Assembly: GCF_011386835.1 (NCBI RefSeq)
Contig: NC_088810.1
Span: 7,564,001-7,628,000 of the forward strand
From: Chrysemys picta bellii
Lineage: Eukaryota
DNA length: 64,000 nucleotides
Reading direction: 5' to 3'
The stretch's first letter is position 1; each line of letters opens with the position of its first letter. The translations under genes were made by a program, and so were the position numbers. Shown one piece after another: positions 1 to 64,000 of this stretch. The notes under the pieces are model-generated. The model made no database searches and was not told where the DNA came from. It worked only from the letters and a program-made list of their open reading frames with translations.

Positions 1-733
1 AAGCTTAATATGAGTAGCAGTCTCTCACCCTAAGAGATGATACAAGCAGGCTGCAGATTCTTAAGGGGAAGATGCACTTGCTTTACAGCTTGGAATCCCC
101 AGGTGTTTCATTCACAGGCTAAAAATCCCTTTAGCCTGGGTCCAGCACTTCCCCCAGTTCAGTCTTTGTTCCTCAGATGTTTTCAGGAGTCTTTTTGTGT
201 GGGGAGTGAAGAACCCCAGATGTCACTCCCTGCTTTATATAGCTTTTGCATAGGGCGGGAACCCTTTGTTCCCAAAGCTTGGTTCCCATGCCCGGTCAAT
301 GGAAAAACAGTGTCATCCCAAAATGGAGTCTAGAGACATGCCATCACATCCCATGGCCTTGTAGAGTCATAGCAGCCATGACTCAGAGGCTGTTTGTAAT
401 GTTCTCCCCAGGTGGGAGATAAGCTTCTCCTAAGGCCTATTGTTTTTTCCTCATTGCCCTGAACAGGCCCTTCCCCACCCACTATCTAGACTGAAAACAT
501 CTTGTCTGGTGGGCGTTACCCAGGTGTAACTAAATTTGAAATACAGATACATGATTCAGAGTCATAACTTCAGATACAAAAATGATACATGCATACAAAT
601 AGGACATTCATATTCAACAAATCATAACTTTTCCAATGACACTTCGCATGACTCATCTTGCATAAAATACATTATAATTATGTCGTAATCATATCATAAT
701 ATCACTGCGAGAAATATGGGCCGCAGTGCCACA
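1..733. mobile_element. 3' part of a solo LTR, same family as 11233..12416
   Basis: Ends in LTR-type terminus ...CAGTGCCACA at 733. Colinear with 11650..12416, which ends ...CAGTGTCACA. Confidence 0.75.
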
Positions 734-2215
734 CCGAGGACGGCATCTTCTGTCCTTCCCTGCACCTCCCGAGAGGGCCGTAGGCCTTCCGTAGACACCA
801 TCATGCAGCAGGGCTTGGAGTCGGTGCCCAACTTCCACAAGGCTTTGGCCTACTTGAGCTTCAGAGTCATTGACCAAACTTGCACAGGGGTTTGGCCGAC
901 CATGGTGTCACTGGCCTTCCTTTGCTGCTGCTGGGCCATGAGCAGGACTGGATTTACGATGGTATCAATGGTGCCGGGCCCACCCTCAGAAAGAGCCCTG
1001 GCGCCTGTGCCCCCCTGCTGCACCCCGAGGCCCCACCCCCACTCGGCCTCTTCCCCCCAAACCCCTGCTCACTGTGTGCTCCTCTCCACCCCCTCCCCCA
1101 CTCCTCACTCCCTGCTCGCTCCACTCCATCCCCTGTGCCCCATGCGAGCGACAGGCGGGGCCTCGAGGGCAAGAGGCTGAGCAGGGGCGGGGCTTTGGGG
1201 CAGAACGAGACCAGGTGCTGGGGTCTAGAAAAGATTAATCTGGCCCTGGCCACGAGCGGTTGGCCAAGCACCTCCCAAACTTCAGCCTACTTCAGCTTTG
1301 CAGTGGGAGGCCCAACTTCTGCAAGAATCCCTCTCAGTGTCAGGGTCGCCATAGCGTCAAGGGCCTTCCTTTGCCGCTGCTGGTTCACAAGTGAAACATA
1401 CACCGATTTCAGCTGGAGGGTCCCTCCGGCGCCCTGCACCCACTCTGGGTCTTTTCTTCTCCATGGTTGGGCCCACGGGCAAACAAGCTACTATGGGCTG
1501 TAACTGCAAGGGGGGAACCAAGTGGGGGTTGCTTGAGGGAGGGCAAACAGTCTGAGCTGAGCTTGTCCCATTTCAGGGAAACCATTTAGTGGCAGATGAA
1601 CAAGGACCAGGCTCTGTGAGGGGCCTGTGAGCCCCGAGTTTGCCCTTGTTGAGCTATGGAGAGCTCCTCCTCCTTGGCCACTAGTAGTAGTGTGTGTTGG
1701 CCTCTGTGGAAATGTAGTTACCACCTCGGTGGGACTGGAACGCAAGAGGCTGCAGCCCAGCACCCTACCGCTTGAGCTAAAGGAGCAGTGCCGTGTGTTG
1801 GCGGCAGTAGTAAGGCTGTTATCTGCCATGTGGACGGGAAGGATTTGGACTCTGGACCTTCACCATCAACGCGCGGCCCTCTATGCCAGTGGAAGGGCCG
1901 GCGCCACTTGGTAGCAGCAGTGGGAACAGGCTGTTATTAATTAGGATTTGAACGCAGGACTTCCAGCACCACAGTGAAAGGCTCACGTGATCTAAAGGCA
2001 GAGTGCCTTTTGCAGCGGTAGTAGGGCTGTTATCCTGCAGGTGGGTGGAGGATGGGAGATTAGCAGGCACACGTACAATGGACACTGGTCCTTGTGGGTC
2101 CGGATGTAGAGCTGAGATCTCCCTCTCGCAAGGTCCTGCACATCCTCCCTTCGCTGGTGAATCTGGCACCCCCCAGGGGCAGTGGCTTTAGCTATGTATT
2201 AAACAAAGTTATTGA
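734..2215 (+). other. FFAR2-paralog 3' flank / probable 3'UTR module (copy 0; its gene would lie before position 1)
   Basis: Colinear with 15353..17620 (+), 21250..22720 (-) and 51754..53220 (-), each downstream of an FFAR2-like stop codon. Ends in ATTAAA (~2198) followed by T-rich sequence. Confidence 0.65.
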
Positions 2216-2605
2216 TTTATTACCCAACTGAGATTATATTCTTATTCTTCAGGTCTAGTGGAGTGGGGTCTATGGGTTAGAGTCGGAGGCGCTGGGGACC
2301 TGGGTTCTATCCATGGGAGGGGACCATGGCTAGGAAGTAGGACACACACACATTGTCGCTGGCGACTTTTAATTAACTGCAGGGCATGAATCTAGCACCG
2401 CAGGTGAGCAAATAGTGTCTCTGTGGCGCCGATATTAACCAGGGGTTAATGGATAACTGGGCTGGGCAGGGCCTGGGGCAGCTTGGTGATCTCGCATGGA
2501 CATCTGGAGGAACCACTGGCTTCGAGGCCATGGGACACCCCTTCCCTGGGGCTTCCGCAGAGCAGGAGCCCACTCACACAGCCCCCTGTACACACAAACT
2601 GTAAG

Positions 2606-3265
2606 TGTAACCGTAACAAAGCAGCCTTTGGCGGGACAAATTGCTTAGAGCAGGGCAGTCACCGCCCAAGGCTGGGGGTCCTTTGCACACCAAGGCAAAC
2701 CAAACCAGCCAAACAGAGAAGACTTGGGTTTTACCCCACTGGCTAACCAGAAGTCACACAAGCAATTCCCTCAGACACTCCAATTTCCCAGTATCACCAC
2801 CAGTGCCGCTCCTTATGGGGATGACTGGTTATGAAAACCAACACCCCAGTAAAAGAGAAAAGGTTCTCCTGACCCCAGAGGACCAAGCTCCAGACCCAGG
2901 TCAATATATAAGTCAAATCTTACCTACAAATCACACTGTTGCCAAGCCTTTAGAATCTAAAATCTAAAGGTTTATTCATAAAAAGAAAGAAATATAGATG
3001 AGAGTTAAAATTGGTTAAATGGAATCAATTACGTACAAAGTAACAGCAAAGTTCTTGGTTCCGGCTCGTAGCAGTGATGGAATAAACTGCTGGCTTAAGT
3101 TAAGTCTCTGGAGTACGTCCCCAGCTGGGATGGGTCCTCAGTCTTTTGTTCAGAGCTTCAGTTTGTAGCAAAGTCCCTCCAGAGGTAAGAAGCAGGATTG
3201 AGGACAAAATGGAGAAGATGCAGCTGCCTTTGAGAGTCTCTTGCCATGCGGCCTTTCTTTCTTTG
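2606..3265. mobile_element. Truncated LTR-like element
   Basis: Starts TGTAAC at the point where the paralogous flank (~18045) continues uninterrupted. No matching CA terminus; ends at a rearrangement junction. Confidence 0.55.
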
Positions 3266-3910
3266 TTTCAAGCATTATAGGCTGTGTCAAGTGGGTGGGT
3301 CAGAAAGTCTATGACTTTGTCCTCCACCCCCACTGCAAGGAGCTCGGGGGAGGGGACTGGGACTTGTATGCAGCATCTGCCCCCCTCCCCCCCCCCCGAT
3401 ACACACACACATTGCACTGGGCTCACCCCATCCCCCCACAGCTCTGCCGATGCTCCCATGTAAGCGAACGATGGGAAGCTCGCTCTGGGCCAGCCCAGGA
3501 ATCACCCCGACACGGAAGCCAACGTCTATCAGTCTTGCTATCGGCCCTTAGCCTGCCAGATGGCCCTGGAGATTCAGGGCTTATGTGCCGAAGCACAGGG
3601 TAGAAATCCCCAGCTGCAGACGCAGGCAGATTGTAGCCGATTAACCATGGGGCCAGCCAGCATCGTGGCCAGCCATGACTGCTGGGGAGAGCCCCCATCC
3701 TCCCCCTGTAGAACAGCACCCCATAGCACCATCAGGGTCATCGGGGCCAGCCCTGGATGCAGGAGGAGATCCCCCACCCCGCCCCTGCAGGACAGGCCCC
3801 CCTGGGGTCAGCAGTGAGTTCACCCCACTGAGCGCACACACTGTTCCATACTGCTCTTGGAGCTCATGGTGTGCGAACGTCCCATGGGTGCGTTAGTGTG
3901 GTGAGATTTT

Positions 3911-4201
3911 GTATGTCTACACTACCCGCCGGATCGGCGGGCAGCGATCGATCCAGCGGGGATCGATTTATCGTGTCTAGACTAGACGCGATAAATCGAC
4001 CCCCATGCCCTCTCCCATCGACTCCTGTACTCCAGCGCCGTGAGAGGCACAAGCAGAGTCGACGGGGGAGCGGCGGCAGTCGACTCACCGCGGTGAAGAC
4101 ACCACGGTAAATCGATCTAAGTACGTTGACTTCAGCTCCGTGATTCACGGAGCTGAAGTTGCGTAACTTAGATCGATCCCTGCCCCAGTGTAGACCAGGG
4201 C
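3911..4201. mobile_element. PIF/Harbinger-type non-autonomous MITE
   Basis: Termini GTATGTCTACACTA...AGTGTAGACCAGGGC followed by TAA; internal palindromes. Confidence 0.7.
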
Positions 4202-4204
4202 TAA

Positions 4205-4660
4205 GATGTGGGTTGTCACAGATGCAGTCAATCTGTCTTCTATAACTTGAACATCTAGAAATGAATCTACTGGCCTACCCCTGACATCAAGATAACGTAC
4301 ACAATGACTTAATACTTGATTCCCATTTGCATCGGTGCATTCATCAGCCATGTATGCAAATTTTTTGAATGTGGTGAGAGAGTTCTTCACTTTTTCAAGT
4401 GTTGAGTCTTTCACTGTGGCACCACATACTTCTAGCCAGTCAGCTGAGTTTCTTGCAGAAAGATAGTGAGCATTTGCTGGTCTTGTTTGGAACCAGTGTT
4501 CAACTTCAGGATGAACAAGTGACAATGCACTGAACATTGGCCTCCAGTTTGTAGTGTGTGGTATCTCTGGCTTAAATAGAAAGTAGGATGCCACGGCCAT
4601 GTTTGTTTGCATGAACTGTGTTGTGTCTCCAGCATTCTTAACAGTCTCATTAACACGCAC
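4205..4660 (-). mobile_element. hAT transposase remnant (DUF4371/ZMYM-like region)
   Basis: ORF 4145..4660 contains FAYMADECTD...LSHCVRY...DSFL, the first catalytic-Asp motif of hAT transposases. Truncated by the MITE. Confidence 0.8.
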
Positions 4661-5159
4661 CGGTGTTGTCCTTGGTCAGTGGAGACTCAGAGTTCAGAGG
4701 TGCTTTCACATGAGTTCACCTCCCAGGTGGGGGGCAAGAAGGCACCTTGCTCGTTCCTCCAGCTGCTCACTGTTCGCTCCGGCCACAGCTGTTCGTTGTG
4801 CCACCGTTCACTCCATTGCTCTGTTGCCAATGGCCCTGCGCCGTCACCTTCTGCTGCCACTGTGACCTCTGTGAGTTGGTCTCTTGAGGTTCCACCAGCT
4901 CTCAGTGATTTCAGCTGAGCTCTCAGTGGGGGAACCTCGCTGCTAGTGCAGGCTGGGCCGTATCTTCCACAGAAACACTGTCCCCACAGCAAATCTAAGC
5001 ACTTAGACCTGATTATCAGTGAGTTCAGCTGTAGTGGTCACTTAACAAAATAAAAGACTATCTATGGAGCCTAACCAGCTCTGTCTATAAACAGTGGAGA
5101 GGGGCAGGTCAAATAGTACTTGTGACTCAGGCAGACCATCAAGTAAAACACCTGTCCCC

Positions 5160-5162
<3 letters not shown>

Positions 5163-5209
<47 letters not shown>
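5163..5209. repeat. (CT)n microsatellite
   Basis: Direct reading. Confidence 0.95.
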
Positions 5210-5215
<6 letters not shown>

Positions 5216-5995
5216 CTCAATCAGCACAGGCTACATACAGTTCTACTGCCCTTTACTCATACAATAAGAATAAAAACATTTCATTCCCAACCCCCCACAT
5301 TCAAGTGATTTGTAACCCAACCGCAGCCAAAATCTATCACTTGGGCAACACAGCTCTGTTTGCTGGATACCTAGGTAGATCAGGTGTGAATGTAAACACA
5401 ATCTGGTCCTGAAGCCTTTCCCTCCAGCCCCAGCTCATCACTAGCTGTCAGGGAGAGCTCATTTAGACTTTGCTGACAAATCATCATCTGAAATGATTAG
5501 GTTGGCCAACATCACCGACATGCATGCCCTGACATTGTCATAAAAAACAACAGCTGTAGAAGGAAGCTAGTCTGTGTTCATACTTTTCAAATCTATGATA
5601 CTTTTTCAGATACACGTATTTTATCATACACTTTACATGCTTTTAAAGTGTGTATTAATATTTCAATTTCAATTCAAATTTCCAAACAATCACTAAATTG
5701 GCAACACTGCATGTAACTAGTTCACAAAACTGGGTGGGGGGGGGTTGAGGAAATTCAGGGGGCGTATAGGGAAATCCCTGAATCCAGCGCAGCCTCTCTT
5801 CCAGTGCTCTGTGGTTGAACCACTAGATCCCACTCCCCTCCCACAACAGGGGAGACAACCCAGAAGTGCTGGCTCATTGCTCCCCTGCTTTATCCACTAC
5901 ACCCTCCACCTCTGCTTGAGCCAGGAATAGAACCCAGGAATCCTTGCCCACCGCAGGGTGCAATAGGCGAGTGCAGGGGACACCACACTCGCTCG

Positions 5996-6676
5996 AAAAG
6001 GACCTAGGGGTCACAGTGGACGAGAACCTGGATATGAGTCAACAGTGTGCCCTTGTTGCCAAGAAGGCTAACGGCATTTTGGGCTGTATAAGTAGGGACA
6101 TTGCTAGCAGATCGAGGAACGTGATTGTTCCCCTTTATTCGACATTGGTGAGGCCTCATCTGGAGTACTGTGTCCAGTTTTGGGCCCCACACTACAAGAA
6201 GGATGTGGAAAAATTGGAAAGAGTCCAGCGGAGGGCAACAAAATGATTAGGGGTCTGGAGCACATGACTTATGAGGAGTGGCTGAGGGAACTGGGATTGT
6301 TTAGCCTCCAGAAGAGAAGAATGAGGGGGGATTTGATAGCTGCTTTCAACTACCTGAAAGGGGGGGTTCCAAAGAGGATGGAGCTTGGCTGTTCTCAGTG
6401 GTGGCAGATGACAGAACAAGGAGCAATGGTCTCAAGTTGCAGTGGGGGAGGTCTAGGTTGGATATTAGGAAAAACTTTTTCACTAGGAGGGTGGTGAAGC
6501 ACTGGAATGCGTTACCTAGGGAGGTGGTGGAGTCTCCTTCTTTGGAGGTTTTTAAGGCCCAGCTTGACAAAGCCCTGGCTGGGATGATTTAGTTGGGAAT
6601 TGGTCCTGCTTTGAGCAGGGGGTTGGACTAGATGACCTCCTGAGGTCCCTTCCAACCCTGATGATTCTATGATTCG
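5996..6676 (+). mobile_element. CR1 LINE, 5'-truncated 3' end
   Basis: RT C-terminal peptides (EKDLGVTVD...[13 protein letters not shown]; [12 protein letters not shown]-like) and an ATTCTATGATTC tail. The paralogous site near 29790 is empty. Confidence 0.92.
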
Positions 6677-6778
6677 AGGACATGCTGGTTCACACCTCGC
6701 ACGAGGAAGTAACGATTGTATCTCTCATCCATTCTGCATGGATTTCTGAGGAGAGGGACCGGTGGGGTTTCCTGGGGC

Positions 6779-7434
6779 TGTGACAGACCCAGACCAGTGG
6801 GATACAGGAGTCTGGTAGAGGGCAAATATACTGGTCACTGGATGAGTAGTTTTCTGTTCCCTGAGTGACCAGAGCAGGGGCTGCACTAGAGTAATCAGGA
6901 ACCTGCTAGAACCAGTTAAGGCAGGCAGGCTAATTAGGACACCTGGAGCCAATTAAGAAGAAGCTGCTAGAATCAATTAAGGCAGGCTAATCAGGGCACC
7001 TGGGTTTTAAAAGGAGCTCACTTCAGTTTGTGGTGCGAGTGTGAGGAGCTGGGAGCAAGAGGTGCAAGGAGCAGAGAGTGTGCTGCTGGAGGACTGAGGA
7101 GCACAATTATCAGACACCAGGAGAAAGGTCCTGTGGCGAGAATAAGGAAGGGGTTTGGAGGAGGCCATGGGGAAGTAGCCCAGGGAGTTGTAGCTGTCAT
7201 GCAGCTGTTACAGGAGGCACTATAGACAGCTGTAGTCCACAGGGCCCTGGGCTGGAACCTGGAGTAGAGGGTGGGCCTAGGTTCCCCCCAAACCTCCCAA
7301 TTGACCTGGACTGTGGGTTCTTCCAGAGCGGAAGGTCTCTGGGCTGCTCCCCAACCGACATGGTGAATCTCTGAGGCAAGAAAATCTGCCAATAAGCGCA
7401 GGACCCACCAAGATAGAGGAGGAACTTTGTCACA
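6779..7434. mobile_element. Solo LTR
   Basis: TGTGACA...TGTCACA termini; imperfect flanking duplication GGGGC/GGCGC. Absent at the paralogous site (~29690). Confidence 0.8.
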
Positions 7435-7845
7435 GGCGCAGCCACAGACACAACATAACCAGCTGCCTGGGGTACAGAAAACTCACTCCCCAGCCAGGAC
7501 GCAGGAGACCAGCCACCAGCTCTTCCCTGACACATCGCCTGGGGTGGCTCCAACCCTGGACACCTGGGTTCCAGCCCTTCTGCGGGCTCCCAGCACACTG
7601 GCTGCTGGAGAAGAGGTGAGGATGGGCTCTCTAGCTGCCTGGATCAGCGCTCATCTGGAGTAGAGTGGGGACTAGTGGTTAGGACGGGGGGCTGGGAGCC
7701 AGGACTCCTGGGTTCTATCAGTGGCTCTGGAAGGGAGCAGAGCAGGACTGGAGAGCTGGATTCCTTTCCCAGCCCTGGGAGGTGAGTGGGGTCTGCTGGT
7801 TAAAGCTACGGGTCAGGACTCCTGGGTTCTGGTTCCAGCCCTTAT

Positions 7846-9262
7846 TAGAGTGACTGTATTTCCCATGCTGAATATGGGACACCTGGTAAAATTACTCATA
7901 TTCAAGCAAGTTCAACGGTAATCAAATTTTCAATTTAACATCAAGTTGACTGAGCCCCTGTTAAAAAGAAATACTGGGTAGTTGGATTCTTTTTATTTAC
8001 CTTCTTATCTTTAAGGCTTTAGGGTTCACAGAGGGGAGGGGTGACACCACTACCACCCCCGCACCCTCCTGACACATGGGGAGAGGTGACACACACACAC
8101 ACACACACTCCCGTACTCCTCTCTCACACAGTGGGGGTGACCGACCGACCCGACCCTCCCTGCCCGTCGCTCTCCGCCCTCCATGCATGGCTGGGCCCCG
8201 GGATGGACCTGCCTCTCCTGGTACCTGGCACCACGTCTTCCCAGCGCAACGTCACATGCACACCCCCCCCCAGATTTCTGCCAGGGTTCACACCAGAATG
8301 TGGCCAGCAGGGGGTTGCGGGGGGGGGGGGAAGGGATGACCTGGTCCACATCTTTGCAGAGCTCATCTCTTCCCCGGTCCCCACCGCTCCCATGTGACTG
8401 GAAGCAGCTTGTCCCTTCCTGCCCGCACAGTGTCAAAGGGCAGCTGACACCTCCAGGCTGCTGACCACCAATATAACCCAGCCGCCTCTTGGTCCCTGGC
8501 CACAGCGCGGGCGGGAAGGGGTTAAGCCCTAAGGCTGCACCAGGGCCCAGGGAACCTGACTGCAGGGGCTTCAGCGAACCGGGCCAGAGAGGTGGCTCAG
8601 CAGGGGAGGGTTCCTAGGGGACGAAGCAGCCCTGTGCTCCCTGGGGGCAGGACCCAGTGGGGGTGGGGGCAAAGAGGGTGCTAAGCCTGGGGGCTGCTGT
8701 GGAACCTGCAGGTTCAGGGAATGAACAGACTAGAAATCGCTTCTCCCCCCCTCCTTCCACTCCGGAGCTTAGCTGAGGGGCAGAGAGGTTCCCCATGTGC
8801 CAGCGCTGTGCGGGGCTTTGACACACGCAGTGCTCGGCTCCTCCTAGCCAGCGCCCTGGGCCAGAGGGTCTTGGGCTTTCCCCGGGCGCCGGCCCAGCCA
8901 CAGGCAGTGGGGGAAGGAAGGAGCCTGCCAGCCAGACCGTTGGTGAGCTGAGCGCCCCGACCAGGGGCTGGTTCTCTGCACAGCACTGGGAGCGTGACGT
9001 GACCTGGTGGGGGGATATGGAGGAGCAGCGGGGTTGGGGGGATGAAGGGGCAAAGCAGGGAGAGGACAGCGAGAGGGGAAGCCGCTGGTGGGCAAGTGGG
9101 TGGTGAGCAGGGATGCGGCCAGCAGCGGGACCCACCAATACTGATGGGGGAAGACAGAAAATACGGGACAATTTGCCCATTTTTAAGAAAAAATCAGGAC
9201 ACAAGCAGGAGGGCTTAAACACGGGATGCTCCCTTTAAAAACGGAACGTCTGGTCACCCCTA
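7846..9262. mobile_element. hAT (Tip100/Zaphod-like termini) non-autonomous element
   Basis: TIRs TAGAGTGACTGT / TCTGGTCACCCCTA; 8-bp flanks GCCCTTAT/GCCCTGAC. The paralogous site (~29250) is empty. Confidence 0.7.
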
Positions 9263-10809
9263 GCCCTGACCGTTATGCGTTTTTGCCTTTACCAGTCATG
9301 CCCAGGCCTCTGTGCAAAATTTAATTTTGTTTTTGGAAAATTAAAAAACAAACAAGCAACAAAGTAAAAGGGAGATTGCTGGCTCAGCGGACCCCGGGGT
9401 TCTAGCCCCAGTGTGGGAGAGGAGTGGGGTATAGTGGTTAGAGCAGTGGGGGCTGGGAGTCAGGACACCTGGGTTCAAGCCCCAGCTCTGACCGGGAGGG
9501 GAGTCTAGTCGTTAGAGTAGGGAGCAATGAGCCAGGGCTCCTGGGTTCTATCCCAGATTGGGGGGAGTGCTGTCTAATGGTTAGAGCAGGGGGCTGGGGG
9601 GAGCCAGGACACCTGGGTTCTTCCCCCAGCATGGCCATCTCCTCTCCCTGCTCTGACTCTCTGTTCTTCCACCGGTAAAATGAGGGTGAAGATTGATGAC
9701 CTACTTTTGCAACGTTCTTGCCCTTCACCGGGCAATCAGGGCTGAGCGAAGCCTGCCAGGGGGCTGGGGAGATGGAAATTTGTCTAGCTCAGCTGAGTGA
9801 GGGCATGATGGAGACAGGGAGAGGGGAACCCCGAGACAGGAGAACACAACAGTCCACGTACGGGGGCACCCAGCACTGGGATGGGGAGGTGCCAGTCAGG
9901 ATGTGCGGCATGGTCATTAAATCCCCCACAGAATGGGTCCCCCACTCGGACAAAGAGACTCGAGAGGACGATTCCTTCCCCTCCCTCCCCCGGCAGCAGC
10001 TCCATTACCAAGGGTTCTGGGAACGGAACCTTCAGGTCCCGTCCGGTCGCGGTTCCATGTCCTGCCACCACATCTCAGCAGCGAGACAAGCTGGGAGGGG
10101 ATGTGGGTTTCCCTCCATTAAGGAGAGCGGAGGAACTGACTGTTTCTAACTGCAGGAGGGCATGACTCTTGGAGAGAGGTGCTGGCTGGCGCATACACCC
10201 AGCCCTGTTCCTAGAACCCAGGAGTCCTGGCTCCCAGCCCCCTGCACTGATCACTAGACCGCACTCCCCACCCAGAGCCAGGGATAGAACCCAGGAGTCC
10301 TGGCTCCCAGCTCCCCACCCCCAACCCACTAGACCGCCCCCCGGCAATTGGTAGGGGAGCGAGGGACTGGTTGGACTCGGACAGTGGTTTATTTTATGGA
10401 AGAGGCTTATTAACTTTGCTTTAATGAGGCTATTTAATGATCAATCCCCACAGCTAGGATGCGGGAATAGAGCTACATGTACCCCAGGGAAGGAGGGGCC
10501 CATCGCAGCTTGGCATGAGGGCACCCACAGCCTGTCTGGGAATGGCTCAGTGGGTAGTGGGGGGAGCCAGGACTCCTGGGTTCTTTCCCTAGCTCTGGGA
10601 GGGGAGTGGGGTCTAGTGGGATGAGTGGAGCCGAAAGGCCAAGAATCCTGGGTTGTATTTCCTAGTTCTGTGCATTGACTCCTTAGCCCTTATTTTAACC
10701 AAAAAAATCACCCCTGAGAACCAGGGATAGAACCCAGAAGTCCTGGCTCCCAGTCCCCCCCCCCCCCCCCGCCACTCTGACCACTAGACTCCATTTCCTT
10801 CCACCTTTG

Positions 10810-11095
10810 ATATTATTTATGAAAATTTCCCTCTGAGTAACAACCGCTTCCATGTTGTGCGAGCTGCCCACTTGGCCCCCACCACCACAGCCATTCCCTG
10901 TGTGTTTGCTTACACGATCTCATGCATCCCAGGCCCTCCAATCTCTCTGGCACTGCCCAGCCCCCATCTGCGCCTGCCCCGGGCTAAACAGGAAACCGAG
11001 TAAAATAAATACGGGAGCCAGCTACATAAATTCCAGACATATGTCTAGTGTCAGCTAATGGAAGGGGAGCCCTGAGCTTCCTCGCATGGCTACGG
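10810..11095 (+). promoter_or_regulatory. Predicted promoter and exon 1 of FFAR2-like a
   Basis: Non-TE block conserved with 25286..25590 (-) and 56812..57110 (-). CATAAAT box at ~11024, ACAGGAAAC ETS-like site, splice donor CGG|GTAAGG at 11095/11096. Confidence 0.6.
11086..11095 (+). CDS. Predicted 10-nt first coding exon of FFAR2-like a (MAT-G)
   Basis: ATGGCTACGG|GTAAG spliced to TAG|GAGTTGAGAGGATG (13716) is in frame and gives MATGVERMTLN... Confidence 0.55.
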
Positions 11096-11223
11096 GTAAG
11101 GAGGGTTGTAAGCCAGGACCCCTGGGTTCTATCCACATGTTTGGGAGGGGAGTGGGATCTAGTGGGTTAGGGCAGGGGGGCTGGAGCCAGTACTCCTGGG
11201 GTCTAGCCCCAGGCCTGGCAGGG

Positions 11224-13542
11224 TGTGATGGATGTGACAGGTTCCTCCCCCCTGGGATGCCACTTGGAAATGGGGTACTACTGAGCCCCCTGATCCACCA
11301 GCCTGGGCTCCCTCTCACACTGTACTGCTGTGACAAGCTACAAAGCCCTCCAGCCTGCACTTTCCCCAGCACACAGATGGCAGGGACACACCCAGCTTCT
11401 CAGGCACACACCCTCTCTGGAGTATAAACCCAAACTGTACATCATAAGTTCATAAAATTTGCCTCCTCCCCCAATGTGGAGAGGAATATGCAACAGCGTT
11501 TTGCCCCTGAATTGTGATTCCCACACACTGGTTTAGATAAAGAAAAAAAAAAAGTTTATTAACTACAAATGATAGATTTGAAGTGATTATAAGGAATAGC
11601 AATCAGATCAAAGGAGATGACCTAGCAAATAAACAAAAAAACGTGAACTAAGCTTAATATACTAAATAGATTGGATCTGAGTAGCAGATTCTCACCCTAA
11701 GAGATGATACGAGCAGGCTGCAGATTCTAAATGGACAAGCTGCACTTGCTTTACAGCTTGGAATCCCCAGGCGTTTCCTTCACAGGCTAGAAATCCCTTT
11801 AGCCCGGGTCCAGCACGTCCCCCAGATCAGTCTTTGTTCCTCTTGCGTTTCCAGGATTCTTCGTGTGTGGGGAGCGAAGAACACCAGATAATGTCACTCC
11901 CCACCTTTAATAGCTTTTGCATAGGGCGGGAACCCTTTGTTCCCAAAGCTTGGTTCCCATGCCCGGTCAATGGAAAAACAGTGTCATCCCAAAATGGAGT
12001 CAAGAGACATGCGATCACATCCCATGGCCTTGTAGAGTCGTAGCAGCCATGACTCAGAGGCTGTTTGTAATGTTCTCCCCAGGTGGGAGATAAGCTTCTC
12101 CTAAAGCCTATTGTTTTTTTTCCTAATGGCTCATTGCTCTGAATAGACCCTTCCCCACTCACTAGCTAGACTGAAAACATCTTGTCTAGTGGGTGTTACC
12201 CACGTGTAACTAAATTTGAAATACAGATACATGATTCATAGTCATAGCTTCAGATACAAAAATGATACATGCATACAAATAGGACAAGCATATTCAGCAA
12301 ACTATAACTTTTCCAATGACATCTCACATGACCCATCTTGAATAAAATGCATCATAATTGTGCCATAATCATATCATAATAATATTACTGTGAAGAATAT
12401 GGGGTGCAGTGTCACAACGGGATCCCTGGGGTGCAACCTGGAACTCAGGTACCACTAAGACCTCTGTCCCACCAGTCACGGCTCCCACGCACACTATAAT
12501 GCTGTGACAAGCTACAAACCTCTGGCAGGTACTGGACTTACATAGCCATCCCCAGGCAGGGACGCGCCCCTCTTAGTTACATGAATGCTGCCTTCGGGTA
12601 CTCATGAACCAACAACAGAGAGGCTCCAGCCAATTCTCCCCAGCCTAGGACCCCAGACCTGTACCGTCCTGCCATGGTCAGAAGCCTGAGCAGTGTCAGT
12701 TCTTTGCCCAGTCCGCCCCCCTCGCCCCTGGAGAGGACATGCACACGCCTTTTGTTAACTGAGCTAAGATTTCCAAGCATTTCAAGCAAAATTCATTGTT
12801 TTAAATAAAGTATAACACAGATTTATTAACTGCAGATAGAGAGAATTTAAGTGATTATAAGTGGTAGGTATAAAAAGCAGCAATAGTTTACCAAAGGAAA
12901 CTAACTAAGCGTGAAATCTAAAACTTCAATCTCTAAGACACTAGGCAGTATTTAGATCTAGCAGTTTTCTCCACTCAATGGATGTTACAGTTCACAATTC
13001 ACAGGTTTCTCTCTTGTCTCCTCTGCTGAAGTTCTCTCTGTTCTCAGCGTCCTTGTTGCTTGCAGTGTAGGTGGGGGAGGAGAAAAGGCCAAGCCATGCA
13101 GCCTCTGTCCCTTATTTTATATCCTAAGCCCATGTGTTTAAAAGACACTAAGCCAGACCTGTCCTGATGGGCTTAGCTGAGTCACAGTGATCAAGTAAAT
13201 CCCCCATTGTGTGGTGCTTCTGCAACTGTCATTGAATTGTAAATCCCTTGATTGCAACACCCCTGTTGATGAATGGCCAGTGAACGCCCACCTGGGAGGG
13301 GGTCACCACCCTTGTAGGAAGGACTCTCAAACTTACAACATATTTCATTGACAACAAAACAGTAAAATCTTATAACTTCATGCACACTAAAGATACACAT
13401 ATTTGGACAGAACAACGGCTTTCAGCAGATCGTGACCTTTAATATGATATCTCACATGCATGCTTTGTATGACACATAACAATCATATGACATTGGTGAA
13501 TACGGGGTTCCAAGATGTTGCTTTGGGGTACAGAGTGCCACA
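11224..13542. mobile_element. Intronic solo LTR (outer) with a nested LTR
   Basis: Reconstructs to TGTG|ACGGGATCCC...TGCCACA with flanks CAGGG/GAGGG. Same insertion site as 23990..25087. Confidence 0.75.
11233..12416. mobile_element. Solo LTR nested in the terminus of the outer LTR
   Basis: TGTGACAGG...GTGTCACA; decayed 5-bp TSD ATGGA/ACGGG. Absent from copies b and b'. Confidence 0.75.
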
Positions 13543-13726
13543 GAGGGGAGTGGGATCTAGTGGGTTGGAGGAGGAGGGGGCTGGAGCCAGGACTCCTGGG
13601 TCCTATCCCCAGCCCAGGGACAGTAGTGGAGTCTAGTGGGTTGGAGGTGGAGGGGGGTTGGCTACCAGGACTCCTGGGTTCCTTTGGCAACTGATGAGCC
13701 CATTCTCCTCTGTAGGAGTTGAGAGG

Positions 13727-14719
13727 ATGACTTTGAACGTTTCCATCCCACTGGTTCTCGCTGTCTACATCTTCACCTTCCTGACCGGCCTCCCGTCCAA
13801 CCTTCTGGCCTTCTACACCTTCCTGATGAAGGTCCGCCAGAAACCCACCCCCGTCGACATCCTTCTCCTCAACCTCACCGTCTCCGACATCTTCCTCCTC
13901 ATCTTCCTCCCCTTCAAGATGGTGGAGGCTGCCTCAGGCATGGAGTGGCTCTTGCCCCATTTCCTCTGCCCACTCACCAACTACTTGTACTTCAATAGCA
14001 TCTACCTCAGCTCCCTCTTCCTCATGGCCATCAGCGTTGATCGCTACCTGGGGGTGGCCTTTCCCATAAAGTACAGGCTCCGGCGTCATCTGGGTTACAC
14101 CGCTGCCACCTCCGTGGTCTTCTGGGTGGTGGTCTTCACCCACTGCAGCTTTGTCTACATTGTCCAATACGAGGTCCTGAGCCCCAATGGGACCGCAACC
14201 TCCAATAGCACGTCCCACTGCTATGAAAATTTTTCCCCTACACAGCTCCAGATCCTGCTCCCTGTCCGGCTGGAGTTCTTCGTCGTCCTCTTCTGCCTTC
14301 CCTTTACCATCACCATCTTTTGCTACATCAACTTCGTCCGCATCCTGGTGGGCTTGCCCAAGATCCCGGCCCAGAGGAAGCAGCGAGCCATGGGTCTGGC
14401 TCTGGCCACCTTGTTCAACTTCATAGTCTGCTTCACTCCCTACAACCTGTCCCACGTGGTGGGCTTTGTCCAGAACGAGAGCCCCTCCTGGAGGGTGTAC
14501 GTTCTTCTCCTCAGCACCCTCAATGCCGCCTTGGACCCCGCCATCTTCTACTTCTCCTCCACTGCTGTCCAACGGGCCTTCGCCAACTGCCTGGCCGGCC
14601 TGTGGCACAAACTCATCACCATCATGGCCTGGTGCCATCTCCCCTGCTTGAGTCGCTGCGGGGAAGGGGGCAGAGAGGTAGAGGTGACCAGTGAGATGGA
14701 GGCTGAGGAGTTGACTTGA
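13727..14719 (+). CDS. FFAR2: Free fatty acid receptor 2-like GPCR, copy a (330 aa from this ATG; main coding exon starts at 13716)
   Basis: 7TM ORF with GLPSN, LPFK (K2.60), DRYLGVAFP, H4.56, CYENF, PVR(5.39)LE, SH(6.55)VVG, WR(7.35), LDPAIFYFSS. Polypyrimidine acceptor 11 nt before the ATG. FFAR2 versus FFAR3 orthology needs a tree. Confidence 0.85.
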   Translation: MTLNVSIPLVLAVYIFTFLTGLPSNLLAFYTFLMKVRQKPTPVDILLLNLTVSDIFLLIFLPFKMVEAASGMEWLLPHFLCPLTNYLYFNSIYLSSLFLMAISVDRYLGVAFPIKYRLRRHLGYTAATSVVFWVVVFTHCSFVYIVQYEVLSPNGTATSNSTSHCYENFSPTQLQILLPVRLEFFVVLFCLPFTITIFCYINFVRILVGLPKIPAQRKQRAMGLALATLFNFIVCFTPYNLSHVVGFVQNESPSWRVYVLLLSTLNAALDPAIFYFSSTAVQRAFANCLAGLWHKLITIMAWCHLPCLSRCGEGGREVEVTSEMEAEELT

Positions 14720-14810
14720 CTTCCTGGATGAGACCGACTCTCTGCTTCCTCCGCAGATCCTTCCTTGTCCCATGCTCCGCAGAAGCAAGAGATCCTGCAC
14801 TTAAGTTAGG

Positions 14811-15286
14811 TGTGACAGGTTCCCCCCGCCTGGAACTGGGGTACCACTGAGCCTTCTGACCCACCAACCTCTCACACTGTGTTGCTGTGACAAGCTACCA
14901 AACCTGCCTACCTGCACTTTCGCGAGCATACATACTGGTAGGAACGCACCCAGCGGCAGTTACAAGCAGCTCTCTGACCAGCCCCTGCATGAGAAAGCTA
15001 CTCCCACCTCCTCAGGCACGCACCTCCCGCCCGCCCAGCCCCCCACCGGAGTATAAACCCAAAATTATACCGTCTTGTGCTGCACAGGCAACTGTACAGC
15101 GTAAGCTCATAAAATTCGCCCCCACCAGCAATGTGGAGAGGAATATGCAACAGCCGTTTGCTCCTGAGTTATGATTCCCAGGCACTGGTTTAAATAAAGC
15201 AAAAACAAGTTTATTAACTACAAAAGATAGATTCTAAGGGATTATACGGGATAGCAAACAGATCAAAGCAGATAAACAAAGAAACA
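14811..15286. mobile_element. 5' half of an LTR (family of 11233..12416), truncated
   Basis: Starts TGTGACAGGTTCC and is colinear with 11233..11640. Contains AATAAA at 15193..15198. Confidence 0.75.
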
Positions 15287-16174
15287 AACATCCACTGAGT
15301 GGAGAAAACTGCTAGATCTAAATACTGCCTAGTGTCTTAGAGGTTGAAGTTTCAATGGGGTCGGGCCCACAGTCAGAACGGGCCCTGGCGCCTGCCCCTC
15401 CACCCTGCTGCTCCCCGAGGCCCCACCCCCTCTCGGCCTCATCCCCCGAAACCCCTGCTCGCTGTTTGCTCCTCTCCGCCCCCCTCCCCCCCTCGCTCTC
15501 TGCTCGCTACTCTCCATCCCCTATGCCCCTGCAAACGACAGGCGGGGCCTCAAGGGCAAGAGGCTGAGCAGGGGCAGGGCTTTGGGACAGAAGGAGGGGC
15601 AGGGCCATGGTCTGGGCACCGGGGCCCACAAAAGATAAATCCGGCCCTGGCCCCGAGCGTTTGGCCAAACTCCCGCCGGACTTCGGCCTACTTCAGCTCC
15701 TCTCCGCCCCCTGTGCCCCATGCGAGCGACGGGTGGGGCCTCGAGGGCAAAAGGCTGAGCAGGGGCGGGGCTTTGGGGCAGAACGAGGGGTGGGGCCACA
15801 GACCAGGTGCTGGGGTCTAGAAAAGATTAATCTGGCCCTGGCCACGAGCGGTTGGCCAAGCGCCTCCCAGACTTCAGCCTACTTCAGCTTTGCAGTGGGT
15901 GGCCCAACTTCTGCAAGGATCCCTCTCAGTGTCAGGATCGCTATGGTGTCAAGGGCCTTCCTTTGCCGCTGCTGGCTCACAAGTGAAACATAGACCGATT
16001 TCAGCTGGAGGGTCCCTCCAGCGCCCTCCACCCACTCTGGATCTTTTCTTCTCCATGGTTGGGCCCACGGACAAGCAAGCACCTATGGGCTGTAACTGCA
16101 ACGGGGGAACCAAGTGGGGGTTGCTTGAGGGAGGGCAAACAGGCTGCGCTGAGCTTGTTCCATTTCAGGGGAAC

Positions 16175-16998
16175 TGTCAAGGCTGCTTCCCCACTCTGAA
16201 CTTTAGGGTACAAATGTGGGGGCCTGCATGAAAACTTCTAAGCTTAACTACCAGCTTAGATCTGATCCGCTGCCACCACTCTCGATGCTAATTCCCTTCC
16301 CTGGGTAGCCTTGAGAGACTCTTCACCAATTCCCTGGTGAATACAGATCCAAACCCCTTGGATTTTAAAACAAGGAGAAATTAACCATCCCCCCTCCTCC
16401 CTTCCACCAACTTCTGGTGGATCAAGATCCAGCCCCCTTGGATCTAAAAACAAGGAAAATCAATCAGGTTCTTAAAAAGAAGGCTTTTAATTAAAGAAAA
16501 AGGTAAAAATCATCTCTGTAAAATCAGGATGGAAAATAACTTTACAGGGTAATCAAACTTAAAGAGCCCAGAGGACCCCCCTCTAGCCTTAGGTTCAAAG
16601 TTACAGCAAACAGAGGTAAACACCCTGGTAAAAGGTACGTTTACAAGTTGAGAAAACAAAGATAAACTAACACTCCTTGCCTGGCTGTTTACTTACAAGT
16701 TTGAAATATGAGAGACTTGTTCAGAAAGATGTGGAGAGCCTGGATTGATGTCTGGTTCCTCTCGGTCCCAAGAGTGAACAACCCCCAAAACAAAGAGCAC
16801 AAACAAAAGCCCCCCCCCCCCCCCCCCAAGATTTGAAAGTATCTTGTCCCCTTATTGGTCCTTTAGGTCAGATGCCAGCCAGGTTACCTGAGCTTCTTAA
16901 CCCTTTACAGGTAAAAGGATTTTGGAGTCTCTGGCCAGGAGGGATTTTATAGTACTGTACACAGGAGAGCTGTTACCCTTCCCTTTATAGTTATGACA
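16175..16998. mobile_element. Solo LTR with perfect 5-bp TSD
   Basis: TGTCAAGG...TTATGACA flanked by GGAAC/GGAAC. Empty sites at ~1578 and ~21890. Confidence 0.9.
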
Positions 16999-18329
16999 GG
17001 AACCATTTAGTGGCAGATGAACAAGGACCAGGCTCTGTGGGCCCCGAGTTTGCCCTTGTTGAGCTATGGAGAGCTCCTCCTCCTTGGCCACTAGTAGTAG
17101 TGTGTGTTGGCCTCTGTGGAAATGTAGTTACTGCCTCGGTGGGACTGGAACTCAAGAGGCTACAGCCCAGCATGCTACTGCTTGAGCTAAAGTAGCAGTG
17201 CCGTGTGTTGGCGGCAGTAGTAAGGCTGTTATCTGCCATGTGGACGGGAAGGATTTGGACTCTGGACCTTCACCATCAACGCACGGCGCAAGCGGAAGGG
17301 CCGGCGCCGCTTGGTAGCAGCAGTGGGAACAGGCTGTTATTAATTAGGATTTGAACGCAGGACTTCCAGCACCACAATGAAAGGCTCACGTGATCTAAAG
17401 GCGGAGTGCCTTTTGCAGCGGTAGTAGGGCTGTTATCCTCTAGGTGGGTGGGGGATGGGTGATTAGCAGGCACACGTACAATGGACACTGGTCCCTGCAG
17501 GTCTGGACGTACAGCTGAGATCTCCCTCATGCAAGGTCCTGCATGTCCTCCCTTGGCTGGCGGATCTGGCACCCCCCAGGGGCAGTGGCTTTAGCTATGT
17601 ATTAAATAAAGTTATTGATTTATTACCCAATTGAGATTATATTCTTATTTTTCTTCAGGGCTAGTGGAGTGGGGTCTATGGGTTAGAGTCGGGGGTGCTG
17701 GGGACCAGGACTCCTGGGTTCTATCCATGGGAGGGGACCATGGCTAGGAAGTAGGACACACACACATTGTCACTGGCGACTTTTAATTAACTGCAGGGCG
17801 TGAATCTAGCACCGCAGGTGAGCAAATAGCATTTCTGTGGCGCCGATATTAACCAGGGGTTAATGGATAACTGGGCCGGGGCGGGCCTGGGGCAGCTTGG
17901 TGATCTCGCATGGGCAGCTGGAGGAACAACTGGCTTCCAGGCCATGGGACACTGCCACGGAGATGATCTTCCCCCCCCCCCCCCCCCCCGCACTCCCCGG
18001 AGAGCAGGAGCCCACTCACACAGCCCCCTGTAAACACAAACTGTAAGCGGTGGCAGAGCTCGGGGGGAGCCCATGGCTTGCCTAGCAGGGGGCTGCGGGT
18101 CGGGAGTGGCACCAGCAGAGTGCAGGTGTGGGGGGGGACATGCTGGGAGAACAGGGGGCTGCAAGCAGAATTGGACTTGTTTTTGTTAAAGTTGCTTTCA
18201 TTTTTGGAGCGTTGGGGGTTTGGGCTTTGTTTGATTTGGAGGTGGCTGATTTGGCCTTGAAGGTCGACTGGGCTGGGCTGCCTCCCCTCTAAGATCTCAC
18301 CGCTCTGCTTGCACCCTGTGCAGGGTCCG

Positions 18330-19012
18330 GGCGGTGCGGGGGGAGGCAGGATCTGCTGCTGCTCAGTGAAAACACTGGGCCGTTAAAAGTCCTGTCGGCG
18401 GCGCAGCAGGGCTAAGGCAGGTTTCCTGCCTGCTCAGGCTCCGTGCGGCTCCTGGAAGTGGCTGGCATGTCCGGCCCCTAGGCACAGGGGTGATCAGGGA
18501 AGCTCCGCGTGCTGCCCCCGTCCCCAGCGCCAGCTCTGCAGCTCATATTGGCTGGGAACGGCAGCCAATGGGAGCTGCGGGGGCGGTGCCTGTGGACACG
18601 GGCAGCGCTCACTGCGCAGAGCTGCCTGGCTGCGCCTCCGCCTAGGGGCCGCACATGCCAGTCACTTCCGGGAGCAGTGCGGAGCCAGGGGAGGCAGGGA
18701 ACCGCCAGAGGTAAGCACCGTCCAGCCGGAGCCCGAACGCTCAACCCCCTGCCCCAGCACTGAGCCCCCTCCCAGTCCCCAAACCCTCATCCCTGACCCC
18801 ACCCCAGAGCCCACACCTCCCGCTTGAGCCCACACCACCTCCTGCTCCAGCCCAGCGAAAGTGAGTGAGGGTGGGGGAGAGCGAGCGACGAAGAGAGGGG
18901 GTCTGGAGTGAGCAGGGGGGTGAGGCCTCAGAGAAGGAGTGGGGAAGGGGCGGGGCCTCGGGGGCGGGGCAAGGGTGTTCGGTTTTGTGCAATTAGAAAG
19001 ATGGCAACCCTA
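18330..19012. mobile_element. hAT MITE fragment (one TIR)
   Basis: Ends ...TTAGAAAGATGGCAACCCTA. Left boundary uncertain. Confidence 0.55.
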
Positions 19013-19063
19013 CCAGCCAAGTGAGGTGCTGAGTGCAAGTCCTTGCGCCCCAGGCCCAGAGAG

Positions 19064-19069
<6 letters not shown>

Positions 19070-19100
<31 letters not shown>
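19070..19100. repeat. (CA)n microsatellite
   Basis: Direct reading. Confidence 0.9.
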
Positions 19101-19102
<2 letters not shown>

Positions 19103-20439
19103 CCTATTGTGAGCTCCGTTGGACGTGGGATGCTGCAGCGCTGGCAGGGACATAGTGCGGGAAAGCCCCCCCTCCCCCTCCAGCTCCTTGCAGTGTGTGT
19201 GGGGGCAAACACTGCATGCAAGCCCCACTCCCCTCCCCCAAGCTCCTTACAGTGGGGTTGGGGGGGGGCAAATTCATGAACTTTCTGGCCCACCCACTTG
19301 ACTCAGCCTATAATGCAAGTACACACACATTTCCTATTGTCATATTTTTACTTCTGAAAGGGGCTGGGCTCGGCTTGAAAGGCAGTGCCGCTTTTTCCTC
19401 TTGTGAGACTCGGCAACACTCCCCCCCACTATACAGCCCCCCCTAGTGCCACCTGGGACATCAGGGCCAGCACTGACGGCCAGGGGAGAGCCCCCACCCC
19501 GCCTACTGCAGCACAGCGCCCCCTAGCGCCATACTGGGGTCTGCAGAGAGTTCACCCCACTGAGCGCGCACACACTGTCCCATATGGCTGTTGTGAGCAT
19601 GTGGTGTGTGCATGTCCTATGGGAGTGTTTGTGTGGTGAGATTTTGTGCAGCTGTGTGTGTGTGTACCTGCTGCTCCCTGCTGGAGGGGACGAGCCCTGA
19701 ACTGTGTGTGTATAAACAGACACACCTCCCTCCCAGCCATCCCTCCCCACACACCCCTTCCCACCCCCACCCCCAAACTCCACTGGCCCCAGCAATCCCT
19801 GCCAGGGGCGTGCGGGAGCCCATTACACACACACACACCCCGACAGGACACAGGGACACAACCACACAGCCAGCTGCACCGCACCCCTCCTCCCCACATC
19901 CTCCGAGTGCCAAGATGGGAACAGGCGTCCAAGGGAGAGACAGCCCCTGATGTAAACCATTGTGGTCAGCCAGACACTCCCCCCAGCTCTACCGGTGCCC
20001 CTCAATGCCAACCCACAGGCCGCAGCCCCCTGCTAGCCCAGCCCTGGGCTCCCCCCGCAGCTCTGCCGGTGCCCTTCAATATCAACCCGCAGCCGCTTGC
20101 TGTCCCAGCCCTGGGATCCCCCACAACTCCACACACAGATCCCCTCCCCGCTGCCCATGTGCGTGAGGGGTTGGGAGCCCCTGTGTGGGTGGGGGGGTGT
20201 TTGCAATGCAGCGGGGGGGGAGGGGCGCTCCCTGTGCGTGTCTGCACCGCGTGCATTTGTTTATTTGCTAACAGCTGCTCCGGGGAGCTCGCTGTGCCAT
20301 GAGGTTTGCTGGGTCTCAGCCCCATTCGGAGAGGAGCTGACCTGCACCCAGCTCCCTCCCCTCCCCCCGCCGACCTCCCGAGGAGCTGGCCAGGCCACAG
20401 TGACTGAGAAGCCGCGCGGACTTCCTCTGTTCTGAGGAA

Positions 20440-20796
20440 ATGCCGGGGCCGCCTGAGGTCACTGGAGCCTGCACCCCGAACCCTCTCCCATGCCCCAACC
20501 CCCTGCTCCAGCCCTGAGTCCCCCATCCCCCTGCACTCCAAACCCCTCAGCCCCAGCCTGGAGCCCCCTCCTGCTCCCTAAACCCCTCATCACCAGCCCC
20601 ACCCCAGAGCCCGCACCCCAAGCTGGAGCCCTCACCCACTCCCGCACCCCAACCCCCTCCCACAGCCCAGTGAAAATGAGCGAGTGAGCAAAGGTGGGGG
20701 GATTGCGTGAGCGGGGTCAGGGCCTTGGAGAACGTGCAGGGCAGGGCGCGAGGCAAGGGTGTTCAGTTTTCTGCAATTAGAAAGTTGGCAACCCTA
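20440..20796. mobile_element. hAT MITE fragment (one TIR)
   Basis: Ends ...TTAGAAAGTTGGCAACCCTA; same family as 18330..19012. Left boundary uncertain. Confidence 0.55.
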
Positions 20797-22810
20797 GTGG
20801 GTGGGCTCTTGCTCTGGGGAAGCCCCGGGGGTGGGGGTGTCAGGTCCGTGGCAGCGTCCCATGGCCTGGGACCTGGTGGTTCATGTGAAATCCCCTGGCT
20901 GCCCCAGGCTCTGCCCAGGCCAGTTATCCATTAACCCCGGTTAATATCAGCACTACAGAGATACTATTTGCTCACCTGCGGTACCAGATTCACGCCCTGC
21001 CATTAATTGAAAGTCGCCAGTGACAATACGTGTGAGGCCTAGCAATGGTCACTTCCCATGGATAGAATCCAGGAGTCCTACCCCCAACAACTCTAACCCA
21101 TAGACCCCACTCCCTTCCCAAAACTGGGGATAGAACCCATAAGTCCTGGCTCCCAGACCCCACTCACCCCCTCCCCCGACACTAACTCACTAGACCTCAC
21201 CCCAGACCCGAAGGATAAGAAAATAATCTCCGTTGGATAATAAATAAATTATATTATTTAATATGTAGCTAAAGCCACTGCCCCTGGGGGGCGCCAGATC
21301 TGCCAGCGAAGGGAGGAGGTGCAGGACCTTGCGCGAGGGAGATCTCAGCTCTATGTCCAGACCTGGAACAGACCCGCAGGGACCAGTGTCCATTGTACGT
21401 GTGCCTGCTAAACGCCCATCCCCCACCCACCTGGAGGATAACAGCCCTACTACCGCTGTAAAAGGCACTCCGCTTTTAGATCACGTGAGCCCGTCACTGT
21501 GGTGCTGGAAGTCCTGCGTTCAAATCCTTGTTAATAACAGCCTGTTCCCACTGCTGCTACCAAGCGGTGCCGGCCCTTCCGCTTGCACCGTGCATTGATG
21601 GTGAAGGTCCAGAGTCCAAATCCTTCCCATCCACATGGCAGATAATAGCCTTACTACTGCCGCCAACACATGGCACTGCTACTTTAGCTCAAGCAGTAGC
21701 GTGCTGGGCTGTAGCCTCTTGAGTTCCAGTCCCACCGAGGCAGTAACTACATTTCCACAGAGGCCAACACACACTAATAATAGTGGCCAAGGAGGAGGAG
21801 TTCTCCATAGCTTAACAAGGGCAAACTCGGGGTCCACAGGCCCCTCACGGAGCCTGGTCCTTGTTCATCTGCCACTAAATGGTTCCCCTGAAATGGGACC
21901 TGCTCATCCCAGCCTGTTTGCCCTCCCTCAAGCAACCCCCACTTGGTTCTCCCCTTGCAGTTACAGCCCATAGTAGCTTGTTTGCCCGTGGGCCCAACCA
22001 TGGGGAAGGAAAGACTTGGAGTGGGTGGACAGTGATGAAATAGGCCAACTACTTATGTGCCAGCAGTGGCAAAGGAAGGCCCTTGACGCCATGGCAACCC
22101 TGACACTGAGAGAGGCAGGATCTTTGAGGAAGTTGGGCCACTCACTCCAAAGCTGAAGTAGGCCGAAGTCTGGGGGGGCGCTTGGCCAACCGCTCGTGGC
22201 CAGGGCCAAGGATGGACCGTGGCCCCAGCCCTCGCTCTGCCCCAAGGCCCAGCCCCTGCTCAGCCTCTTCTCCCCTGAGGCCCCGCCCGCCACTCGCACC
22301 GGGTGTAAGGGGTGGAGAGGACTGAAGCGGGGGGAAGCTGGGGAGGGGGTGGAGAGGAGCTAACAGTGAGCAATGGCTCTGGAGGAACAGGCTCAGATGG
22401 GCACGGGGGGGGGCTCAGGCTCCAGCAGGGGGGTGGGGCCAAAGTCCCAGCACCAGGGCCCCTTCTAAGTGTGGGCCCGCTCCCGTTGACGCCATTGTAA
22501 ACCCGGTACTGCTCATGGCCCGGCAGCGGAAAAGGAAGGACCTTGACCCCAACTGGAGGTCGGCCAAACCCCTGTGCAAGTTTGGCCAACCACACTGAAG
22601 CTCAGGTAGGCCAAAGCCATGTGGAAGTTGGGCACCAACTCCAAGCCCCGCCGCACGCTGCTGTCTGAGGAGGCCTACGGCCCTCTCGGGAGGTGCAGGG
22701 AAGGACAGAAGATGCCGTCCCGGGCTCAAGGGCAGGATCTCTTGCTCCTGCGGTGCATGGGACAAGGAAGGCTCTGCGGAGGAAGCAGAGAGTCAGTCTC
22801 ATCCTGGGGG

Positions 22811-23806
22811 TCAAGTCGTCGACTCCTCAATCACGTTCTTACTGGCTGCCTTCAACTCGCTGCCCCCTTCTCCGCAGCGAGTCAAGCAGGGGAGATGGCA
22901 CCGGGACAAGATGGTGTTAAGTTTATGCCGCAGGGTGGCCAGGCAGTTGGCGAAGGCCCTTTGGACGGCAGTGGAGGAGAAATAGAAGATGGCGGGGTCC
23001 AAGGCGGCATTGAGCGTGCTGAGGAGAAGAGCGTACACCCTCCAGGAGGGGCTCTTCTTCTGGACAAAGCCCACCACGTGGGACAGGTTGTAGGGGGCGA
23101 AACAGACTATGAAGTTGAACAAGGTAACCAGAGCCAGGCCTACGGCCCGCTGCTTCCTCCGGGCCGAGATGTTGGGCAAGGCCACCAGGATGCGGACGAG
23201 GTTGACGTAGCAGAAGATGGTGACGGTGAAGGGAAGGCAGAAGAGGACGACGAAGAACTCCAGCCGGACAGGGAGCAGGATCTGGCGCTGCGTAGGGGAG
23301 AAATGTTCATAGCAGTTGGACACGTTATTGGAAGTCGCAGTCCCATTGGGGCTCAGGACCTCGTATTGGACAATGTAGACGATGCTGCAGTGGGCGCAGA
23401 TGATCAACCAGAAGACCACGGAGGTGGCGATAGCATATGCTGGACGGCGCCGGAGCTTGTACTTGATGGGAAAGGCCACCCCCAGGTAGCGATCAACGCT
23501 GACGGCCATGAGGAAGAAGGAACTGATGTAGATGCTGTTGTAGTAAAAGTAGTTGGTGAGTGGGCAGAGGAAAGCAGGCAAGGGCCACACCATGCCTGAG
23601 GCAGCCTCTGCCATCTTGAAGGGGAGGAAGATGAGGAGGAAGATGTCGGAGACAGTGAGGTTGAGGAGAAGGATGTCGACAGGGGTGGGTTTTTGGCGGA
23701 CCTTCACCAGGAAGGTGTAGAAGGCCAGAAGGTTGGACGGGAGGCCGGTCAGGAAGGTGAAGATGTAGACAGTGAGAACCAGCGGGATGTAAACATTTGA
23801 ACTCAT
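22811..23806 (-). CDS. FFAR2: Free fatty acid receptor 2-like GPCR, copy b (331 aa from this ATG; exon starts at 23817)
   Basis: Intact 7TM ORF with K2.60, DRY, H4.56, R5.39, H6.55 and R7.35. About 82% identical to copy a. Occupies the FFAR2 position in the FFAR1-FFAR3-FFAR2 same-strand order. Confidence 0.87.
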   Translation of the reverse strand: MSSNVYIPLVLTVYIFTFLTGLPSNLLAFYTFLVKVRQKPTPVDILLLNLTVSDIFLLIFLPFKMAEAASGMVWPLPAFLCPLTNYFYYNSIYISSFFLMAVSVDRYLGVAFPIKYKLRRRPAYAIATSVVFWLIICAHCSIVYIVQYEVLSPNGTATSNNVSNCYEHFSPTQRQILLPVRLEFFVVLFCLPFTVTIFCYVNLVRILVALPNISARRKQRAVGLALVTLFNFIVCFAPYNLSHVVGFVQKKSPSWRVYALLLSTLNAALDPAIFYFSSTAVQRAFANCLATLRHKLNTILSRCHLPCLTRCGEGGSELKAASKNVIEESTT

Positions 23807-23989
23807 CTTCTCAGCTCCTTCAAAGGAGAAAAGGCTCATCAGCTGCCAAAGGAACCCAGGAGTCCTGGTAGTCAGCCCCCTCTCCCTCCAACCCACTAGA
23901 TCCCACTCCCCTCCCAGCAGTGGGGATAGAACCCGGGAGTCCTGGCTCCAGCCCCCTCTCCCTCCAACCCACTAGATCCCACTCCCCTC

Positions 23990-25087
23990 TGTGGCACTCT
24001 GTACCCCAAAGCAACACCTTGGAACCCCGTATTCACCAATGTCACATGATTATCTTATGTGTGATACAAAGAATGCATGTGAGATATCATATGAAAGGTC
24101 ATGATCTGCTGAAACCCATTGTTCTGTCCAAATATGTGTACCGTTAGTGTGTATGAAGTTATAAGATTTTGTTGTATGATTGTCAGTGAAATATGTTGTA
24201 AGTTTGAGAGTCCTTCCTACAAGGGTGGTGACCCTCTCCCAGGTGGGCGTTCACTGGCCATTCATCAACGGGGGAGTTGCAATCAAGGGATTTACAATTC
24301 AATGACAGTTGCAGAAGCACCACACAATGGGGGATTTACTTGGTCACTGTGACTCAGCAAAGCCCATCAGGACGGGTCTTGGTATTAAGAGACAGAGGCT
24401 GCATGGCTTGGCCTTTTCTCCTCCCCCACCTACGCTGCAAGCCACAAGGACTCTGAGAAGAGAGAGAACTTCAGCAGAGGAGACAAGGGAGAAACCTGTG
24501 TATTGTGAACTGTAACATCCATTGAGTGGAGAAAACTGCTAGATCTAAATACTGCCTAGTGTCTTAGAGGTTGAAGTTTTAGACTAGACACTTAGTTTCT
24601 TTTCTTTGGTAACTATCTCTAACTTTTATACCTACCACTTATAATCACTTAAACTCTCTCTATCTGCAGTTAATAAATCTGTGTTATACTTTATCTAAAA
24701 CAATGAATTTTGCTTGAAAAGCTTGGAAATCTTAGCTCAGTTAACAAAAGGCGTGTGCATGTCCTCCCCACATCGAGAGGCCCGGGGCGAGGGGGACGGG
24801 CTGGGCAAAGAACTGACACTGCTCAGGCTTCTGACCAATGCAGGATGGTACAGCTCCAGGGTCCTAGGTTGGGGAGAATTGGCTTTTTGGTTCGTGAGTG
24901 GCTGAGGGCAGCATTTCATGTAACTCGGCTGGGTGTGTCCCTGCCTGGGGATGGCTGTGTAAGTCCAGTACCTGCCAGACGTTTGTTGCTTGTCACAGCA
25001 TCACAGCGTGAATGGGAGTCCAGACTGGTGGGGCAGAGGACTCAGGGGTATCTGAGTTCCAGGTTGCACCCCAGGGATCCTGTCACA
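23990..25087. mobile_element. Intronic solo LTR with perfect 5-bp TSD
   Basis: TGTGGCA...TGTCACA flanked by CCCTC/CCCTC. Confidence 0.9.
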
Positions 25088-25285
25088 CCCTCCCAGGCCT
25101 GCAGATAGAACAAAGGAGTCCTGGCTCCAGGCCCCCTGTCCTAATCCACTAGATCCCACTTCCCTCCCTGAGCTGGTAGAGTACCAGGAGTCCTCCTCCT
25201 AGACCCTCCGCTCAAACTCTTACATGCCCCTCCCCCCAAGTCATGTGGCCAGAACCCAGGAGTCCTGGCTCCCAGCCCTCCTTAC

Positions 25286-25295
25286 CCGTAGCCAT
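25286..25295 (-). CDS. Predicted 10-nt first coding exon of FFAR2-like b
   Basis: ATGGCTACGG|GTAAG joined to AAG|GAGCTGAGAAGATG is in frame and gives MATGAEKMSS... Confidence 0.55.
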
Positions 25296-25590
25296 GCGAG
25301 CAAGCTCAGGGCTCCCGTTCCATTAGCTGACACTAGACATATGGCTGGAATATATGTAGCCGGCTCCTATATTTATTTAGCTCGGTTTCCTGTTTAGTCA
25401 ACGGCAGGCACGGACGGGGGGCGGGGGCAGCGCCAGAGAGAGAACGGAGAGCCTGGGATGCATGAGATCTTGTGAGCAAACACACAGGGATGGGCTGCAG
25501 GGAGTGGGCCGAGCAGGCACCCTGAACAACAGGGAAGTGGTTGTTACTCAGAGGGAAATTTTCATAAATATCATCAAAGGTGGAAGGAAG
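25286..25590 (-). promoter_or_regulatory. Predicted promoter and exon 1 of FFAR2-like b
   Basis: Reverse-complement homologue of 10810..11095; CATATAT box; AGGAAGTG ETS-like sites. Confidence 0.55.
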
Positions 25591-26060
25591 TGAAGTCTAG
25601 TGGTTAGAGGGTGGGGGACTGGGAGCCAGGACTCCTGGGTTCAATCCCTGATTCTCAGGGAGTGATTTTGTGAGAAAAATAGGAAATAAGGAGTCAATGC
25701 ACAGAACTAGGAAATACAACCCAGGATTCTTGACCTTTTAGCTCCACTAGACCCCACTCCTCTCCCAGAGCTGGGGAGAGAACCCAGGAGTCCTGGCTCC
25801 CAGCTCCTGACTGCTCTAATCGCTAGCCCACACTCCCCTCCCAGAGCTTGGAATAGGAGAAGTTAATAAGCCTCTCCTGTAAAGTAAACCATTGTCTGAG
25901 CCCAGCCAGTCCCTCACTCCTCTACCAATCATGCGGGGGCTAGTGGGTTAGAGCAGGGGGCTGGGATCCAGAACTCCTGGGTTCTATCCTTGGCTCTGGG
26001 TGGGGAGTGGGGTCTAGTGATCAGAGCAGGGTGCTGGGAGCCAGGGTTCCTGGGTTCTCC

Positions 26061-28399
26061 TGGACTATAAGGTGGATAGAAAGCTGGCTAGATTGTCGGG
26101 CTCAGCAGGTAGTGATCAACAGCTCGATGTCTAGTTGGCAGCTGGTATCAAGCGGAGTGTCCCAAGGGTCGGTCCTGGGGCCGGTTTTGTTCAACAGCTT
26201 CATTAATGATCTGGATGATGGGATGGATCGCACCCTCAGCAAGTTCACGGATGACACTAAACTGGGGGGAGAGGTAGATACGCTGGAGGGTAGGGATAGG
26301 GTCCACAGTGACCTAGACAAATTGGAGAATTGGGCCAAAAGAAATCTGATGAGGTTCAACAAGAACAAGTGCAGAGTCCTGCACTTAGGACGGAAGAATC
26401 CCATGCACTGCTACAGGCTGGGGTCTGACTGGCTAAGCAGCAGTTCTGCAGAAAAGGACCTGGCGATTACAGTGGATGAGAAGCTGGATATGAGTCAACA
26501 GTGTGATCTCATTGCCAAGAAGGCCAATGGCATATTGGGACTTCAACAATTTCCACCCCACCATCAACCTCAGCCTGGACCAGTCCACCCAGGAGATCCA
26601 CTTCCTGGACACTACAGTACAAATAAGTGATGGTCACATAAACACCACCCTATACCGGAAACCTACTGACCGCTATACGTACCTACATGCCTCCGGCTTC
26701 CATCCAAGACACATCACACGATCCATTGTCTACAGCCAAGCCCTAAGATACAACCGAATTTGCTCCAACCCCTCAGACAGAGACAAACACCTACAAGATC
26801 TTTATCAAGCATTCGTAAAACTACAATACCCACCTGGGGAAGTGAGGAAACAGATTGACAGAGCAAGACGGGTACCCAGAAATCACCTACTACAGGACAG
26901 GCCCAACAAGGACAATAACAGAACACCACTGGTCATCACATACAGCCCCCAGCTAAAACCTCTCCAGCGCATTATCCACGATCTACAACCTATCCTGGAA
27001 AATGATCCCTCACTCTCACAGACCTTGGGAGGCAGGCCAGTCCTCGCTTACAGACAACCCCCCAACCTGAAGCAAATACTCAACTACACACCACACCACA
27101 GAAACACCAACCCAGGAACCTATCCCTGTAGCAAACCTCGTTGCCTACTCTGTCCCCATATCTACTCTGGCAACAGCATCAGAGGACCCAACCACATCAG
27201 CCACACCATCAGGGGCTCATTCACCTGCACATCCACTAATGTCATATATGCCATCATGTGCCAGCAATGCCCCTCTGCCATGTACATTGGCCAAACCGGA
27301 CAGTCCCTCCGCAAAAGAATAAATGGACACAAATCGGACATCAGGAATGGTAACATACACAAGCCAGTAAGTGAACACTTCAATCTCCCTGGTCATTCTA
27401 TTACAGATTTAAAAGTCACTATCATTGAACAAAAAAACTTCAGAAACAGACTTCAAAGAGAAACAGCAGAACTAAAATTCATTTGCAAATTCAACACCAT
27501 TAATCTGGGCTTGAATAGGGACTGGGAGTGGCTGGCTCACTACAGAAGCAGCTTTTCCTCTCCTGGAATTGACACCTCCTCATCTATTACTGGGAGTGGA
27601 CTACATACACCCTGATTGAATTGGCACTGTCAACACTGGTTCTCCACTTGTGAAGTAACTCCCTGCTCTCCATGTGTCAAGTATATAATGCCTGCATCTG
27701 TAACTTTCACTCTATGCATCCGAAGAAGTGAGGTTTTTACTCACGAAAGCTTATGCCCAAATAAATCTGTTAGTCTTTAAGGTGCCACCAGACTCCTTGT
27801 TGTTTTTGTATTAGTAGGAGCATTGCCAGCAGATCGAGGGAAGGGATTATTCCCCTCTATTCGACAGTGGTGAGGCCAAATCTGCGGTATTGCTTCCAGT
27901 TTTGGTCCCCCCACTACAGAAAGGATGTGGACAAATTGGAGAGAGTCCAGCGGAGGGCAACAAAAATGATGAGGGGGCTGGGGCACATGACTTACGAGGA
28001 GAGGCTGAGGGAACTGGGGTTATTTAGCCTGCAGAAGAGAAGAACGAGGGGGGATTTGATAGCAGCCTTCAACCACCTGAAGGGAGGTTCCAAAGGGGAT
28101 GGAGCTCGGCTGTTCTCAGTGGTGGCAGATGACAGAACAAGGAGTAATGGTTTCAAGTTGCAGTGGGGGAGGTCTAGGTTGGATATTAGGAAACACTATT
28201 TCACTAGGAGGGTGGTGAAACACTGGAATGCGTTACCTAGGGAGGTGGTGGAGTCTCCTTCCTTAGAGGCTTTTAAGGCCCGGCTTGACAAAGCCCTGGC
28301 TGGGATGATTTAGTTGGGATTGGTCCTGCTTTGAGCAGGGGGTTGGACTAGATGACCTCCTGAGGTCCCTTCCAACCCTGATCTTCTATGATTCTATGA
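26061..28399 (+). mobile_element. CR1 3' fragment (unit 1), interrupted by Penelope
   Basis: RT motifs [21 protein letters not shown] and EKDLAITVD; ATTCTATG tail. Confidence 0.92.
26540..27806 (+). mobile_element. Penelope-like retroelement, 5'-truncated (RT thumb plus GIY-YIG endonuclease)
   Basis: TTLYRKPTD...HP...SQALRY and NVIYAIMCQQC...MYIGQTG...RINGH motifs. Inserted at CR1 TATTGGG|TGTATTAG. Confidence 0.92.
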
Positions 28400-31153
28400 C
28401 TCTAGGAACAGGGCTGGGTGTATGCGCCAGCCAGCACATCTCTCCAAGAGTCGTGTCCTCCTGCAGTTAGAAACCGTCAGTCCCTCCACTCTCCCTAACG
28501 GTGGGAAACCCACTTTCCCTCCCAGCTTGTCTCGCTGCTCAGATGTGGCGGATCGGACCTGATGGTTCTGTTCCCAGAACCCTTGGTAATGGAGCCGCTG
28601 CTGGGTGGGAGGGGAAGGAATCGTCCCCTTGAGTCTCTTTCTCCGAATGGGGGACCCATTCAGTGGGGGATGGAATGACCACGCCCCACATCCTGACTGG
28701 CACCTCCCCATCCCAGTGCTGGGTGCCCCCGTACATGGATTGTTGTGTTCTCCTGTCTCGGGGTTCCCCTCTCCCTCTCCCCACCATGCGCTTACTCAGC
28801 TGAGCTAGACAAATTTCCATCTCCCCGGGCCCCTGGCCAGCTTCGCTCAGCCCTGATCGCCCAGTGATGGGCGAGCGTGTTGAAAAAGTAAGTCACAAAC
28901 CTTCACCCCCATTTTAACAGTGGAAGAACAGACATTCAGAGCAGGGAGAGGAGATGGCCATACTGGGGAAAGAACCCAGGAGTCCGAACTCCCTGTCCCC
29001 TATTCTAATGACTAGACCCCACTCCCTGCCAGAGCTGGGGCTAGAACCCAGGAGTCCTGACTTCCAGCCCCCACTGTTCTAACCACTACACCACACTCCT
29101 CTCCCACATTGGAGCTAGAACCCCGGGGTGGGCTGAGCCAGCAATCTCCCTTTTACTTTGTTGCTTGTTTGTTTTTTGATTTTGCAAAAGCAAAATTAAA
29201 CTTTGCACAGAGGCCTGGGCATGCCTGGTAAAGGCAAATACACACCCATGAAGGCTGGGAGCAGAACCCAGGCGTCCTGACTCGCACCCCCCTCGCTTTA
29301 ACCAGTAAACCCCACTCACCTCCCAGAGCTGGGAAAGGAATCCAGTTCTCCAGTCCTTTCTCCGGTCTCTCTACTCTAACCCAGTCTTCATCCAGGGTCA
29401 GTGATAGAAACCAGGAGACCTGAATCCCAGCCACAACCCCTGCTCTAACCTCTAGACCCCACTCCTCTCCTTACAAGCCCTGACCCAGGCAGCTAGAGAG
29501 CCCATCCTCACCTCCTTTCCAGCAGCCAGTGCGCTGGGAGCCTGCAGAAGGGCTGGAACCCAGGTGTCCAGGCTGGGAGCCACCCCAAGCGATGTGTCAG
29601 GGATGAGCTGGTGGCTGGTTTTCTGCGTCCCAGCTGGGGAGTGAGTTTTCTGAAGCCCAGGTGGCTGGTTATGTTGTGTCTGTGGCTGCGCCCCACTGGT
29701 CCCTCTCCTTGGGAATCCACACAGAAAGGATGAGAGATGCAATCGTTACTTCCTCGTGCCTTGCCGGAGGTGTGACTTGGCACATCCTTGAGAGGGTGTG
29801 GTGTCCGTCTCCCCATGTGGGTACTGCAGCCTGCTGTGGGCGAGGACTCCTGGGTTATATTCCTGGGAAGGAGAGTGGAATCTAGCAGTTAGAGCAGAGC
29901 AGGCTGGGAGCCAGGACTCCTGGGTTGTATCCTCAGCTCAGGCAGGTGAGGGGGGGGATCTAATGATTAGAGTGGGGGAGGAGGGGCTGGAAGCCAGGAT
30001 TTCTGGGTTGTCTCTGGGGAGTGGGGTCTAGCGGTTCTACCACAGGGCACGGAGGAGAGGCTGCGCTGGATTTATGGTTCCTTGATCTCCCGGGCTCCGG
30101 CATCTTTCCGAAGCGCGATATTAAGTAAACAAACAAATCCGAGTTCATATTTCTTCGCTCAGGCTCCGGGGCACACAAAACCCTGCCCAGAGCTCCGGGA
30201 CACGCACAGTAGCCACAGCTGAGTGGGAGGGAATCCTGACTGCCTGCCAAAGACAGCCGCAAAGGGGCCAGATCCCAGCTGGGGTCAATTGGCCGTCGCT
30301 CCCTTGGTGTGAATGGGGCTAGTTCCCAGCTGGGGTCAATCGCCGTAGCTCCATTGGAGTCAATGGGGCCAGATCCAGGATACCAGAGGCGATGGGTCCC
30401 CAGGTGGCAGGGGGAGGGCAGGATACCAGAGGCGATGGGTCCCCAGGTGGCGGGGGGAGGGCACACTGACATTGATAAGCCAGTGCCAGGAAAACAATGA
30501 GATGTCCCAAGGCATCCTGGCCAGGGGGGCTGGATAAGGGGATGGGGTCCCCAGCCTCAGCCCCCCATCCCATGGCCTTGCTTTGGGGAGGGATCAATGG
30601 GTCCATTGTCCTGTCCCTCCCCCACAGTGGAGCAGCATCAGTTACTATTTGCATAGTTCTGATAGCGTCGGTGCTGTGAGACAAAGGTGACGTCCTGGGC
30701 GCCCGTCCTCCTGGCGCGTGCACAGACAGACAGACGGACGTTCATGTGGGAGTGCCACGGGCTGGCTCCCCCGTCCTTCCAGAGGGGAGGCGGGTTTCAG
30801 ATGGGGGCGTTTCTCACTGCAGGGTTCACACTTGGCATCTATGGACCCACCCTGTGCTCTTTTGCCATGATAGCCCTTGGCCCAGGAGTCCTGGCTCCCA
30901 GCCCCCTGCTCTAACCACTAGACCCTACTCCCTGCCCAGAGCTTGGAATAGGAGAAGTTAACAACCCTCTCCTGTAAAGTAAATCATTGTCTGAGCCCGG
31001 CCAGTCCCTCACTCCTCTACAGTCATGAGGGGGCTAGTGGGTTAGAGCAGGGGGCTGGGAGCCAGGACTCCTGGGTTCTATCCTTGGCTCTGAGTGGGAA
31101 GTTGGTCTAGTGATCAGAGCAGGGGGCTGGGAGCCAGGGTTCCTGGGTTCTCC

Positions 31154-32648
31154 TGGACCATAAGGTGGCTAGAAAGCCGGCTAGATTGTCGGGCTCAGCA
31201 GGTAGTGATCAACAGCTCAATGTCTAGTTGGCAGCCGGTATCAAGCGGAGTGCCCCAGGGGTCGGACCTGGGGATGCTTTTGTTCAACATCGTCATTAAT
31301 GATCTGGACGATGGGATGGATTGCACCCTCAGCATGTTCGCAGATGACACTAAGCTGGGGGGAGAGGTAGATACGCTGGAGGGTAGGGATAGGGTCCAGA
31401 GTGACCTAGACAAATTGGAGAATTGGGCCAAAAGAAATCTGATGAGGTTCAACAAGGACAAGTGCAGAGTCCTGCACTTAGGACGGAAGAATCCCATGGA
31501 CTGCTACAGACTGGAGACAGACTGGCTAAGCAGCAGTTCTGCAGAAAAGGACCTGGCGATTACAGTGGACGATAAGCTGGATATGAGTCAGCAGTGTGAT
31601 CTCGTTGCCAAGACGGTCAACAGCATATTGGCTGCATTAGTAGGAGCATTGCCAGCAGATCAAGGAAAGCGATTATTCCCCTCTATTCAGGACTGGTGCA
31701 AGGAAGTTTCACACCCTAGGCAAAACTTCCACCCCGCCCCCCCTCGTCTTGAGGCGCCCCCCCCCCCCCCGCAGTGGCTCCCTCCCCGCCCTGAGGCGCC
31801 CCCCCCCCCACGTCAGCTCCCCCTCCTCGGAGAGCTGTGCGGCAGCTCCCCACCCCAGCACACTTCTGCTCCGTCTCCTCCCCGAGCTCGCCGCCCTCAT
31901 GCTAATTCTCCTCCCCTCCCAGGCTTGTGGCACCAAACAGCTGATTGGCGCCGCAAGCCTGGGAGGTAGGAGAAGTGGAGCGGTGACCGCGCGCTCGGGG
32001 AGGGGGCGTAGGAACGCTGTAAAAAAAAATGGGGGCACCACCTTTTGGCGCCTCCAAAAATTGGCACCGTAGGCAACCGACTAGTTTGCCTTAATGGTAG
32101 CACCGGCCCTGCCTCTATTCGACACTGGTGATACCCAATATGGAGTATTGCGTCCAGTTTTGGTCCCCCCACTACAGAAGGGATGTGGACAAATTGGAGA
32201 GAGTCCAGCGGAGGGCAACGAAAATGATCAGGGGGCTGGGACACATGACTTACCAGGAGAGGCTGAGGGAACTGGGCTTATTTAGTCTGCAGAGAAGAGT
32301 GAGGGGGGATTGGATAGCAGCCTTCAACTACCTGAAGGGGGGTTCCAAAGGGGATGGAGCTCGGCTGTTCTCAGTGGTGGCAGATGACAGAACAAGGAGC
32401 AATGGTCTCACGTTGCAGTGGGGGAGGTCCAGGTTGGATATTAGGAAACACTATTTCACTAGGAGGGTGGTGAAGCACTGGAATCGGTTACCTAGGGAGG
32501 TGGTGGAATCTCCTTCCTTAGAGGTTTTTAAGGCCTGGCTTGACAAAGCCCTGGCTGGGATGATTTAGTTGGGATTGGTCCTGCTTTGAGCAGGGGGTTG
32601 GACTAGATGACTTCCTAAGGTCTCTTCCAACCTTAATATTCTATGATT
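31154..32648 (+). mobile_element. CR1 3' fragment (unit 2), interrupted by a hAT MITE
   Basis: Same RT peptides and truncation point as unit 1. Confidence 0.9.
31688..32111. mobile_element. hAT MITE with perfect 8-bp TSD
   Basis: TIRs CAGGACTGGTGC / GCACCGGCCCTG; TSD CCTCTATT on both sides. Confidence 0.9.
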
Positions 32649-34098
32649 GTAGGAACAGGGCTGGGTGTATGCGCCAGCCAACACATCTCTCCAAGAGTCG
32701 TGCCCTCCTGCAGTTAGAAACCGTCAGTCCCTCCGCTCTCCCTAACGGTGGGAAACCCACTTTCCCTCCCAGCTTGTCTCGCTGCTCAGATGTGGCGGAT
32801 CGGACCTGATGGTTCTGTTCCCAGAACCCTTGGTAATGGAACCGCTGCTGGGGGGGGGAAGGAATCGTCCCCTCGAGTCTCTTTCTCCGAATGGGGAACC
32901 CATTCAGTGGGGGATGGAATGACCACGCCCCACATCCTGACTGGCACCTCCCCATCCCAGTGCTGGGTGCCCCCGTACGTGGATTGTTGTGTTCTCCTGT
33001 CTCGGGGTTCCCCTCTCCCTCTCCCCACCATGCGCTTACTCAGCTGAGCTAGACAAATTTCCATCTCCCCGGCCCCCAGGCCGGCTTCGCTCAGCCCTGA
33101 TCGCCCAGTGATGGGCGAGCGTGTTGAAAAAGTAAGTCACAAACCTTCACCCCCATTTTAACAGTGGAAGAACAGACAGAGCAGGGAGAGGAGATGGCCA
33201 TACTGGGGAAAGAACCCAGGAGTCCGAACTCCCTGTCCCCTACTCTAATGACTAGACCCCACTCCCTGCCAGAGCTGGGGCTAGAACCCAGGAGCTCCAT
33301 TGGAGTCAATGGGGCCAGATCCCCCTTGGTGAAAATCGGCTCCATCGGCGCCGTAGCCAGGATACCAGAGGCGATGGGTCCCCAGGTGGCGGGGGAGGAG
33401 ACACTGACACTGATGAGCCAGTGCCAGGAAAACAATGAGACGTCCCAAGGCTTTGCAAGCCATCCCAAGGCATTCTGGCCATGGGGGCGGGGTGAGGGGA
33501 TGGGGTCCCCAGCCTCAGCCCCCCAAATCATGGCCTGGCTTTGGGGAGGGATGAATGAGCCCCAAGAATTCACACCCTCACCCCCGGCCTCATGCAGGGC
33601 TCTGGGTGCAGTGACCTGTCCCTCCCGCCCGATGGAGCCGCATCATTTACTATTTGCATAGTTCTGATAGCGTCGGTGCTGTGAGACAAAGGTGACGGCC
33701 CGGGCGCCCATCCTCCTGGCGCGTGCACAGACAGACAGACGGACGTTCATGTGGGAGTGCCACGGGCTGGCTCCCCCGTCCTTCCAGAGGGGAGGCGGGT
33801 TTCAGATGGGGGCGTTTCTCACTGCAGGTTCGCGCTTGGCATCTATGGACCCACCCTGTGCTCTTTTGCCATGATAGCCCTTGACCAAGGAGTCCTGGCT
33901 CTCAGCCCCCTGCTCTAACCACTAGACCCTACTCCCCTCCCCGAGCTTGGAATAGGAGAAGTTAATAAGCCTCTCCCGTAAAGTAAACCATTGTCTGAGC
34001 CCGGCCAGTCCCTCACTCTTCTACCAATTGGCTTTGGGTGGGTAGTGGGGTCTAGTGATCAGAGCAGGGGGCTGGGAGCCAGGGTTCCTGGGTTCTCC

Positions 34099-35165
34099 TG
34101 GACTATTAGGTGGATAGAAAGCTGGCTAGATTGTTGGGCTCAGCAGGTAGTGATCAACAGCTCAATGTCTAGTTGGCAGCTGGTATCAAGCGGAGTGCCC
34201 CAAGGGTTGGTCGTGGGGATGGTTTTGTTCAACATCTTTATTAATGATCTGGATGATGGGATTAATTGCACCCTCAGCAAGTTCGCAGATGACACTCTAC
34301 TGGGGGGAGAGGTAGATACGCTGGAGGGTAGGGATAGAGTCCAGAGTGACCTAGACAAATTGGAGGATTGGGCCAAAAGAAATCTGATGATGTTCAACAA
34401 GGACAAGTGCAGAGTCCTGCACTTAGGACGGCAGAAGCCCATGCACTGTTACAGACTAGGGACCGACTGGCTAAGCAGCAGTTCTGCAGAAAAGGACCTG
34501 GCGATTACAGTGGACGATAAGCTGGATATGAGTCAGTAGTGTGATCTCGTTGCCAAGAAGACCAATGGCATATTGGGCTGTATTAGTAGGAGCATTGCCA
34601 ACAGATCAAGGGAAGCGATTATTCCCCTCTGTTCAACACTGGTGACGCCCAATCCGGAGCACTGCGTCCAGTTTTGGTCCCCCCACTACAGAAGGGATGT
34701 GGACAAATTGGAGAGAGTCCAGCGGAGGGCAACAAAAATGATTAGGGGTCTGCAGCACATGACTTATGAGGAGAGGCTGAGGGAACTGGGCTTGTTTAGT
34801 CTGCAGAAGAGACGAGTGAGGGGGGATTTGATAGCAGCCTTCAACTACCTGAAGGGGGGTTCCAAAGAGGATGGTGCTCGGCTGTTCTCAGTGGTGGCAG
34901 ATGACAGAACAAGGAGCAATGGTCTCAAGTTGCAGTGGGGGAGGTTTAGGTTGGATATTAGGAAACACTATTTCACTAGGAGGGTGGTGAAGCACTGGAA
35001 TGAGTTACCTAGGGAGGTGGTGGAATCTCCTTCCTTAGAGGCTTTTAAGGCCCGGCTTGACAAAGCCCTGGCTGGGATGATTTAGTTGGGAATTGGTCCT
35101 GCTTTGAGCAGGGGGTTGGACTAGATACCTCCTGAGGTCTCTTCCAACCCTGATATTCTATGATT
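34099..35165 (+). mobile_element. CR1 3' fragment (unit 3), uninterrupted
   Basis: RT ORF pieces 33991..34539 and 34573..35085; same truncation point. Confidence 0.92.
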
Positions 35166-36206
35166 GTGGGAACAGGGCTGGGTGTATGCACCAGTCAGCA
35201 CATCTCTCCAAGAGTCGTGCCCTCCTGCAGTTAGAAACCGTCAGTCCCTCTGCTCTCCCTAACGGTGGGAAACCCACTTTCCCTCCCAGCTTGTCTCGCT
35301 GCTGAGATGTGGTGGCAAGACATGGAACGATGAGTGGATCGGACCTGATGGTTCTGTTCCCAGAACCCTTGGTAATGCAGCCACTGCCGGGGAGGAATTG
35401 TCCCCTCGAGTCTCTTTCTTCGAGTGGGGGACCCATTCTGTGGGGGATGGAATGACCTCGGCCCACATCCTGACTCCCCAGCCTCAGTCTCCCATCCCCG
35501 TGGTGTTCTTTTGGAGAGGGATGAATGAGCCCCAAAAATGCAGATCCTCACCCCCGGCCTCATGCAGGGCTCTGGGTCCAGTGTCCTGTCCCTCCCGCAC
35601 GGTGGAGACACATCAGTTACTATTTGCATAGTGCTGATAGCGTCGGGGCTGTGAGACAAAGGTGACGGCCCGGGCGCCCGTCCTCCTGGTGCGTGCACAG
35701 ACGGACAGACGGACGTTCATGTGGGAGTGCCACGGGCTGGCTCCCCCATCCTTCCAGAGAGGAGACGGGTTTCAGATGGGGGCCTTTCTCACTGCACGGT
35801 TCATGCTTGGCATCTATGGACCCACCCTGTGCTCTTCTGCCATGATAGCCCTTGGCCCAGGAGTCCGGGCTCCCAGCCCCCTCTGCTCTAACCACTAGAC
35901 CCTACTCCCCTCCCAGAGCTGGGGAGAAAACCCAGGAGTCCTGGCTCCCAGCCCCACCCCAACAGAGGAGCCGAATCCTGCCTGCCCCGTGGTGGTCGGT
36001 TGCCCCATTAGCTGCAGGGAGGTTGGGCCGGGCCGGCTCTGCCCTGGGCGAGGCAGGAGGAAATGGCTGCCCACAGCATCTGCCAGAGCTCGTGCTGCAC
36101 CCAGTGCAGGGCCCCTGATATGGGGCCTTTGTACAACCCTCAGCACCCCGACTTCTGGAAAATCAAACGGAGCAACAAGCTTCTGCCACAACATTTCCAC
36201 AGATTT

Positions 36207-36222
36207 CCCCTAGGGGGCGCTA
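36207..36222 (+). promoter_or_regulatory. CTCF-like motif
   Basis: CCCCTAGGGGGCGCTA versus consensus CCASYAGRKGGCRSY; one core mismatch. Confidence 0.4.
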
Positions 36223-37375
36223 GGTCCTATCCTGCCCCTGGATGGGGACTGGCTGGCTCGGGGGAGTGGGGAATGGGACAAGGGGAGGGGGAATCATGAG
36301 GGGTGGAATGCGGAGCATTTAGCCAGCTGGTACCAGAGGGAGGGGCTAACCCTGAGCGCCCCCTCCTTTCCCCTTGCCTATCCGGACTCCCAGCCCCTCC
36401 GCTGCAACCCACTAGGCCACACTCCCAGTAGAACCCAGCAGTCCTGACTACCGGGCTCTCATGTCTCTCCCTGCCTTCGCCATGACCCGGGGGCCTGGGG
36501 CGGGCACCCAGCACCCAGCTGCTCGCGGGAGGCAAGGCAGCCCTGCAGGGGGACGTAGTGGGGGCTACATGTATGGACCCCAATACTGAGCTCGCCATGG
36601 TCTCCCTTCCCTTGCCCAGTTCCAAGAAACAGAGCCTCCCTCCCTGCCCCAAGACCCAGAGAACCGGTTCCACCTCACGCAGGGCGGTGACCTCATTGGC
36701 ACGGCCACGGGCGCCCCAGCACCTCACGTTGGACGCCCACCCGGCTGGGGTTATGTTCCGTCAATGGGATTTTTTGTTAATGACACCGGGGTTTATTATT
36801 TCTTTACGAGCCGGCTGGGGAAAATCTCATAACATTGCACAAAGGTCATAAAATTCCTCGTGAACAAAGGGCCCCATTGGGTGAGGTTTCTCTCCACCAT
36901 CTCGGGAGGCAGATAGGCTGTGTCACTGGTGGGGCTGGGCCCCGTCTCCCTTGAAAGGGCCCCCTCCACCCCATGAGAAGCCCAAAGACTCCAGTTGGAC
37001 TAGACTAACCTTGTGCCCCAGGGAGAGATGGGGAGAGACCGAGACCAAGGACCCTGAACAGAGGGCATCTCTGGGGCCACTCGTAACGTTCCATGGGCGA
37101 AGCCCTCAGCTGTTGTGCTAAACACAGCCAAGTGGCTGGGACACGAGGCAGATCTTGCTCATCAGCCTCGAGATGCCTCCACCTTCCTTGTGTGCGCTCT
37201 GCTGGCGTGCTGCAGCTACACGGGGTGGACTCCTTTCTGCAGTCAGGGCTGTCCAGTGACAGGTCCCATCAGCCGGGGGAGCAGAGAAGCTGGTCTCCTG
37301 GAAGGACAGGAGAAGTCACACCACCCTCCCTGGCTGTGGTCCATTGCTCATTGCAGGAAGCTGGGCTGAGTTTCT

Positions 37376-38637
37376 AAATCTCCTGCCTCCAGCCCACCCC
37401 AATATGGGTGAGCCGACCGTGGAGATCAGCCAGGTCTTGGAGCACCATGGATAGGGCCGGCTCCAGGGTTTTGGCCGCCCCAAGCAGCCCCAAAAAACCC
37501 AAAAACAAAAACACAAAAAGCTGCGATCGCGATCTGCGGCGGCAATTCGGCGGGAGGTCCTTCGCTCCGAGCGGGAGTGAGGGACCGTCCGCCGAATTGC
37601 CGTCGAATAGCTGGACGTGCCACCCCTCTCCGGAGTGGTCGCCCCAAGCACCTGCTTGCCAGGCTGGTGCCTGGAGCTGGCCCTGACCATGGAGAGACCC
37701 CGTCTTGTTGATGAACTCCATGGCCTGGCGTGGAGAGCAAAGTACAAGCAGATGAGTCCCATCAATGCCCCCATTTCGGGAACCCTCAACGTGCCCCTCC
37801 ACCAACAACCTCCTGAGCATCACCCTCCTGGTAGCAGCACACACCTCCATGACAACCGCCCCAGGTTTATCTACCAACCCCAAATGAGCGAGATCCTGAC
37901 CAGCAGCAATTGTGGGTGACGAATTTCCAGATGGCGACAGCCGCGCGCTTCTCCGTGCTGAGGGGAGCTCTCATATTGCTATTCCACCCCTGCAGCTCCG
38001 AGGTGAGCTCTGCGCAGATCTCTAGGGGCCTGGCCTGTCGCCCTGAAGTGCTGCCACCACACTGCTGCTCACCCCAGGATGGGTGGCCCTGTCCCACCGG
38101 TCGGCGCTAGTTGACTGAGCCCAGAAGTGGTGCCCCACCAAGTGAAGTCGCTCCCGGGAGTCCCTGGACACAACTAGCTCCTTGATTTTCCTCTCCTATC
38201 CGTATCATTGTGGCTGTCTCCAGCGCCCTCCGGCTCTGTGATGGGCAATACGCGTGCATCTGCCTGTTTGTATTACCACCAGGTTCCTGGTGCCCAGCAC
38301 GCTGCCCCATAGCCAGAGGTTTGGAAGTGGGGATGGCTTGCCAAAGCCAAGCCAGAGGACCCATCGGTCCCAGAATTCCAGGGGCATCCCACAACACGCG
38401 AAATCCCAGGAGGCATAGAGGCGAATGGTGGGAGGTTGCAGCAAGAGACGCTCTCCTGGAAGGCTGTGTGGTTATTTGGTAAGTGCGTGTCCTGCGGGGC
38501 TGTGTGGATGCAATGATTCAAAAGGGAAGTTGCTTAAGCTGGTGCAAGCCAGTGTTCACACGTTAGCTTTGGGAGAGTTATCCCTGATTAAAGCGGAAAC
38601 ACCAAACCTGAAATAACTTGCAAGTGTAGACAAACCC
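37376..38637 (-). mobile_element. Decayed PIF/Harbinger transposon with transposase remnant
   Basis: Peptides LEICAEL...NMRAPLSTEKRAAVAIWK, GAVVMEVC, GGIDGTH and SMVLQDLADLHGRLTHIGVGW (HARBI1-type DDE). TIR GTGTAGACAAACCC ends at 38637. Confidence 0.85.
37452..37685. mobile_element. hAT MITE inserted in the Harbinger ORF
   Basis: TIRs TAGGGCCGGCTCC / GGAGCTGGCCCTG; perfect TSD ACCATGGA. Confidence 0.9.
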
Positions 38638-38741
38638 TCATTTGGGAATATTCCTTCCCAGCCTTCAGTTCAGGGCTGGCAGGAACCATAACACGTCCTA
38701 GACCTGGTGGAGGTGGAACTGTGGTCCCCACCCCATCCATC

Positions 38742-39701
38742 TCACTGCACCATCTGCGAATCCTCTGTGGCTACGTTCTCCGTAGCCTCCAGCCAGACCC
38801 CAGGGCAGAGCCGGCCGAGCTGAAGCTTCTCCCAGGCGGCCTGCAGACACTCCAGGCATATCTTCTGGAAAGACGAGGAGGAGAAGTAGAAGATGATGGG
38901 GTCTAAGCTGGCATTGAAAGTGCTGAGGAGCAGGACGTAGACTCTCCACTCTGGGCTCTTATTCTCCATGTAGCCCACCACGTGGGAGATGTTGAAGGGG
39001 GTGAAGCAGACCAGGAAGAGGAGAAATGTAGCTGCCACCAGCCCGATGGCCCGGCGCTTCCTCCTGGGGTTCACCAGTGGCAGGGAGCGTATGATGGTGA
39101 TGAATCTAGCGTAGCAGAAGGTGGTGATGCCCAGCGGAAGGCAGAAGAGGACCAAGAACATCTCCAGGCGGACGGGCAGCAGGACCGCCAGCTGGTGGTC
39201 GGTGAAGGTGGCGTAGCAGCGGGTGAGGTTGCCCGCTGTGTCATTGCCCCTGGCCTGGTACTGGACCACGTAGATAACGCTGCAGTGGGAGAAAGCAGCC
39301 ACCCAGAACAAGGCCACAGCCACCACGGCGTAGGACAGCCGGCGCCCCGCCTTGTAGCGGAGGGGGAAGGCCACACTGAAGTAACGGTCAACGCTGACGC
39401 CAGTGAGCGAGAGGGTGGTAAGGTAGATGCTGCTGAAGAAGAGGAGGCCGGAGAGGGGGCAGAGGAAATCTGGCATCTTCCAGTTCATCTCCCAGGAGGC
39501 CTCGGCAATGCGGATGGGCAGGAAGGCCAGCAGCACCAGGTCGGACACCGTCAGGTTAAGGAGCAGGACGTCGGATGGCAGCAGGCGCCGGCGGGCCTTC
39601 ACCACGAAGACGCAGAAGGCCAGCAAGTTGAGGGGCAGGCCTGTCACAAAGGTCACCATGTAGACGACCAGGGAGAGCTGGGGGCTGCTGATGAAAGGCA
39701 T
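38742..39701 (-). CDS. FFAR3: Free fatty acid receptor 3-like GPCR (319 aa)
   Basis: GLPLNLL, LPIR (R2.60), CPLSG, PVRLEM (M5.42), SHVVGY, WRVYVLLLST; Kozak CCCACCATG. Lies between FFAR1 and FFAR2 as in mammals. Confidence 0.85.
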   Translation of the reverse strand: MPFISSPQLSLVVYMVTFVTGLPLNLLAFCVFVVKARRRLLPSDVLLLNLTVSDLVLLAFLPIRIAEASWEMNWKMPDFLCPLSGLLFFSSIYLTTLSLTGVSVDRYFSVAFPLRYKAGRRLSYAVVAVALFWVAAFSHCSVIYVVQYQARGNDTAGNLTRCYATFTDHQLAVLLPVRLEMFLVLFCLPLGITTFCYARFITIIRSLPLVNPRRKRRAIGLVAATFLLFLVCFTPFNISHVVGYMENKSPEWRVYVLLLSTFNASLDPIIFYFSSSSFQKICLECLQAAWEKLQLGRLCPGVWLEATENVATEDSQMVQ

Positions 39702-39922
39702 GGTGGGAAGAAGGGGGTGGCAGGGGCTGGGTTGACAATAGCAACCAGGGATCCACTAGGCCTTGGGATGGGAATGGAGATGGAGATGGGTTACCAATAG
39801 CAACGGGGGACCCACCAGGCCTTGGGTAGGGCTGGAGGCGGGGTTCCCGCAAGGCTCATTCACTGCAGAGAAAGGAGAGACAGGTGGGGTTAGCGAGCCC
39901 CCTTCGAGATCAGTCCTTAGAC

Positions 39923-40145
39923 CAGTGGTTCTCAAACATTTTTACTGGTGATCACTTTCACATAGCAAGCGTCTGAGTGTGACCCCCCCCCCTTACAAAT
40001 TAATAGCACTTTTTATATATTTAACACCTTTGTAAATGCTGGAGGCAAAGCGGGGTTTGGGGTGGAGGTTGACAGCTCGCGACCCCCCATGTAATAACCT
40101 CGTGGTCCCCTGAGGGGTCCCGACCCCCAGTTTGAGACCCCCCTG
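39923..40145. mobile_element. hAT (Charlie-like) MITE
   Basis: TIRs CAGTGGTTCTCAAA / TTTGAGACCCCCCTG; TSD not intact. Confidence 0.7.
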
Positions 40146-40989
40146 GACAAACTCCCTGGAGCCGGGGAGCAGCTCTTGGCTCTGTCTGTGCAGCGCCTGG
40201 TGCAGCAGGGTCCCGGGGCACCTGGGTGATACTGTAACGCATCTAAATAGCACTAATAACGTACAGCACCTGGCGTATGGGGGGTCCTGGGCCAGGGCTG
40301 GCGGCCCCTCGATCCTGACCACAGTACAGATATTACTCATCATTCCATTTGGTAGGAAACTTTCAAAAGCACTGACCCCGCCCCCTTCCACTCAGAACTT
40401 TGTTTTCTGAGTGACTGTTTTGAAAGTTTTTTCCAAGAATTTGGAGCAAAAAACCCCAAACCGCCCTCACACTTTGTCTCAGTCTCTGCCCCCTCCCTTT
40501 CTTTTTTATTCCCCCACCTCAAAAAAGAGAGTGGAAAAATTACAACAGTGAGTGAAAGTGGGGAAATAAGAACACTTTCACTCTCCCGCCCCCTTTTATC
40601 TCACTGGGGAGAAAATTGCAGATTCATGGATTCCAAGGCCCAAAGGGACCATTACGGTCATCCAGTCCCACTCTGAGCAGCGCCCAATCCAGGACCCCAC
40701 GCTGGGGGTCCGGCCATCAGTCACGGATCACTCTCTCTCTAAGGCAGCGAGCCCCTGGGCCCAGGGCCCCACGGCGCCTCAGCCCATCTTGACCCCGCCT
40801 TTCATCTCCACTCCAGCACTCTAAGATGTTTACATTGTTCCCGGCCTGGAGCGAAACTGTTAGTGTTCCCCAAGAACTGCTATAAATCCTCCCGGCCAAC
40901 AGCTTGACGTCTCTCCCCACCGCGTTATGGCAGGAACGCCGAGTGTTCCACCTTCCTACGTCTCACCTCTAGGGAGCTCTGGTTACTCA

Positions 40990-41280
40990 GGACCCCTGGG
41001 GTCTATCCCCAGCTCTCTGAGGGCAATGGAGTCTAGTGGTTAGAGCAAGGAGGCTGGGAACCAGGACTCCTGGGTTCTTTCCCCAACGCTGGGAGAAGAG
41101 GGGTTTAGTGGTTAAAGCAGAGGGCTGGGAACCAGGACTCCTGGGTTCTTTCCCCAACGCTGGGAGAAGAGGGGTTTAGTGGTTAAAGCAGAGGGCTGGG
41201 AACCAGGACTCCTGGGTTCTCTCCCCAGCTTTGGGGGGGACGGGTCTAGTGGTTAGAGCAGGGGAGGCTGGGAGCCAGGA
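40990..41280 (+). repeat. Tandem tRNA/MIR-head-derived units (representative of dozens in the window)
   Basis: ~70-75 bp units with A-box-like GTCTAGTGGTTAGAGC and B-box-like CCTGGGTTCTWTCCC. Confidence 0.7.
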
Positions 41281-43405
41281 CTCCACGACAGCCACACCTG
41301 TGCCCGGGTTAATGGCCCTGCCAGACAAAGAGCAATGGGCAGATGCTCCCAGCATTCTGTGTGGGCCAAGTGAGCACCATACTCCTGGGGCGGTGGCCGG
41401 GGAGCCAGCCTGTCCCCCACCCTGGGGCCAGATCGGAGCTGGTGCCTCCTAGAGCGGGAAAGGCCCCGTGTCCCATTCCCACCCATCTCTGCTCTGGTAA
41501 ATCAGGGAGAGATATAGATAGGGTGTATGGGGATGGATAGGTAGAGGGGATGTATGGGACTAGATGGATGGATGGGGGTGGGTGTTTGGGGACAGACAGA
41601 CAGATAGATAACCTCAGTGCAGTTCCTTACCCCATGTCCAGCTCTGATTCTCTACTGGACCAGATCTCGGAGCACAGTGGATCTCTCCTCTTGCCCTGGC
41701 TGGGTAACTCAGCCTCCTGTCCGGGGCAGGGTTGATGTGACAGCTGATAAGGAAAACACTTTGGAGCCCAAAATAAACCTAGGTGTGGGTGTTTCAAGCA
41801 GCATTGGTGGGGCAGGAAGAGGTGACCTGAGCACCAAAATAGACACCCTGTTTTCTGTAGCTGCCGCTGACATCTGCACTGGGAAACTCCCCGGCTCCCT
41901 GAGAGGGGAGAATTTGTCTGTTCAACCACTAGACCCCACTCCCCTCCCAGAACTGAGGATAGGACCCAGGAGACCAGACATGCAGCCCCCACTGCTCTAA
42001 TCCCTAGACCCCCCTCTTCTGCCAGTGTCAGCCTCCCTGCTCTAACCACTAGACCTCACTCACCTACCAGAGTTGGAGCTAGAACCCAGGAGTCCTGCCG
42101 CCCAGTCCCCGCTCCTTTCTAACAAAAGGCACTTCCCCTGAGCTATAGGAACCGAAGTCAGGTCTCCTTTTCCTGGTTCCTTTTCCTACTCACTGGAGCA
42201 GTGTCTTGCACCCTCAGCTGTCCTGATCTGGATCAGCCCCTAGACCAGTATCCCTGCCTGGCCAGCCAATGGGCACAGGACGGACGGCTGGGAGCCAAGC
42301 TCTGGACTCTGCATGGACCCCCTCCCCGACCAGAACTGGGGCCTACTGCCAGGCACTACACAGACACCCAGCAAGCATCTAAGAGATGAGCACCCCAAAC
42401 TTGGAAGGCTTAGAGGTGGTGGGGTATGGGGCACAGGGCCTTTCCCTTCCAGGGGGTGCTGCCTCCCATCCGGCCCCATGCCCGGTGGACTGGCAGGTTT
42501 GCGGGGGCAGGCAATGGGGCACGGGGCCTTTCCCCTTTAGGGGGTGTCAGCTCCGATCTGGCCCCAGGGCCGGGAACTGGCAGGTTTTTTGAGGGGGGGG
42601 GGGGCAGGGAATGGTGCATGGGGCCTTTCCCCTCTAGTTTTCCTCTAGTGGCTCACAGACCAACTCTCCCTCCCCCTGCCAGTGTCCCGGGTCACAAAGC
42701 ATCGCTGGGCCCTCGGAAACCGCCCTCCGCGCTTGCTGGCTGAACTGGAGAGACAGCAACGGGTGAGGCGCTAGGCAAGACCTGAGCAACCAGGGCAGAG
42801 TTGGGGTTACTGGCCCCGGAGTCCCCAGTGCAGGGCTCCCCTCCCCAGACACCTATCCCCCTTCCCTCCTCCCCAAACTCTGACCCCTTGTCAACTGCAG
42901 CTGGCTACAAAGCTTAGGCAAAGAGGGAAATTGTGGGTGGGGCAAGCCGGTAGTTACAGGGGAGCTGCGACAGTTTCAAGGAGCCCAGAGCCCTGAGCTC
43001 CCTTGACAGTTTCTAGAGACCCTAGAGATAACCAATGTTTGTAGGGAGCCTGGAGCCTAGAACCGATAGTTTTGAGGGAGTCCCGAGCCCTCCGTGATTG
43101 TGCTGAGGGAGCCCAATCATCCCTGTGGTGATTTCAGGGAAGCCCAGGGCTCAACCACGTAATTTCTAGAAACCCAGCCCTGCTTCCCCTCCTAGAGTTC
43201 CTAAGAACCCCAGTTCCTGCTCTGGACAGTTTCTAGGTACCCAACCACCCCTCCACGGGCCCGCAGCAATTTCCAGCCGCGCCTCCAAACCACAGGGACG
43301 CCTGGCGGTTTTAAGCAACTTCTGCTTTTGCAGAGCCCTAAAGTGGAACCAAAGGGGGGGGGGAGGGAGGAGAATGAAGGGGGGGTGGATTGGTCCAGAT
43401 CTTCC

Positions 43406-44499
43406 TGTGACGCTCTGTAGCTCGTGGGAACACCCTACACCCCCATGTTCATCTTTATAAAATGATTGTGTGGTATCCAATGCAACGTTTGTCATGTCGG
43501 ATTTCTTCAGAAGGCTCATGACGCACTGAGCATTGTTGTTCTAGTGATGTTATAGGAATTGTTGTTACAGTAATGTTATAGTGGTGTTATAGGTTATAAT
43601 TTAATGTATATAGTTATGAGGCTGAAAATGTATCCTTGTAATTTAAAACAAGGCAAAAACTCTTCAAAAGCAGAGAGGCAGTTCACACCTCATCAGGGCA
43701 GGCATGGGACAAACCCAGCCCAGCCTCACAGGAACAAAGAACACTGGCTAGACAGTGACAAAAGAATCAGTTAGACCCTCGAGGGAGTCACCCCCTTCCT
43801 TTGGTCAGTTTGGGGCTGCGATGGGGTAATGCTCACCTGACTCTGAAGGGAGTGGGGCAAAGCCAAGAGGGAAGAAAGGACATGATAAAAGGGAGAGACA
43901 TTTTGCCATCCTCTCTCTCTTCCACCTCCATCTACAGACACCACCACCATCAAGCGACTGAAGCGCTGATCAAAGGGGAGAGCCTGGCTGAAGAGCAACC
44001 AGCCAGCCTGTGGTGAGAAGCATCTAAGGTTGTAAGGGCATTGAAAGTGTTAAGATCAGCTTAGAATGCGTTTTGCTTTTATTTCATTTGACCAAATCTG
44101 ACTTGTGCTTTGACTTATAATCACTTAAATCTACTTGTTTGTTCTACCTGGAGCCGTGCGTTTGGTTTGAAGCGTGTCAGAGACTCCCCTTGGGATCACA
44201 AGCCTGGGACATATCAATTTATTTGTTACATTGGCGAACTCATATAAGCTTGCAGCGTCCAGCGGGCATAACTGGGCACTGCAAGATGGAGGTTCCTAGG
44301 GTTGTGTCTGGGACCGGAGATATTGGCTAGTGTCATTCGGTGGCACAATCCAAGGAGCAGCTGACATGCCAGAGGCTGTGCGTGACCAGCCCAGGAGTGG
44401 GGGTTCTCACAGCAGAGCACGGTAAGGCTGGCGCCCAGAGTCAAGGATGGGAGTGACCTAGCAGATCACCAGTCCAGATAACACCAGGGGAACGTCACA
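43406..44499. mobile_element. Solo LTR
   Basis: TGTGACG...CGTCACA termini; layout similar to 23990..25087. TSD not clean. Confidence 0.75.
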
Positions 44500-44591
44500 C
44501 CATCCCCTCCCAGCAAGCTGCAAAACTGCTGAGCTCTGCACAGCGGGAATGTGGTCTAGGCCAAGGGGTTGGGCAATACAGTTCTCATCTG

Positions 44592-44605
44592 CTGCCACCT
44601 AGTGG
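44592..44605 (-). promoter_or_regulatory. CTCF consensus site between FFAR1 and FFAR3
   Basis: Minus strand reads CCACTAGGTGGCAG, a full match to the CTCF core. Confidence 0.6.
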
Positions 44606-44859
44606 GCAGAGGGGAGACTGGCAGGTGTCTGGTCATTGATTCTCGCCTGCCAGGGCGTGTTGGACGGGCAGCGCTGAACCCAGGCCGAGGGGCAGCTGGG
44701 CCAGGCTCAGAGACCGAACGGGGCAATCGGAACTAGGAAGGGAGAGGCTGCATCGGCTGCACCTCCCGCTGGGCCCTTCTCCCCATTTAGACAGAGGGAA
44801 CCTGAGGCACAGAGCGAGGCAGGGACTTGCCCAGGGTCACACTGGCAGCTGAGAATAGG

Positions 44860-45100
44860 ACCCAGGAGTCGTGGCTCCCAGGCCCTCCGCTCTAACCACT
44901 AGGCCCCACTCCCCTCTTATAGCTGGAAATAGAACCCTGGAGTCTTGGCTCCCAGCCCCCCTGCTCTAACCACTAGGCCCCACTCCCCTCTTATAGCTGG
45001 AAATAGAACCCAGGTGTCCCAGCTCCCCCACTCTAACCACTAGACCCCACTCCCCTCCCAGATCTGGGAATAGAACCCAGGAGTCCTGGCTCCCAGCCCC
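44860..45100 (-). repeat. Tandem tRNA/MIR-head-derived units
   Basis: Three to four ~70 bp units, AGAACCCAGGAGTCCTGGCTCCCAG...CTCTAACCACTAG. Confidence 0.7.
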
Positions 45101-45211
45101 TGCACTGTGCTGTGAGTGCAGCACACCCATTTCAGCGGGGGCCTGGTCTCAGTCGAATGATAACTACAATAACGATATTAATAATAACGACCCCACTGGA
45201 GCTGGGAAAAC

Positions 45212-45217
45212 TTTATT
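45212..45217 (-). terminator. Candidate FFAR1 poly(A) signal AATAAA
   Basis: First TTTATT I found on the + strand downstream of the FFAR1 stop; implies a ~1.2 kb 3'UTR. Confidence 0.5.
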
Positions 45218-46376
45218 GATTAAATCAGCACGGATCCGTTAGTGGAATGCAATTTACAGCCAGTGGGCAAAAGAGTCAGCGCTAGGGTGGAGTGGTGAGA
45301 CCCCTGGGTGATCCCGATTGGCCCCAGCTGGGATCCGGCCCCATTGCCTCTGTTCCTACTAACTCATTGCTCAGTCCTGGGACATTCTTGCAGGAGCTGG
45401 GATTTCATTGACAGGAGATTTAGGATTCCCGCTGATTGTGGTTTGGAATATTTCTACGTCCAAGTTACACAGACCTCCCAGTTACCTCGGACATATCTCT
45501 AGCACCTTCCATACACAATGGGTAGGAATCATGGCCTCAGTGCCAAAATGCAGCCACCTCTGGGGCGGGGCAGCTGGGGAGCAGCCACACGGGGATGGCT
45601 CACCTGGTGCTGAGATGCAGCCACCTCTGGGTCAGGGCAGCTGGGGAATAACTGCACAGTGACACCTCATAGGCTGGCTCACCCAATGCAGACCTACAGG
45701 ACGGAGTTTAGTCTATTCCCCCAGTAGCAGAGTAAGCCGTACAGTCTATTTCGCCCTAGGGGGGCGAGGGGGTCTGGATCATCTTCTATATCCAATTCTC
45801 CCAAGGCAGGATCCGTCCCATGGGGGTACAAAATGAGCACAAGAAATCTGGACCCTGCCATCACACCCCGCCTGGCATCTCCTCACCCCCCATCCCAGCC
45901 CAGTCAGGGATGTCCCCATCCTAAGGGGTCTTTCAAGACCACCAATGGTCAAGGTCATGACCATGCACTCATGTCTCAGTGGAAAACTGCTACCTCACCC
46001 CCTAGTCCTGTCAAAACCAGACACCTCCTTGTCCTAAGGGGGATATGTACTGACCCATGGATAGGCCAGGTTCTTGGACTCACGTGCCATCCAAGGTCGG
46101 AGACTACTAGTCCCATGGGGATTCTGTAAAGACCATGAATTTCCCGGTCCTTTGTCTTATGTCCTATCCAAGATCGAAGGTTCCGGGTGCCGTGGAGAAT
46201 CTGTAATGGTCATGAATTTCCCGGTCCTTGGTCCTGCGTCCTATCCAAGATTGGAGGCTCCCAGCCCCATGGGGAATTTTTAAGGTTCATGAGCAGCCGG
46301 GTCCCACAGCCCATCCAAGATTGCCAATCTCCCCGAATCCTGTCCCAACAGCGTTTGGTGTCTCCTTGTCTCATGG

Positions 46377-47363
46377 TCACTTGGAGCTCCCCACCCCGGG
46401 GCCTGTACTTCCCTGTGATGCAGCCCCCTTCTCAGGCTGCCCCTTGCCTGCCTCCCTGTGACCCATGGTCATCTTCTGCCGGAAGGAGCTGCAACGCTGC
46501 CCCACGGAGCGCCACACCCAGGCCAGGCCGTGGTCCTTGGCCGAGGAGAGGAAGTAGAAGATGAGCGGGTCCAGGAAGGCGTTGCAGGCACCGGGCAGCA
46601 GCGCCACCCTGCGCCACCAGATGTCCTCGCCGCGGGCGTAGCCCACCACGTGGGACAGGTTATAGGGTCCGAAGCAGAGCACAAAGACAGAGAGCGTGGC
46701 CAAGGCCAGCCGCACCGCCCGGCGCTTCTTCTGCTCGTGGAGACGGGACTTGACGAGGACATGGATGCAGCCGGCGTAGCAGAAGACCGTGATCACCAAG
46801 GGCAGGAAGAACAGGGCCACGGAGAGCTCCAAGCGGACAGGAGCTAGCAGGGCCAGCTGCTCTGGACTGAATTCCTGGTAGCAGGCGGTGCCGTTGCCCA
46901 TAAAGAGGGTGGCGTTGGCGCCCAGCGAAGTCTCCAGGATGAGCAACAGGACGCCGTGAAAGGCCACCAGGGTCCAGATGGCCACACAGACCAGGCAGGA
47001 GTAAAGGGGCTTCTTGTAGAGCTGGTAGCGGATGGGGAAGGCGGCGCCCAGGTAGCGCCCGGCACTGACCGCCGTCAGGAAGCAGGTGCTGGCGTAGAGC
47101 GTGCCGAAGTGGGCCAGGCTGTAGAGAGGGCAGAGGAAGCTTGGTGGGGACCAGCCGGGTGGAACCACCTCCAGGATCTTGAGTGGCAGGATGAGGACGA
47201 AGGCCAGGTCCGAGATGCAGAGGTTGATCATGTAGATGAGGTTGGGGGTGAGGCGGGTGCGGGCGCGGCGGTAGAAGATGTACAGCACCAAGGTGTTGGC
47301 GGGCAAGCCCAGCAGGATGGTGACCGAGTAGACGGCCAGGGCCAGGGTGTCCAGCGGGTCCAT
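46377..47363 (-). CDS. FFAR1: Free fatty acid receptor 1 (GPR40) orthologue, 328 aa
   Basis: FFAR1 signatures RARTRLTPNLIY, LPLK, SAGRYLGAAFP (GRY instead of DRY), FCYAGC and LLPGAC; strong Kozak GCACCATGG; first gene of the cluster in transcription order. Confidence 0.88.
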   Translation of the reverse strand: MDPLDTLALAVYSVTILLGLPANTLVLYIFYRRARTRLTPNLIYMINLCISDLAFVLILPLKILEVVPPGWSPPSFLCPLYSLAHFGTLYASTCFLTAVSAGRYLGAAFPIRYQLYKKPLYSCLVCVAIWTLVAFHGVLLLILETSLGANATLFMGNGTACYQEFSPEQLALLAPVRLELSVALFFLPLVITVFCYAGCIHVLVKSRLHEQKKRRAVRLALATLSVFVLCFGPYNLSHVVGYARGEDIWWRRVALLPGACNAFLDPLIFYFLSSAKDHGLAWVWRSVGQRCSSFRQKMTMGHREAGKGQPEKGAASQGSTGPGVGSSK

Positions 47364-47444
47364 GGTGCCGGCTCAGCGGGGGGTGGAGGAGGGAGGCATC
47401 TCAGCTGGGGCTGGAATGATAACAAGGATGATCCCCCTTCACCG

Positions 47445-48272
47445 TGTCCCCTAGATCCAGCCCCCCATCCCTGCCCCACATCCCCTCAATCCATACCCCA
47501 GATCCCTGCCTCACGGCCCATCCCCTAGATCCACCTCCACATTCCTGCCCCACAGCCGCATCCCCTAGATCCACCCCCCATCCCTGCCCCACGTTCTCTA
47601 GAGCCACACCCCAGATCCCTGTCCCACGACCGCGTTGCCTAGATCCATCTCCACATCCCTGCCCCACGACCACACCCCCTAGATCCACCTCCTCATCCCT
47701 GCCTCATCATTACATCCCCTAGATCGACCCGCCCCCATCCCTGCCCCATGACCATGTCCCTTCGATCCACTCCCATCCCTGCCCCATGGCCACATCTCCT
47801 AGATCCACCCCCCATCCCTGCCCTACGGCTGCATCCCCTAGATCCACCTCCACTTTCCTGCCCCATGTCCACACACCCTGGATCTACCCCCAGTCTCTGC
47901 CTCATGGCCACGTCCCCTAGATCCACCCCCATCCCTGCCCCATGACCATGTCCCCTCGATCCACTCCCATCCCCGCCCCATAGCCGCGTCCCATAGATCC
48001 ACCCCCAGATCCCTGCCCCACGACCATGTCCCCTCGATCCACTCCCATTCCTGTCCCACGGCCGCGTCCCCTAGATCCACCTCCTCATTCCTGCCCTACG
48101 GCCGCATGTCCTAGATCCACCCCCAGATTCCTGCCCCATGGCTGTGTCCCCTCGATCCACCATGATCTTTGCCCCATCACTGCATCCCCTAGATCCACCT
48201 CCATGTCCCTGCCCCATGGCCGCGTCCCCTAGATCCCCCCCCCCATCCCTGCCCCATGGCCACATCCCCTAG
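47445..48272. repeat. ~39-40 bp VNTR (~21 units), G-rich on the FFAR1 sense strand
   Basis: Recurring CCCCTAGATCCACCCCCATCCCTGCCCCATGGCCACAT-like unit. Confidence 0.9.
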
Positions 48273-48454
48273 CTCCTACCTCTCTGGCTCAGCTCCCCAC
48301 ACCTGTGCTCCCGCCCGGCCTGGCTCCAGGGACGTGGCGAGCTGCTGTGCCAGCAGTCGCTGGGGGCGTGGATCAGCCTGCTCCCAGGTGGGATGAAATT
48401 GCCCAGAAGGAATTGTTCAACCAGGGCAGCTTCATCCCCCGGCTACGTGGCTGG

Positions 48455-48470
48455 GCCATAAAGCCATAAA
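48455..48470. promoter_or_regulatory. Tandem CDX/posterior-HOX motifs GCCATAAA x2 in the predicted FFAR1 promoter
   Basis: GCCATAAAGCCATAAA read directly; function inferred. Confidence 0.4.
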
Positions 48471-49269
48471 AACCCGGGGAGGCGCAGGGGGCCGCCCTGC
48501 CCCACGGGCCCTTCTGCCTCGTGCCCCCCAGCTGGAGCGACTGAGAGGGAGAGAACGGCCGCCGAGACGGGGGCACGGCTGGATTATCCCCCACGGGGAA
48601 TGGATCCCTCTGTGTGGACCCGGAGCTGGGACCCCGAAGTAGGACAGACACCCAGCCCCGCAATGTGACCCGATAAATGGGACTCGCCCCCTCATCCTGG
48701 GAGGAGATTTTCCCCACTTCAGAGGCAGCTGCCGCTCATCAATCCCTGCGTGGCGGTTTCCTAGCTGCCCCGCACCAGAGGTGGCTGCATCTCAGTGCTG
48801 GGTGATCCATCCCCATACAGAGTCGCTGTGTGGCTCTTCCCCAGCTGCTCCGCCCCAGAGCTAGACGCATTTCTTGGGGACTCCTTTAAAAGCAGCTGGA
48901 TCCCCCCCTTGTTAGTGACAAGCAGCATAGCATGGCATTCAGGTGTGCTACAGGTGCTTTCTACCAACTGCCAACGGAGTGGTTTCTCCTAGCGCCAGAG
49001 CCGAGGCTAGAACCCAGGAGTCCTGGCTCCCAGCCCCGCTGCTGTCAGCCCATCAGTTGTCAGGGCCTGTTATTTTGATGGCTGATACAAAGCTCAGTGA
49101 GCGAACTCCCCCGAGATCCCTATCGCTCTGCTTGTTTCCGTGACTCTGTGGTATTTCCGCTGGGAGAGATAATGTGGTTTTAGAGACACACAGGAAGGCA
49201 AGGTCAACTCACTAGAGTGAATTGCTCCCTCTGAAGTGCTGCTGCAGGAAACCCCCAGCATGATCTCAT

Positions 49270-49760
49270 GACAGAGCTGGCTGCATCTCAGGCCCAGCGA
49301 GCTGTCCCCATGTGGCGTTATGTGCGGCTGTTCCCCAGCTGCCCCGCCCCAGAGGTGGCTGCATCTCAGCACCAGGCTAGGCCTCCCCACGCAGTGTTGT
49401 GTGCAGCTGTTCCCCAGCTGCCCCACCCCAGCACTGTTCCCCAGCTGCATATCAGCACTGAGCGAGCCATCCCAAGCGGCGTTATGTGCAGCTGTTCCCC
49501 AGCTGCCCCGCCCCAGAGGTGGCTGCATCTCAGCGCTGGGTGAGCCATCCCCATACGATGTTATGTGCAGCTGTTCCCCAACTTCCCCACCCCAGTGGTG
49601 GCTGCATCTTGTAGTCGGTCAAGGTGTCCCCATGTGGCGTTATGTGTGGCTGTTCCCCGGCTGCCCCGCCCCAGAAGTGGCTGCATCTCAGCACCAAGCT
49701 AGGCCTCCCCATGCAGTGTTGTGTGCAGCTGTTCCCCAACTGCCCCACCTGAATCTCAGA
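49270..49760. repeat. Degenerate tandem repeat (CAGCTGCCCCGCCCCAGAGGTGGCTGCATCTCAG family)
   Basis: Several direct copies; related copies at ~48760 and, inverted, at ~45540. Confidence 0.7.
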
Positions 49761-51039
49761 GTCCGTCAAGGCATTCCCAGCTGCCTCACCCCTTACAGGC
49801 ATGAAGTCACTCACACCCACACCATAGCAGGAAACTGAGGCACGGGTTAGAGAAGGACAGAATGGAGGAGAACCCAAGCGTCCAGATTCCCGGCTTCCCC
49901 TGCTTTTAACCCAGCAAGCTTGCATTGTGCTGGGGTATCAGGGCTAGCCCTGACTGCCAGGGGAGAGCCCCCACCCTGCCCCCTGCAGCACAGCGCCCCC
50001 TAGTGCTGCCCTGGGGCCTTGGGGCCAGCCCTGGCTGCCAGGGAAGAGCCCCCACTCCCCCCCACACACATACCCTGCAGCACAGCACCCCCAAGTGCCA
50101 CCCTGGGGCTTTGGGGCCAGCCCAGACTGCCAGAGGAGAGCCCCCATCCCACCCCCTGCAGCACAGCGCCCCCTGTGCCACGCTCTGGCATTGCATCCCC
50201 TCGTACAGGACGCACAGATCTCTCAAATAAATACAGCTCCTGGCAAATGCTCATAGATCAATTTATTTCTTTTCCTGCTGTGGCAGCTGCGCCGGTTTCT
50301 CTTGGCAGCGGGGGCCGAACGCTCCGGTGCTTTCCAGCTGAGAGCTGTTTACAGAACTTGCTATTTGACCAGTTCCTGCTGCAGTTAATAGCCTGTAAAG
50401 TATTTTTATTGCTGATCCTACGGCGGGAAGAGATGCCAATTACATCCCTGATTCCTCGTGCCAGGCGCGTGCTGGCCCAGGCACTTGTTAATCAGAAAGG
50501 AAAGCACTGAGTGACTGCATGCGGCTGTCCCCTGGCTGTCCCACCCCAGAGCTGGCTGCATCCCAGCACCGGATGAGCCGTCCCCGTGCAGCGTTGCTGT
50601 GAAACAGACACTGCTCATAAACATTTCAGGGAGCATTGCAAATCCTTCCCCCTCCCCCCGCAATTAGATCTCACTCCCCTCCCAGAGCTGGGGATAGAAC
50701 CCAGGAGTCCTGGCTCCCAGCCCCCCCCCGCTCTAACCACTAGACCCCACTCCCCTCCCAGAGCTGGGGCTGGAACCCAGGAATCCTGGCTCCCAGCCCC
50801 CGCACTCCAACCTATAGCGCACTAGAAAAGCTACAGAAGGTTGATCCGGCTCATCCCCTAGCACCCAGGGAGGAGGGGGGGACTTGGCCAAACCCACAGC
50901 CTGTGGGCCTCAGGAGGGTCGCCGTGCTGGGGGCCTAAACCTCAGGGGGCAGCACCTGGAGAGTCCCGGGGATAGCTGGGTGGGGGGGTAACCAGGGAAA
51001 GCACCCCCTGCTGCAAACAGGTGTGTCCTACAGCCAGCC

Positions 51040-51095
51040 GGGGAAGTGTGTGTGTCCCTGCTGCCCCCTGCTGGCTGGAACACCCCATCCCTTGC

Positions 51096-51140
<45 letters not shown>

Positions 51141-51253
51141 GCTGCCCCCTGCTGGCTGGAACACCCCATCCTTTGCCGTGTGTGTGTGCGTGTGTGCGTG
51201 TGTGTGTCCCTGCTGCCCCCTGCTGGCTGGAACACCCCATCCCTTACTCTGTG
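51040..51253. repeat. (GT)n-containing ~60-80 bp tandem repeat running into the gap
   Basis: Three copies of GTGTGTCCCTGCTGCCCCCTGCTGGCTGGAACACCCCATCC. Confidence 0.85.
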
Positions 51254-51753
51254 NNNNNNNNNNNNNNNNNNNNNNNNNNNNNNNNNNNNNNNNNNNNNNN
51301 NNNNNNNNNNNNNNNNNNNNNNNNNNNNNNNNNNNNNNNNNNNNNNNNNNNNNNNNNNNNNNNNNNNNNNNNNNNNNNNNNNNNNNNNNNNNNNNNNNNN
51401 NNNNNNNNNNNNNNNNNNNNNNNNNNNNNNNNNNNNNNNNNNNNNNNNNNNNNNNNNNNNNNNNNNNNNNNNNNNNNNNNNNNNNNNNNNNNNNNNNNNN
51501 NNNNNNNNNNNNNNNNNNNNNNNNNNNNNNNNNNNNNNNNNNNNNNNNNNNNNNNNNNNNNNNNNNNNNNNNNNNNNNNNNNNNNNNNNNNNNNNNNNNN
51601 NNNNNNNNNNNNNNNNNNNNNNNNNNNNNNNNNNNNNNNNNNNNNNNNNNNNNNNNNNNNNNNNNNNNNNNNNNNNNNNNNNNNNNNNNNNNNNNNNNNN
51701 NNNNNNNNNNNNNNNNNNNNNNNNNNNNNNNNNNNNNNNNNNNNNNNNNNNNN
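51254..51753. other. Assembly gap, exactly 500 N
   Basis: Counted directly. A round size suggests a scaffolder join of unknown true length. Confidence 0.98.
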
Positions 51754-53234
51754 CGTAGCTAAAGCCACTGCCCCTGGGGGGCGCCAGATCTGCCAGCGAA
51801 GGGAGGAGGTGCAGGACCTTGCGCGAGGGAGATCTCAGCTCTATGTCCAGACCTGGAACAGACCCGCAGGGACCAGTGTCCATTGTACGTGTGCCTGCTA
51901 AACGCCCATCCCCCACCCACCTGGAGGATAACAGCCCTACTACCGCTGTAAAAGGCACTCCGCTTTTAGATCACGTGAGCCCGTCACTGTGGTGCTGGAA
52001 GTCCTGCGTTCAAATCCTTGTTAATAACAGCCTGTTCCCACTGCTGCTACCAAGCGGCGCGGGCCCTTCCGCTTGCACCGTGCATTGATGGTGAAGGTCC
52101 AGAGTCCAAATCCTTCCCATCCACATGGCAGATAATAGCCTTACTACTGCCGCCAACACATGGCACTGCTACTTTAGCTCAAGCAGTAGCGTGCTGGGCT
52201 GTAGCCTCTTGAGTTCCAGTCCCACCAAGGCAGTAACTACATTTCCACAGAGGCCAACACACACTAATAATAGTGGCCAAGGAGGAGGAGTTCTCCATAG
52301 CTTAACAAGGGCAAACTCGGGGTCCACAGGCCCCTCACGGAGCCTGGTCCTTGTTCATCTGCCACTAAATGGTTCCCCTGAAATGGGACCTGCTCATCCC
52401 AGCCTGTTTGCCCTCCCTCAAGCAACCTCCACTTGGTTCTCCCCTTGCAGTTACAGCCCATAGTAGCTTGTTTGCCCGTGGGCCCAACCATGGGGAAGGA
52501 AAGACCTGGAGTGGGTGGACAGTGATGAAATAGGCCAACCACTTATGTGCCAGCAGTGGCAAAGGAAGGCCCTTGACGCCATGGCGACCCTGACACTGAG
52601 AGAGGCCGGATCTTTGAGGAAGTTGGGCCACTCACTCCAAAGCTGAAGTAGGCCAAAGTCTGGGGGGGCGCTTGGCCAACTGCTCGTGGCCAGGGCAAGG
52701 ATGGACCGTGGCCCCAGCCCTCGCTCTGCCCCAAGGCCCAGCCCCTGCTCAGCCTCTTCTCCCCTGAGGCCCCGCCCGCCACTCGCACCGGGTGTAAGGG
52801 GTGGAGAGGACTGAAGCGGGGGGAAGCTGGGGAGGGGGTGGAGAGGAGCTAACAGTGAGCAATGGCTCTAGAGGAACAGGCTCAGTGGGGCACGGGGGGG
52901 GCTCAGGCTCCAGCAGGGGGGTGGGGCCAAAGTCCCAGCACCAGGGCCCCTTCTAAGTGTGGGCCCGCTCCCGTTGACGCCATTGTAAACCCGGTACTGC
53001 TCATGGCCCGGCAGCGGAAAAGGAAGGACCTTGACCCCAACTGGAGGTCGGCCAAACCCCTGTGCAAGTTTGGCCAACCACACTGAAGCTCAGGTAGGCC
53101 AAAGCCATGTGGAAGTTGGGCACCAACTCCAAGCCCCGCCGCACGCTGCTGTCTGAGGAGGCCTACGGCCCTCTCGGGAGGTGCAGGGAAGGACAGAAGA
53201 TGCCGTCCCGGGCTCAAGTGCAGGATCTCTTGTT

Positions 53235-54271
53235 TAGGGTTACCATATTTCAGCAAGCAAAAAAGAGGACGGGAGGAGCCCCACCCCTGTCCTGCCCCTG
53301 CCCCTCCCACTTCCCGCCTCCCCAGAACCCCCAACCCTCCCCCCGTTCCTTGTCCCCTGACTGCCCCCTCCTGGGACCCCTGCCCCTAACTGCCCCCCAG
53401 GACTCCACTCCCTATCTAAGCCTCCCTGCCTCTTGTCCCCTGACTGCCCCAACCCTTATCCACACCCCCACCCCCAGACAGACCCCTGGGACTCCCACGC
53501 CCCATCCAACCACTCCCCACCCCCTGACAGCCCCCCCCCCAGAACTCCCAACCCATCTAAACCCCTCTGCTCCCTGTCCCCTGACTGCTCCGATCCATCT
53601 CCCCACCCCTGCCACCTGACAGCCCCCCCCCAGAACTCCCAAACACCCCCCCCGCTCCTTGTCCCCTGACTGCCCCCTCCTGGGACCCCTGCTCCTAACT
53701 GCCCTCCAGAACCCCACCCCCCACCTAAGACTCCCTGTTCCTTGTCCCCTAACTGCCCCCTCCTAAGACCCCCCCCAACTGCCCCCCAGGACCCTACCCC
53801 CTACCTGTACCCTGACTGCCCAAAACTTTCTCCACTCCCCCCAAAAAGCCCCCCCCAGTTTCTTGACTGCCCCCTCCAGAACCTCCCTGCCCCCTGACCT
53901 CCTTACCCTGCTGCTCAGAACAGAGTGTTGGGCTCTGTGCAGCCGAGCCGGACACGTGGCTGAGCTCCCCAGCACAACAAAACCCGGTCCCTGGCCCTGC
54001 ACAACAAAACCCGGTCTGGCCCTGCACAGTGCTGCCGGACTGGGCTGCAAGGGAGCTGCCGGCTCAGAATGCAGGGCGGATCCGGCTCCTCTACAGCTGC
54101 TCCGGAGTCCAGCCCGGGACTTCCCTGCAGCCCTCCCAGCCGCTCACTCTGCTCTGCCGGGGGAGGGGGAAATCCCGGACATTGTGAGTGCTTTACAAAT
54201 TCCCCCCGGACGCTATTTTTAGCACAAAAAGGAGGACATGTCCGGGTAAATCCGGACGAATGGTAACCCTA
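53235..54271. mobile_element. hAT non-autonomous element (1037 bp) in the predicted 3'UTR of copy b'
   Basis: TIR TAGGGTTACCAT; TSD CTCTTGTT/CTCTTGCT; single CTCTTGCT at the empty site (~22739). Confidence 0.92.
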
Positions 54272-54343
54272 CTCTTGCTCCTGCGGTGCATGGGACAAGG
54301 AAGGCTCTGCGGAGGAAGCAGAGAGTCAGTCTCATCCTGGGGG

Positions 54344-55339
54344 TCAAGTCGTCGACTCCTCAATCACGTTCTTACTGGCTGCCTTCAACTCGCTGCCCCC
54401 TTCTCCGCAGTGAGTCAAGCAGGGGAGATGGCACCGGGACAAGATGGTGTTAAGTTTATGCCACAGGGTGGCCAGGCAGTTGGCGAAGGCCCTTTGGACG
54501 GCAGTGGAGGAGAAATAGAAGATGGCGGGGTCCAAGGCGGCATTGAGCGTGCTGAGGAGAAGAGCGTACACCCTCCAGGAGGGGCTCTTCTTCTGGACAA
54601 AGCCCACCACGTGGGACAGGTTGTAGGGGGCGAAACAGACTATGAAGTTGAACAAGGTAACCAGAGCCAGGCCTACGGCCCGCTGCTTCCTCCGGGCCGA
54701 GATGTTGGGCAAGGCCACCAGGATGCGGACGAGGTTGACGTAGCAGAAGATGGTGACGGCGAAGGGAAGGCAGAAGAGGACGACGAAGAACTCCAGACGG
54801 ACAGGGAGCAGGATCTGGCGCTGCGTAGGGGAGAAATGTTCATAGCAGTTGGACACGTTTTTGGAAGTCGCAGTCCCATTGGGGCTCAGGACCTCGTATT
54901 GGACAATGTAGACGATGCTGCAGTGGGCGCAGATGATCAACCAGAAGACCACGGAGGTGGCGATAGCATATGCTGGACGGCGCCGGAGCTTGTACTTGAT
55001 GGGAAAGGCCACCCCCAGGTAGCGATCAACGCTGACGGCCATGAGGAAGAAGGAGCTGATGTAGATGCTGTTGTAGTAAAAGTAGTTGGTGAGTGGGCAG
55101 AGGAAAGCAGGCAAGGGCCACACCATGCCTGAGGCAGCCTCCGCCATCTTGAAGGGGAGGAAGATGAGGAGGAAGATGTCGGAAACAGTGAGGTTGAGGA
55201 GAAGGATGTCGACGGGGGTGGGTTTTTGGCGGACCTTCACCAGGAAGGTGTAGAAGGCCAGAAGGTTGGACGGGAGGCCGGTCAGGAAGGTGAAGATGTA
55301 GACAGTGAGAACCAGCGGGATGTAAACATTTGAACTCAT
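54344..55339 (-). CDS. FFAR2: FFAR2-like GPCR, copy b' (331 aa); recent paralog or alternative haplotype of b
   Basis: Intact ORF; 9 nt differences from copy b by manual count, 4 of them changing amino acids. Confidence 0.8.
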   Translation of the reverse strand: MSSNVYIPLVLTVYIFTFLTGLPSNLLAFYTFLVKVRQKPTPVDILLLNLTVSDIFLLIFLPFKMAEAASGMVWPLPAFLCPLTNYFYYNSIYISSFFLMAVSVDRYLGVAFPIKYKLRRRPAYAIATSVVFWLIICAHCSIVYIVQYEVLSPNGTATSKNVSNCYEHFSPTQRQILLPVRLEFFVVLFCLPFAVTIFCYVNLVRILVALPNISARRKQRAVGLALVTLFNFIVCFAPYNLSHVVGFVQKKSPSWRVYALLLSTLNAALDPAIFYFSSTAVQRAFANCLATLWHKLNTILSRCHLPCLTHCGEGGSELKAASKNVIEESTT

Positions 55340-55522
55340 CTTCTCAGCTCCTTCAAAGGAGAAAAGGCTCATCAGCTGCCAAAGGAACCCAGGAGTCCTG
55401 GTAGTCAGCCCCCTCCTCCTCCAACCCACTAGATCCCACTCCCCTCCCAGCAGTGGGGATAGAACCCGGGAGTCCTGGCTCCAGCCCCCTCTCCCTCCAA
55501 CCCACTAGATCCCACTCCCCTC

Positions 55523-56613
55523 TGTGGCACTCTGTACCCCAAAGCAACACCTTGGAACCCCGTATTCACCAATGTCACATGATTATCTTATGTGTGATAC
55601 AAAGAATGCATGTGAGATATCATATGAAAGGTCATGATCTGCTGAAACCCATTGTTCTGTCCAAATATGTGTATCTTTAGTGTGCATGAAGTTATAAGAT
55701 TTTACTGTTTTGTTGTCAATGAAATATGTTGTAAGTTTGAAAGTCCTTCCTACAAGGGTGGTGACCCTCTCCCAGGTGGGCGTTCACTGGCCATTCATCA
55801 ACAGGGGTGTTGCAATCAAGGGATTTACAATTCAATGACAGTTGCAGAAGCACCACACAATGGGGGATTTACTTGGTCACTGTGACTCAGCAAAGCCCAT
55901 CAGGACGGGTCTTGGTATTAAGAGACAGAGGCTGCATGGCTTGGCCTTTTCTCCTCCCCCACCTACGCTGCAAGGACTCTGAGAAGAGAGAGAACTTCAG
56001 CAGAGGAGACAAGGGAGAAACCTGTGTATTGTGAACTGTAACATCCATTGAGTGGAGAAAACTGCTAGATCTAAATACTGCCTAGTGTCTTAGAGGTTGA
56101 AGTTTTAGACTAGACACTTAGTTTCTTTTCTTTGGTAACTATCTCTAACTTTTATGCCTACCACTTATAATCACTTAAACTCTCTCTATCTGCAGTTAAT
56201 AAATCTGTGTTATACTTTATCTAAAACAATGAATTTTGCTTGAAAAGCTTGGAAATCTTAGCTCAGTTAACAAAAGGCGTGTGCATGTCCTCCCCACATC
56301 GAGAGGCCCGGGGCGAGGGGGACGGGCTGGGCAAAGAACTGACACTGCTCAGGCTTCTGACCAATGCAGGATGGTACAGCTCCAGGGTCCTAGGTTGGGG
56401 AGAATTGGCTTTTTGGTTCGTGAGTGGCTGAGGGCAGCATTTCATGTAACTCGGCTGGGTGTGTCCCTGCCTGGGGATGGCTGTGTAAGTCCAGTACCTG
56501 CCAGACGTTTGTTGCTTGTCACAGCATCACAGTGTGAATGGGAGTCCAGACTGGTGGGGCAGAGGACTCAGGGGTATCTGAGTTCCAGGTTGCACCCCAG
56601 GGATCGTGTCACA
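55523..56613. mobile_element. Intronic solo LTR, counterpart of 23990..25087
   Basis: TGTGGCA...TGTCACA; TSD CCCTC. Confidence 0.9.
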
Positions 56614-56811
56614 CCCTCCCAGGCCTGCAGATAGAACAAAGGAGTCCTGGCTCCAGGCCCCCTGTTCTAATCCACTAGATCCCACTTCCCTCCCTGAGCT
56701 GGTAGAGTACCAGGAGTCCTCCTCCTAGACCCTCCACTCAAACTCTTACATGCCCCTCCCCCCAAGTCATGTGGCCAGAACCCAGGAGTCCTGGCTCCCA
56801 GCCCTCCTTAC

Positions 56812-56821
56812 CCGTAGCCAT
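56812..56821 (-). CDS. Predicted 10-nt first coding exon of FFAR2-like b'
   Basis: ATGGCTACGG|GTAAG, identical to copy b; in frame with the acceptor at 55350. Confidence 0.5.
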
Positions 56822-57586
56822 GCGAGCAAGCTCAGGGCTCCCGTTCCATTAGCTGACACTAGACATATGGCTGGAATATATGTAGCCGGCTCCTGTATTT
56901 ATTTAGCTCGGTTTCCTGTTTAGTCAATGGCAGGCACGGACGGGGGGCGGGGGCAGCGCCAGAGAGAGAACGGAGAGCCTGGGATGCATGAGATCTTGTG
57001 AGCAAACACACAGGGATGGGCTGCAGGGAGTGGGCCGAGCAGGCACCCTGAACAACAGGGAAGTGGTTGTTACTCAGAGGGAAATTTTCATAAATATCAT
57101 CAAAGGTGGAAGGAAGTGAAGTCTAGTGGTTAGAGGGTGGGGGACTGGGAGCCAGGACTCCTGGGTTCAATCCCTGATTCTCAGGGAGTGATTTTGTGAG
57201 AAAAATAGGAAATAAGGAGTCAATGCACAGAACTAGGAAATACAACCCAGGATTCTTGACCTTTTAGCTCCACTAGACCCCACTCCTCTCCCAGAGCTGG
57301 GGAGAGAACCCAGGAGTCCTGGCTCCCAGCTCCTGACTGCTCTAATCGCTAGCCCACACTCCCCTCCCAGAGCTTGGAATAGGAGAAGTTAATAAGCCTC
57401 TCCTGTAAAGTAAACCATTGTCTGAGCCCAGCCAGTCCCTCACTCCTCTACCAATCATGCGGGGGCTAGTGGGTTAGAGCAGGGGGCTGGGATCCAGAAC
57501 TCCTGGGTTCTATCCTTGGCTCTGGGTGGGGAGTGGGGTCTAGTGATCAGAGTAGGGTGCTGGGAGCCAGGGTTCCTGGGTTCTCC

Positions 57587-59924
57587 TGGACTATAAGGTG
57601 GATAGAAAGCTGGCTAGATTGTCGGGCTCAGCAGGTAGTGATCAACAGCTCGATGTCTAGTTGGCAGCTGGTATCAAGTGGAGTGCCCCAAGGGTCGGTC
57701 CTGGGGCCGGTTTTGTTCAACAGCTTCATTAATGATCTGGATGATGGGATGGATCGCACCCTCAGCAAGTTCATGGATGACACTAAACTGGGGGGAGAGG
57801 TAGATACGCTGGAGGGTAGGGATAGGGTCCACAGTGACCTAGACAAATTGGAGAATTGGGCCAAAAGAAATCTGATGAGGTTCAACAAGAACAAGTGCAG
57901 AGTCCTGCATTTAGGACGGAAGAATCCCATGCACTGCTACAGGCTGGGGACCGACTGGCTAAGCAGCAGTTCTGCAGAAAAGGACCTGGCGATTACAGTG
58001 GATGAGAAGCTGGATATGAGTCAACAGTGTGATCTCATTGCCAAGAAGGCCAATGGCATATTGGGACTTCAACAATTTCCACCCCACCATCAACCTCAGC
58101 CTGGACCAGTCCACCCAGGAGATCCACTTCCTGGACACTACAGTACAAATAAGTGATGGTCACATAAACACCACCCTATACCGGAAACCTACTGACCGCT
58201 ATACGTACCTACATGCCTCCGGCTTCCATCCAAGACACATCACACGATCCATTGTCTACAGCCAAGCCCTAAGATACAACCGAATTTGCTCCAACCCCTC
58301 AGACAGAGACAAACACCTACAAGATCTTTATCAAGCATTCGTAAAACTACAATACCCACCTGGGGAAGTGAGGAAACAGATTGACAGAGCAAGACGGGTA
58401 CCCAGAAATCACCTACTACAGGACAGGCCCAACAAGGACAATAACAGAACACCACTGGTCATCACATACAGCCCCCAGCTAAAACCTCTCCAGCGCATTA
58501 TCCACGATCTACAACCTATCCTGGAAAATGATCCCTCACTCTCACAGACCTTGGGAGGCAGGCCAGTCCTCGCTTACAGACAACCCCCCAACCTGAAGCA
58601 AATACTCAACTACACACCACACCACAGAAACACCAACCCAGGAACCTATCCCTGTAGCAAACCTCGTTGCCTACTCTGTCCCCATATCTACTCTGGCAAC
58701 AGCATCAGAGGACCCAACCACATCAGCCACACCATCAGGGGCTCATTCACCTGCACATCCACTAATGTCATATATGCCATCATGTGCCAGCAATGCCCCT
58801 CTGCCATGTACATTGGCCAAACCGGACAGTCCCTCCGCAAAAGAATAAATGGACACAAATCGGATATCAGGAATGGTAACATACACAAGCCAGTAAGTGA
58901 ACACTTCAATCTCCCTGGTCATTCTATTACAGATTTAAAAGTCACTATCATTGAACAAAAAAACTTCAGAAACAGACTTCAAAGAGAAACAGCAGAACTA
59001 AAATTCATTTGCAAATTCAACACCATTAATCTGGGCTTGAATAGGGACTGGGAGTGGCTGGCTCACTACAGAAGCAGCTTTTCCTCTCCTGGAATTGACA
59101 CCTCCTCATCTATTACTGGGAGTGGACTACATCCACCCTGATTGAATTGGCCCTGTCAACACTGGTTCTCCACTTGTGAAGTAACTCCCTGCTCTCCATG
59201 TGTCAGTATATAATGCCTGCATCTGTAACTTTCACTCTATGCATCCGAAGAAGTGAGGTTTTTACTCACGAAAGCTTATGCCCAAATAAATCTGTTAGTC
59301 TTTAAGGTGCCACCAGACTCCTTGTTGTTTTTGTATTAGTAGGAGCATTGCCAGCAGATCGAGGGAAGGGATTATTCCCCTCTATTCGACAGTGGTGAGG
59401 CCAAATCTGCGGTATTGCTTCCAGTTTTGGTCCCCCCACTACAGAAAGGATGTGGACAAATTGGAGAGAGTCCAGCGGAGGGCAACGAAAATGATGAGGG
59501 GGCTGGGGCACATGACTTACGAGGAGAGGCTGAGGGAACTGGGCTTATTTAGTCTGCAGAAGAGAAGAACGAGGGGGGATTTGATAGCAGCCTTCAACTA
59601 CCTGAAGGGAGGTTCCAAAGGGGATGGAGCTCGGCTGTTCTCAGTGGTGGCAGATGACAGAACAAGGAGCAATGGTCTCAAGTTGCAGTGGGGGAGGTCT
59701 AGGTTGGATATTAGGAAACACTATTTCACTAGGAGGGTGGTGAAGCACTGAAATGGGTTCCCTAGGGAGGTGGTGGAATCTCCTTCCTTAGAGGCTTTTA
59801 AGGCCCGACTTGACAAAGCCCTGGCTGGGCTGATTTAGTTGGGATTGGTCCTGCTTTGAGCAGGGGGTTGGATTAGATGACCTCCTGAGGTCCCTTCCAA
59901 CCCTGGTATTCTATGATTCTATGA
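57587..59924 (+). mobile_element. CR1 3' fragment interrupted by Penelope (copy of unit 1)
   Basis: Colinear with 26061..28399. Confidence 0.9.
58066..59331 (+). mobile_element. Penelope-like retroelement (GIY-YIG)
   Basis: 370-aa ORF equals 26503..27615 except one residue near the C-terminus. Confidence 0.92.
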
Positions 59925-62683
59925 CTCTAGGAACAGGGCTGGGTGTATGCGCCAGCCAGCACATCTCTCCAAGAGTCGTGTCCTCCTGCAGTTAGAAACC
60001 GTCAGTCCCTCTGCTCTCCCTAACGGTGGGAAACCCACTTTCCCTCCCAGCTTGTCTCGCTGCTCAGATGTGGCGGATCGGACCTGATGGTTCTGTTCCC
60101 AGAACCCTTGGTAATGGAGCCGCTGCTGGGTGGGAGGGGAAGGAATCGTCCCCTTGAGTCTCTTTCTCCGAATGGGGAACCCATTCAGTGGGGGATGGAA
60201 TGACCACGCCCCACATCCTGACTGGCACCTCCCCATCCCAGTGCTGGGTGCCCCTCGTACATGGATTGTTGTGTTCTCCTGTCTCGGGGTTCCCCTATCC
60301 CTCTCCCCACCATGCGCTTACTCAGCTGAGCTAGACAAATTTCCATCTCCCCAGGCCCCTGGCCAGCTTCGCTCAGCCCTGATCGCCCAGTGATGGGCGA
60401 GCGTGTTGAAAAAGTAAGTCACAAACCTTCACCCCCATTTTAACAGTGGAAGAACAGACATTCAGAGCAGGGAGAGGAGATGGCCATACTGGGGAAAGAA
60501 CCCAGGAGTCCGAACTCCCTGTCCCCTATTCTAATGACTAGACCCCACTCCCTGCCAGAGCTGGGGCTAGAACCCAGGAGTCCTGACTTCCAGCCCCCAC
60601 TGTTCTAACCACTACACCCCACTCCTCTCCCACATTGGAGCTAGAACCCCGGGGTGGGCTGAGCCAGCAATCTCCCTTTTACTTTGTTGCTTGTTTGTTT
60701 TTTGATTTTGCAAAAGCAAAATTAAACTTTGCACAGAGGCCTGGGCATGCCTGGTAAAGGCAAATACACACCCATGAAGGCTGGGAGCAGAACCCAGGCG
60801 TCCTGACTCGCACCCCCCTCGCTTTAACCAGTAAACCCCACTCACCTCCCAGAGCTGGGAAAGGAATCCAGTTCTCCAGTCCTTTCTCCGGTCTCTCTAC
60901 TCTAACCCAGTCTTCATCCAGGGTCAGTGATAGAAACCAGGAGACCTGAATCCCAGCCACAACCCCTGCTCTAACCTCTAGACCCCACTCCTCTCCTTAC
61001 AAGCCCTGACCCAGGCAGCTAGAGAGCCCATCCTCACCTCCTTTCCAGCAGCCAGTGCGCTGGGAGCCCGCAGAAGGGCTGGAACCCAGGTGTCCAGGCT
61101 GGGAGCCACCCCAAGCGATGTGTCAGGGATGAGCTGGTGGCTGGTTTTCTGCGTCCCAGCTGGGGAGTGAGTTTTCTGAAGCCCAGGTGGCTGGTTATGT
61201 TGTGTCTGTGGCTGCGCCCCACTGGTCCCTCTCCTTGGGAATCCACACAGAAAGGATGAGAGATGCAATCGTTACTTCCTCGTGCCTTGCCGGAGGTGTG
61301 ACTTGGCCCATCCTTGAGAGGGTGTGGTGTCCGTCTCCCCATGTGGGTACTGCAGCCTGCTGTGGGCGAGGACTCCTGGGTTATATTCCTGGGAAGGGGA
61401 GTGGAATCTAGCAGTTAGAGCAGAGCAGGCTGGGAGCCAGGACTCCTGGGTTGTATCCTCAGCTCAGGCAGGTGAGGGGGGGGATCTAATGATTAGAGTG
61501 GGGGAGGAGGGGCTGGAAGCCAGGATTTCTGGGTTGTCTCTGGGGAGTGGGGTCTAGCGGTTCTACCACAGGGCATGGAGGAGAGGCTGCGCTGGATTTA
61601 TGGTTCCTTGATCTCCCGGGCTCCGGCATCTTTCCGAAGCACGATATTAAGTAAACAAACAAATCCGAGTTCATATTTCTTCGCTCGGGCTCCGGGGCAC
61701 ACAAAACTCTGCCCAGAGCACCGGGACACGCACAGTAGCCACAGCTGAGTGGGAGGGAATCCTGACTGCCTGCCAAAGACAGCCGCAAAGGGGCCAGATC
61801 CCAGCTGGGGTCAATTGGCCGTCGCTCCCTTGGTGTGAATGGGGCTAGTTCCCAGCTGGGGTCAATCGCCGTAGCTCCATTGGAGTCAATGGGGCCAGAT
61901 CCAGGATACCAGAGGCGATGGGTCCCCAGGTGGCAGGGGGAGGGCAGGATACCAGAGGCGATGGGTCCCCAGGTGGCGGGGGGAGGGCACACTGACATTG
62001 ATAAGCCAGTGCCAGGAAAACAATGAGATGTCCCAAGGCATCCTGGCCAGGGGGGCTGGATAAGGGGATGGGGTCCCCAGCCTCAGCCCCCCATCCCATG
62101 GCCTTGCTTTAGGGAGGGATCAATGGGTCCATTGTCCTGTCCCTCCCCCACAGTGGAGCAGAATCAGTTACTATTTGCATAGTTCTGATAGCGTCGGTGC
62201 TGTGAGACAAAGGTGACGTCCCGGGCGCCCGACCTCCTGGCGCGTGCACAGACAGACAGACGTTCATGTGGGAGTGCCACGGGCTGGCTCCCCCGTCCTT
62301 CCAGAGGGGAGGCGGGTTTCAGATGGGGGCGTTTCTCACTGCAGGGTTCACACTTGGCATCTATGGACCCACCCTGTGCTCTTTTGCCATGATAGCCCTT
62401 GGCCCAGGAGTCCTGGGTCCTGGCTCCCAGCCCCCTGCTCTAACCACTAGACCCTACTCCCTGCCCAGAGCTTGGAATAGGAGAAGTTAATAAGCCTCTC
62501 CCGTAAAGTAAACCATTGTCTGAGCCCGGCCAGTCCCTCACTCCTCTACAATCATGCGGGGGCTAGTGGGTTAGAGCAGGGGGCTGGGATCCAGAACTCC
62601 TGGGTTCTATCCTTAGCTCTGAGTGGGAAGTTGGGTCTAGTGATCAGAGCAGGGAGCTGGGAGCCAGGGTTCCTGGGTTCTCC

Positions 62684-64000
62684 CGGACTATAAGGTGGAT
62701 AGAAAGCTGGCTAGATTGTCGGGCTCAGCAGGTAGTGATCAACAGCTCAATGTCTAGTTAGCAGCCAGTATCAAGCGGAGTGCCCCAAGGGTCGGTCCTG
62801 GGGATGCTTTTGTTCAACATCTTCATTATAGATCTGGACGATGGGATGGATTGCACCTTCAGCATGTTCGCAGATGACACTAAACTGGGGGAGAGGTAGA
62901 TATGCTGGAGGGTAGGGATAGGGTCCACAGTGACCTAGACAAATTGGAGGATTGGGCCAAAAGAAATCTGATGAGGTTCAACAAGGACAAGTGCAGAGTC
63001 CTGCACTTAGGACGGCAGAATCCCATGCACCGCTACAGACTGGAGACAGACTGGCTAAGCAGCAGTTCTGCAGAAAAGGACCTGGCGATTACAGTGGACG
63101 ATAAGCTGGATATGAGTCAGCAGTGTGATCTCGTTGCCAAGAAGGTCAACAGCATATTGGCTGCATTGGTAGGAGCATTGCCAGCAGATCAAGGAAAGCG
63201 ATTATTCCCCTCTATTCAGGGCTGGTGCAAGGAAGTTTCACACCCTAGGCAAAACTTCCACCCCGCCCTCCCTCATCTTGAGGCGCCCCCCCCCCCCCCG
63301 CAGTGGCTCCCTCCCCACCCTGAGGCGCCCCCCCCCACGTCAGATCCCTCCGCTCGGAGAGCTGTGCGGCAGCTCCCCACCCCAGCACACCTCTGCTCCG
63401 TCTCCTCCCCGAGCTCGCCGCCCTCATGCTAATTCTCCTCCCTCCCAGGCTTTTGGCACCAAACAGCTGATTGGCGCCGCAAGCCTGGGAGGCAGGAGAA
63501 GTGGAGCGGTGACCGCGCACTCGGGGAGGGGGCGTAGGAACGCTGTAAAAAAAAATGGGGGCACCGCCTTTTGGCGCCCCCAAATCTTGGCACCGTAGGC
63601 AACCGACTAGTTTGCCTTAATGGTAGCACCGGCCCTGCCTCTATTCGACACTGGTGATACCCAATATGGAGTATTGCGTCCAGTTTTGGTCCCCCCACTA
63701 CAGAAGGGATGTGGACAAATTGGAGAGAGTCCAGCGGAGGGCAACGAAAATGATCAGGGGGCTGGGACACATGACTTACGAGGAGAGGCTGAGGGAACTG
63801 GGCTTATTTAGTCTGCAGAGAAGAGTGAGGGGGGATTGGATAGCAGCCTTCAACTACCTGAAGGGGGTTTCCAAAGGGGATGGAGCTCGGCTGTTCTCAG
63901 TGGTGGCAGATGACAGAACAAGGAGCAATGGTCTCACGTTGCAGTGGGGGAGGTCTAGGTTGGATATTAGGAAACACTATTTCACTAGGAGGGTGGTGAG
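62684..64000 (+). mobile_element. CR1 3' fragment (copy of unit 2) with a hAT MITE at 63217..63637
   Basis: CR1 RT sequence; MITE TIR CAGGGCTGGTGC; TSD CCTCTATT. Confidence 0.9.

What the first reader, a model, noticed from the sequence alone, without database searches (positions are those of the whole stretch)
13727..55339. Expanded short-chain fatty acid receptor repertoire in a reptile (three FFAR2-like ORFs in window, a fourth implied)
Seen: three intact FFAR2-like ORFs plus FFAR3 and FFAR1. All keep the carboxylate-binding positions H4.56, R5.39, H6.55 and R7.35, and none is pseudogenised. Established: humans have one FFAR2; a large FFAR2 expansion has been reported in chicken. Inference: an independent turtle expansion by tandem and inverted duplication, which may tune sensing of gut fermentation products or immune signalling.
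Basis: partly seen in the sequence, partly recalled or inferred. Interest (0 to 1): 0.72.

Follow-up and report, generated by a model that had tools for sequence, protein, structure and literature searches.

The report
Painted turtle fatty-acid receptor gene cluster
The window holds the painted turtle's cluster of short-chain fatty acid receptor genes, enlarged by old turtle-specific duplications, but the third "extra" copy sits in a 31.5 kb repeat that starts at a scaffold gap and is more likely a retained second haplotype than a real gene.

Summary
All five ORFs are intact class A GPCRs closest to solved human FFAR2/FFAR3. All keep H4.56, R5.39, H6.55 and R7.35.

The window is Chrysemys picta bellii SLU_Cpb5.0, chromosome CM062337.1 (record = window + 7,564,000). 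RefSeq already models these genes.

The gap at 51254-51753 is intergenic, so no receptor ORF crosses it. It is also the exact left edge of a direct copy (51755-63999 = 21265-32473, 98.5-98.9% identical). The copy continues past the window through a second FFAR3-like and a second FFAR1-like gene to CD22. The assembly therefore carries a 31.5 kb unit [FFAR2b-FFAR3L-FFAR1L] twice, with the junction hidden in the gap.

Malaclemys and Trachemys have one unit; Emys shows one CD22-FFAR1L-FFAR3L stretch, and its FFAR2 side was not fetched. The copies differ by 1.43% in substitutions, only 2-3 times this animal's mean heterozygosity. The older reference shows only copy-2 states.

My odds: copy E is a retained haplotype about 65%, a real duplication or copy-number variant about 35%.

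The older expansion is real. Turtle FFAR2-like genes form one clade, sister to alligator. A and B are an inverted pair shared with Malaclemys. Two further copies lie or are expected left of the window. The scan had flagged the gap-edge copy before (s1-328411).

The parts
13727..14719 (+). FFAR2-like A (330 aa from this ATG; the RefSeq-style start is at 13694, giving 341 aa)
   Evidence: Intact ORF. 7tm_1 at E 5.8e-35. Human FFAR3 309 bits, FFAR2 308 bits. 95% identical to Malaclemys XP_053867197.1.
22811..23806 (-). FFAR2-like B (331 aa), in unit 1
   Evidence: Intact ORF. 7tm_1 at E 7e-37. Human FFAR2 330 bits. Identical to P0007; RefSeq isoform X1 is XP_065429755.1.
38742..39701 (-). FFAR3-like C (319 aa), in unit 1
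   Evidence: Intact ORF. Human FFAR3 306 bits against FFAR2 285 bits. Falls in a clade with turtle and bird 'FFAR3-like' proteins, support 100.
46377..47363 (-). FFAR1-like D (328 aa), in unit 1
   Evidence: Intact ORF. Sits next to CD22 in Malaclemys, Trachemys and Emys. Human FFAR2 221, FFAR3 198, FFAR1 195 bits. Its clade holds turtles, squamates and amphibians.
54344..55339 (-). FFAR2-like E (331 aa), in unit 2; 9 nt and 4 aa different from B
   Evidence: RefSeq isoform X1 is XP_065430282.1.
51254..51753 (.). 500-N scaffold gap, intergenic; the join between unit 1 and unit 2
   Evidence: 500 N is the size I know as 3D-DNA's usual join spacer (my own knowledge); the assembly paper confirms 3D-DNA was used but does not state a gap size (PMC13077969). 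The left flank is colinear with Malaclemys and Trachemys up to 51245-51248. The right flank restarts at the homologue of 21265.
21265..51253 (.). Unit 1 of the repeated block (B, C, D)
   Evidence: Self-alignment. Comparison with L004.
51754..64000 (.). Unit 2 of the repeated block. It starts at the gap and runs off the window; E is here, and C', D' and CD22 follow outside.
   Evidence: D' lies 31,513 bp from D.
12420..17695 (.). Arm of the old inverted duplication that carries A. Its partner is 25080-21173, which carries B.
   Evidence: 12420-14805 matches 25080-22725 at 87-90%, and 15833-17695 matches 22208-21173 at 82-90%, both inverted.
51046..51253 (.). About 80-bp tandem repeat with (TG)n runs, at which the left contig ends
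53233..54271 (.). 1,039-bp insertion with 12-bp terminal inverted repeats, found only in unit 2, 72 bp downstream of E's stop codon
   Evidence: Absent from unit 1, Malaclemys and Trachemys.
1..9522 (.). Orthologue of the flank downstream of the Malaclemys A2 gene (a second A-type FFAR2-like). It implies a further copy just left of the window.
   Evidence: L009:11599-21029 matches window 1-9522 at 96.6%.

Best explanation
This is the FFAR gene cluster of the western painted turtle. The order is CD22, FFAR1-like (D), FFAR3-like (C), FFAR2-like B, then FFAR2-like A in inverted orientation. A type-2 FFAR2-like gene lies 23 kb further left. A second A-type copy (A2) is expected just left of the window, but it was seen only in Malaclemys and in protein models from the older Chrysemys reference, not confirmed in this assembly.

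The FFAR2-like genes multiplied within turtles after the split from archosaurs. The A/B inverted pair is at least as old as the emydid-Platysternon ancestor. All copies keep the two arginines and two histidines that hold the carboxylate of short-chain fatty acids, and they evolve under moderate purifying selection. They are most likely working SCFA-sensing GPCRs whose paralogues differ in tuning or expression; this last step is inferred, not shown.

The third in-window copy, E, is part of a 31.5 kb unit (E, C', D') that repeats B, C and D across a 500-N Hi-C scaffold join. This unit is more likely the second haplotype of the same locus left in the primary assembly (about 65%) than a true tandem duplication. 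On that reading the true in-window FFAR2-like count is two. With the type-2 gene and the expected A2 the genome would have four, as in Malaclemys.
For: Genes and residues.

Turtle-specific clade and the A, A2, B and type-2 subclades.

Same B/inverted-A layout in Malaclemys.

Selection: dN/dS is 0.49 for A against B. Pooled over the three unit 1/unit 2 gene pairs the differences are 11 nonsynonymous to 14 synonymous.

For the haplotype reading:
- The copy starts at the first base after the gap, and unit 1 runs up to the gap.
- The gap lies between two same-orientation copies on one scaffold, one of the four hallmarks of false duplication in Ko et al. 2022 (PMC9516828).
- Malaclemys and Trachemys have a single CD22-D-C-B unit. 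Emys shows CD22-D-C.
- The assembly is a hifiasm primary assembly scaffolded with tigmint/ARCS and 3D-DNA. The animal's heterozygosity is 0.48-0.71% and its identity to Trachemys is 98.2% (PMC13077969). The unit 1/unit 2 substitution distance of 1.43% is therefore only 2-3 times the mean allelic distance.
- Gene A, outside the repeat, already differs by 8 of 341 aa from the older reference's model. This shows high local polymorphism.
- The older reference's protein models carry unit-2 states at 4 of 4 B/E sites and 1 of 1 D sites.
- Other first-reader notes on this genome list many duplications that abut gaps over normally single-copy genes such as L1CAM, KDM5C and SKIV2L (unchecked leads).
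Against: - The unit 1/unit 2 distance (K2P 0.0143, ts:tv 89:37) is about 0.6-0.7 of the Chrysemys-Trachemys and Chrysemys-Malaclemys distances at the same locus (0.021 and 0.024).
- No 1-kb window has fewer than 3 differences. That would be a deep and evenly old pair of alleles.
- The units also differ by a 1,039-bp transposon-like insertion.
- FFAR3-like C in unit 1 has 5 derived amino-acid changes against 0 in C'. This asymmetry is more usual for paralogues.
- The left contig ends in a (TG)n repeat, and the first base of the right contig mismatches unit 1. A real junction at a microsatellite would explain both.
- A haplotypic end overlap needs two assembly breaks 30 kb apart. A true duplication needs one.
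- RefSeq annotates both units.
- No read depth, k-mer or expression data could be obtained.
Confidence: 0.6

Rival explanations
1. The 31.5 kb unit is a real tandem duplication in the Chrysemys lineage. It copied FFAR2b, FFAR3-like and FFAR1-like together. It arose after the split from Trachemys and Malaclemys, and its junction lies in an unassembled microsatellite. The painted turtle then has an extra functional copy of all three receptor types.
For: - Divergence of 1.43% with a natural transition bias and symmetric derived changes, 39 against 42.
- B and E are sister in the protein tree, with Malaclemys and Trachemys outside.
- All six genes are intact with pooled dN/dS about 0.26.
- The nonsynonymous load in C against C' is asymmetric.
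- Unit 2 has its own insertion.
- The left contig ends in a (TG)n array.
- From my own knowledge, the human locus holds a recent FFAR3/GPR42 tandem copy, so the region is prone to such events.
Against: - The junction is unsequenced, and the copy starts exactly at the scaffold join.
- HiFi reads should resolve copies that are 1.4% apart.
- There is one unit in Malaclemys and Trachemys, and Emys shows CD22 directly next to its FFAR1-like gene.
- The older reference shows only unit-2 states.
- The divergence is within reach of this animal's heterozygosity.
- Similar gap-edge duplications over single-copy genes are noted elsewhere in this assembly.
Confidence: 0.28
2. The duplication is real but polymorphic, a copy-number variant. 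Some painted turtle haplotypes carry two units and others carry one.
For: The older Washington-state reference appears to have only the unit-2 type, while the Minnesota animal's assembly shows both.
Against: The same observations fit plain allelism. There are no population data, and the older assembly was not available as DNA in these collections.
Confidence: 0.07
3. A and B are orthologues of two separate ancient sauropsid FFAR2 genes, so there was no turtle-specific expansion.
For: None found. Squamates do have two FFAR2-like clades of their own.
Against: All 44 turtle FFAR2-like rows form one clade (99/97) that excludes alligator, tuatara and squamates. A and B fall inside one cryptodire subclade.
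Confidence: 0.03

Closest known systems
Chicken FFAR2 (GPR43) expansion, Meslin et al. 2015 (PMC4453067)
   Same: Both are lineage-specific multiplications of FFAR2-type genes in one genomic cluster. The paralogues keep the two Arg and two His that bind the carboxylate (one search compared).
   Different: The scale differs: 26 sequences were compared in chicken, against about 4 per emydid turtle and about 5 in softshell and pig-nosed turtles. Turtles keep FFAR3-like and FFAR1-like neighbours, whereas Meslin et al. found neither in chicken. The turtle copies are old (A/B dS 0.19) rather than a recent, gene-converting array. By the tree the two expansions are independent.
Human FFAR1-FFAR3-GPR42-FFAR2 cluster next to CD22
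   Same: The gene order matches: CD22, FFAR1-type, FFAR3-type, FFAR2-type. The four binding residues are the same in the FFAR2 and FFAR3 types. From my own knowledge, the human locus also holds a recent tandem copy (GPR42).
   Different: Turtles add inverted and further FFAR2-like copies, plus a fourth family member ('FFAR3-like X1', P0308) that groups with squamate, amphibian, lungfish and shark genes. The turtle FFAR1-like gene has His at 6.55, where Meslin et al. report Asn in human FFAR1.
False heterotype (haplotypic) duplications in assemblies, Ko et al. 2022 (PMC9516828)
   Same: Two near-identical copies lie in the same orientation on one scaffold, separated by a gap. The locus is more heterozygous than average, and both copies are annotated as extra genes.
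   Different: Read depth, linked-read discordance and k-mer multiplicity, the other three criteria, could not be tested. The divergence is at the high end for alleles.

Membership tests
FFAR2/FFAR3-type short-chain fatty acid receptors (class A GPCR) | Rhodopsin-family 7TM domain | tested here: met
   PF00001 at E 1e-35 to 1e-37 in all five proteins.
FFAR2/FFAR3-type short-chain fatty acid receptors (class A GPCR) | Closest solved relatives are FFAR2 or FFAR3 | tested here: met
   A: FFAR3 309, FFAR2 308 bits. B: FFAR2 330, FFAR3 305 bits. C: FFAR3 306, FFAR2 285 bits. FFAR1 scores only 127-144 bits for these three.
FFAR2/FFAR3-type short-chain fatty acid receptors (class A GPCR) | Carboxylate-binding H4.56, R5.39, H6.55 and R7.35 | tested here: met
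   These align with H140, R180, H242 and R255 of human FFAR2 chain 8j23_A. They are conserved in A, B, C, D and E.
FFAR2/FFAR3-type short-chain fatty acid receptors (class A GPCR) | One-to-one orthology of A, B and E with mammalian FFAR2 rather than FFAR3 | tested here: inconclusive
   A scores equally against human FFAR2 and FFAR3. No mammalian sequences were among the listed hits, so none are in the trees. Amphibian 'FFAR2' and 'FFAR3-like' genes do separate with the A/B clade and the C clade.
FFAR2/FFAR3-type short-chain fatty acid receptors (class A GPCR) | Activation by C1-C6 carboxylates and G-protein coupling | not testable with these tools
   Needs receptor assays.
FFAR1 (GPR40) | Position next to CD22 at the head of the cluster | tested here: met
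   CD22-like Ig gene, then the D orthologue, then the C orthologue, in Malaclemys, Trachemys, Emys and Chrysemys unit 2.
FFAR1 (GPR40) | Best sequence match is FFAR1 | tested here: not met
   D scores FFAR2 221, FFAR3 198 and FFAR1 195 bits. No mammalian or bird FFAR1 appears among the 120 best hits.
FFAR1 (GPR40) | Asn at 6.55, as in human FFAR1 | tested here: not met
   D has His. Meslin et al. report Asn in human FFAR1.
False haplotypic duplication (Ko et al. 2022) | A gap between two copies on the same scaffold | tested here: met
   The copy begins at 51754/51755, directly after the 500-N gap.
False haplotypic duplication (Ko et al. 2022) | Half (haploid) read depth and 1-copy k-mers on both copies | not testable with these tools
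False haplotypic duplication (Ko et al. 2022) | Single copy in close relatives or in other assemblies | tested here: met
   One CD22-D-C-B unit in Malaclemys and Trachemys, and CD22-D-C in Emys. The older reference models show one type only.
False haplotypic duplication (Ko et al. 2022) | Copy divergence within the range of allelic divergence | tested here: inconclusive
   1.43% against mean heterozygosity of 0.48-0.71%. This is 2-3 times the mean: possible for alleles but high.
Lineage-specific FFAR2 expansion (chicken type) | Paralogues of one lineage are monophyletic and clustered in the genome | tested here: met
   The turtle clade has support 99/97. The genes lie within about 130 kb of one chromosome.

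The most novel reading that the evidence does not exclude
The 31.5 kb repeat is real. The painted turtle lineage recently duplicated its whole FFAR2-FFAR3-FFAR1-like module in tandem, a parallel to the human FFAR3/GPR42 copy. One FFAR3-like copy (C, in the window) has since taken five amino-acid changes while its twin took none, which would be an early case of divergence between receptor twins.
Probability: 0.3. Interest if true: 0.45.

Novelty: new member of a known kind. Interest (0 to 1): 0.3.

Why it matters
Lineage-specific growth of the short-chain fatty acid receptor family is known from chicken. Showing that turtles expanded it independently would give comparative material for how hosts tune sensing of fermentation products. 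The turtle paralogue classes (type-2, A, A2, B) are old and conserved, and they sit beside retained FFAR3-like and FFAR1-like genes.

The practical point is a warning. One of the three copies counted in this window, along with a second FFAR3-like and a second FFAR1-like gene that RefSeq annotates just outside it, may be a false gene gain produced by the assembly. Any copy-number survey built on this reference should check that first.

Tried and rejected
Depth, junction reads and expression were not tested.
- Exact look-ups. The 331-aa B and E proteins are not on record as gene products, because the annotation keeps longer isoforms. I used cluster members and neighbouring genes instead. No Logan (read-assembly) proteins fell in the B/E clusters, so they give no independent sighting.
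- Divergence as proof of paralogy. I first took the 1.43% unit 1/unit 2 divergence, 0.6-0.7 of the intergeneric distance, as near proof of real paralogues. I withdrew that after the assembly paper gave 0.48-0.71% heterozygosity and 98.2% identity to Trachemys.
- Window start as a deleted copy. I thought window 8-2538 was a copy of the A module with its gene deleted. Comparison with the Malaclemys A2 locus shows it is simply the downstream flank of a further copy lying left of the window.
- First-base mismatch. The mismatch at 51754 and the (TG)n end of the left contig looked like a real junction. However, the chance of a contig starting one base from a true breakpoint is about as small as the chance of a SNP at that base. 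I judged it not decisive.
- Per-kb divergence test. Dispersion index 4.2, range 3-30 differences per kb. This is overdispersed but has no identical tracts, so it does not discriminate.
- Polarised changes. These are symmetric, 39 against 42, so they do not discriminate either.
- Older assembly. The older Chrysemys assembly was not available as DNA, so only its UniRef and RefSeq protein models could be compared.
- Big representative-protein search. Not run, since it is costly and the family was not in doubt. The trees therefore hold no mammalian or chicken FFAR2.
- Literature. I found no paper on turtle or reptile FFAR2 copy number.

Full report
**The gap, tested first.** The only N run is 51254-51753, 500 bases long. 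It lies between D (46377-47363) and E (54344-55339). No receptor ORF crosses it, so no reading frame depends on it. The long ORFs that the ORF listing reports across it are translations of N.

The two sides of the gap are not continuous in the sense of related genomes. The left flank is colinear with the spacer between the FFAR1-like gene and CD22 in Malaclemys and Trachemys, right up to 51245-51248. It ends inside an approximately 80-bp tandem repeat with (TG)n runs. The right flank starts at the homologue of window 21265, about 30 kb back.

Locus L004, the second unit in the same assembly, and the loci from other species were used only for coordinates, gene tables and identity counts. I printed no letters from the stretch that corresponds to the gap.

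**The observation.** Five intact ORFs are present, and tblastn finds no further fragment. All five hit Pfam 7tm_1. Bit scores against solved human receptors:

| Protein | FFAR2 | FFAR3 | FFAR1 |
|---|---|---|---|
| A | 308 | 309 | 129 |
| B | 330 | 305 | 144 |
| C | 285 | 306 | 127 |
| D | 221 | 198 | 195 |

The alignment of A to chain 8j23_A, which has native numbering, puts A's residues on H140, R180, H242 and R255. The five-way alignment shows the same H, R, H and R in all five proteins.

**Where the window comes from.** Exact look-ups place D at CM062337.1:7,610,377-7,611,363 of GCA_011386835.2, Chrysemys picta bellii. Record coordinate therefore equals window coordinate plus 7,564,000. 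RefSeq already models the genes as 'free fatty acid receptor 2-like', '3-like' and '1-like'.

The wider cluster, runs in this order:
- 'FFAR3-like X1' (P0308, a fourth family member)
- type-2 FFAR2-like (XP_005312792.2, 23.3 kb left of the window)
- the window: A, B, C, D, gap, E
- C', then D' (31,513 bp from D), then CD22

Window 1-9522 is 96.6% identical to the flank just downstream of a second A-type gene (A2) in Malaclemys. A Chrysemys A2-type protein exists among models from the older reference: P0016 is 93.5% identical to Malaclemys A2. I could not confirm A2 in this assembly.

**The old duplications.** A(+) and B(-) lie tail to tail. 12420-14805 matches 25080-22725, and 15833-17695 matches 22208-21173, both inverted, at 82-90% identity. 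For A against B, dS is 0.19, dN is 0.096 and omega is 0.49. Malaclemys has the same B/inverted-A layout.

In a careful ML tree of 67 proteins:
- All turtle FFAR2-like proteins form one clade (99/97), sister to the alligator proteins (99/96). Tuatara and squamates fall outside.
- Pleurodires and softshell plus pig-nosed turtles have expansions of their own.
- Hard-shelled cryptodires have a type-2 clade and an A/B clade.
- A-type includes Platysternon and the emydids (94/98).
- A2 (Malaclemys, Terrapene) is sister to A (Chrysemys A, Malaclemys P0001); together they form the emydid A-type clade (95/91).
- B-type holds Terrapene, Chrysemys B+E, Malaclemys and Trachemys.

The expansion is therefore turtle-specific, old and shared. 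By species-tree logic it is independent of the chicken expansion described by Meslin et al. 2015 (PMC4453067). Chicken genes themselves were not in my trees.

**The tandem part.** 21265-32473 equals 51755-63999 at 98.5-98.9% identity. The copy continues outside the window. Comparing the second unit with the first:
- C' is intact over all 319 codons, with 10 nt differences.
- D' differs from D by 6 nt and 2 aa.
- CD22 follows D'.

The assembly thus holds the unit [B, C, D] twice, with a period of about 31.5 kb and the junction inside the gap.

Malaclemys and Trachemys have one unit, CD22-D-C-B, and in Malaclemys the inverted A follows. Emys shows CD22-D-C.

**Real duplication or artefact.** Over about 9 kb of the C-D region, substitution-only K2P distances are:

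| Comparison | K2P |
|---|---|
| Unit 1 vs unit 2 | 0.0143 (ts:tv 89:37) |
| Chrysemys vs Trachemys | 0.021 |
| Chrysemys vs Malaclemys | 0.024 |
| Chrysemys vs Emys | 0.039 |

Differences per kb range from 3 to 30, with mean 12.8. Derived changes are symmetric, 39 against 42.

I first read this depth as excluding alleles. The assembly paper changes that (PMC13077969). This is a hifiasm HiFi plus Hi-C primary assembly. It was scaffolded with tigmint/ARCS and 3D-DNA and curated with Bionano. The animal's heterozygosity is 0.48-0.71%, and the paper's first, 10x-based assembly was 98.2% identical to Trachemys. The two units are therefore only 2-3 times as far apart as average alleles.

Local polymorphism is demonstrably high. 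Gene A, outside the repeat, differs at 8 of 341 residues from the older reference's RefSeq model. That older reference's models carry unit-2 states at all four B/E sites and at the one D site covered. A collapsed pair of paralogues would more likely give a mosaic.

A gap between same-orientation copies on one scaffold is one of the four hallmarks of false duplication in Ko et al. 2022 (PMC9516828). First-reader notes on this genome list many other duplications at gaps over genes that are normally single-copy. Those notes are unchecked.

Several points argue against the artefact reading:
- The divergence is high for alleles and never drops to zero.
- Unit 2 has a private 1,039-bp insertion with 12-bp terminal inverted repeats, 72 bp past E's stop codon.
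- C has 5 derived amino-acid changes and 1 derived synonymous change, while C' has 0 and 4 (my Fisher exact calculation gives about 0.05 two-sided).
- A (TG)n array at a true junction would explain the contig break with one event rather than two.

I put the retained-haplotype reading at about 65% and a real duplication, fixed or polymorphic, at about 35%.

**Names.** C groups with turtle and bird 'FFAR3-like' proteins and with amphibian FFAR3-like proteins. It scores best against human FFAR3, so 'FFAR3-like' is fair.

D holds FFAR1's syntenic place beside CD22. Its clade contains only turtles, squamates and amphibians among the best 120 hits. It scores higher against human FFAR2 than FFAR1, and it has His rather than Asn at 6.55. 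'FFAR1-like' is a positional name, not a tested membership. Orthology of A and B to mammalian FFAR2 specifically is not settled, because no mammalian sequences were in the trees.

**How it most likely works.**
- Shown: intact 7TM genes with the full carboxylate-binding tetrad, under purifying but somewhat relaxed selection, arranged in a conserved cluster.
- Inferred: they are SCFA-activated GPCRs, and the old paralogue classes (type-2, A, A2, B) persist because they differ in ligand tuning, coupling or tissue of expression.

Nothing here tests ligand, coupling or expression.

**Novelty.** Searches found the chicken paper and a salmon study, but nothing on turtle or reptile FFAR2 copy number. 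The genes are already in RefSeq. I file the real part as a new member of a known kind (lineage-specific FFAR2 expansion). I flag the recent copy as a probable false gene gain.

**Tools and limits.** The large representative-protein search was not run.

Noticed in passing
window 26007-27615 and its copy at 57533-59141; also 31094-31969: Fragments of a Penelope-like retroelement lie inside the repeated block: a reverse transcriptase ORF (RVT_1, E 5e-12) followed by a GIY-YIG nuclease ORF (E 4e-5). More diverged copies, about 92% identical, lie at 30881-31631, 34028-34577 and 62417-63160.
   Followed up: partly
window 53233-54271: A 1,039-bp, 64% GC insertion with 12-bp perfect terminal inverted repeats and internal repeats, found only in unit 2, 72 bp after E's stop codon. 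It is absent from unit 1, Malaclemys and Trachemys, so a TIR element moved after the two units diverged.
   Followed up: partly
window 38742-39701 (C) compared with L004:17602-18561 (C'): Polarised with three emydid outgroups, the window's FFAR3-like copy carries all 5 amino-acid changes (F3, V12, F108, A198, T202) and 1 synonymous change. The other copy carries 4 synonymous changes only.
   Followed up: partly
window 13694-14719 (A): The 341-aa product differs at 8 scattered residues from the older RefSeq model of the same gene (XP_005312791.2). In 6 of the 8, the older allele matches Malaclemys. This is unusually high protein polymorphism, or a gene-model or paralogue mix-up in the older assembly.
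   Followed up: partly
window 46377-47363 (D) and its relatives: The FFAR1-like clade holds turtles, squamates and amphibians, with no bird or mammal among the 120 best hits. It has His at 6.55. It may be a family member lost or strongly diverged in birds and mammals.
   Followed up: partly
tree; proteins P0146, P0151, P0152, P0162: Waterbird 'FFAR3-like' proteins group with the turtle FFAR3-like clade (support 100) on a very long branch, although Meslin et al. found no FFAR3 in chicken. Their amino-acid composition is unlike the rest of the alignment.
   Followed up: no
window 47434-48282 and 49280-49750: Two tandem-repeat arrays, 75-80% self-identity, lie in the spacer upstream of D. The first array aligns poorly between units and between species.
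   Followed up: no
L010 (record 7,507,271-7,540,698): A fourth FFAR family gene ('FFAR3-like isoform X1', 338 aa, gene span 13.4 kb) lies left of the type-2 FFAR2-like gene. It groups with squamate, amphibian, lungfish and shark genes rather than with FFAR3-like C.
   Followed up: partly
window 21091-21195, 50665-50801 and about 30 other sites: A short dispersed repeat of about 60-130 bp, 80-95% identical between copies, is scattered through the cluster, including near both ends of unit 1.
   Followed up: no

Follow-up and report, generated by a model that had tools for sequence, protein, structure and literature searches.

FFAR1 (GPR40) is a diabetes drug target, and the chain-length selectivity of FFA1-3 is now being solved structurally (2024-2025 structures). 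Human FFA1 has a lateral opening between TM3 and TM4 lined by P3.26, V3.27, V3.30, G4.58, and F4.61; chain-length class is set by lateral gate residues, and three gate mutations suffice for a palmitate response in FFA2 (PMC11947310). FFA2 has a His4.56-Glu5.41 pair that narrows the TM3-TM4 cleft, with Ser5.41 in FFA1 (PMC10780892), and C4.57G shifts FFA2 to C5-C8 acids (PMC3509056, Hudson et al. 2012), an effect on chain length also given in PMC10780892. Outside mammals, FFAR1 is reported to be absent from chicken (PMC4453067), and a “new subtype” of coelacanth, amphibian, and reptile FFAR has been mentioned (PMC6504862). Our literature searches found no receptor pharmacology for non-mammalian FFAR1 (fish, amphibian, reptile). 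Here, we report a turtle gene that is, in our judgment, very probably a functional FFAR1 ortholog encoding a carboxylate receptor, with FFAR2/3-like traits that are ancestral and were remodelled in mammals.

Gene and locus

The window (the whole stretch of DNA analysed, 64,000 nucleotides) holds an intact open reading frame, ATG to stop, for a 328-aa rhodopsin-type GPCR (Pfam 7tm_1 match, 126.5 bits). The protein shares 99% identity with the “free fatty acid receptor 1-like” entry of Chrysemys picta bellii, and the gene already bears an FFAR1-like annotation in a sister species. Its features and its downstream neighbor are as follows.

46377..47363, minus strand: turtle FFAR1 coding sequence, single exon, 328 aa, stop codon at 46377-46379 (open reading frame and Pfam 7tm_1)
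45200..46376, minus strand: probable 3' untranslated region of FFAR1, tentative (contig tiling)
38742..39701, minus strand: FFAR3 ortholog, downstream neighbor of FFAR1 (PDB match and tree)

The length of 328 aa is constant across five turtle genera (identity, 82 to 99%), and dN/dS (0.32 versus Pelodiscus, 0.17 versus Chrysemys) was read as purifying selection. A dN/dS of 0.32 is highish by GPCR standards. The read evidence consists of contigs from four small runs of one study, whose RNA status is a guess; they tile approximately 45.2 to 47.4 kb, covering the coding sequence and about 1.1 kb downstream and thinning out upstream of the start codon. Because the run type is a guess, the 3' untranslated region is a suggestive call, and the contigs suggest that the gene is probably transcribed.

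In the Chrysemys and Pelodiscus loci, CD22 is followed by the FFAR1 ortholog and then by an FFAR3-like gene (the next 7tm gene), and the wallaby order (CD22, FFAR1, FFAR3) matches both. CD22 lies outside the window, its place being taken from these two turtle loci; window positions 36316-51253 align collinearly with Chrysemys, up to an N gap at 51254. The FFAR3 neighbor has human FFA3 as its best PDB match (306 bits), and the tree places this neighbor among the FFAR3 sequences with 100/97 support. The window also holds its own FFAR2 orthologs, FFAR2a and FFAR2b (330 bits versus human FFA2). The conserved cluster order is CD22-FFAR1-FFAR3-FFAR2, turtle FFAR1 being the first receptor, and the FFAR genes of this recently duplicated cluster lie within 35 kb of one another.

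Binding pocket

Residue numbering was checked on a 300-aa primate FFAR1, in which C79, H86, Y91, H137, C170, R183, Y240, N244, and R258 match the human positions. The motifs compared were the following.

47052..47060, minus strand: GRY motif Gly102-Arg103-Tyr104 (3.49 is Gly), common to the whole FFAR1 clade, E/D-R-Y in FFAR2/3 (residue table)
46953..46958, minus strand: His136 (4.56) and Gly137 (4.57), pocket floor (alignment)
46827..46883, minus strand: ECL2 C-terminal arm and TM5 start, with Cys161, Tyr162, Phe165, Arg177 (5.39), and Glu179 (5.41) (alignment)
46650..46664, minus strand: TM6 Tyr234 (6.51) to His238 (6.55), PYNLSH motif (alignment)
46611..46613, minus strand: Arg251 (7.35), second carboxylate-anchoring arginine (aligned with FFAR1 R258 and FFA2 R255)
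46551..46574, minus strand: TM7 LDPLIFYF with Asp265 (7.49), as in FFAR2/3, LNPLV(T/S)GY in therian FFAR1 (alignment)

The carboxylate anchor of FFAR1-3 is complete (Arg177, Arg251, Tyr234, His136), with the disulfide pair Cys78 and Cys161, and in the residue table no anchor residue or class A microswitch is missing. The protein also shows RLTPNLIY (TM2), FCYAGC (TM5), and LLPGAC (TM7). Positions 4.56-4.57 are His-Gly in the turtle, His-Leu (Leu138) in mammalian FFAR1, and His-Cys in FFAR2/3; position 6.55 is His238 in the turtle, His in FFAR2/3, and Asn244 in eutherian FFAR1. The Cys161-Arg177 spacing of 16 equals that of human FFA2 (C164-R180) and matches FFA3 too, with 13 in mammalian FFAR1 (C170-R183). 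Therian FFAR1 combines the spacing of 13 with Leu171, Trp174, and Ser5.41, and this mammalian-type set, together with Asn6.55, is absent from the turtle protein (Tyr162, Phe165, Glu179, His238, spacing of 16). A sequence-only reading of this locus had singled out the His of PYNLSH, the FFAR2-like distance from the ECL2 Cys to Arg5.39, LDPLIFYF in TM7, and Gly at 4.57, and alignment with FFAR1, FFAR2, and FFAR3 bears out each of these.

Mammalian FFAR1 (human FFA1; 4PHU, 8EJC, 8T3V) occupies the same slot after CD22 and before FFAR3, falls in the same maximum likelihood (ML) clade, and is 41 to 44% identical to the turtle protein. Arg5.39, Arg7.35, Tyr6.51, His4.56, Tyr3.37, and Glu at 4.64 (E145) are common to both, as are the clade-specific Gly3.49 (GRY), His3.32, Ser5.43, and TM5 CYxxC. 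The turtle protein differs in having His and not Asn at 6.55 (a His that marsupials have as well), an ECL2 arm of 16 and not 13 residues, Tyr/Phe for Leu171/Trp174, Glu and not Ser at 5.41, Gly and not Leu at 4.57, Val and not Gly at 4.58, Leu and not Val at 3.27 and 3.30, DPLIFYF where mammals have NPLV(T/S)GY, a C-tail of about 55 aa where theirs is very short, and a far slower rate of evolution.

FFAR2/GPR43 (human FFA2; 8Y6W, 8J24, 8T3S) gives the top raw score (221 bits) and the best fit to the model described below (Z, ∼34; rmsd, ∼1.5 Å). It matches the turtle protein in the cradle (Arg5.39, Arg7.35, His6.55, Tyr6.51, and an ECL2 Tyr beside the disulfide Cys), in ECL2 spacing, in the His4.56-Glu5.41 pair, and in Val5.38, Leu5.42, and DPxxFYF. 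It belongs to another clade, and the turtle protein has Gly and not Glu/Asp at 3.49, His and not Phe/Tyr at 3.32, Phe and not Tyr at 3.33, Leu and not Phe at 3.30, Glu and not Gln at ECL2 Q148, and Gly and not Cys at 4.57. Bovine FFA2 has Gly4.57 too; like human FFA2 C4.57G, it places this Gly under an Arg/Arg/His cradle, as the turtle protein does, and in FFA2 this combination shifts preference to C5-C8 acids (PMC3509056), though it is another paralog with other surrounding residues.

Other pocket positions are of FFAR1 type in the turtle (His3.32, Ser5.43, Leu4.61, Gly7.42, Ala7.43), and several FFAR1-type residues are also smaller than those of FFAR2/3 (Gly3.34, Gly4.57, Leu4.61, Gly7.42, Ala7.43). 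The lateral TM3-TM4 gate positions (3.26, 3.27, 3.30, 4.58, 4.61) are Pro79, Leu80, Leu83, Val138, and Leu141, next to Gly137 at 4.57. Relative to FFA1, this gate is bulkier at three positions; relative to FFA2, it is less bulky at 3.30, where the turtle Leu is intermediate between Val (FFA1) and Phe (FFA2). With these residues, the turtle receptor could have a lateral opening and bind long chains. The pocket is a mosaic, not simply of FFAR2/3 type; the earlier description of an “FFAR2/3-type pocket” holds for the ancestral-like features common to FFAR2/3, but these are part of a mosaic and are not peculiar to this gene.

Ancestral and derived states

Non-mammalian orthologs (turtle, squamate, amphibian) were retrieved as 61 proteins, 43 of them readable at all five motifs. 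Every readable one has His6.55, Glu5.41, Asp7.49, and Gly3.49, with an ECL2 spacing of 16 (15 in one); the lamprey outgroup has a spacing of 16, His6.55, and Asp7.49. Gly3.49 extends to marsupial and eutherian FFAR1. His6.55 is kept in 9/9 marsupial FFAR1 sequences, which are mammalian in other respects (ECL2, Ser5.41, Asn7.49), and Asn6.55 is found in all readable eutherian FFAR1. Because marsupials keep His6.55, Asn6.55 arose in eutherians only and marks long-chain sensing poorly. The fish genes, “ffar1” of rainbow trout and gar (PMC10029227) and FFAR1-like of Lates and shark, belong to the FFAR1 clade and carry Gly3.49 and both arginines. Lates further resembles the turtle in its 16-residue ECL2 arm and His6.55; the shark copy has Gln6.55 and Asn7.49, with a large insert in ECL2. 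Fish branches are much longer (1.6 to 2.1 substitutions per site).

Among conserved columns, 25 changes are mammal derived and 1 is derived in non-mammals, and the therian FFAR1 stem measures 2.36 substitutions per site in the careful tree described below, which supports the suggestion that the mammalian receptor is the derived form. The FFAR2/3-like features of turtle FFAR1 are best read as retained ancestral states common to non-mammalian FFAR1, which makes mammalian FFAR1 the strongly remodelled one. The proposal of an “ancestral-like FFAR1” accordingly stands, its states being common to FFAR2/3, to all readable turtle, squamate, and amphibian orthologs, and in part to lamprey. His6.55, the long ECL2 arm, the His4.56-Glu5.41 pair, DPxxFYF in TM7, and the long C-tail would have been kept in the turtle; the receptor would have been remodelled on the therian stem, with His6.55 changing to Asn afterwards in eutherians.

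Predicted ligand range

The most likely function of turtle FFAR1 is that of a receptor for carboxylates (free fatty acids). As in FFA2 and FFA3, Arg177 (5.39), Arg251 (7.35), Tyr234 (6.51), His238 (6.55), and Tyr162 of ECL2 would bind the acid head group; compared with FFA1, the TM3-TM4 cleft is probably narrower, and Gly4.57 may widen the pocket floor. Long chains reach human FFA1 laterally, out of the membrane. An AF2 model of the turtle protein (pLDDT, 87) fits FFA2 structures better (Z, 32.5 to 34.1; rmsd, 1.3 to 1.7 Å) than FFA1 structures (Z, 29.8 to 31.1; rmsd, 2.1 to 2.4 Å). That the Cys/Gly state at 4.57 alters FFA2 chain-length preference, as the sequence-only reading had stated, is documented in both sources cited above for C4.57G. 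Taken together, the published determinants give a mixed prediction: the carboxylate cradle resembles that of FFA2, the pocket floor is enlarged, and the state of the lateral gate is uncertain.

A preference for short-to-medium chains (roughly C4-C10) over long ones is plausible, and we put it at about an even chance; it would be expected from the FFA2-like anchor, from a TM3-TM4 cleft probably narrower than that of FFA1, and from the extra room that Gly4.57 gives the floor. The wider proposal, that non-mammalian FFAR1 is a short-to-medium chain carboxylate receptor and that long-chain sensing is a therian innovation, is tentative, somewhat short of even. It invokes one burst of remodelling, in which ECL2 would have lost three residues, Glu5.41 become Ser, the TM4 Gly moved from 4.57 to 4.58, and TM7 been rewritten, His6.55 becoming Asn later in eutherians.

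It is possible, though we would not quite wager on it, that turtle FFAR1 already senses long chains like mammalian FFAR1; chain length would then not depend on the FFAR2/3-like residues, and the remodelling would have changed other properties, such as coupling, allosteric sites, or composition. Both arginines and Tyr6.51 are conserved, the small or FFAR1-type side chains (His3.32, Gly4.57, Leu4.61, Gly7.42, Ala7.43, Ser5.43) would suit it, marsupial FFAR1 has His6.55 inside an otherwise mammalian pocket, and the mammalian divergence is partly compositional. The barrier between chain-length classes also appears low, because three gate mutations switch FFA2 to palmitate (PMC11947310). Pointing the other way are Glu5.41 and its partner His4.56, an FFA2-like pair credited with narrowing the TM3-TM4 cleft; Val at 4.58 for the Gly of FFA1; Leu at 3.27, as in FFA2; an ECL2 length and Tyr162 that match FFA2; and a model backbone nearer FFA2.

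Phylogenetic placement

The careful ML tree comprised 15 non-mammalian FFAR1, 8 mammalian FFAR1, 32 FFAR2/3/third-clade, 2 lamprey, and 4 outgroup rows, with alligator and long fish rows left out; the matches listed by the protein searches contained no monotreme FFAR1 and no mammalian FFAR2, the tree has no mammalian FFAR2 row, and human FFA2 was compared through PDB alignments only. Therian FFAR1 is nested within the turtle and squamate clade (UFBoot, 99; SH-aLRT, 99), the whole FFAR1 clade is supported at 100/99, and turtle FFAR1 branches are short. A 103-row tree recovered the same grouping of turtles, squamates, and therian FFAR1. That first tree also grouped alligator with mammal FFAR1, which was rejected as a long-branch or compositional artefact, both being GARP rich. 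The GARP content of mammalian FFAR1 is 0.33 to 0.42 versus 0.27, and because this composition is deviant, its placement could be affected.

The turtle protein scores 221 bits against human FFA2 and 195 bits against human FFA1. Against human FFA1, the window's FFAR2-like paralog scores 144 bits and the FFAR3-like protein falls below the 1e-40 cut-off; in the reciprocal search from wallaby FFAR1, a turtle ortholog (198 bits) outranks every full-length protein of FFAR2/3 type (155 bits at best). Gly102 (3.49), His85 (3.32), Ser181 (5.43), and C195-Y-A-G-C199 (TM5) are FFAR1-clade residues where FFAR2/3 show E/D, F/Y, A/F/C/G, and CYxx(L/F), and Gly3.49, His3.32, Ser5.43, and CYxxC are derived residues common to the FFAR1 clade. 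The gene lies outside FFAR2 and FFAR3, in the other half of the tree, and has Gly3.49 and Gly4.57. Because overall similarity favors FFA2, the FFAR1 identity rests on synteny, the tree, and shared residues. The claim of “clear FFAR1 identity” was thus right as to motifs, synteny, and tree, but not as to raw score, which is higher for FFA2. Synteny, the tree, and the few shared derived residues support the turtle gene as a true FFAR1 ortholog.

We consider it improbable that the gene is instead a separate old FFAR paralog of fish, amphibians, and reptiles that was lost in mammals, true FFAR1 having been lost outside mammals. An AU test leaves an alternative with mammalian FFAR1 outside all other FFARs unrejected (delta lnL, 13.7; p = 0.104), the raw score is better against human FFA2 than against FFA1, NCBI names within the clade are inconsistent (FFAR1-, 2-, 3-, and GPR42-like), and PMC6504862 mentions its “new subtype” from coelacanth, amphibians, and reptiles. 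Such a history would, however, require reciprocal losses at one CD22-FFAR3 slot; the ML trees nest therian FFAR1 in the amniote clade at 99/99, Gly3.49, His3.32, Ser5.43, and CYxxC are held in common, and the distribution is complementary, with a second candidate in neither group. A phylogeny outside the FFAR1 clade, which would have spoken against the sequence-only reading, was not obtained: the ML trees place the gene inside, at the AU value just given.

Identity with the “FFAR2#” subtype of PMC6504862 was considered and rejected, since in both trees that subtype forms a third clade of its own (sharks, coelacanth, lungfish, amphibians, turtles, and squamates) within the FFAR2/3 half, and this clade excludes turtle FFAR1.

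Nucleotide identity with FFAR2 copies

One stretch of FFAR1 is identical in nucleotides to both FFAR2 copies of the window.

46640..46661, minus strand: 22-nt stretch identical to FFAR2b 23068-23089 and FFAR2a 14444-14465, N-L-S-H-V-V-G codons (nucleotide identity)

An earlier observation of a 21-nt identity with FFAR2b had found the exact stretch, but its length is 22 nt and FFAR2a is identical too. Micro gene conversion among cluster members, the other origin then entertained, is very unlikely and was rejected. In its favor are the exact match to both copies and the position of the genes within 35 kb in a recently duplicated cluster. Against it, synonymous-codon resampling from the gene's own usage matched or exceeded this run length in about 7% of trials (P ∼ 0.07), the TCC CAC GTG GTG GGC codons recur beyond the FFAR2 copies in the Pelodiscus ortholog and the FFAR3-like gene, and the next longest FFAR1-FFAR2 matches are 12 to 13 nt, with no flanking tract of raised identity. 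GC3 is 0.81 to 0.89, so preferred codons coincide, and the identity fits codon bias.

Gene decay

Alligator FFAR1 lacks Arg7.35, Tyr6.51, and part of ECL2, and a protein similarity search recovered no bird FFAR1 ortholog. That the turtle gene is likewise decaying or without fatty-acid function, as apparently in archosaurs, is very unlikely and the least probable of the readings weighed here, for although the alligator and bird results, the reported absence from chicken (PMC4453067), and the dN/dS of 0.32 lean that way, the open reading frame stays at 328 aa with 82 to 99% identity in five turtle genera, the anchor and the class A microswitches are complete, turtle branches are short, and there are probable transcript contigs.

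Implications

The slow-evolving non-mammalian FFAR1 may serve as a natural intermediate, with FFAR1 descent, an FFA2/3 cradle, a long ECL2, and the floor Gly. If the turtle receptor responds like human FFA1, it would simply be an ordinary ortholog. The “long-chain receptor” label and mammalian agonists such as TAK-875 and GW9508 should not be transferred to fish, amphibian, and reptile “ffar1.” Comparing the turtle, frog, lizard, and opossum receptors together would date the origin of long-chain sensing and would show which of the approximately 25 mammal-specific changes matter.

The turtle FFAR1 gene (46377-47363, minus strand) is an unbroken ORF of 328 codons, matched full-length by Pfam 7tm_1 (rhodopsin-family 7TM; residues 23-268, 126.5 bits). 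Its product and Chrysemys picta bellii "free fatty acid receptor 1-like" share 99% identity, synonymous divergence from the Chrysemys coding sequence is 0.016, and positions 36316-51253 are collinear with the Chrysemys chromosome (DNA identity, 94-98%). The 328-aa length is constant across five turtle genera (identity, 82-99%), and dN/dS against the Pelodiscus ortholog is 0.32. The window contains five FFAR-type ORFs.

FFAR-type ORFs in the window
13658-14719, plus strand: FFAR2 ortholog (FFAR2a)
22811-23896, minus strand: FFAR2 ortholog (FFAR2b), 330 bits against human FFA2
38742-39701, minus strand: FFAR3 ortholog, 306 bits against human FFA3
46377-47363, minus strand: FFAR1, 328-codon ORF with 7tm_1
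54344-55429, minus strand: FFAR-type ORF within a second copy of 21265-32473 (98.5-98.9% identical) that starts right behind a 500-N gap

In one study, contigs of four small runs that are only guessed to be RNA cover ~45.2-47.4 kb (the coding sequence plus ~1.1 kb downstream; thinner upstream), which is suggestive of a transcript. All four runs show contig depths in the hundreds to thousands at 44800-45200 and 48900-49700; many joints link the two places, which are interspersed repeats on either side of the gene.

Collinearity with the Chrysemys chromosome stops exactly at the gap (51254-51753), and the corresponding place in Chrysemys holds the CD22 3' end. The rest of the window (51254-64000, gap included) consists of the second copy, with the FFAR2b gene and a retroelement, together with ~1 kb of additional sequence at 53.2-54.3 kb; this arrangement resembles a scaffolding misjoin or a retained haplotype more than it does a settled duplication. 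Near-identical 370-aa ORFs with a GIY-YIG nuclease domain (26503-27615 and 58029-59141, both plus strand) suggest what we take to be a candidate Penelope-like retroelement, and a separate ORF (31094-31969, plus strand) encodes a reverse-transcriptase fragment (RVT_1). All three lie between FFAR genes, 26503-27615 inside the duplicated block.

Raw similarity to the human sequences in the PDB does not by itself point to FFAR1 (FFA2, 221 bits; FFA3, 198; FFA1, 195). Paralogs from the same genome score lower against FFA1 (FFAR2 ortholog, only 144 bits; FFAR3 ortholog, below the 1e-40 cut-off), and relative to them the product is shifted toward FFA1. Orthology with mammalian FFAR1 is backed by three independent lines of evidence. 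By position, the ortholog in the chromosome-level Chrysemys and Pelodiscus assemblies lies between the CD22 3' end and the next FFAR gene, on one strand; tammar wallaby has CD22, FFAR1, and FFAR3 in that order (the ORF downstream of FFAR1 is 88% identical to koala FFAR3), and the minus-strand order FFAR1, FFAR3, FFAR2 in the window is that of the mammalian cluster. By phylogeny, a 103-row tree nested therian FFAR1 in the amniote portion of the turtle gene's clade, which also took in a shark FFAR1-like sequence, and a more careful 61-row tree (IQ-TREE, LG+C20 PMSF) united turtles, squamates, and therians (UFBoot 99/SH-aLRT 99) and the whole FFAR1 clade including amphibians and one teleost (100/99). 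Finally, the product has in common with FFAR1 the derived residues Gly3.49, His3.32, Ser5.43, and the second Cys of CYxxC, and in a word search run reciprocally with wallaby FFAR1 as query, a turtle ortholog (198 bits) came before the top full-length protein of FFAR2/3 type (155 bits).

The case is weakest at the AU test: placing mammalian FFAR1 outside all others cost just 13.7 log-likelihood units in the best such tree (p = 0.104), so that non-orthology is possible on sequence alone. Mammalian FFAR1 has a very long branch and deviant composition. With synteny included, we regard orthology with mammalian FFAR1 as highly probable.

A sequence-only reading had proposed an ancestral-like FFAR1 with an FFAR2/3-type pocket. 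Alignment located all of its features: GRY (Gly102-Arg-Tyr), RLTPNLIY, FCYAGC, LLPGAC, LDPLIFYF, His238 at 6.55 (within PYNLSH), Gly137 at 4.57, and 16 residues from ECL2 Cys161 to Arg177 (5.39), as in human FFA2 (mammalian FFAR1, 13). Ballesteros-Weinstein assignments were checked on a 300-aa primate FFAR1, whose C79, H86, Y91, H137, C170, R183, Y240, N244, and R258 agree with the numbering published for the human receptor. The FFAR2/3-like traits are not peculiar to the turtle gene. Five markers were scored in all retrieved sequences, with states given where readable (43 of the 61 non-mammalian orthologs at all five).

Marker states (6.55; Cys-Arg5.39 spacing; 5.41; 7.49; 3.49)
Non-mammalian orthologs (61 retrieved; turtles, squamates, amphibians): His; 16 (15 in one); Glu; Asp; Gly
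Marsupial FFAR1 (n = 9): His; 13; Ser; Asn; Gly
Eutherian FFAR1: Asn; 13; Ser; Asn; Gly

Spacing 16, His6.55, and Asp7.49 extend to the lamprey outgroup. Of the alignment columns where one residue reached a 70% majority within every one of three groups, 53 were invariant, 5 were FFAR1 synapomorphies, and 25 had non-mammalian FFAR1 agreeing with FFAR2/3 and mammals different; the non-mammalian state was unique in only 1. The therian FFAR1 stem measured 2.36 substitutions per site; the turtle gene lies ~0.4 from the amniote FFAR1 node. Part of that stem is a move to GARP-rich composition, so it need not be wholly adaptive. Marker states, column polarity, and stem length together make "ancestral-like FFAR1" well supported. 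Asn6.55 is a late change, confined to eutherians, and by itself no marker of long-chain sensing.

The same reading reported a 21-nt identity with FFAR2b, for which constraint or micro-conversion was suggested; the identity is exact, spans 22 nt, and extends to FFAR2a. Protein constraint with codon bias suffices, and micro-conversion is unneeded: in-register runs of at least 22 nt arose in ~7% of trials (synonymous codons redrawn according to the usage of the gene itself), the core codons TCC CAC GTG GTG GGC are identical in the Pelodiscus ortholog and the FFAR3 gene, and GC3 is 0.81-0.89.

Several observations concern other vertebrates. Alligator mississippiensis "FFAR1-like" (proteins P0127/P0270) is strongly diverged (46% identity, branch 1.8), with His for Arg at 7.35, His for Tyr at 6.51, Ala for Cys at 6.47, a partly deleted ECL2, and no FYF motif. 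No bird FFAR1 ortholog was among the matches listed, and FFAR1 is reportedly absent from chicken (PMC4453067); archosaurs seem to have a decaying gene or to have lost it. Grus and Gavia "FFAR3-like" (P0131, P0271, P0272) is a long-branched bird FFAR3 ortholog, sister to turtle FFAR3-like; an older paper describes chicken without FFAR3. The shark Chiloscyllium punctatum FFAR1-like protein (P0132), an FFAR1-clade member, has Gln at 6.55 and LNPLV in TM7, mammal-like states that are independent of the mammalian ones, and its ECL2 contains a long repetitive insert. A third FFAR clade (P0062-P0070, P0075, P0080, P0086, P0095; outside the window) branches beside FFAR2+FFAR3 in sharks, coelacanth, lungfish, amphibians, turtles, and squamates, and none of the proteins recovered for it came from a mammal or a bird; it is probably the "likely new subtype FFAR2#" of PMC6504862.

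The carboxylate anchor is complete in the turtle receptor (Arg177 [5.39], Arg251 [7.35], Tyr234 [6.51], His136 [4.56], His238 [6.55]), and Tyr162, adjoining the ECL2 cysteine, adds to it; the equivalent FFA2 tyrosine hydrogen-bonds butyrate (PMC10780892). Cys4.57 of FFA2 touches the last carbon of butyrate (PMC3509056; PMC10780892), and C4.57G extends the range to C5-C8 acids (PMC3509056); the turtle has Gly137. A His4.56-Glu5.41 pair draws TM4 toward TM3 in FFA2, whereas in FFA1, with Ser5.41, the cleft is wider (PMC10780892); the turtle Glu179 is as in FFA2. In FFA1, P3.26, V3.27, V3.30, G4.58, and F4.61 line a lateral opening toward the membrane between TM3 and TM4, while FFA2 is closed by L3.27, F3.30, T4.58, and I4.61 and, once opened, is activated by palmitate (PMC11947310); the turtle gate (Pro79, Leu80, Leu83, Val138, Leu141) is intermediate. 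Elsewhere in the pocket, His3.32, Gly3.34, Gly7.42, and Ala7.43 are small or of the FFAR1 type.

An AlphaFold2 model (pLDDT 87) fits FFA2 complexes (Z 32.5-34.1, rmsd 1.3-1.7 Å) more closely than it does FFA1 complexes (Z 29.8-31.1, rmsd 2.1-2.4 Å), despite slightly higher aligned identity to FFA1. Residues and model predict that anchor and entrance are FFA2-like and that the floor is deeper, which would favour short-to-medium chains; the chances that the receptor prefers these over a long-chain profile appear about evenly balanced. The literature searched yielded no pharmacology of any non-mammalian FFAR1.

The gene is no new kind of system; this FFAR1 ortholog is already annotated in public databases under inconsistent names, and fish ffar1 was placed earlier by phylogeny (PMC10029227). 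We did not find in the searchable literature the uniform FFA2/3-type cradle, ECL2, and TM7 of non-mammalian FFAR1, the retention of His6.55 by marsupials, or a therian stem bearing nearly all FFAR1 divergence. These points yield a clear and testable hypothesis on the timing of long-chain sensing.
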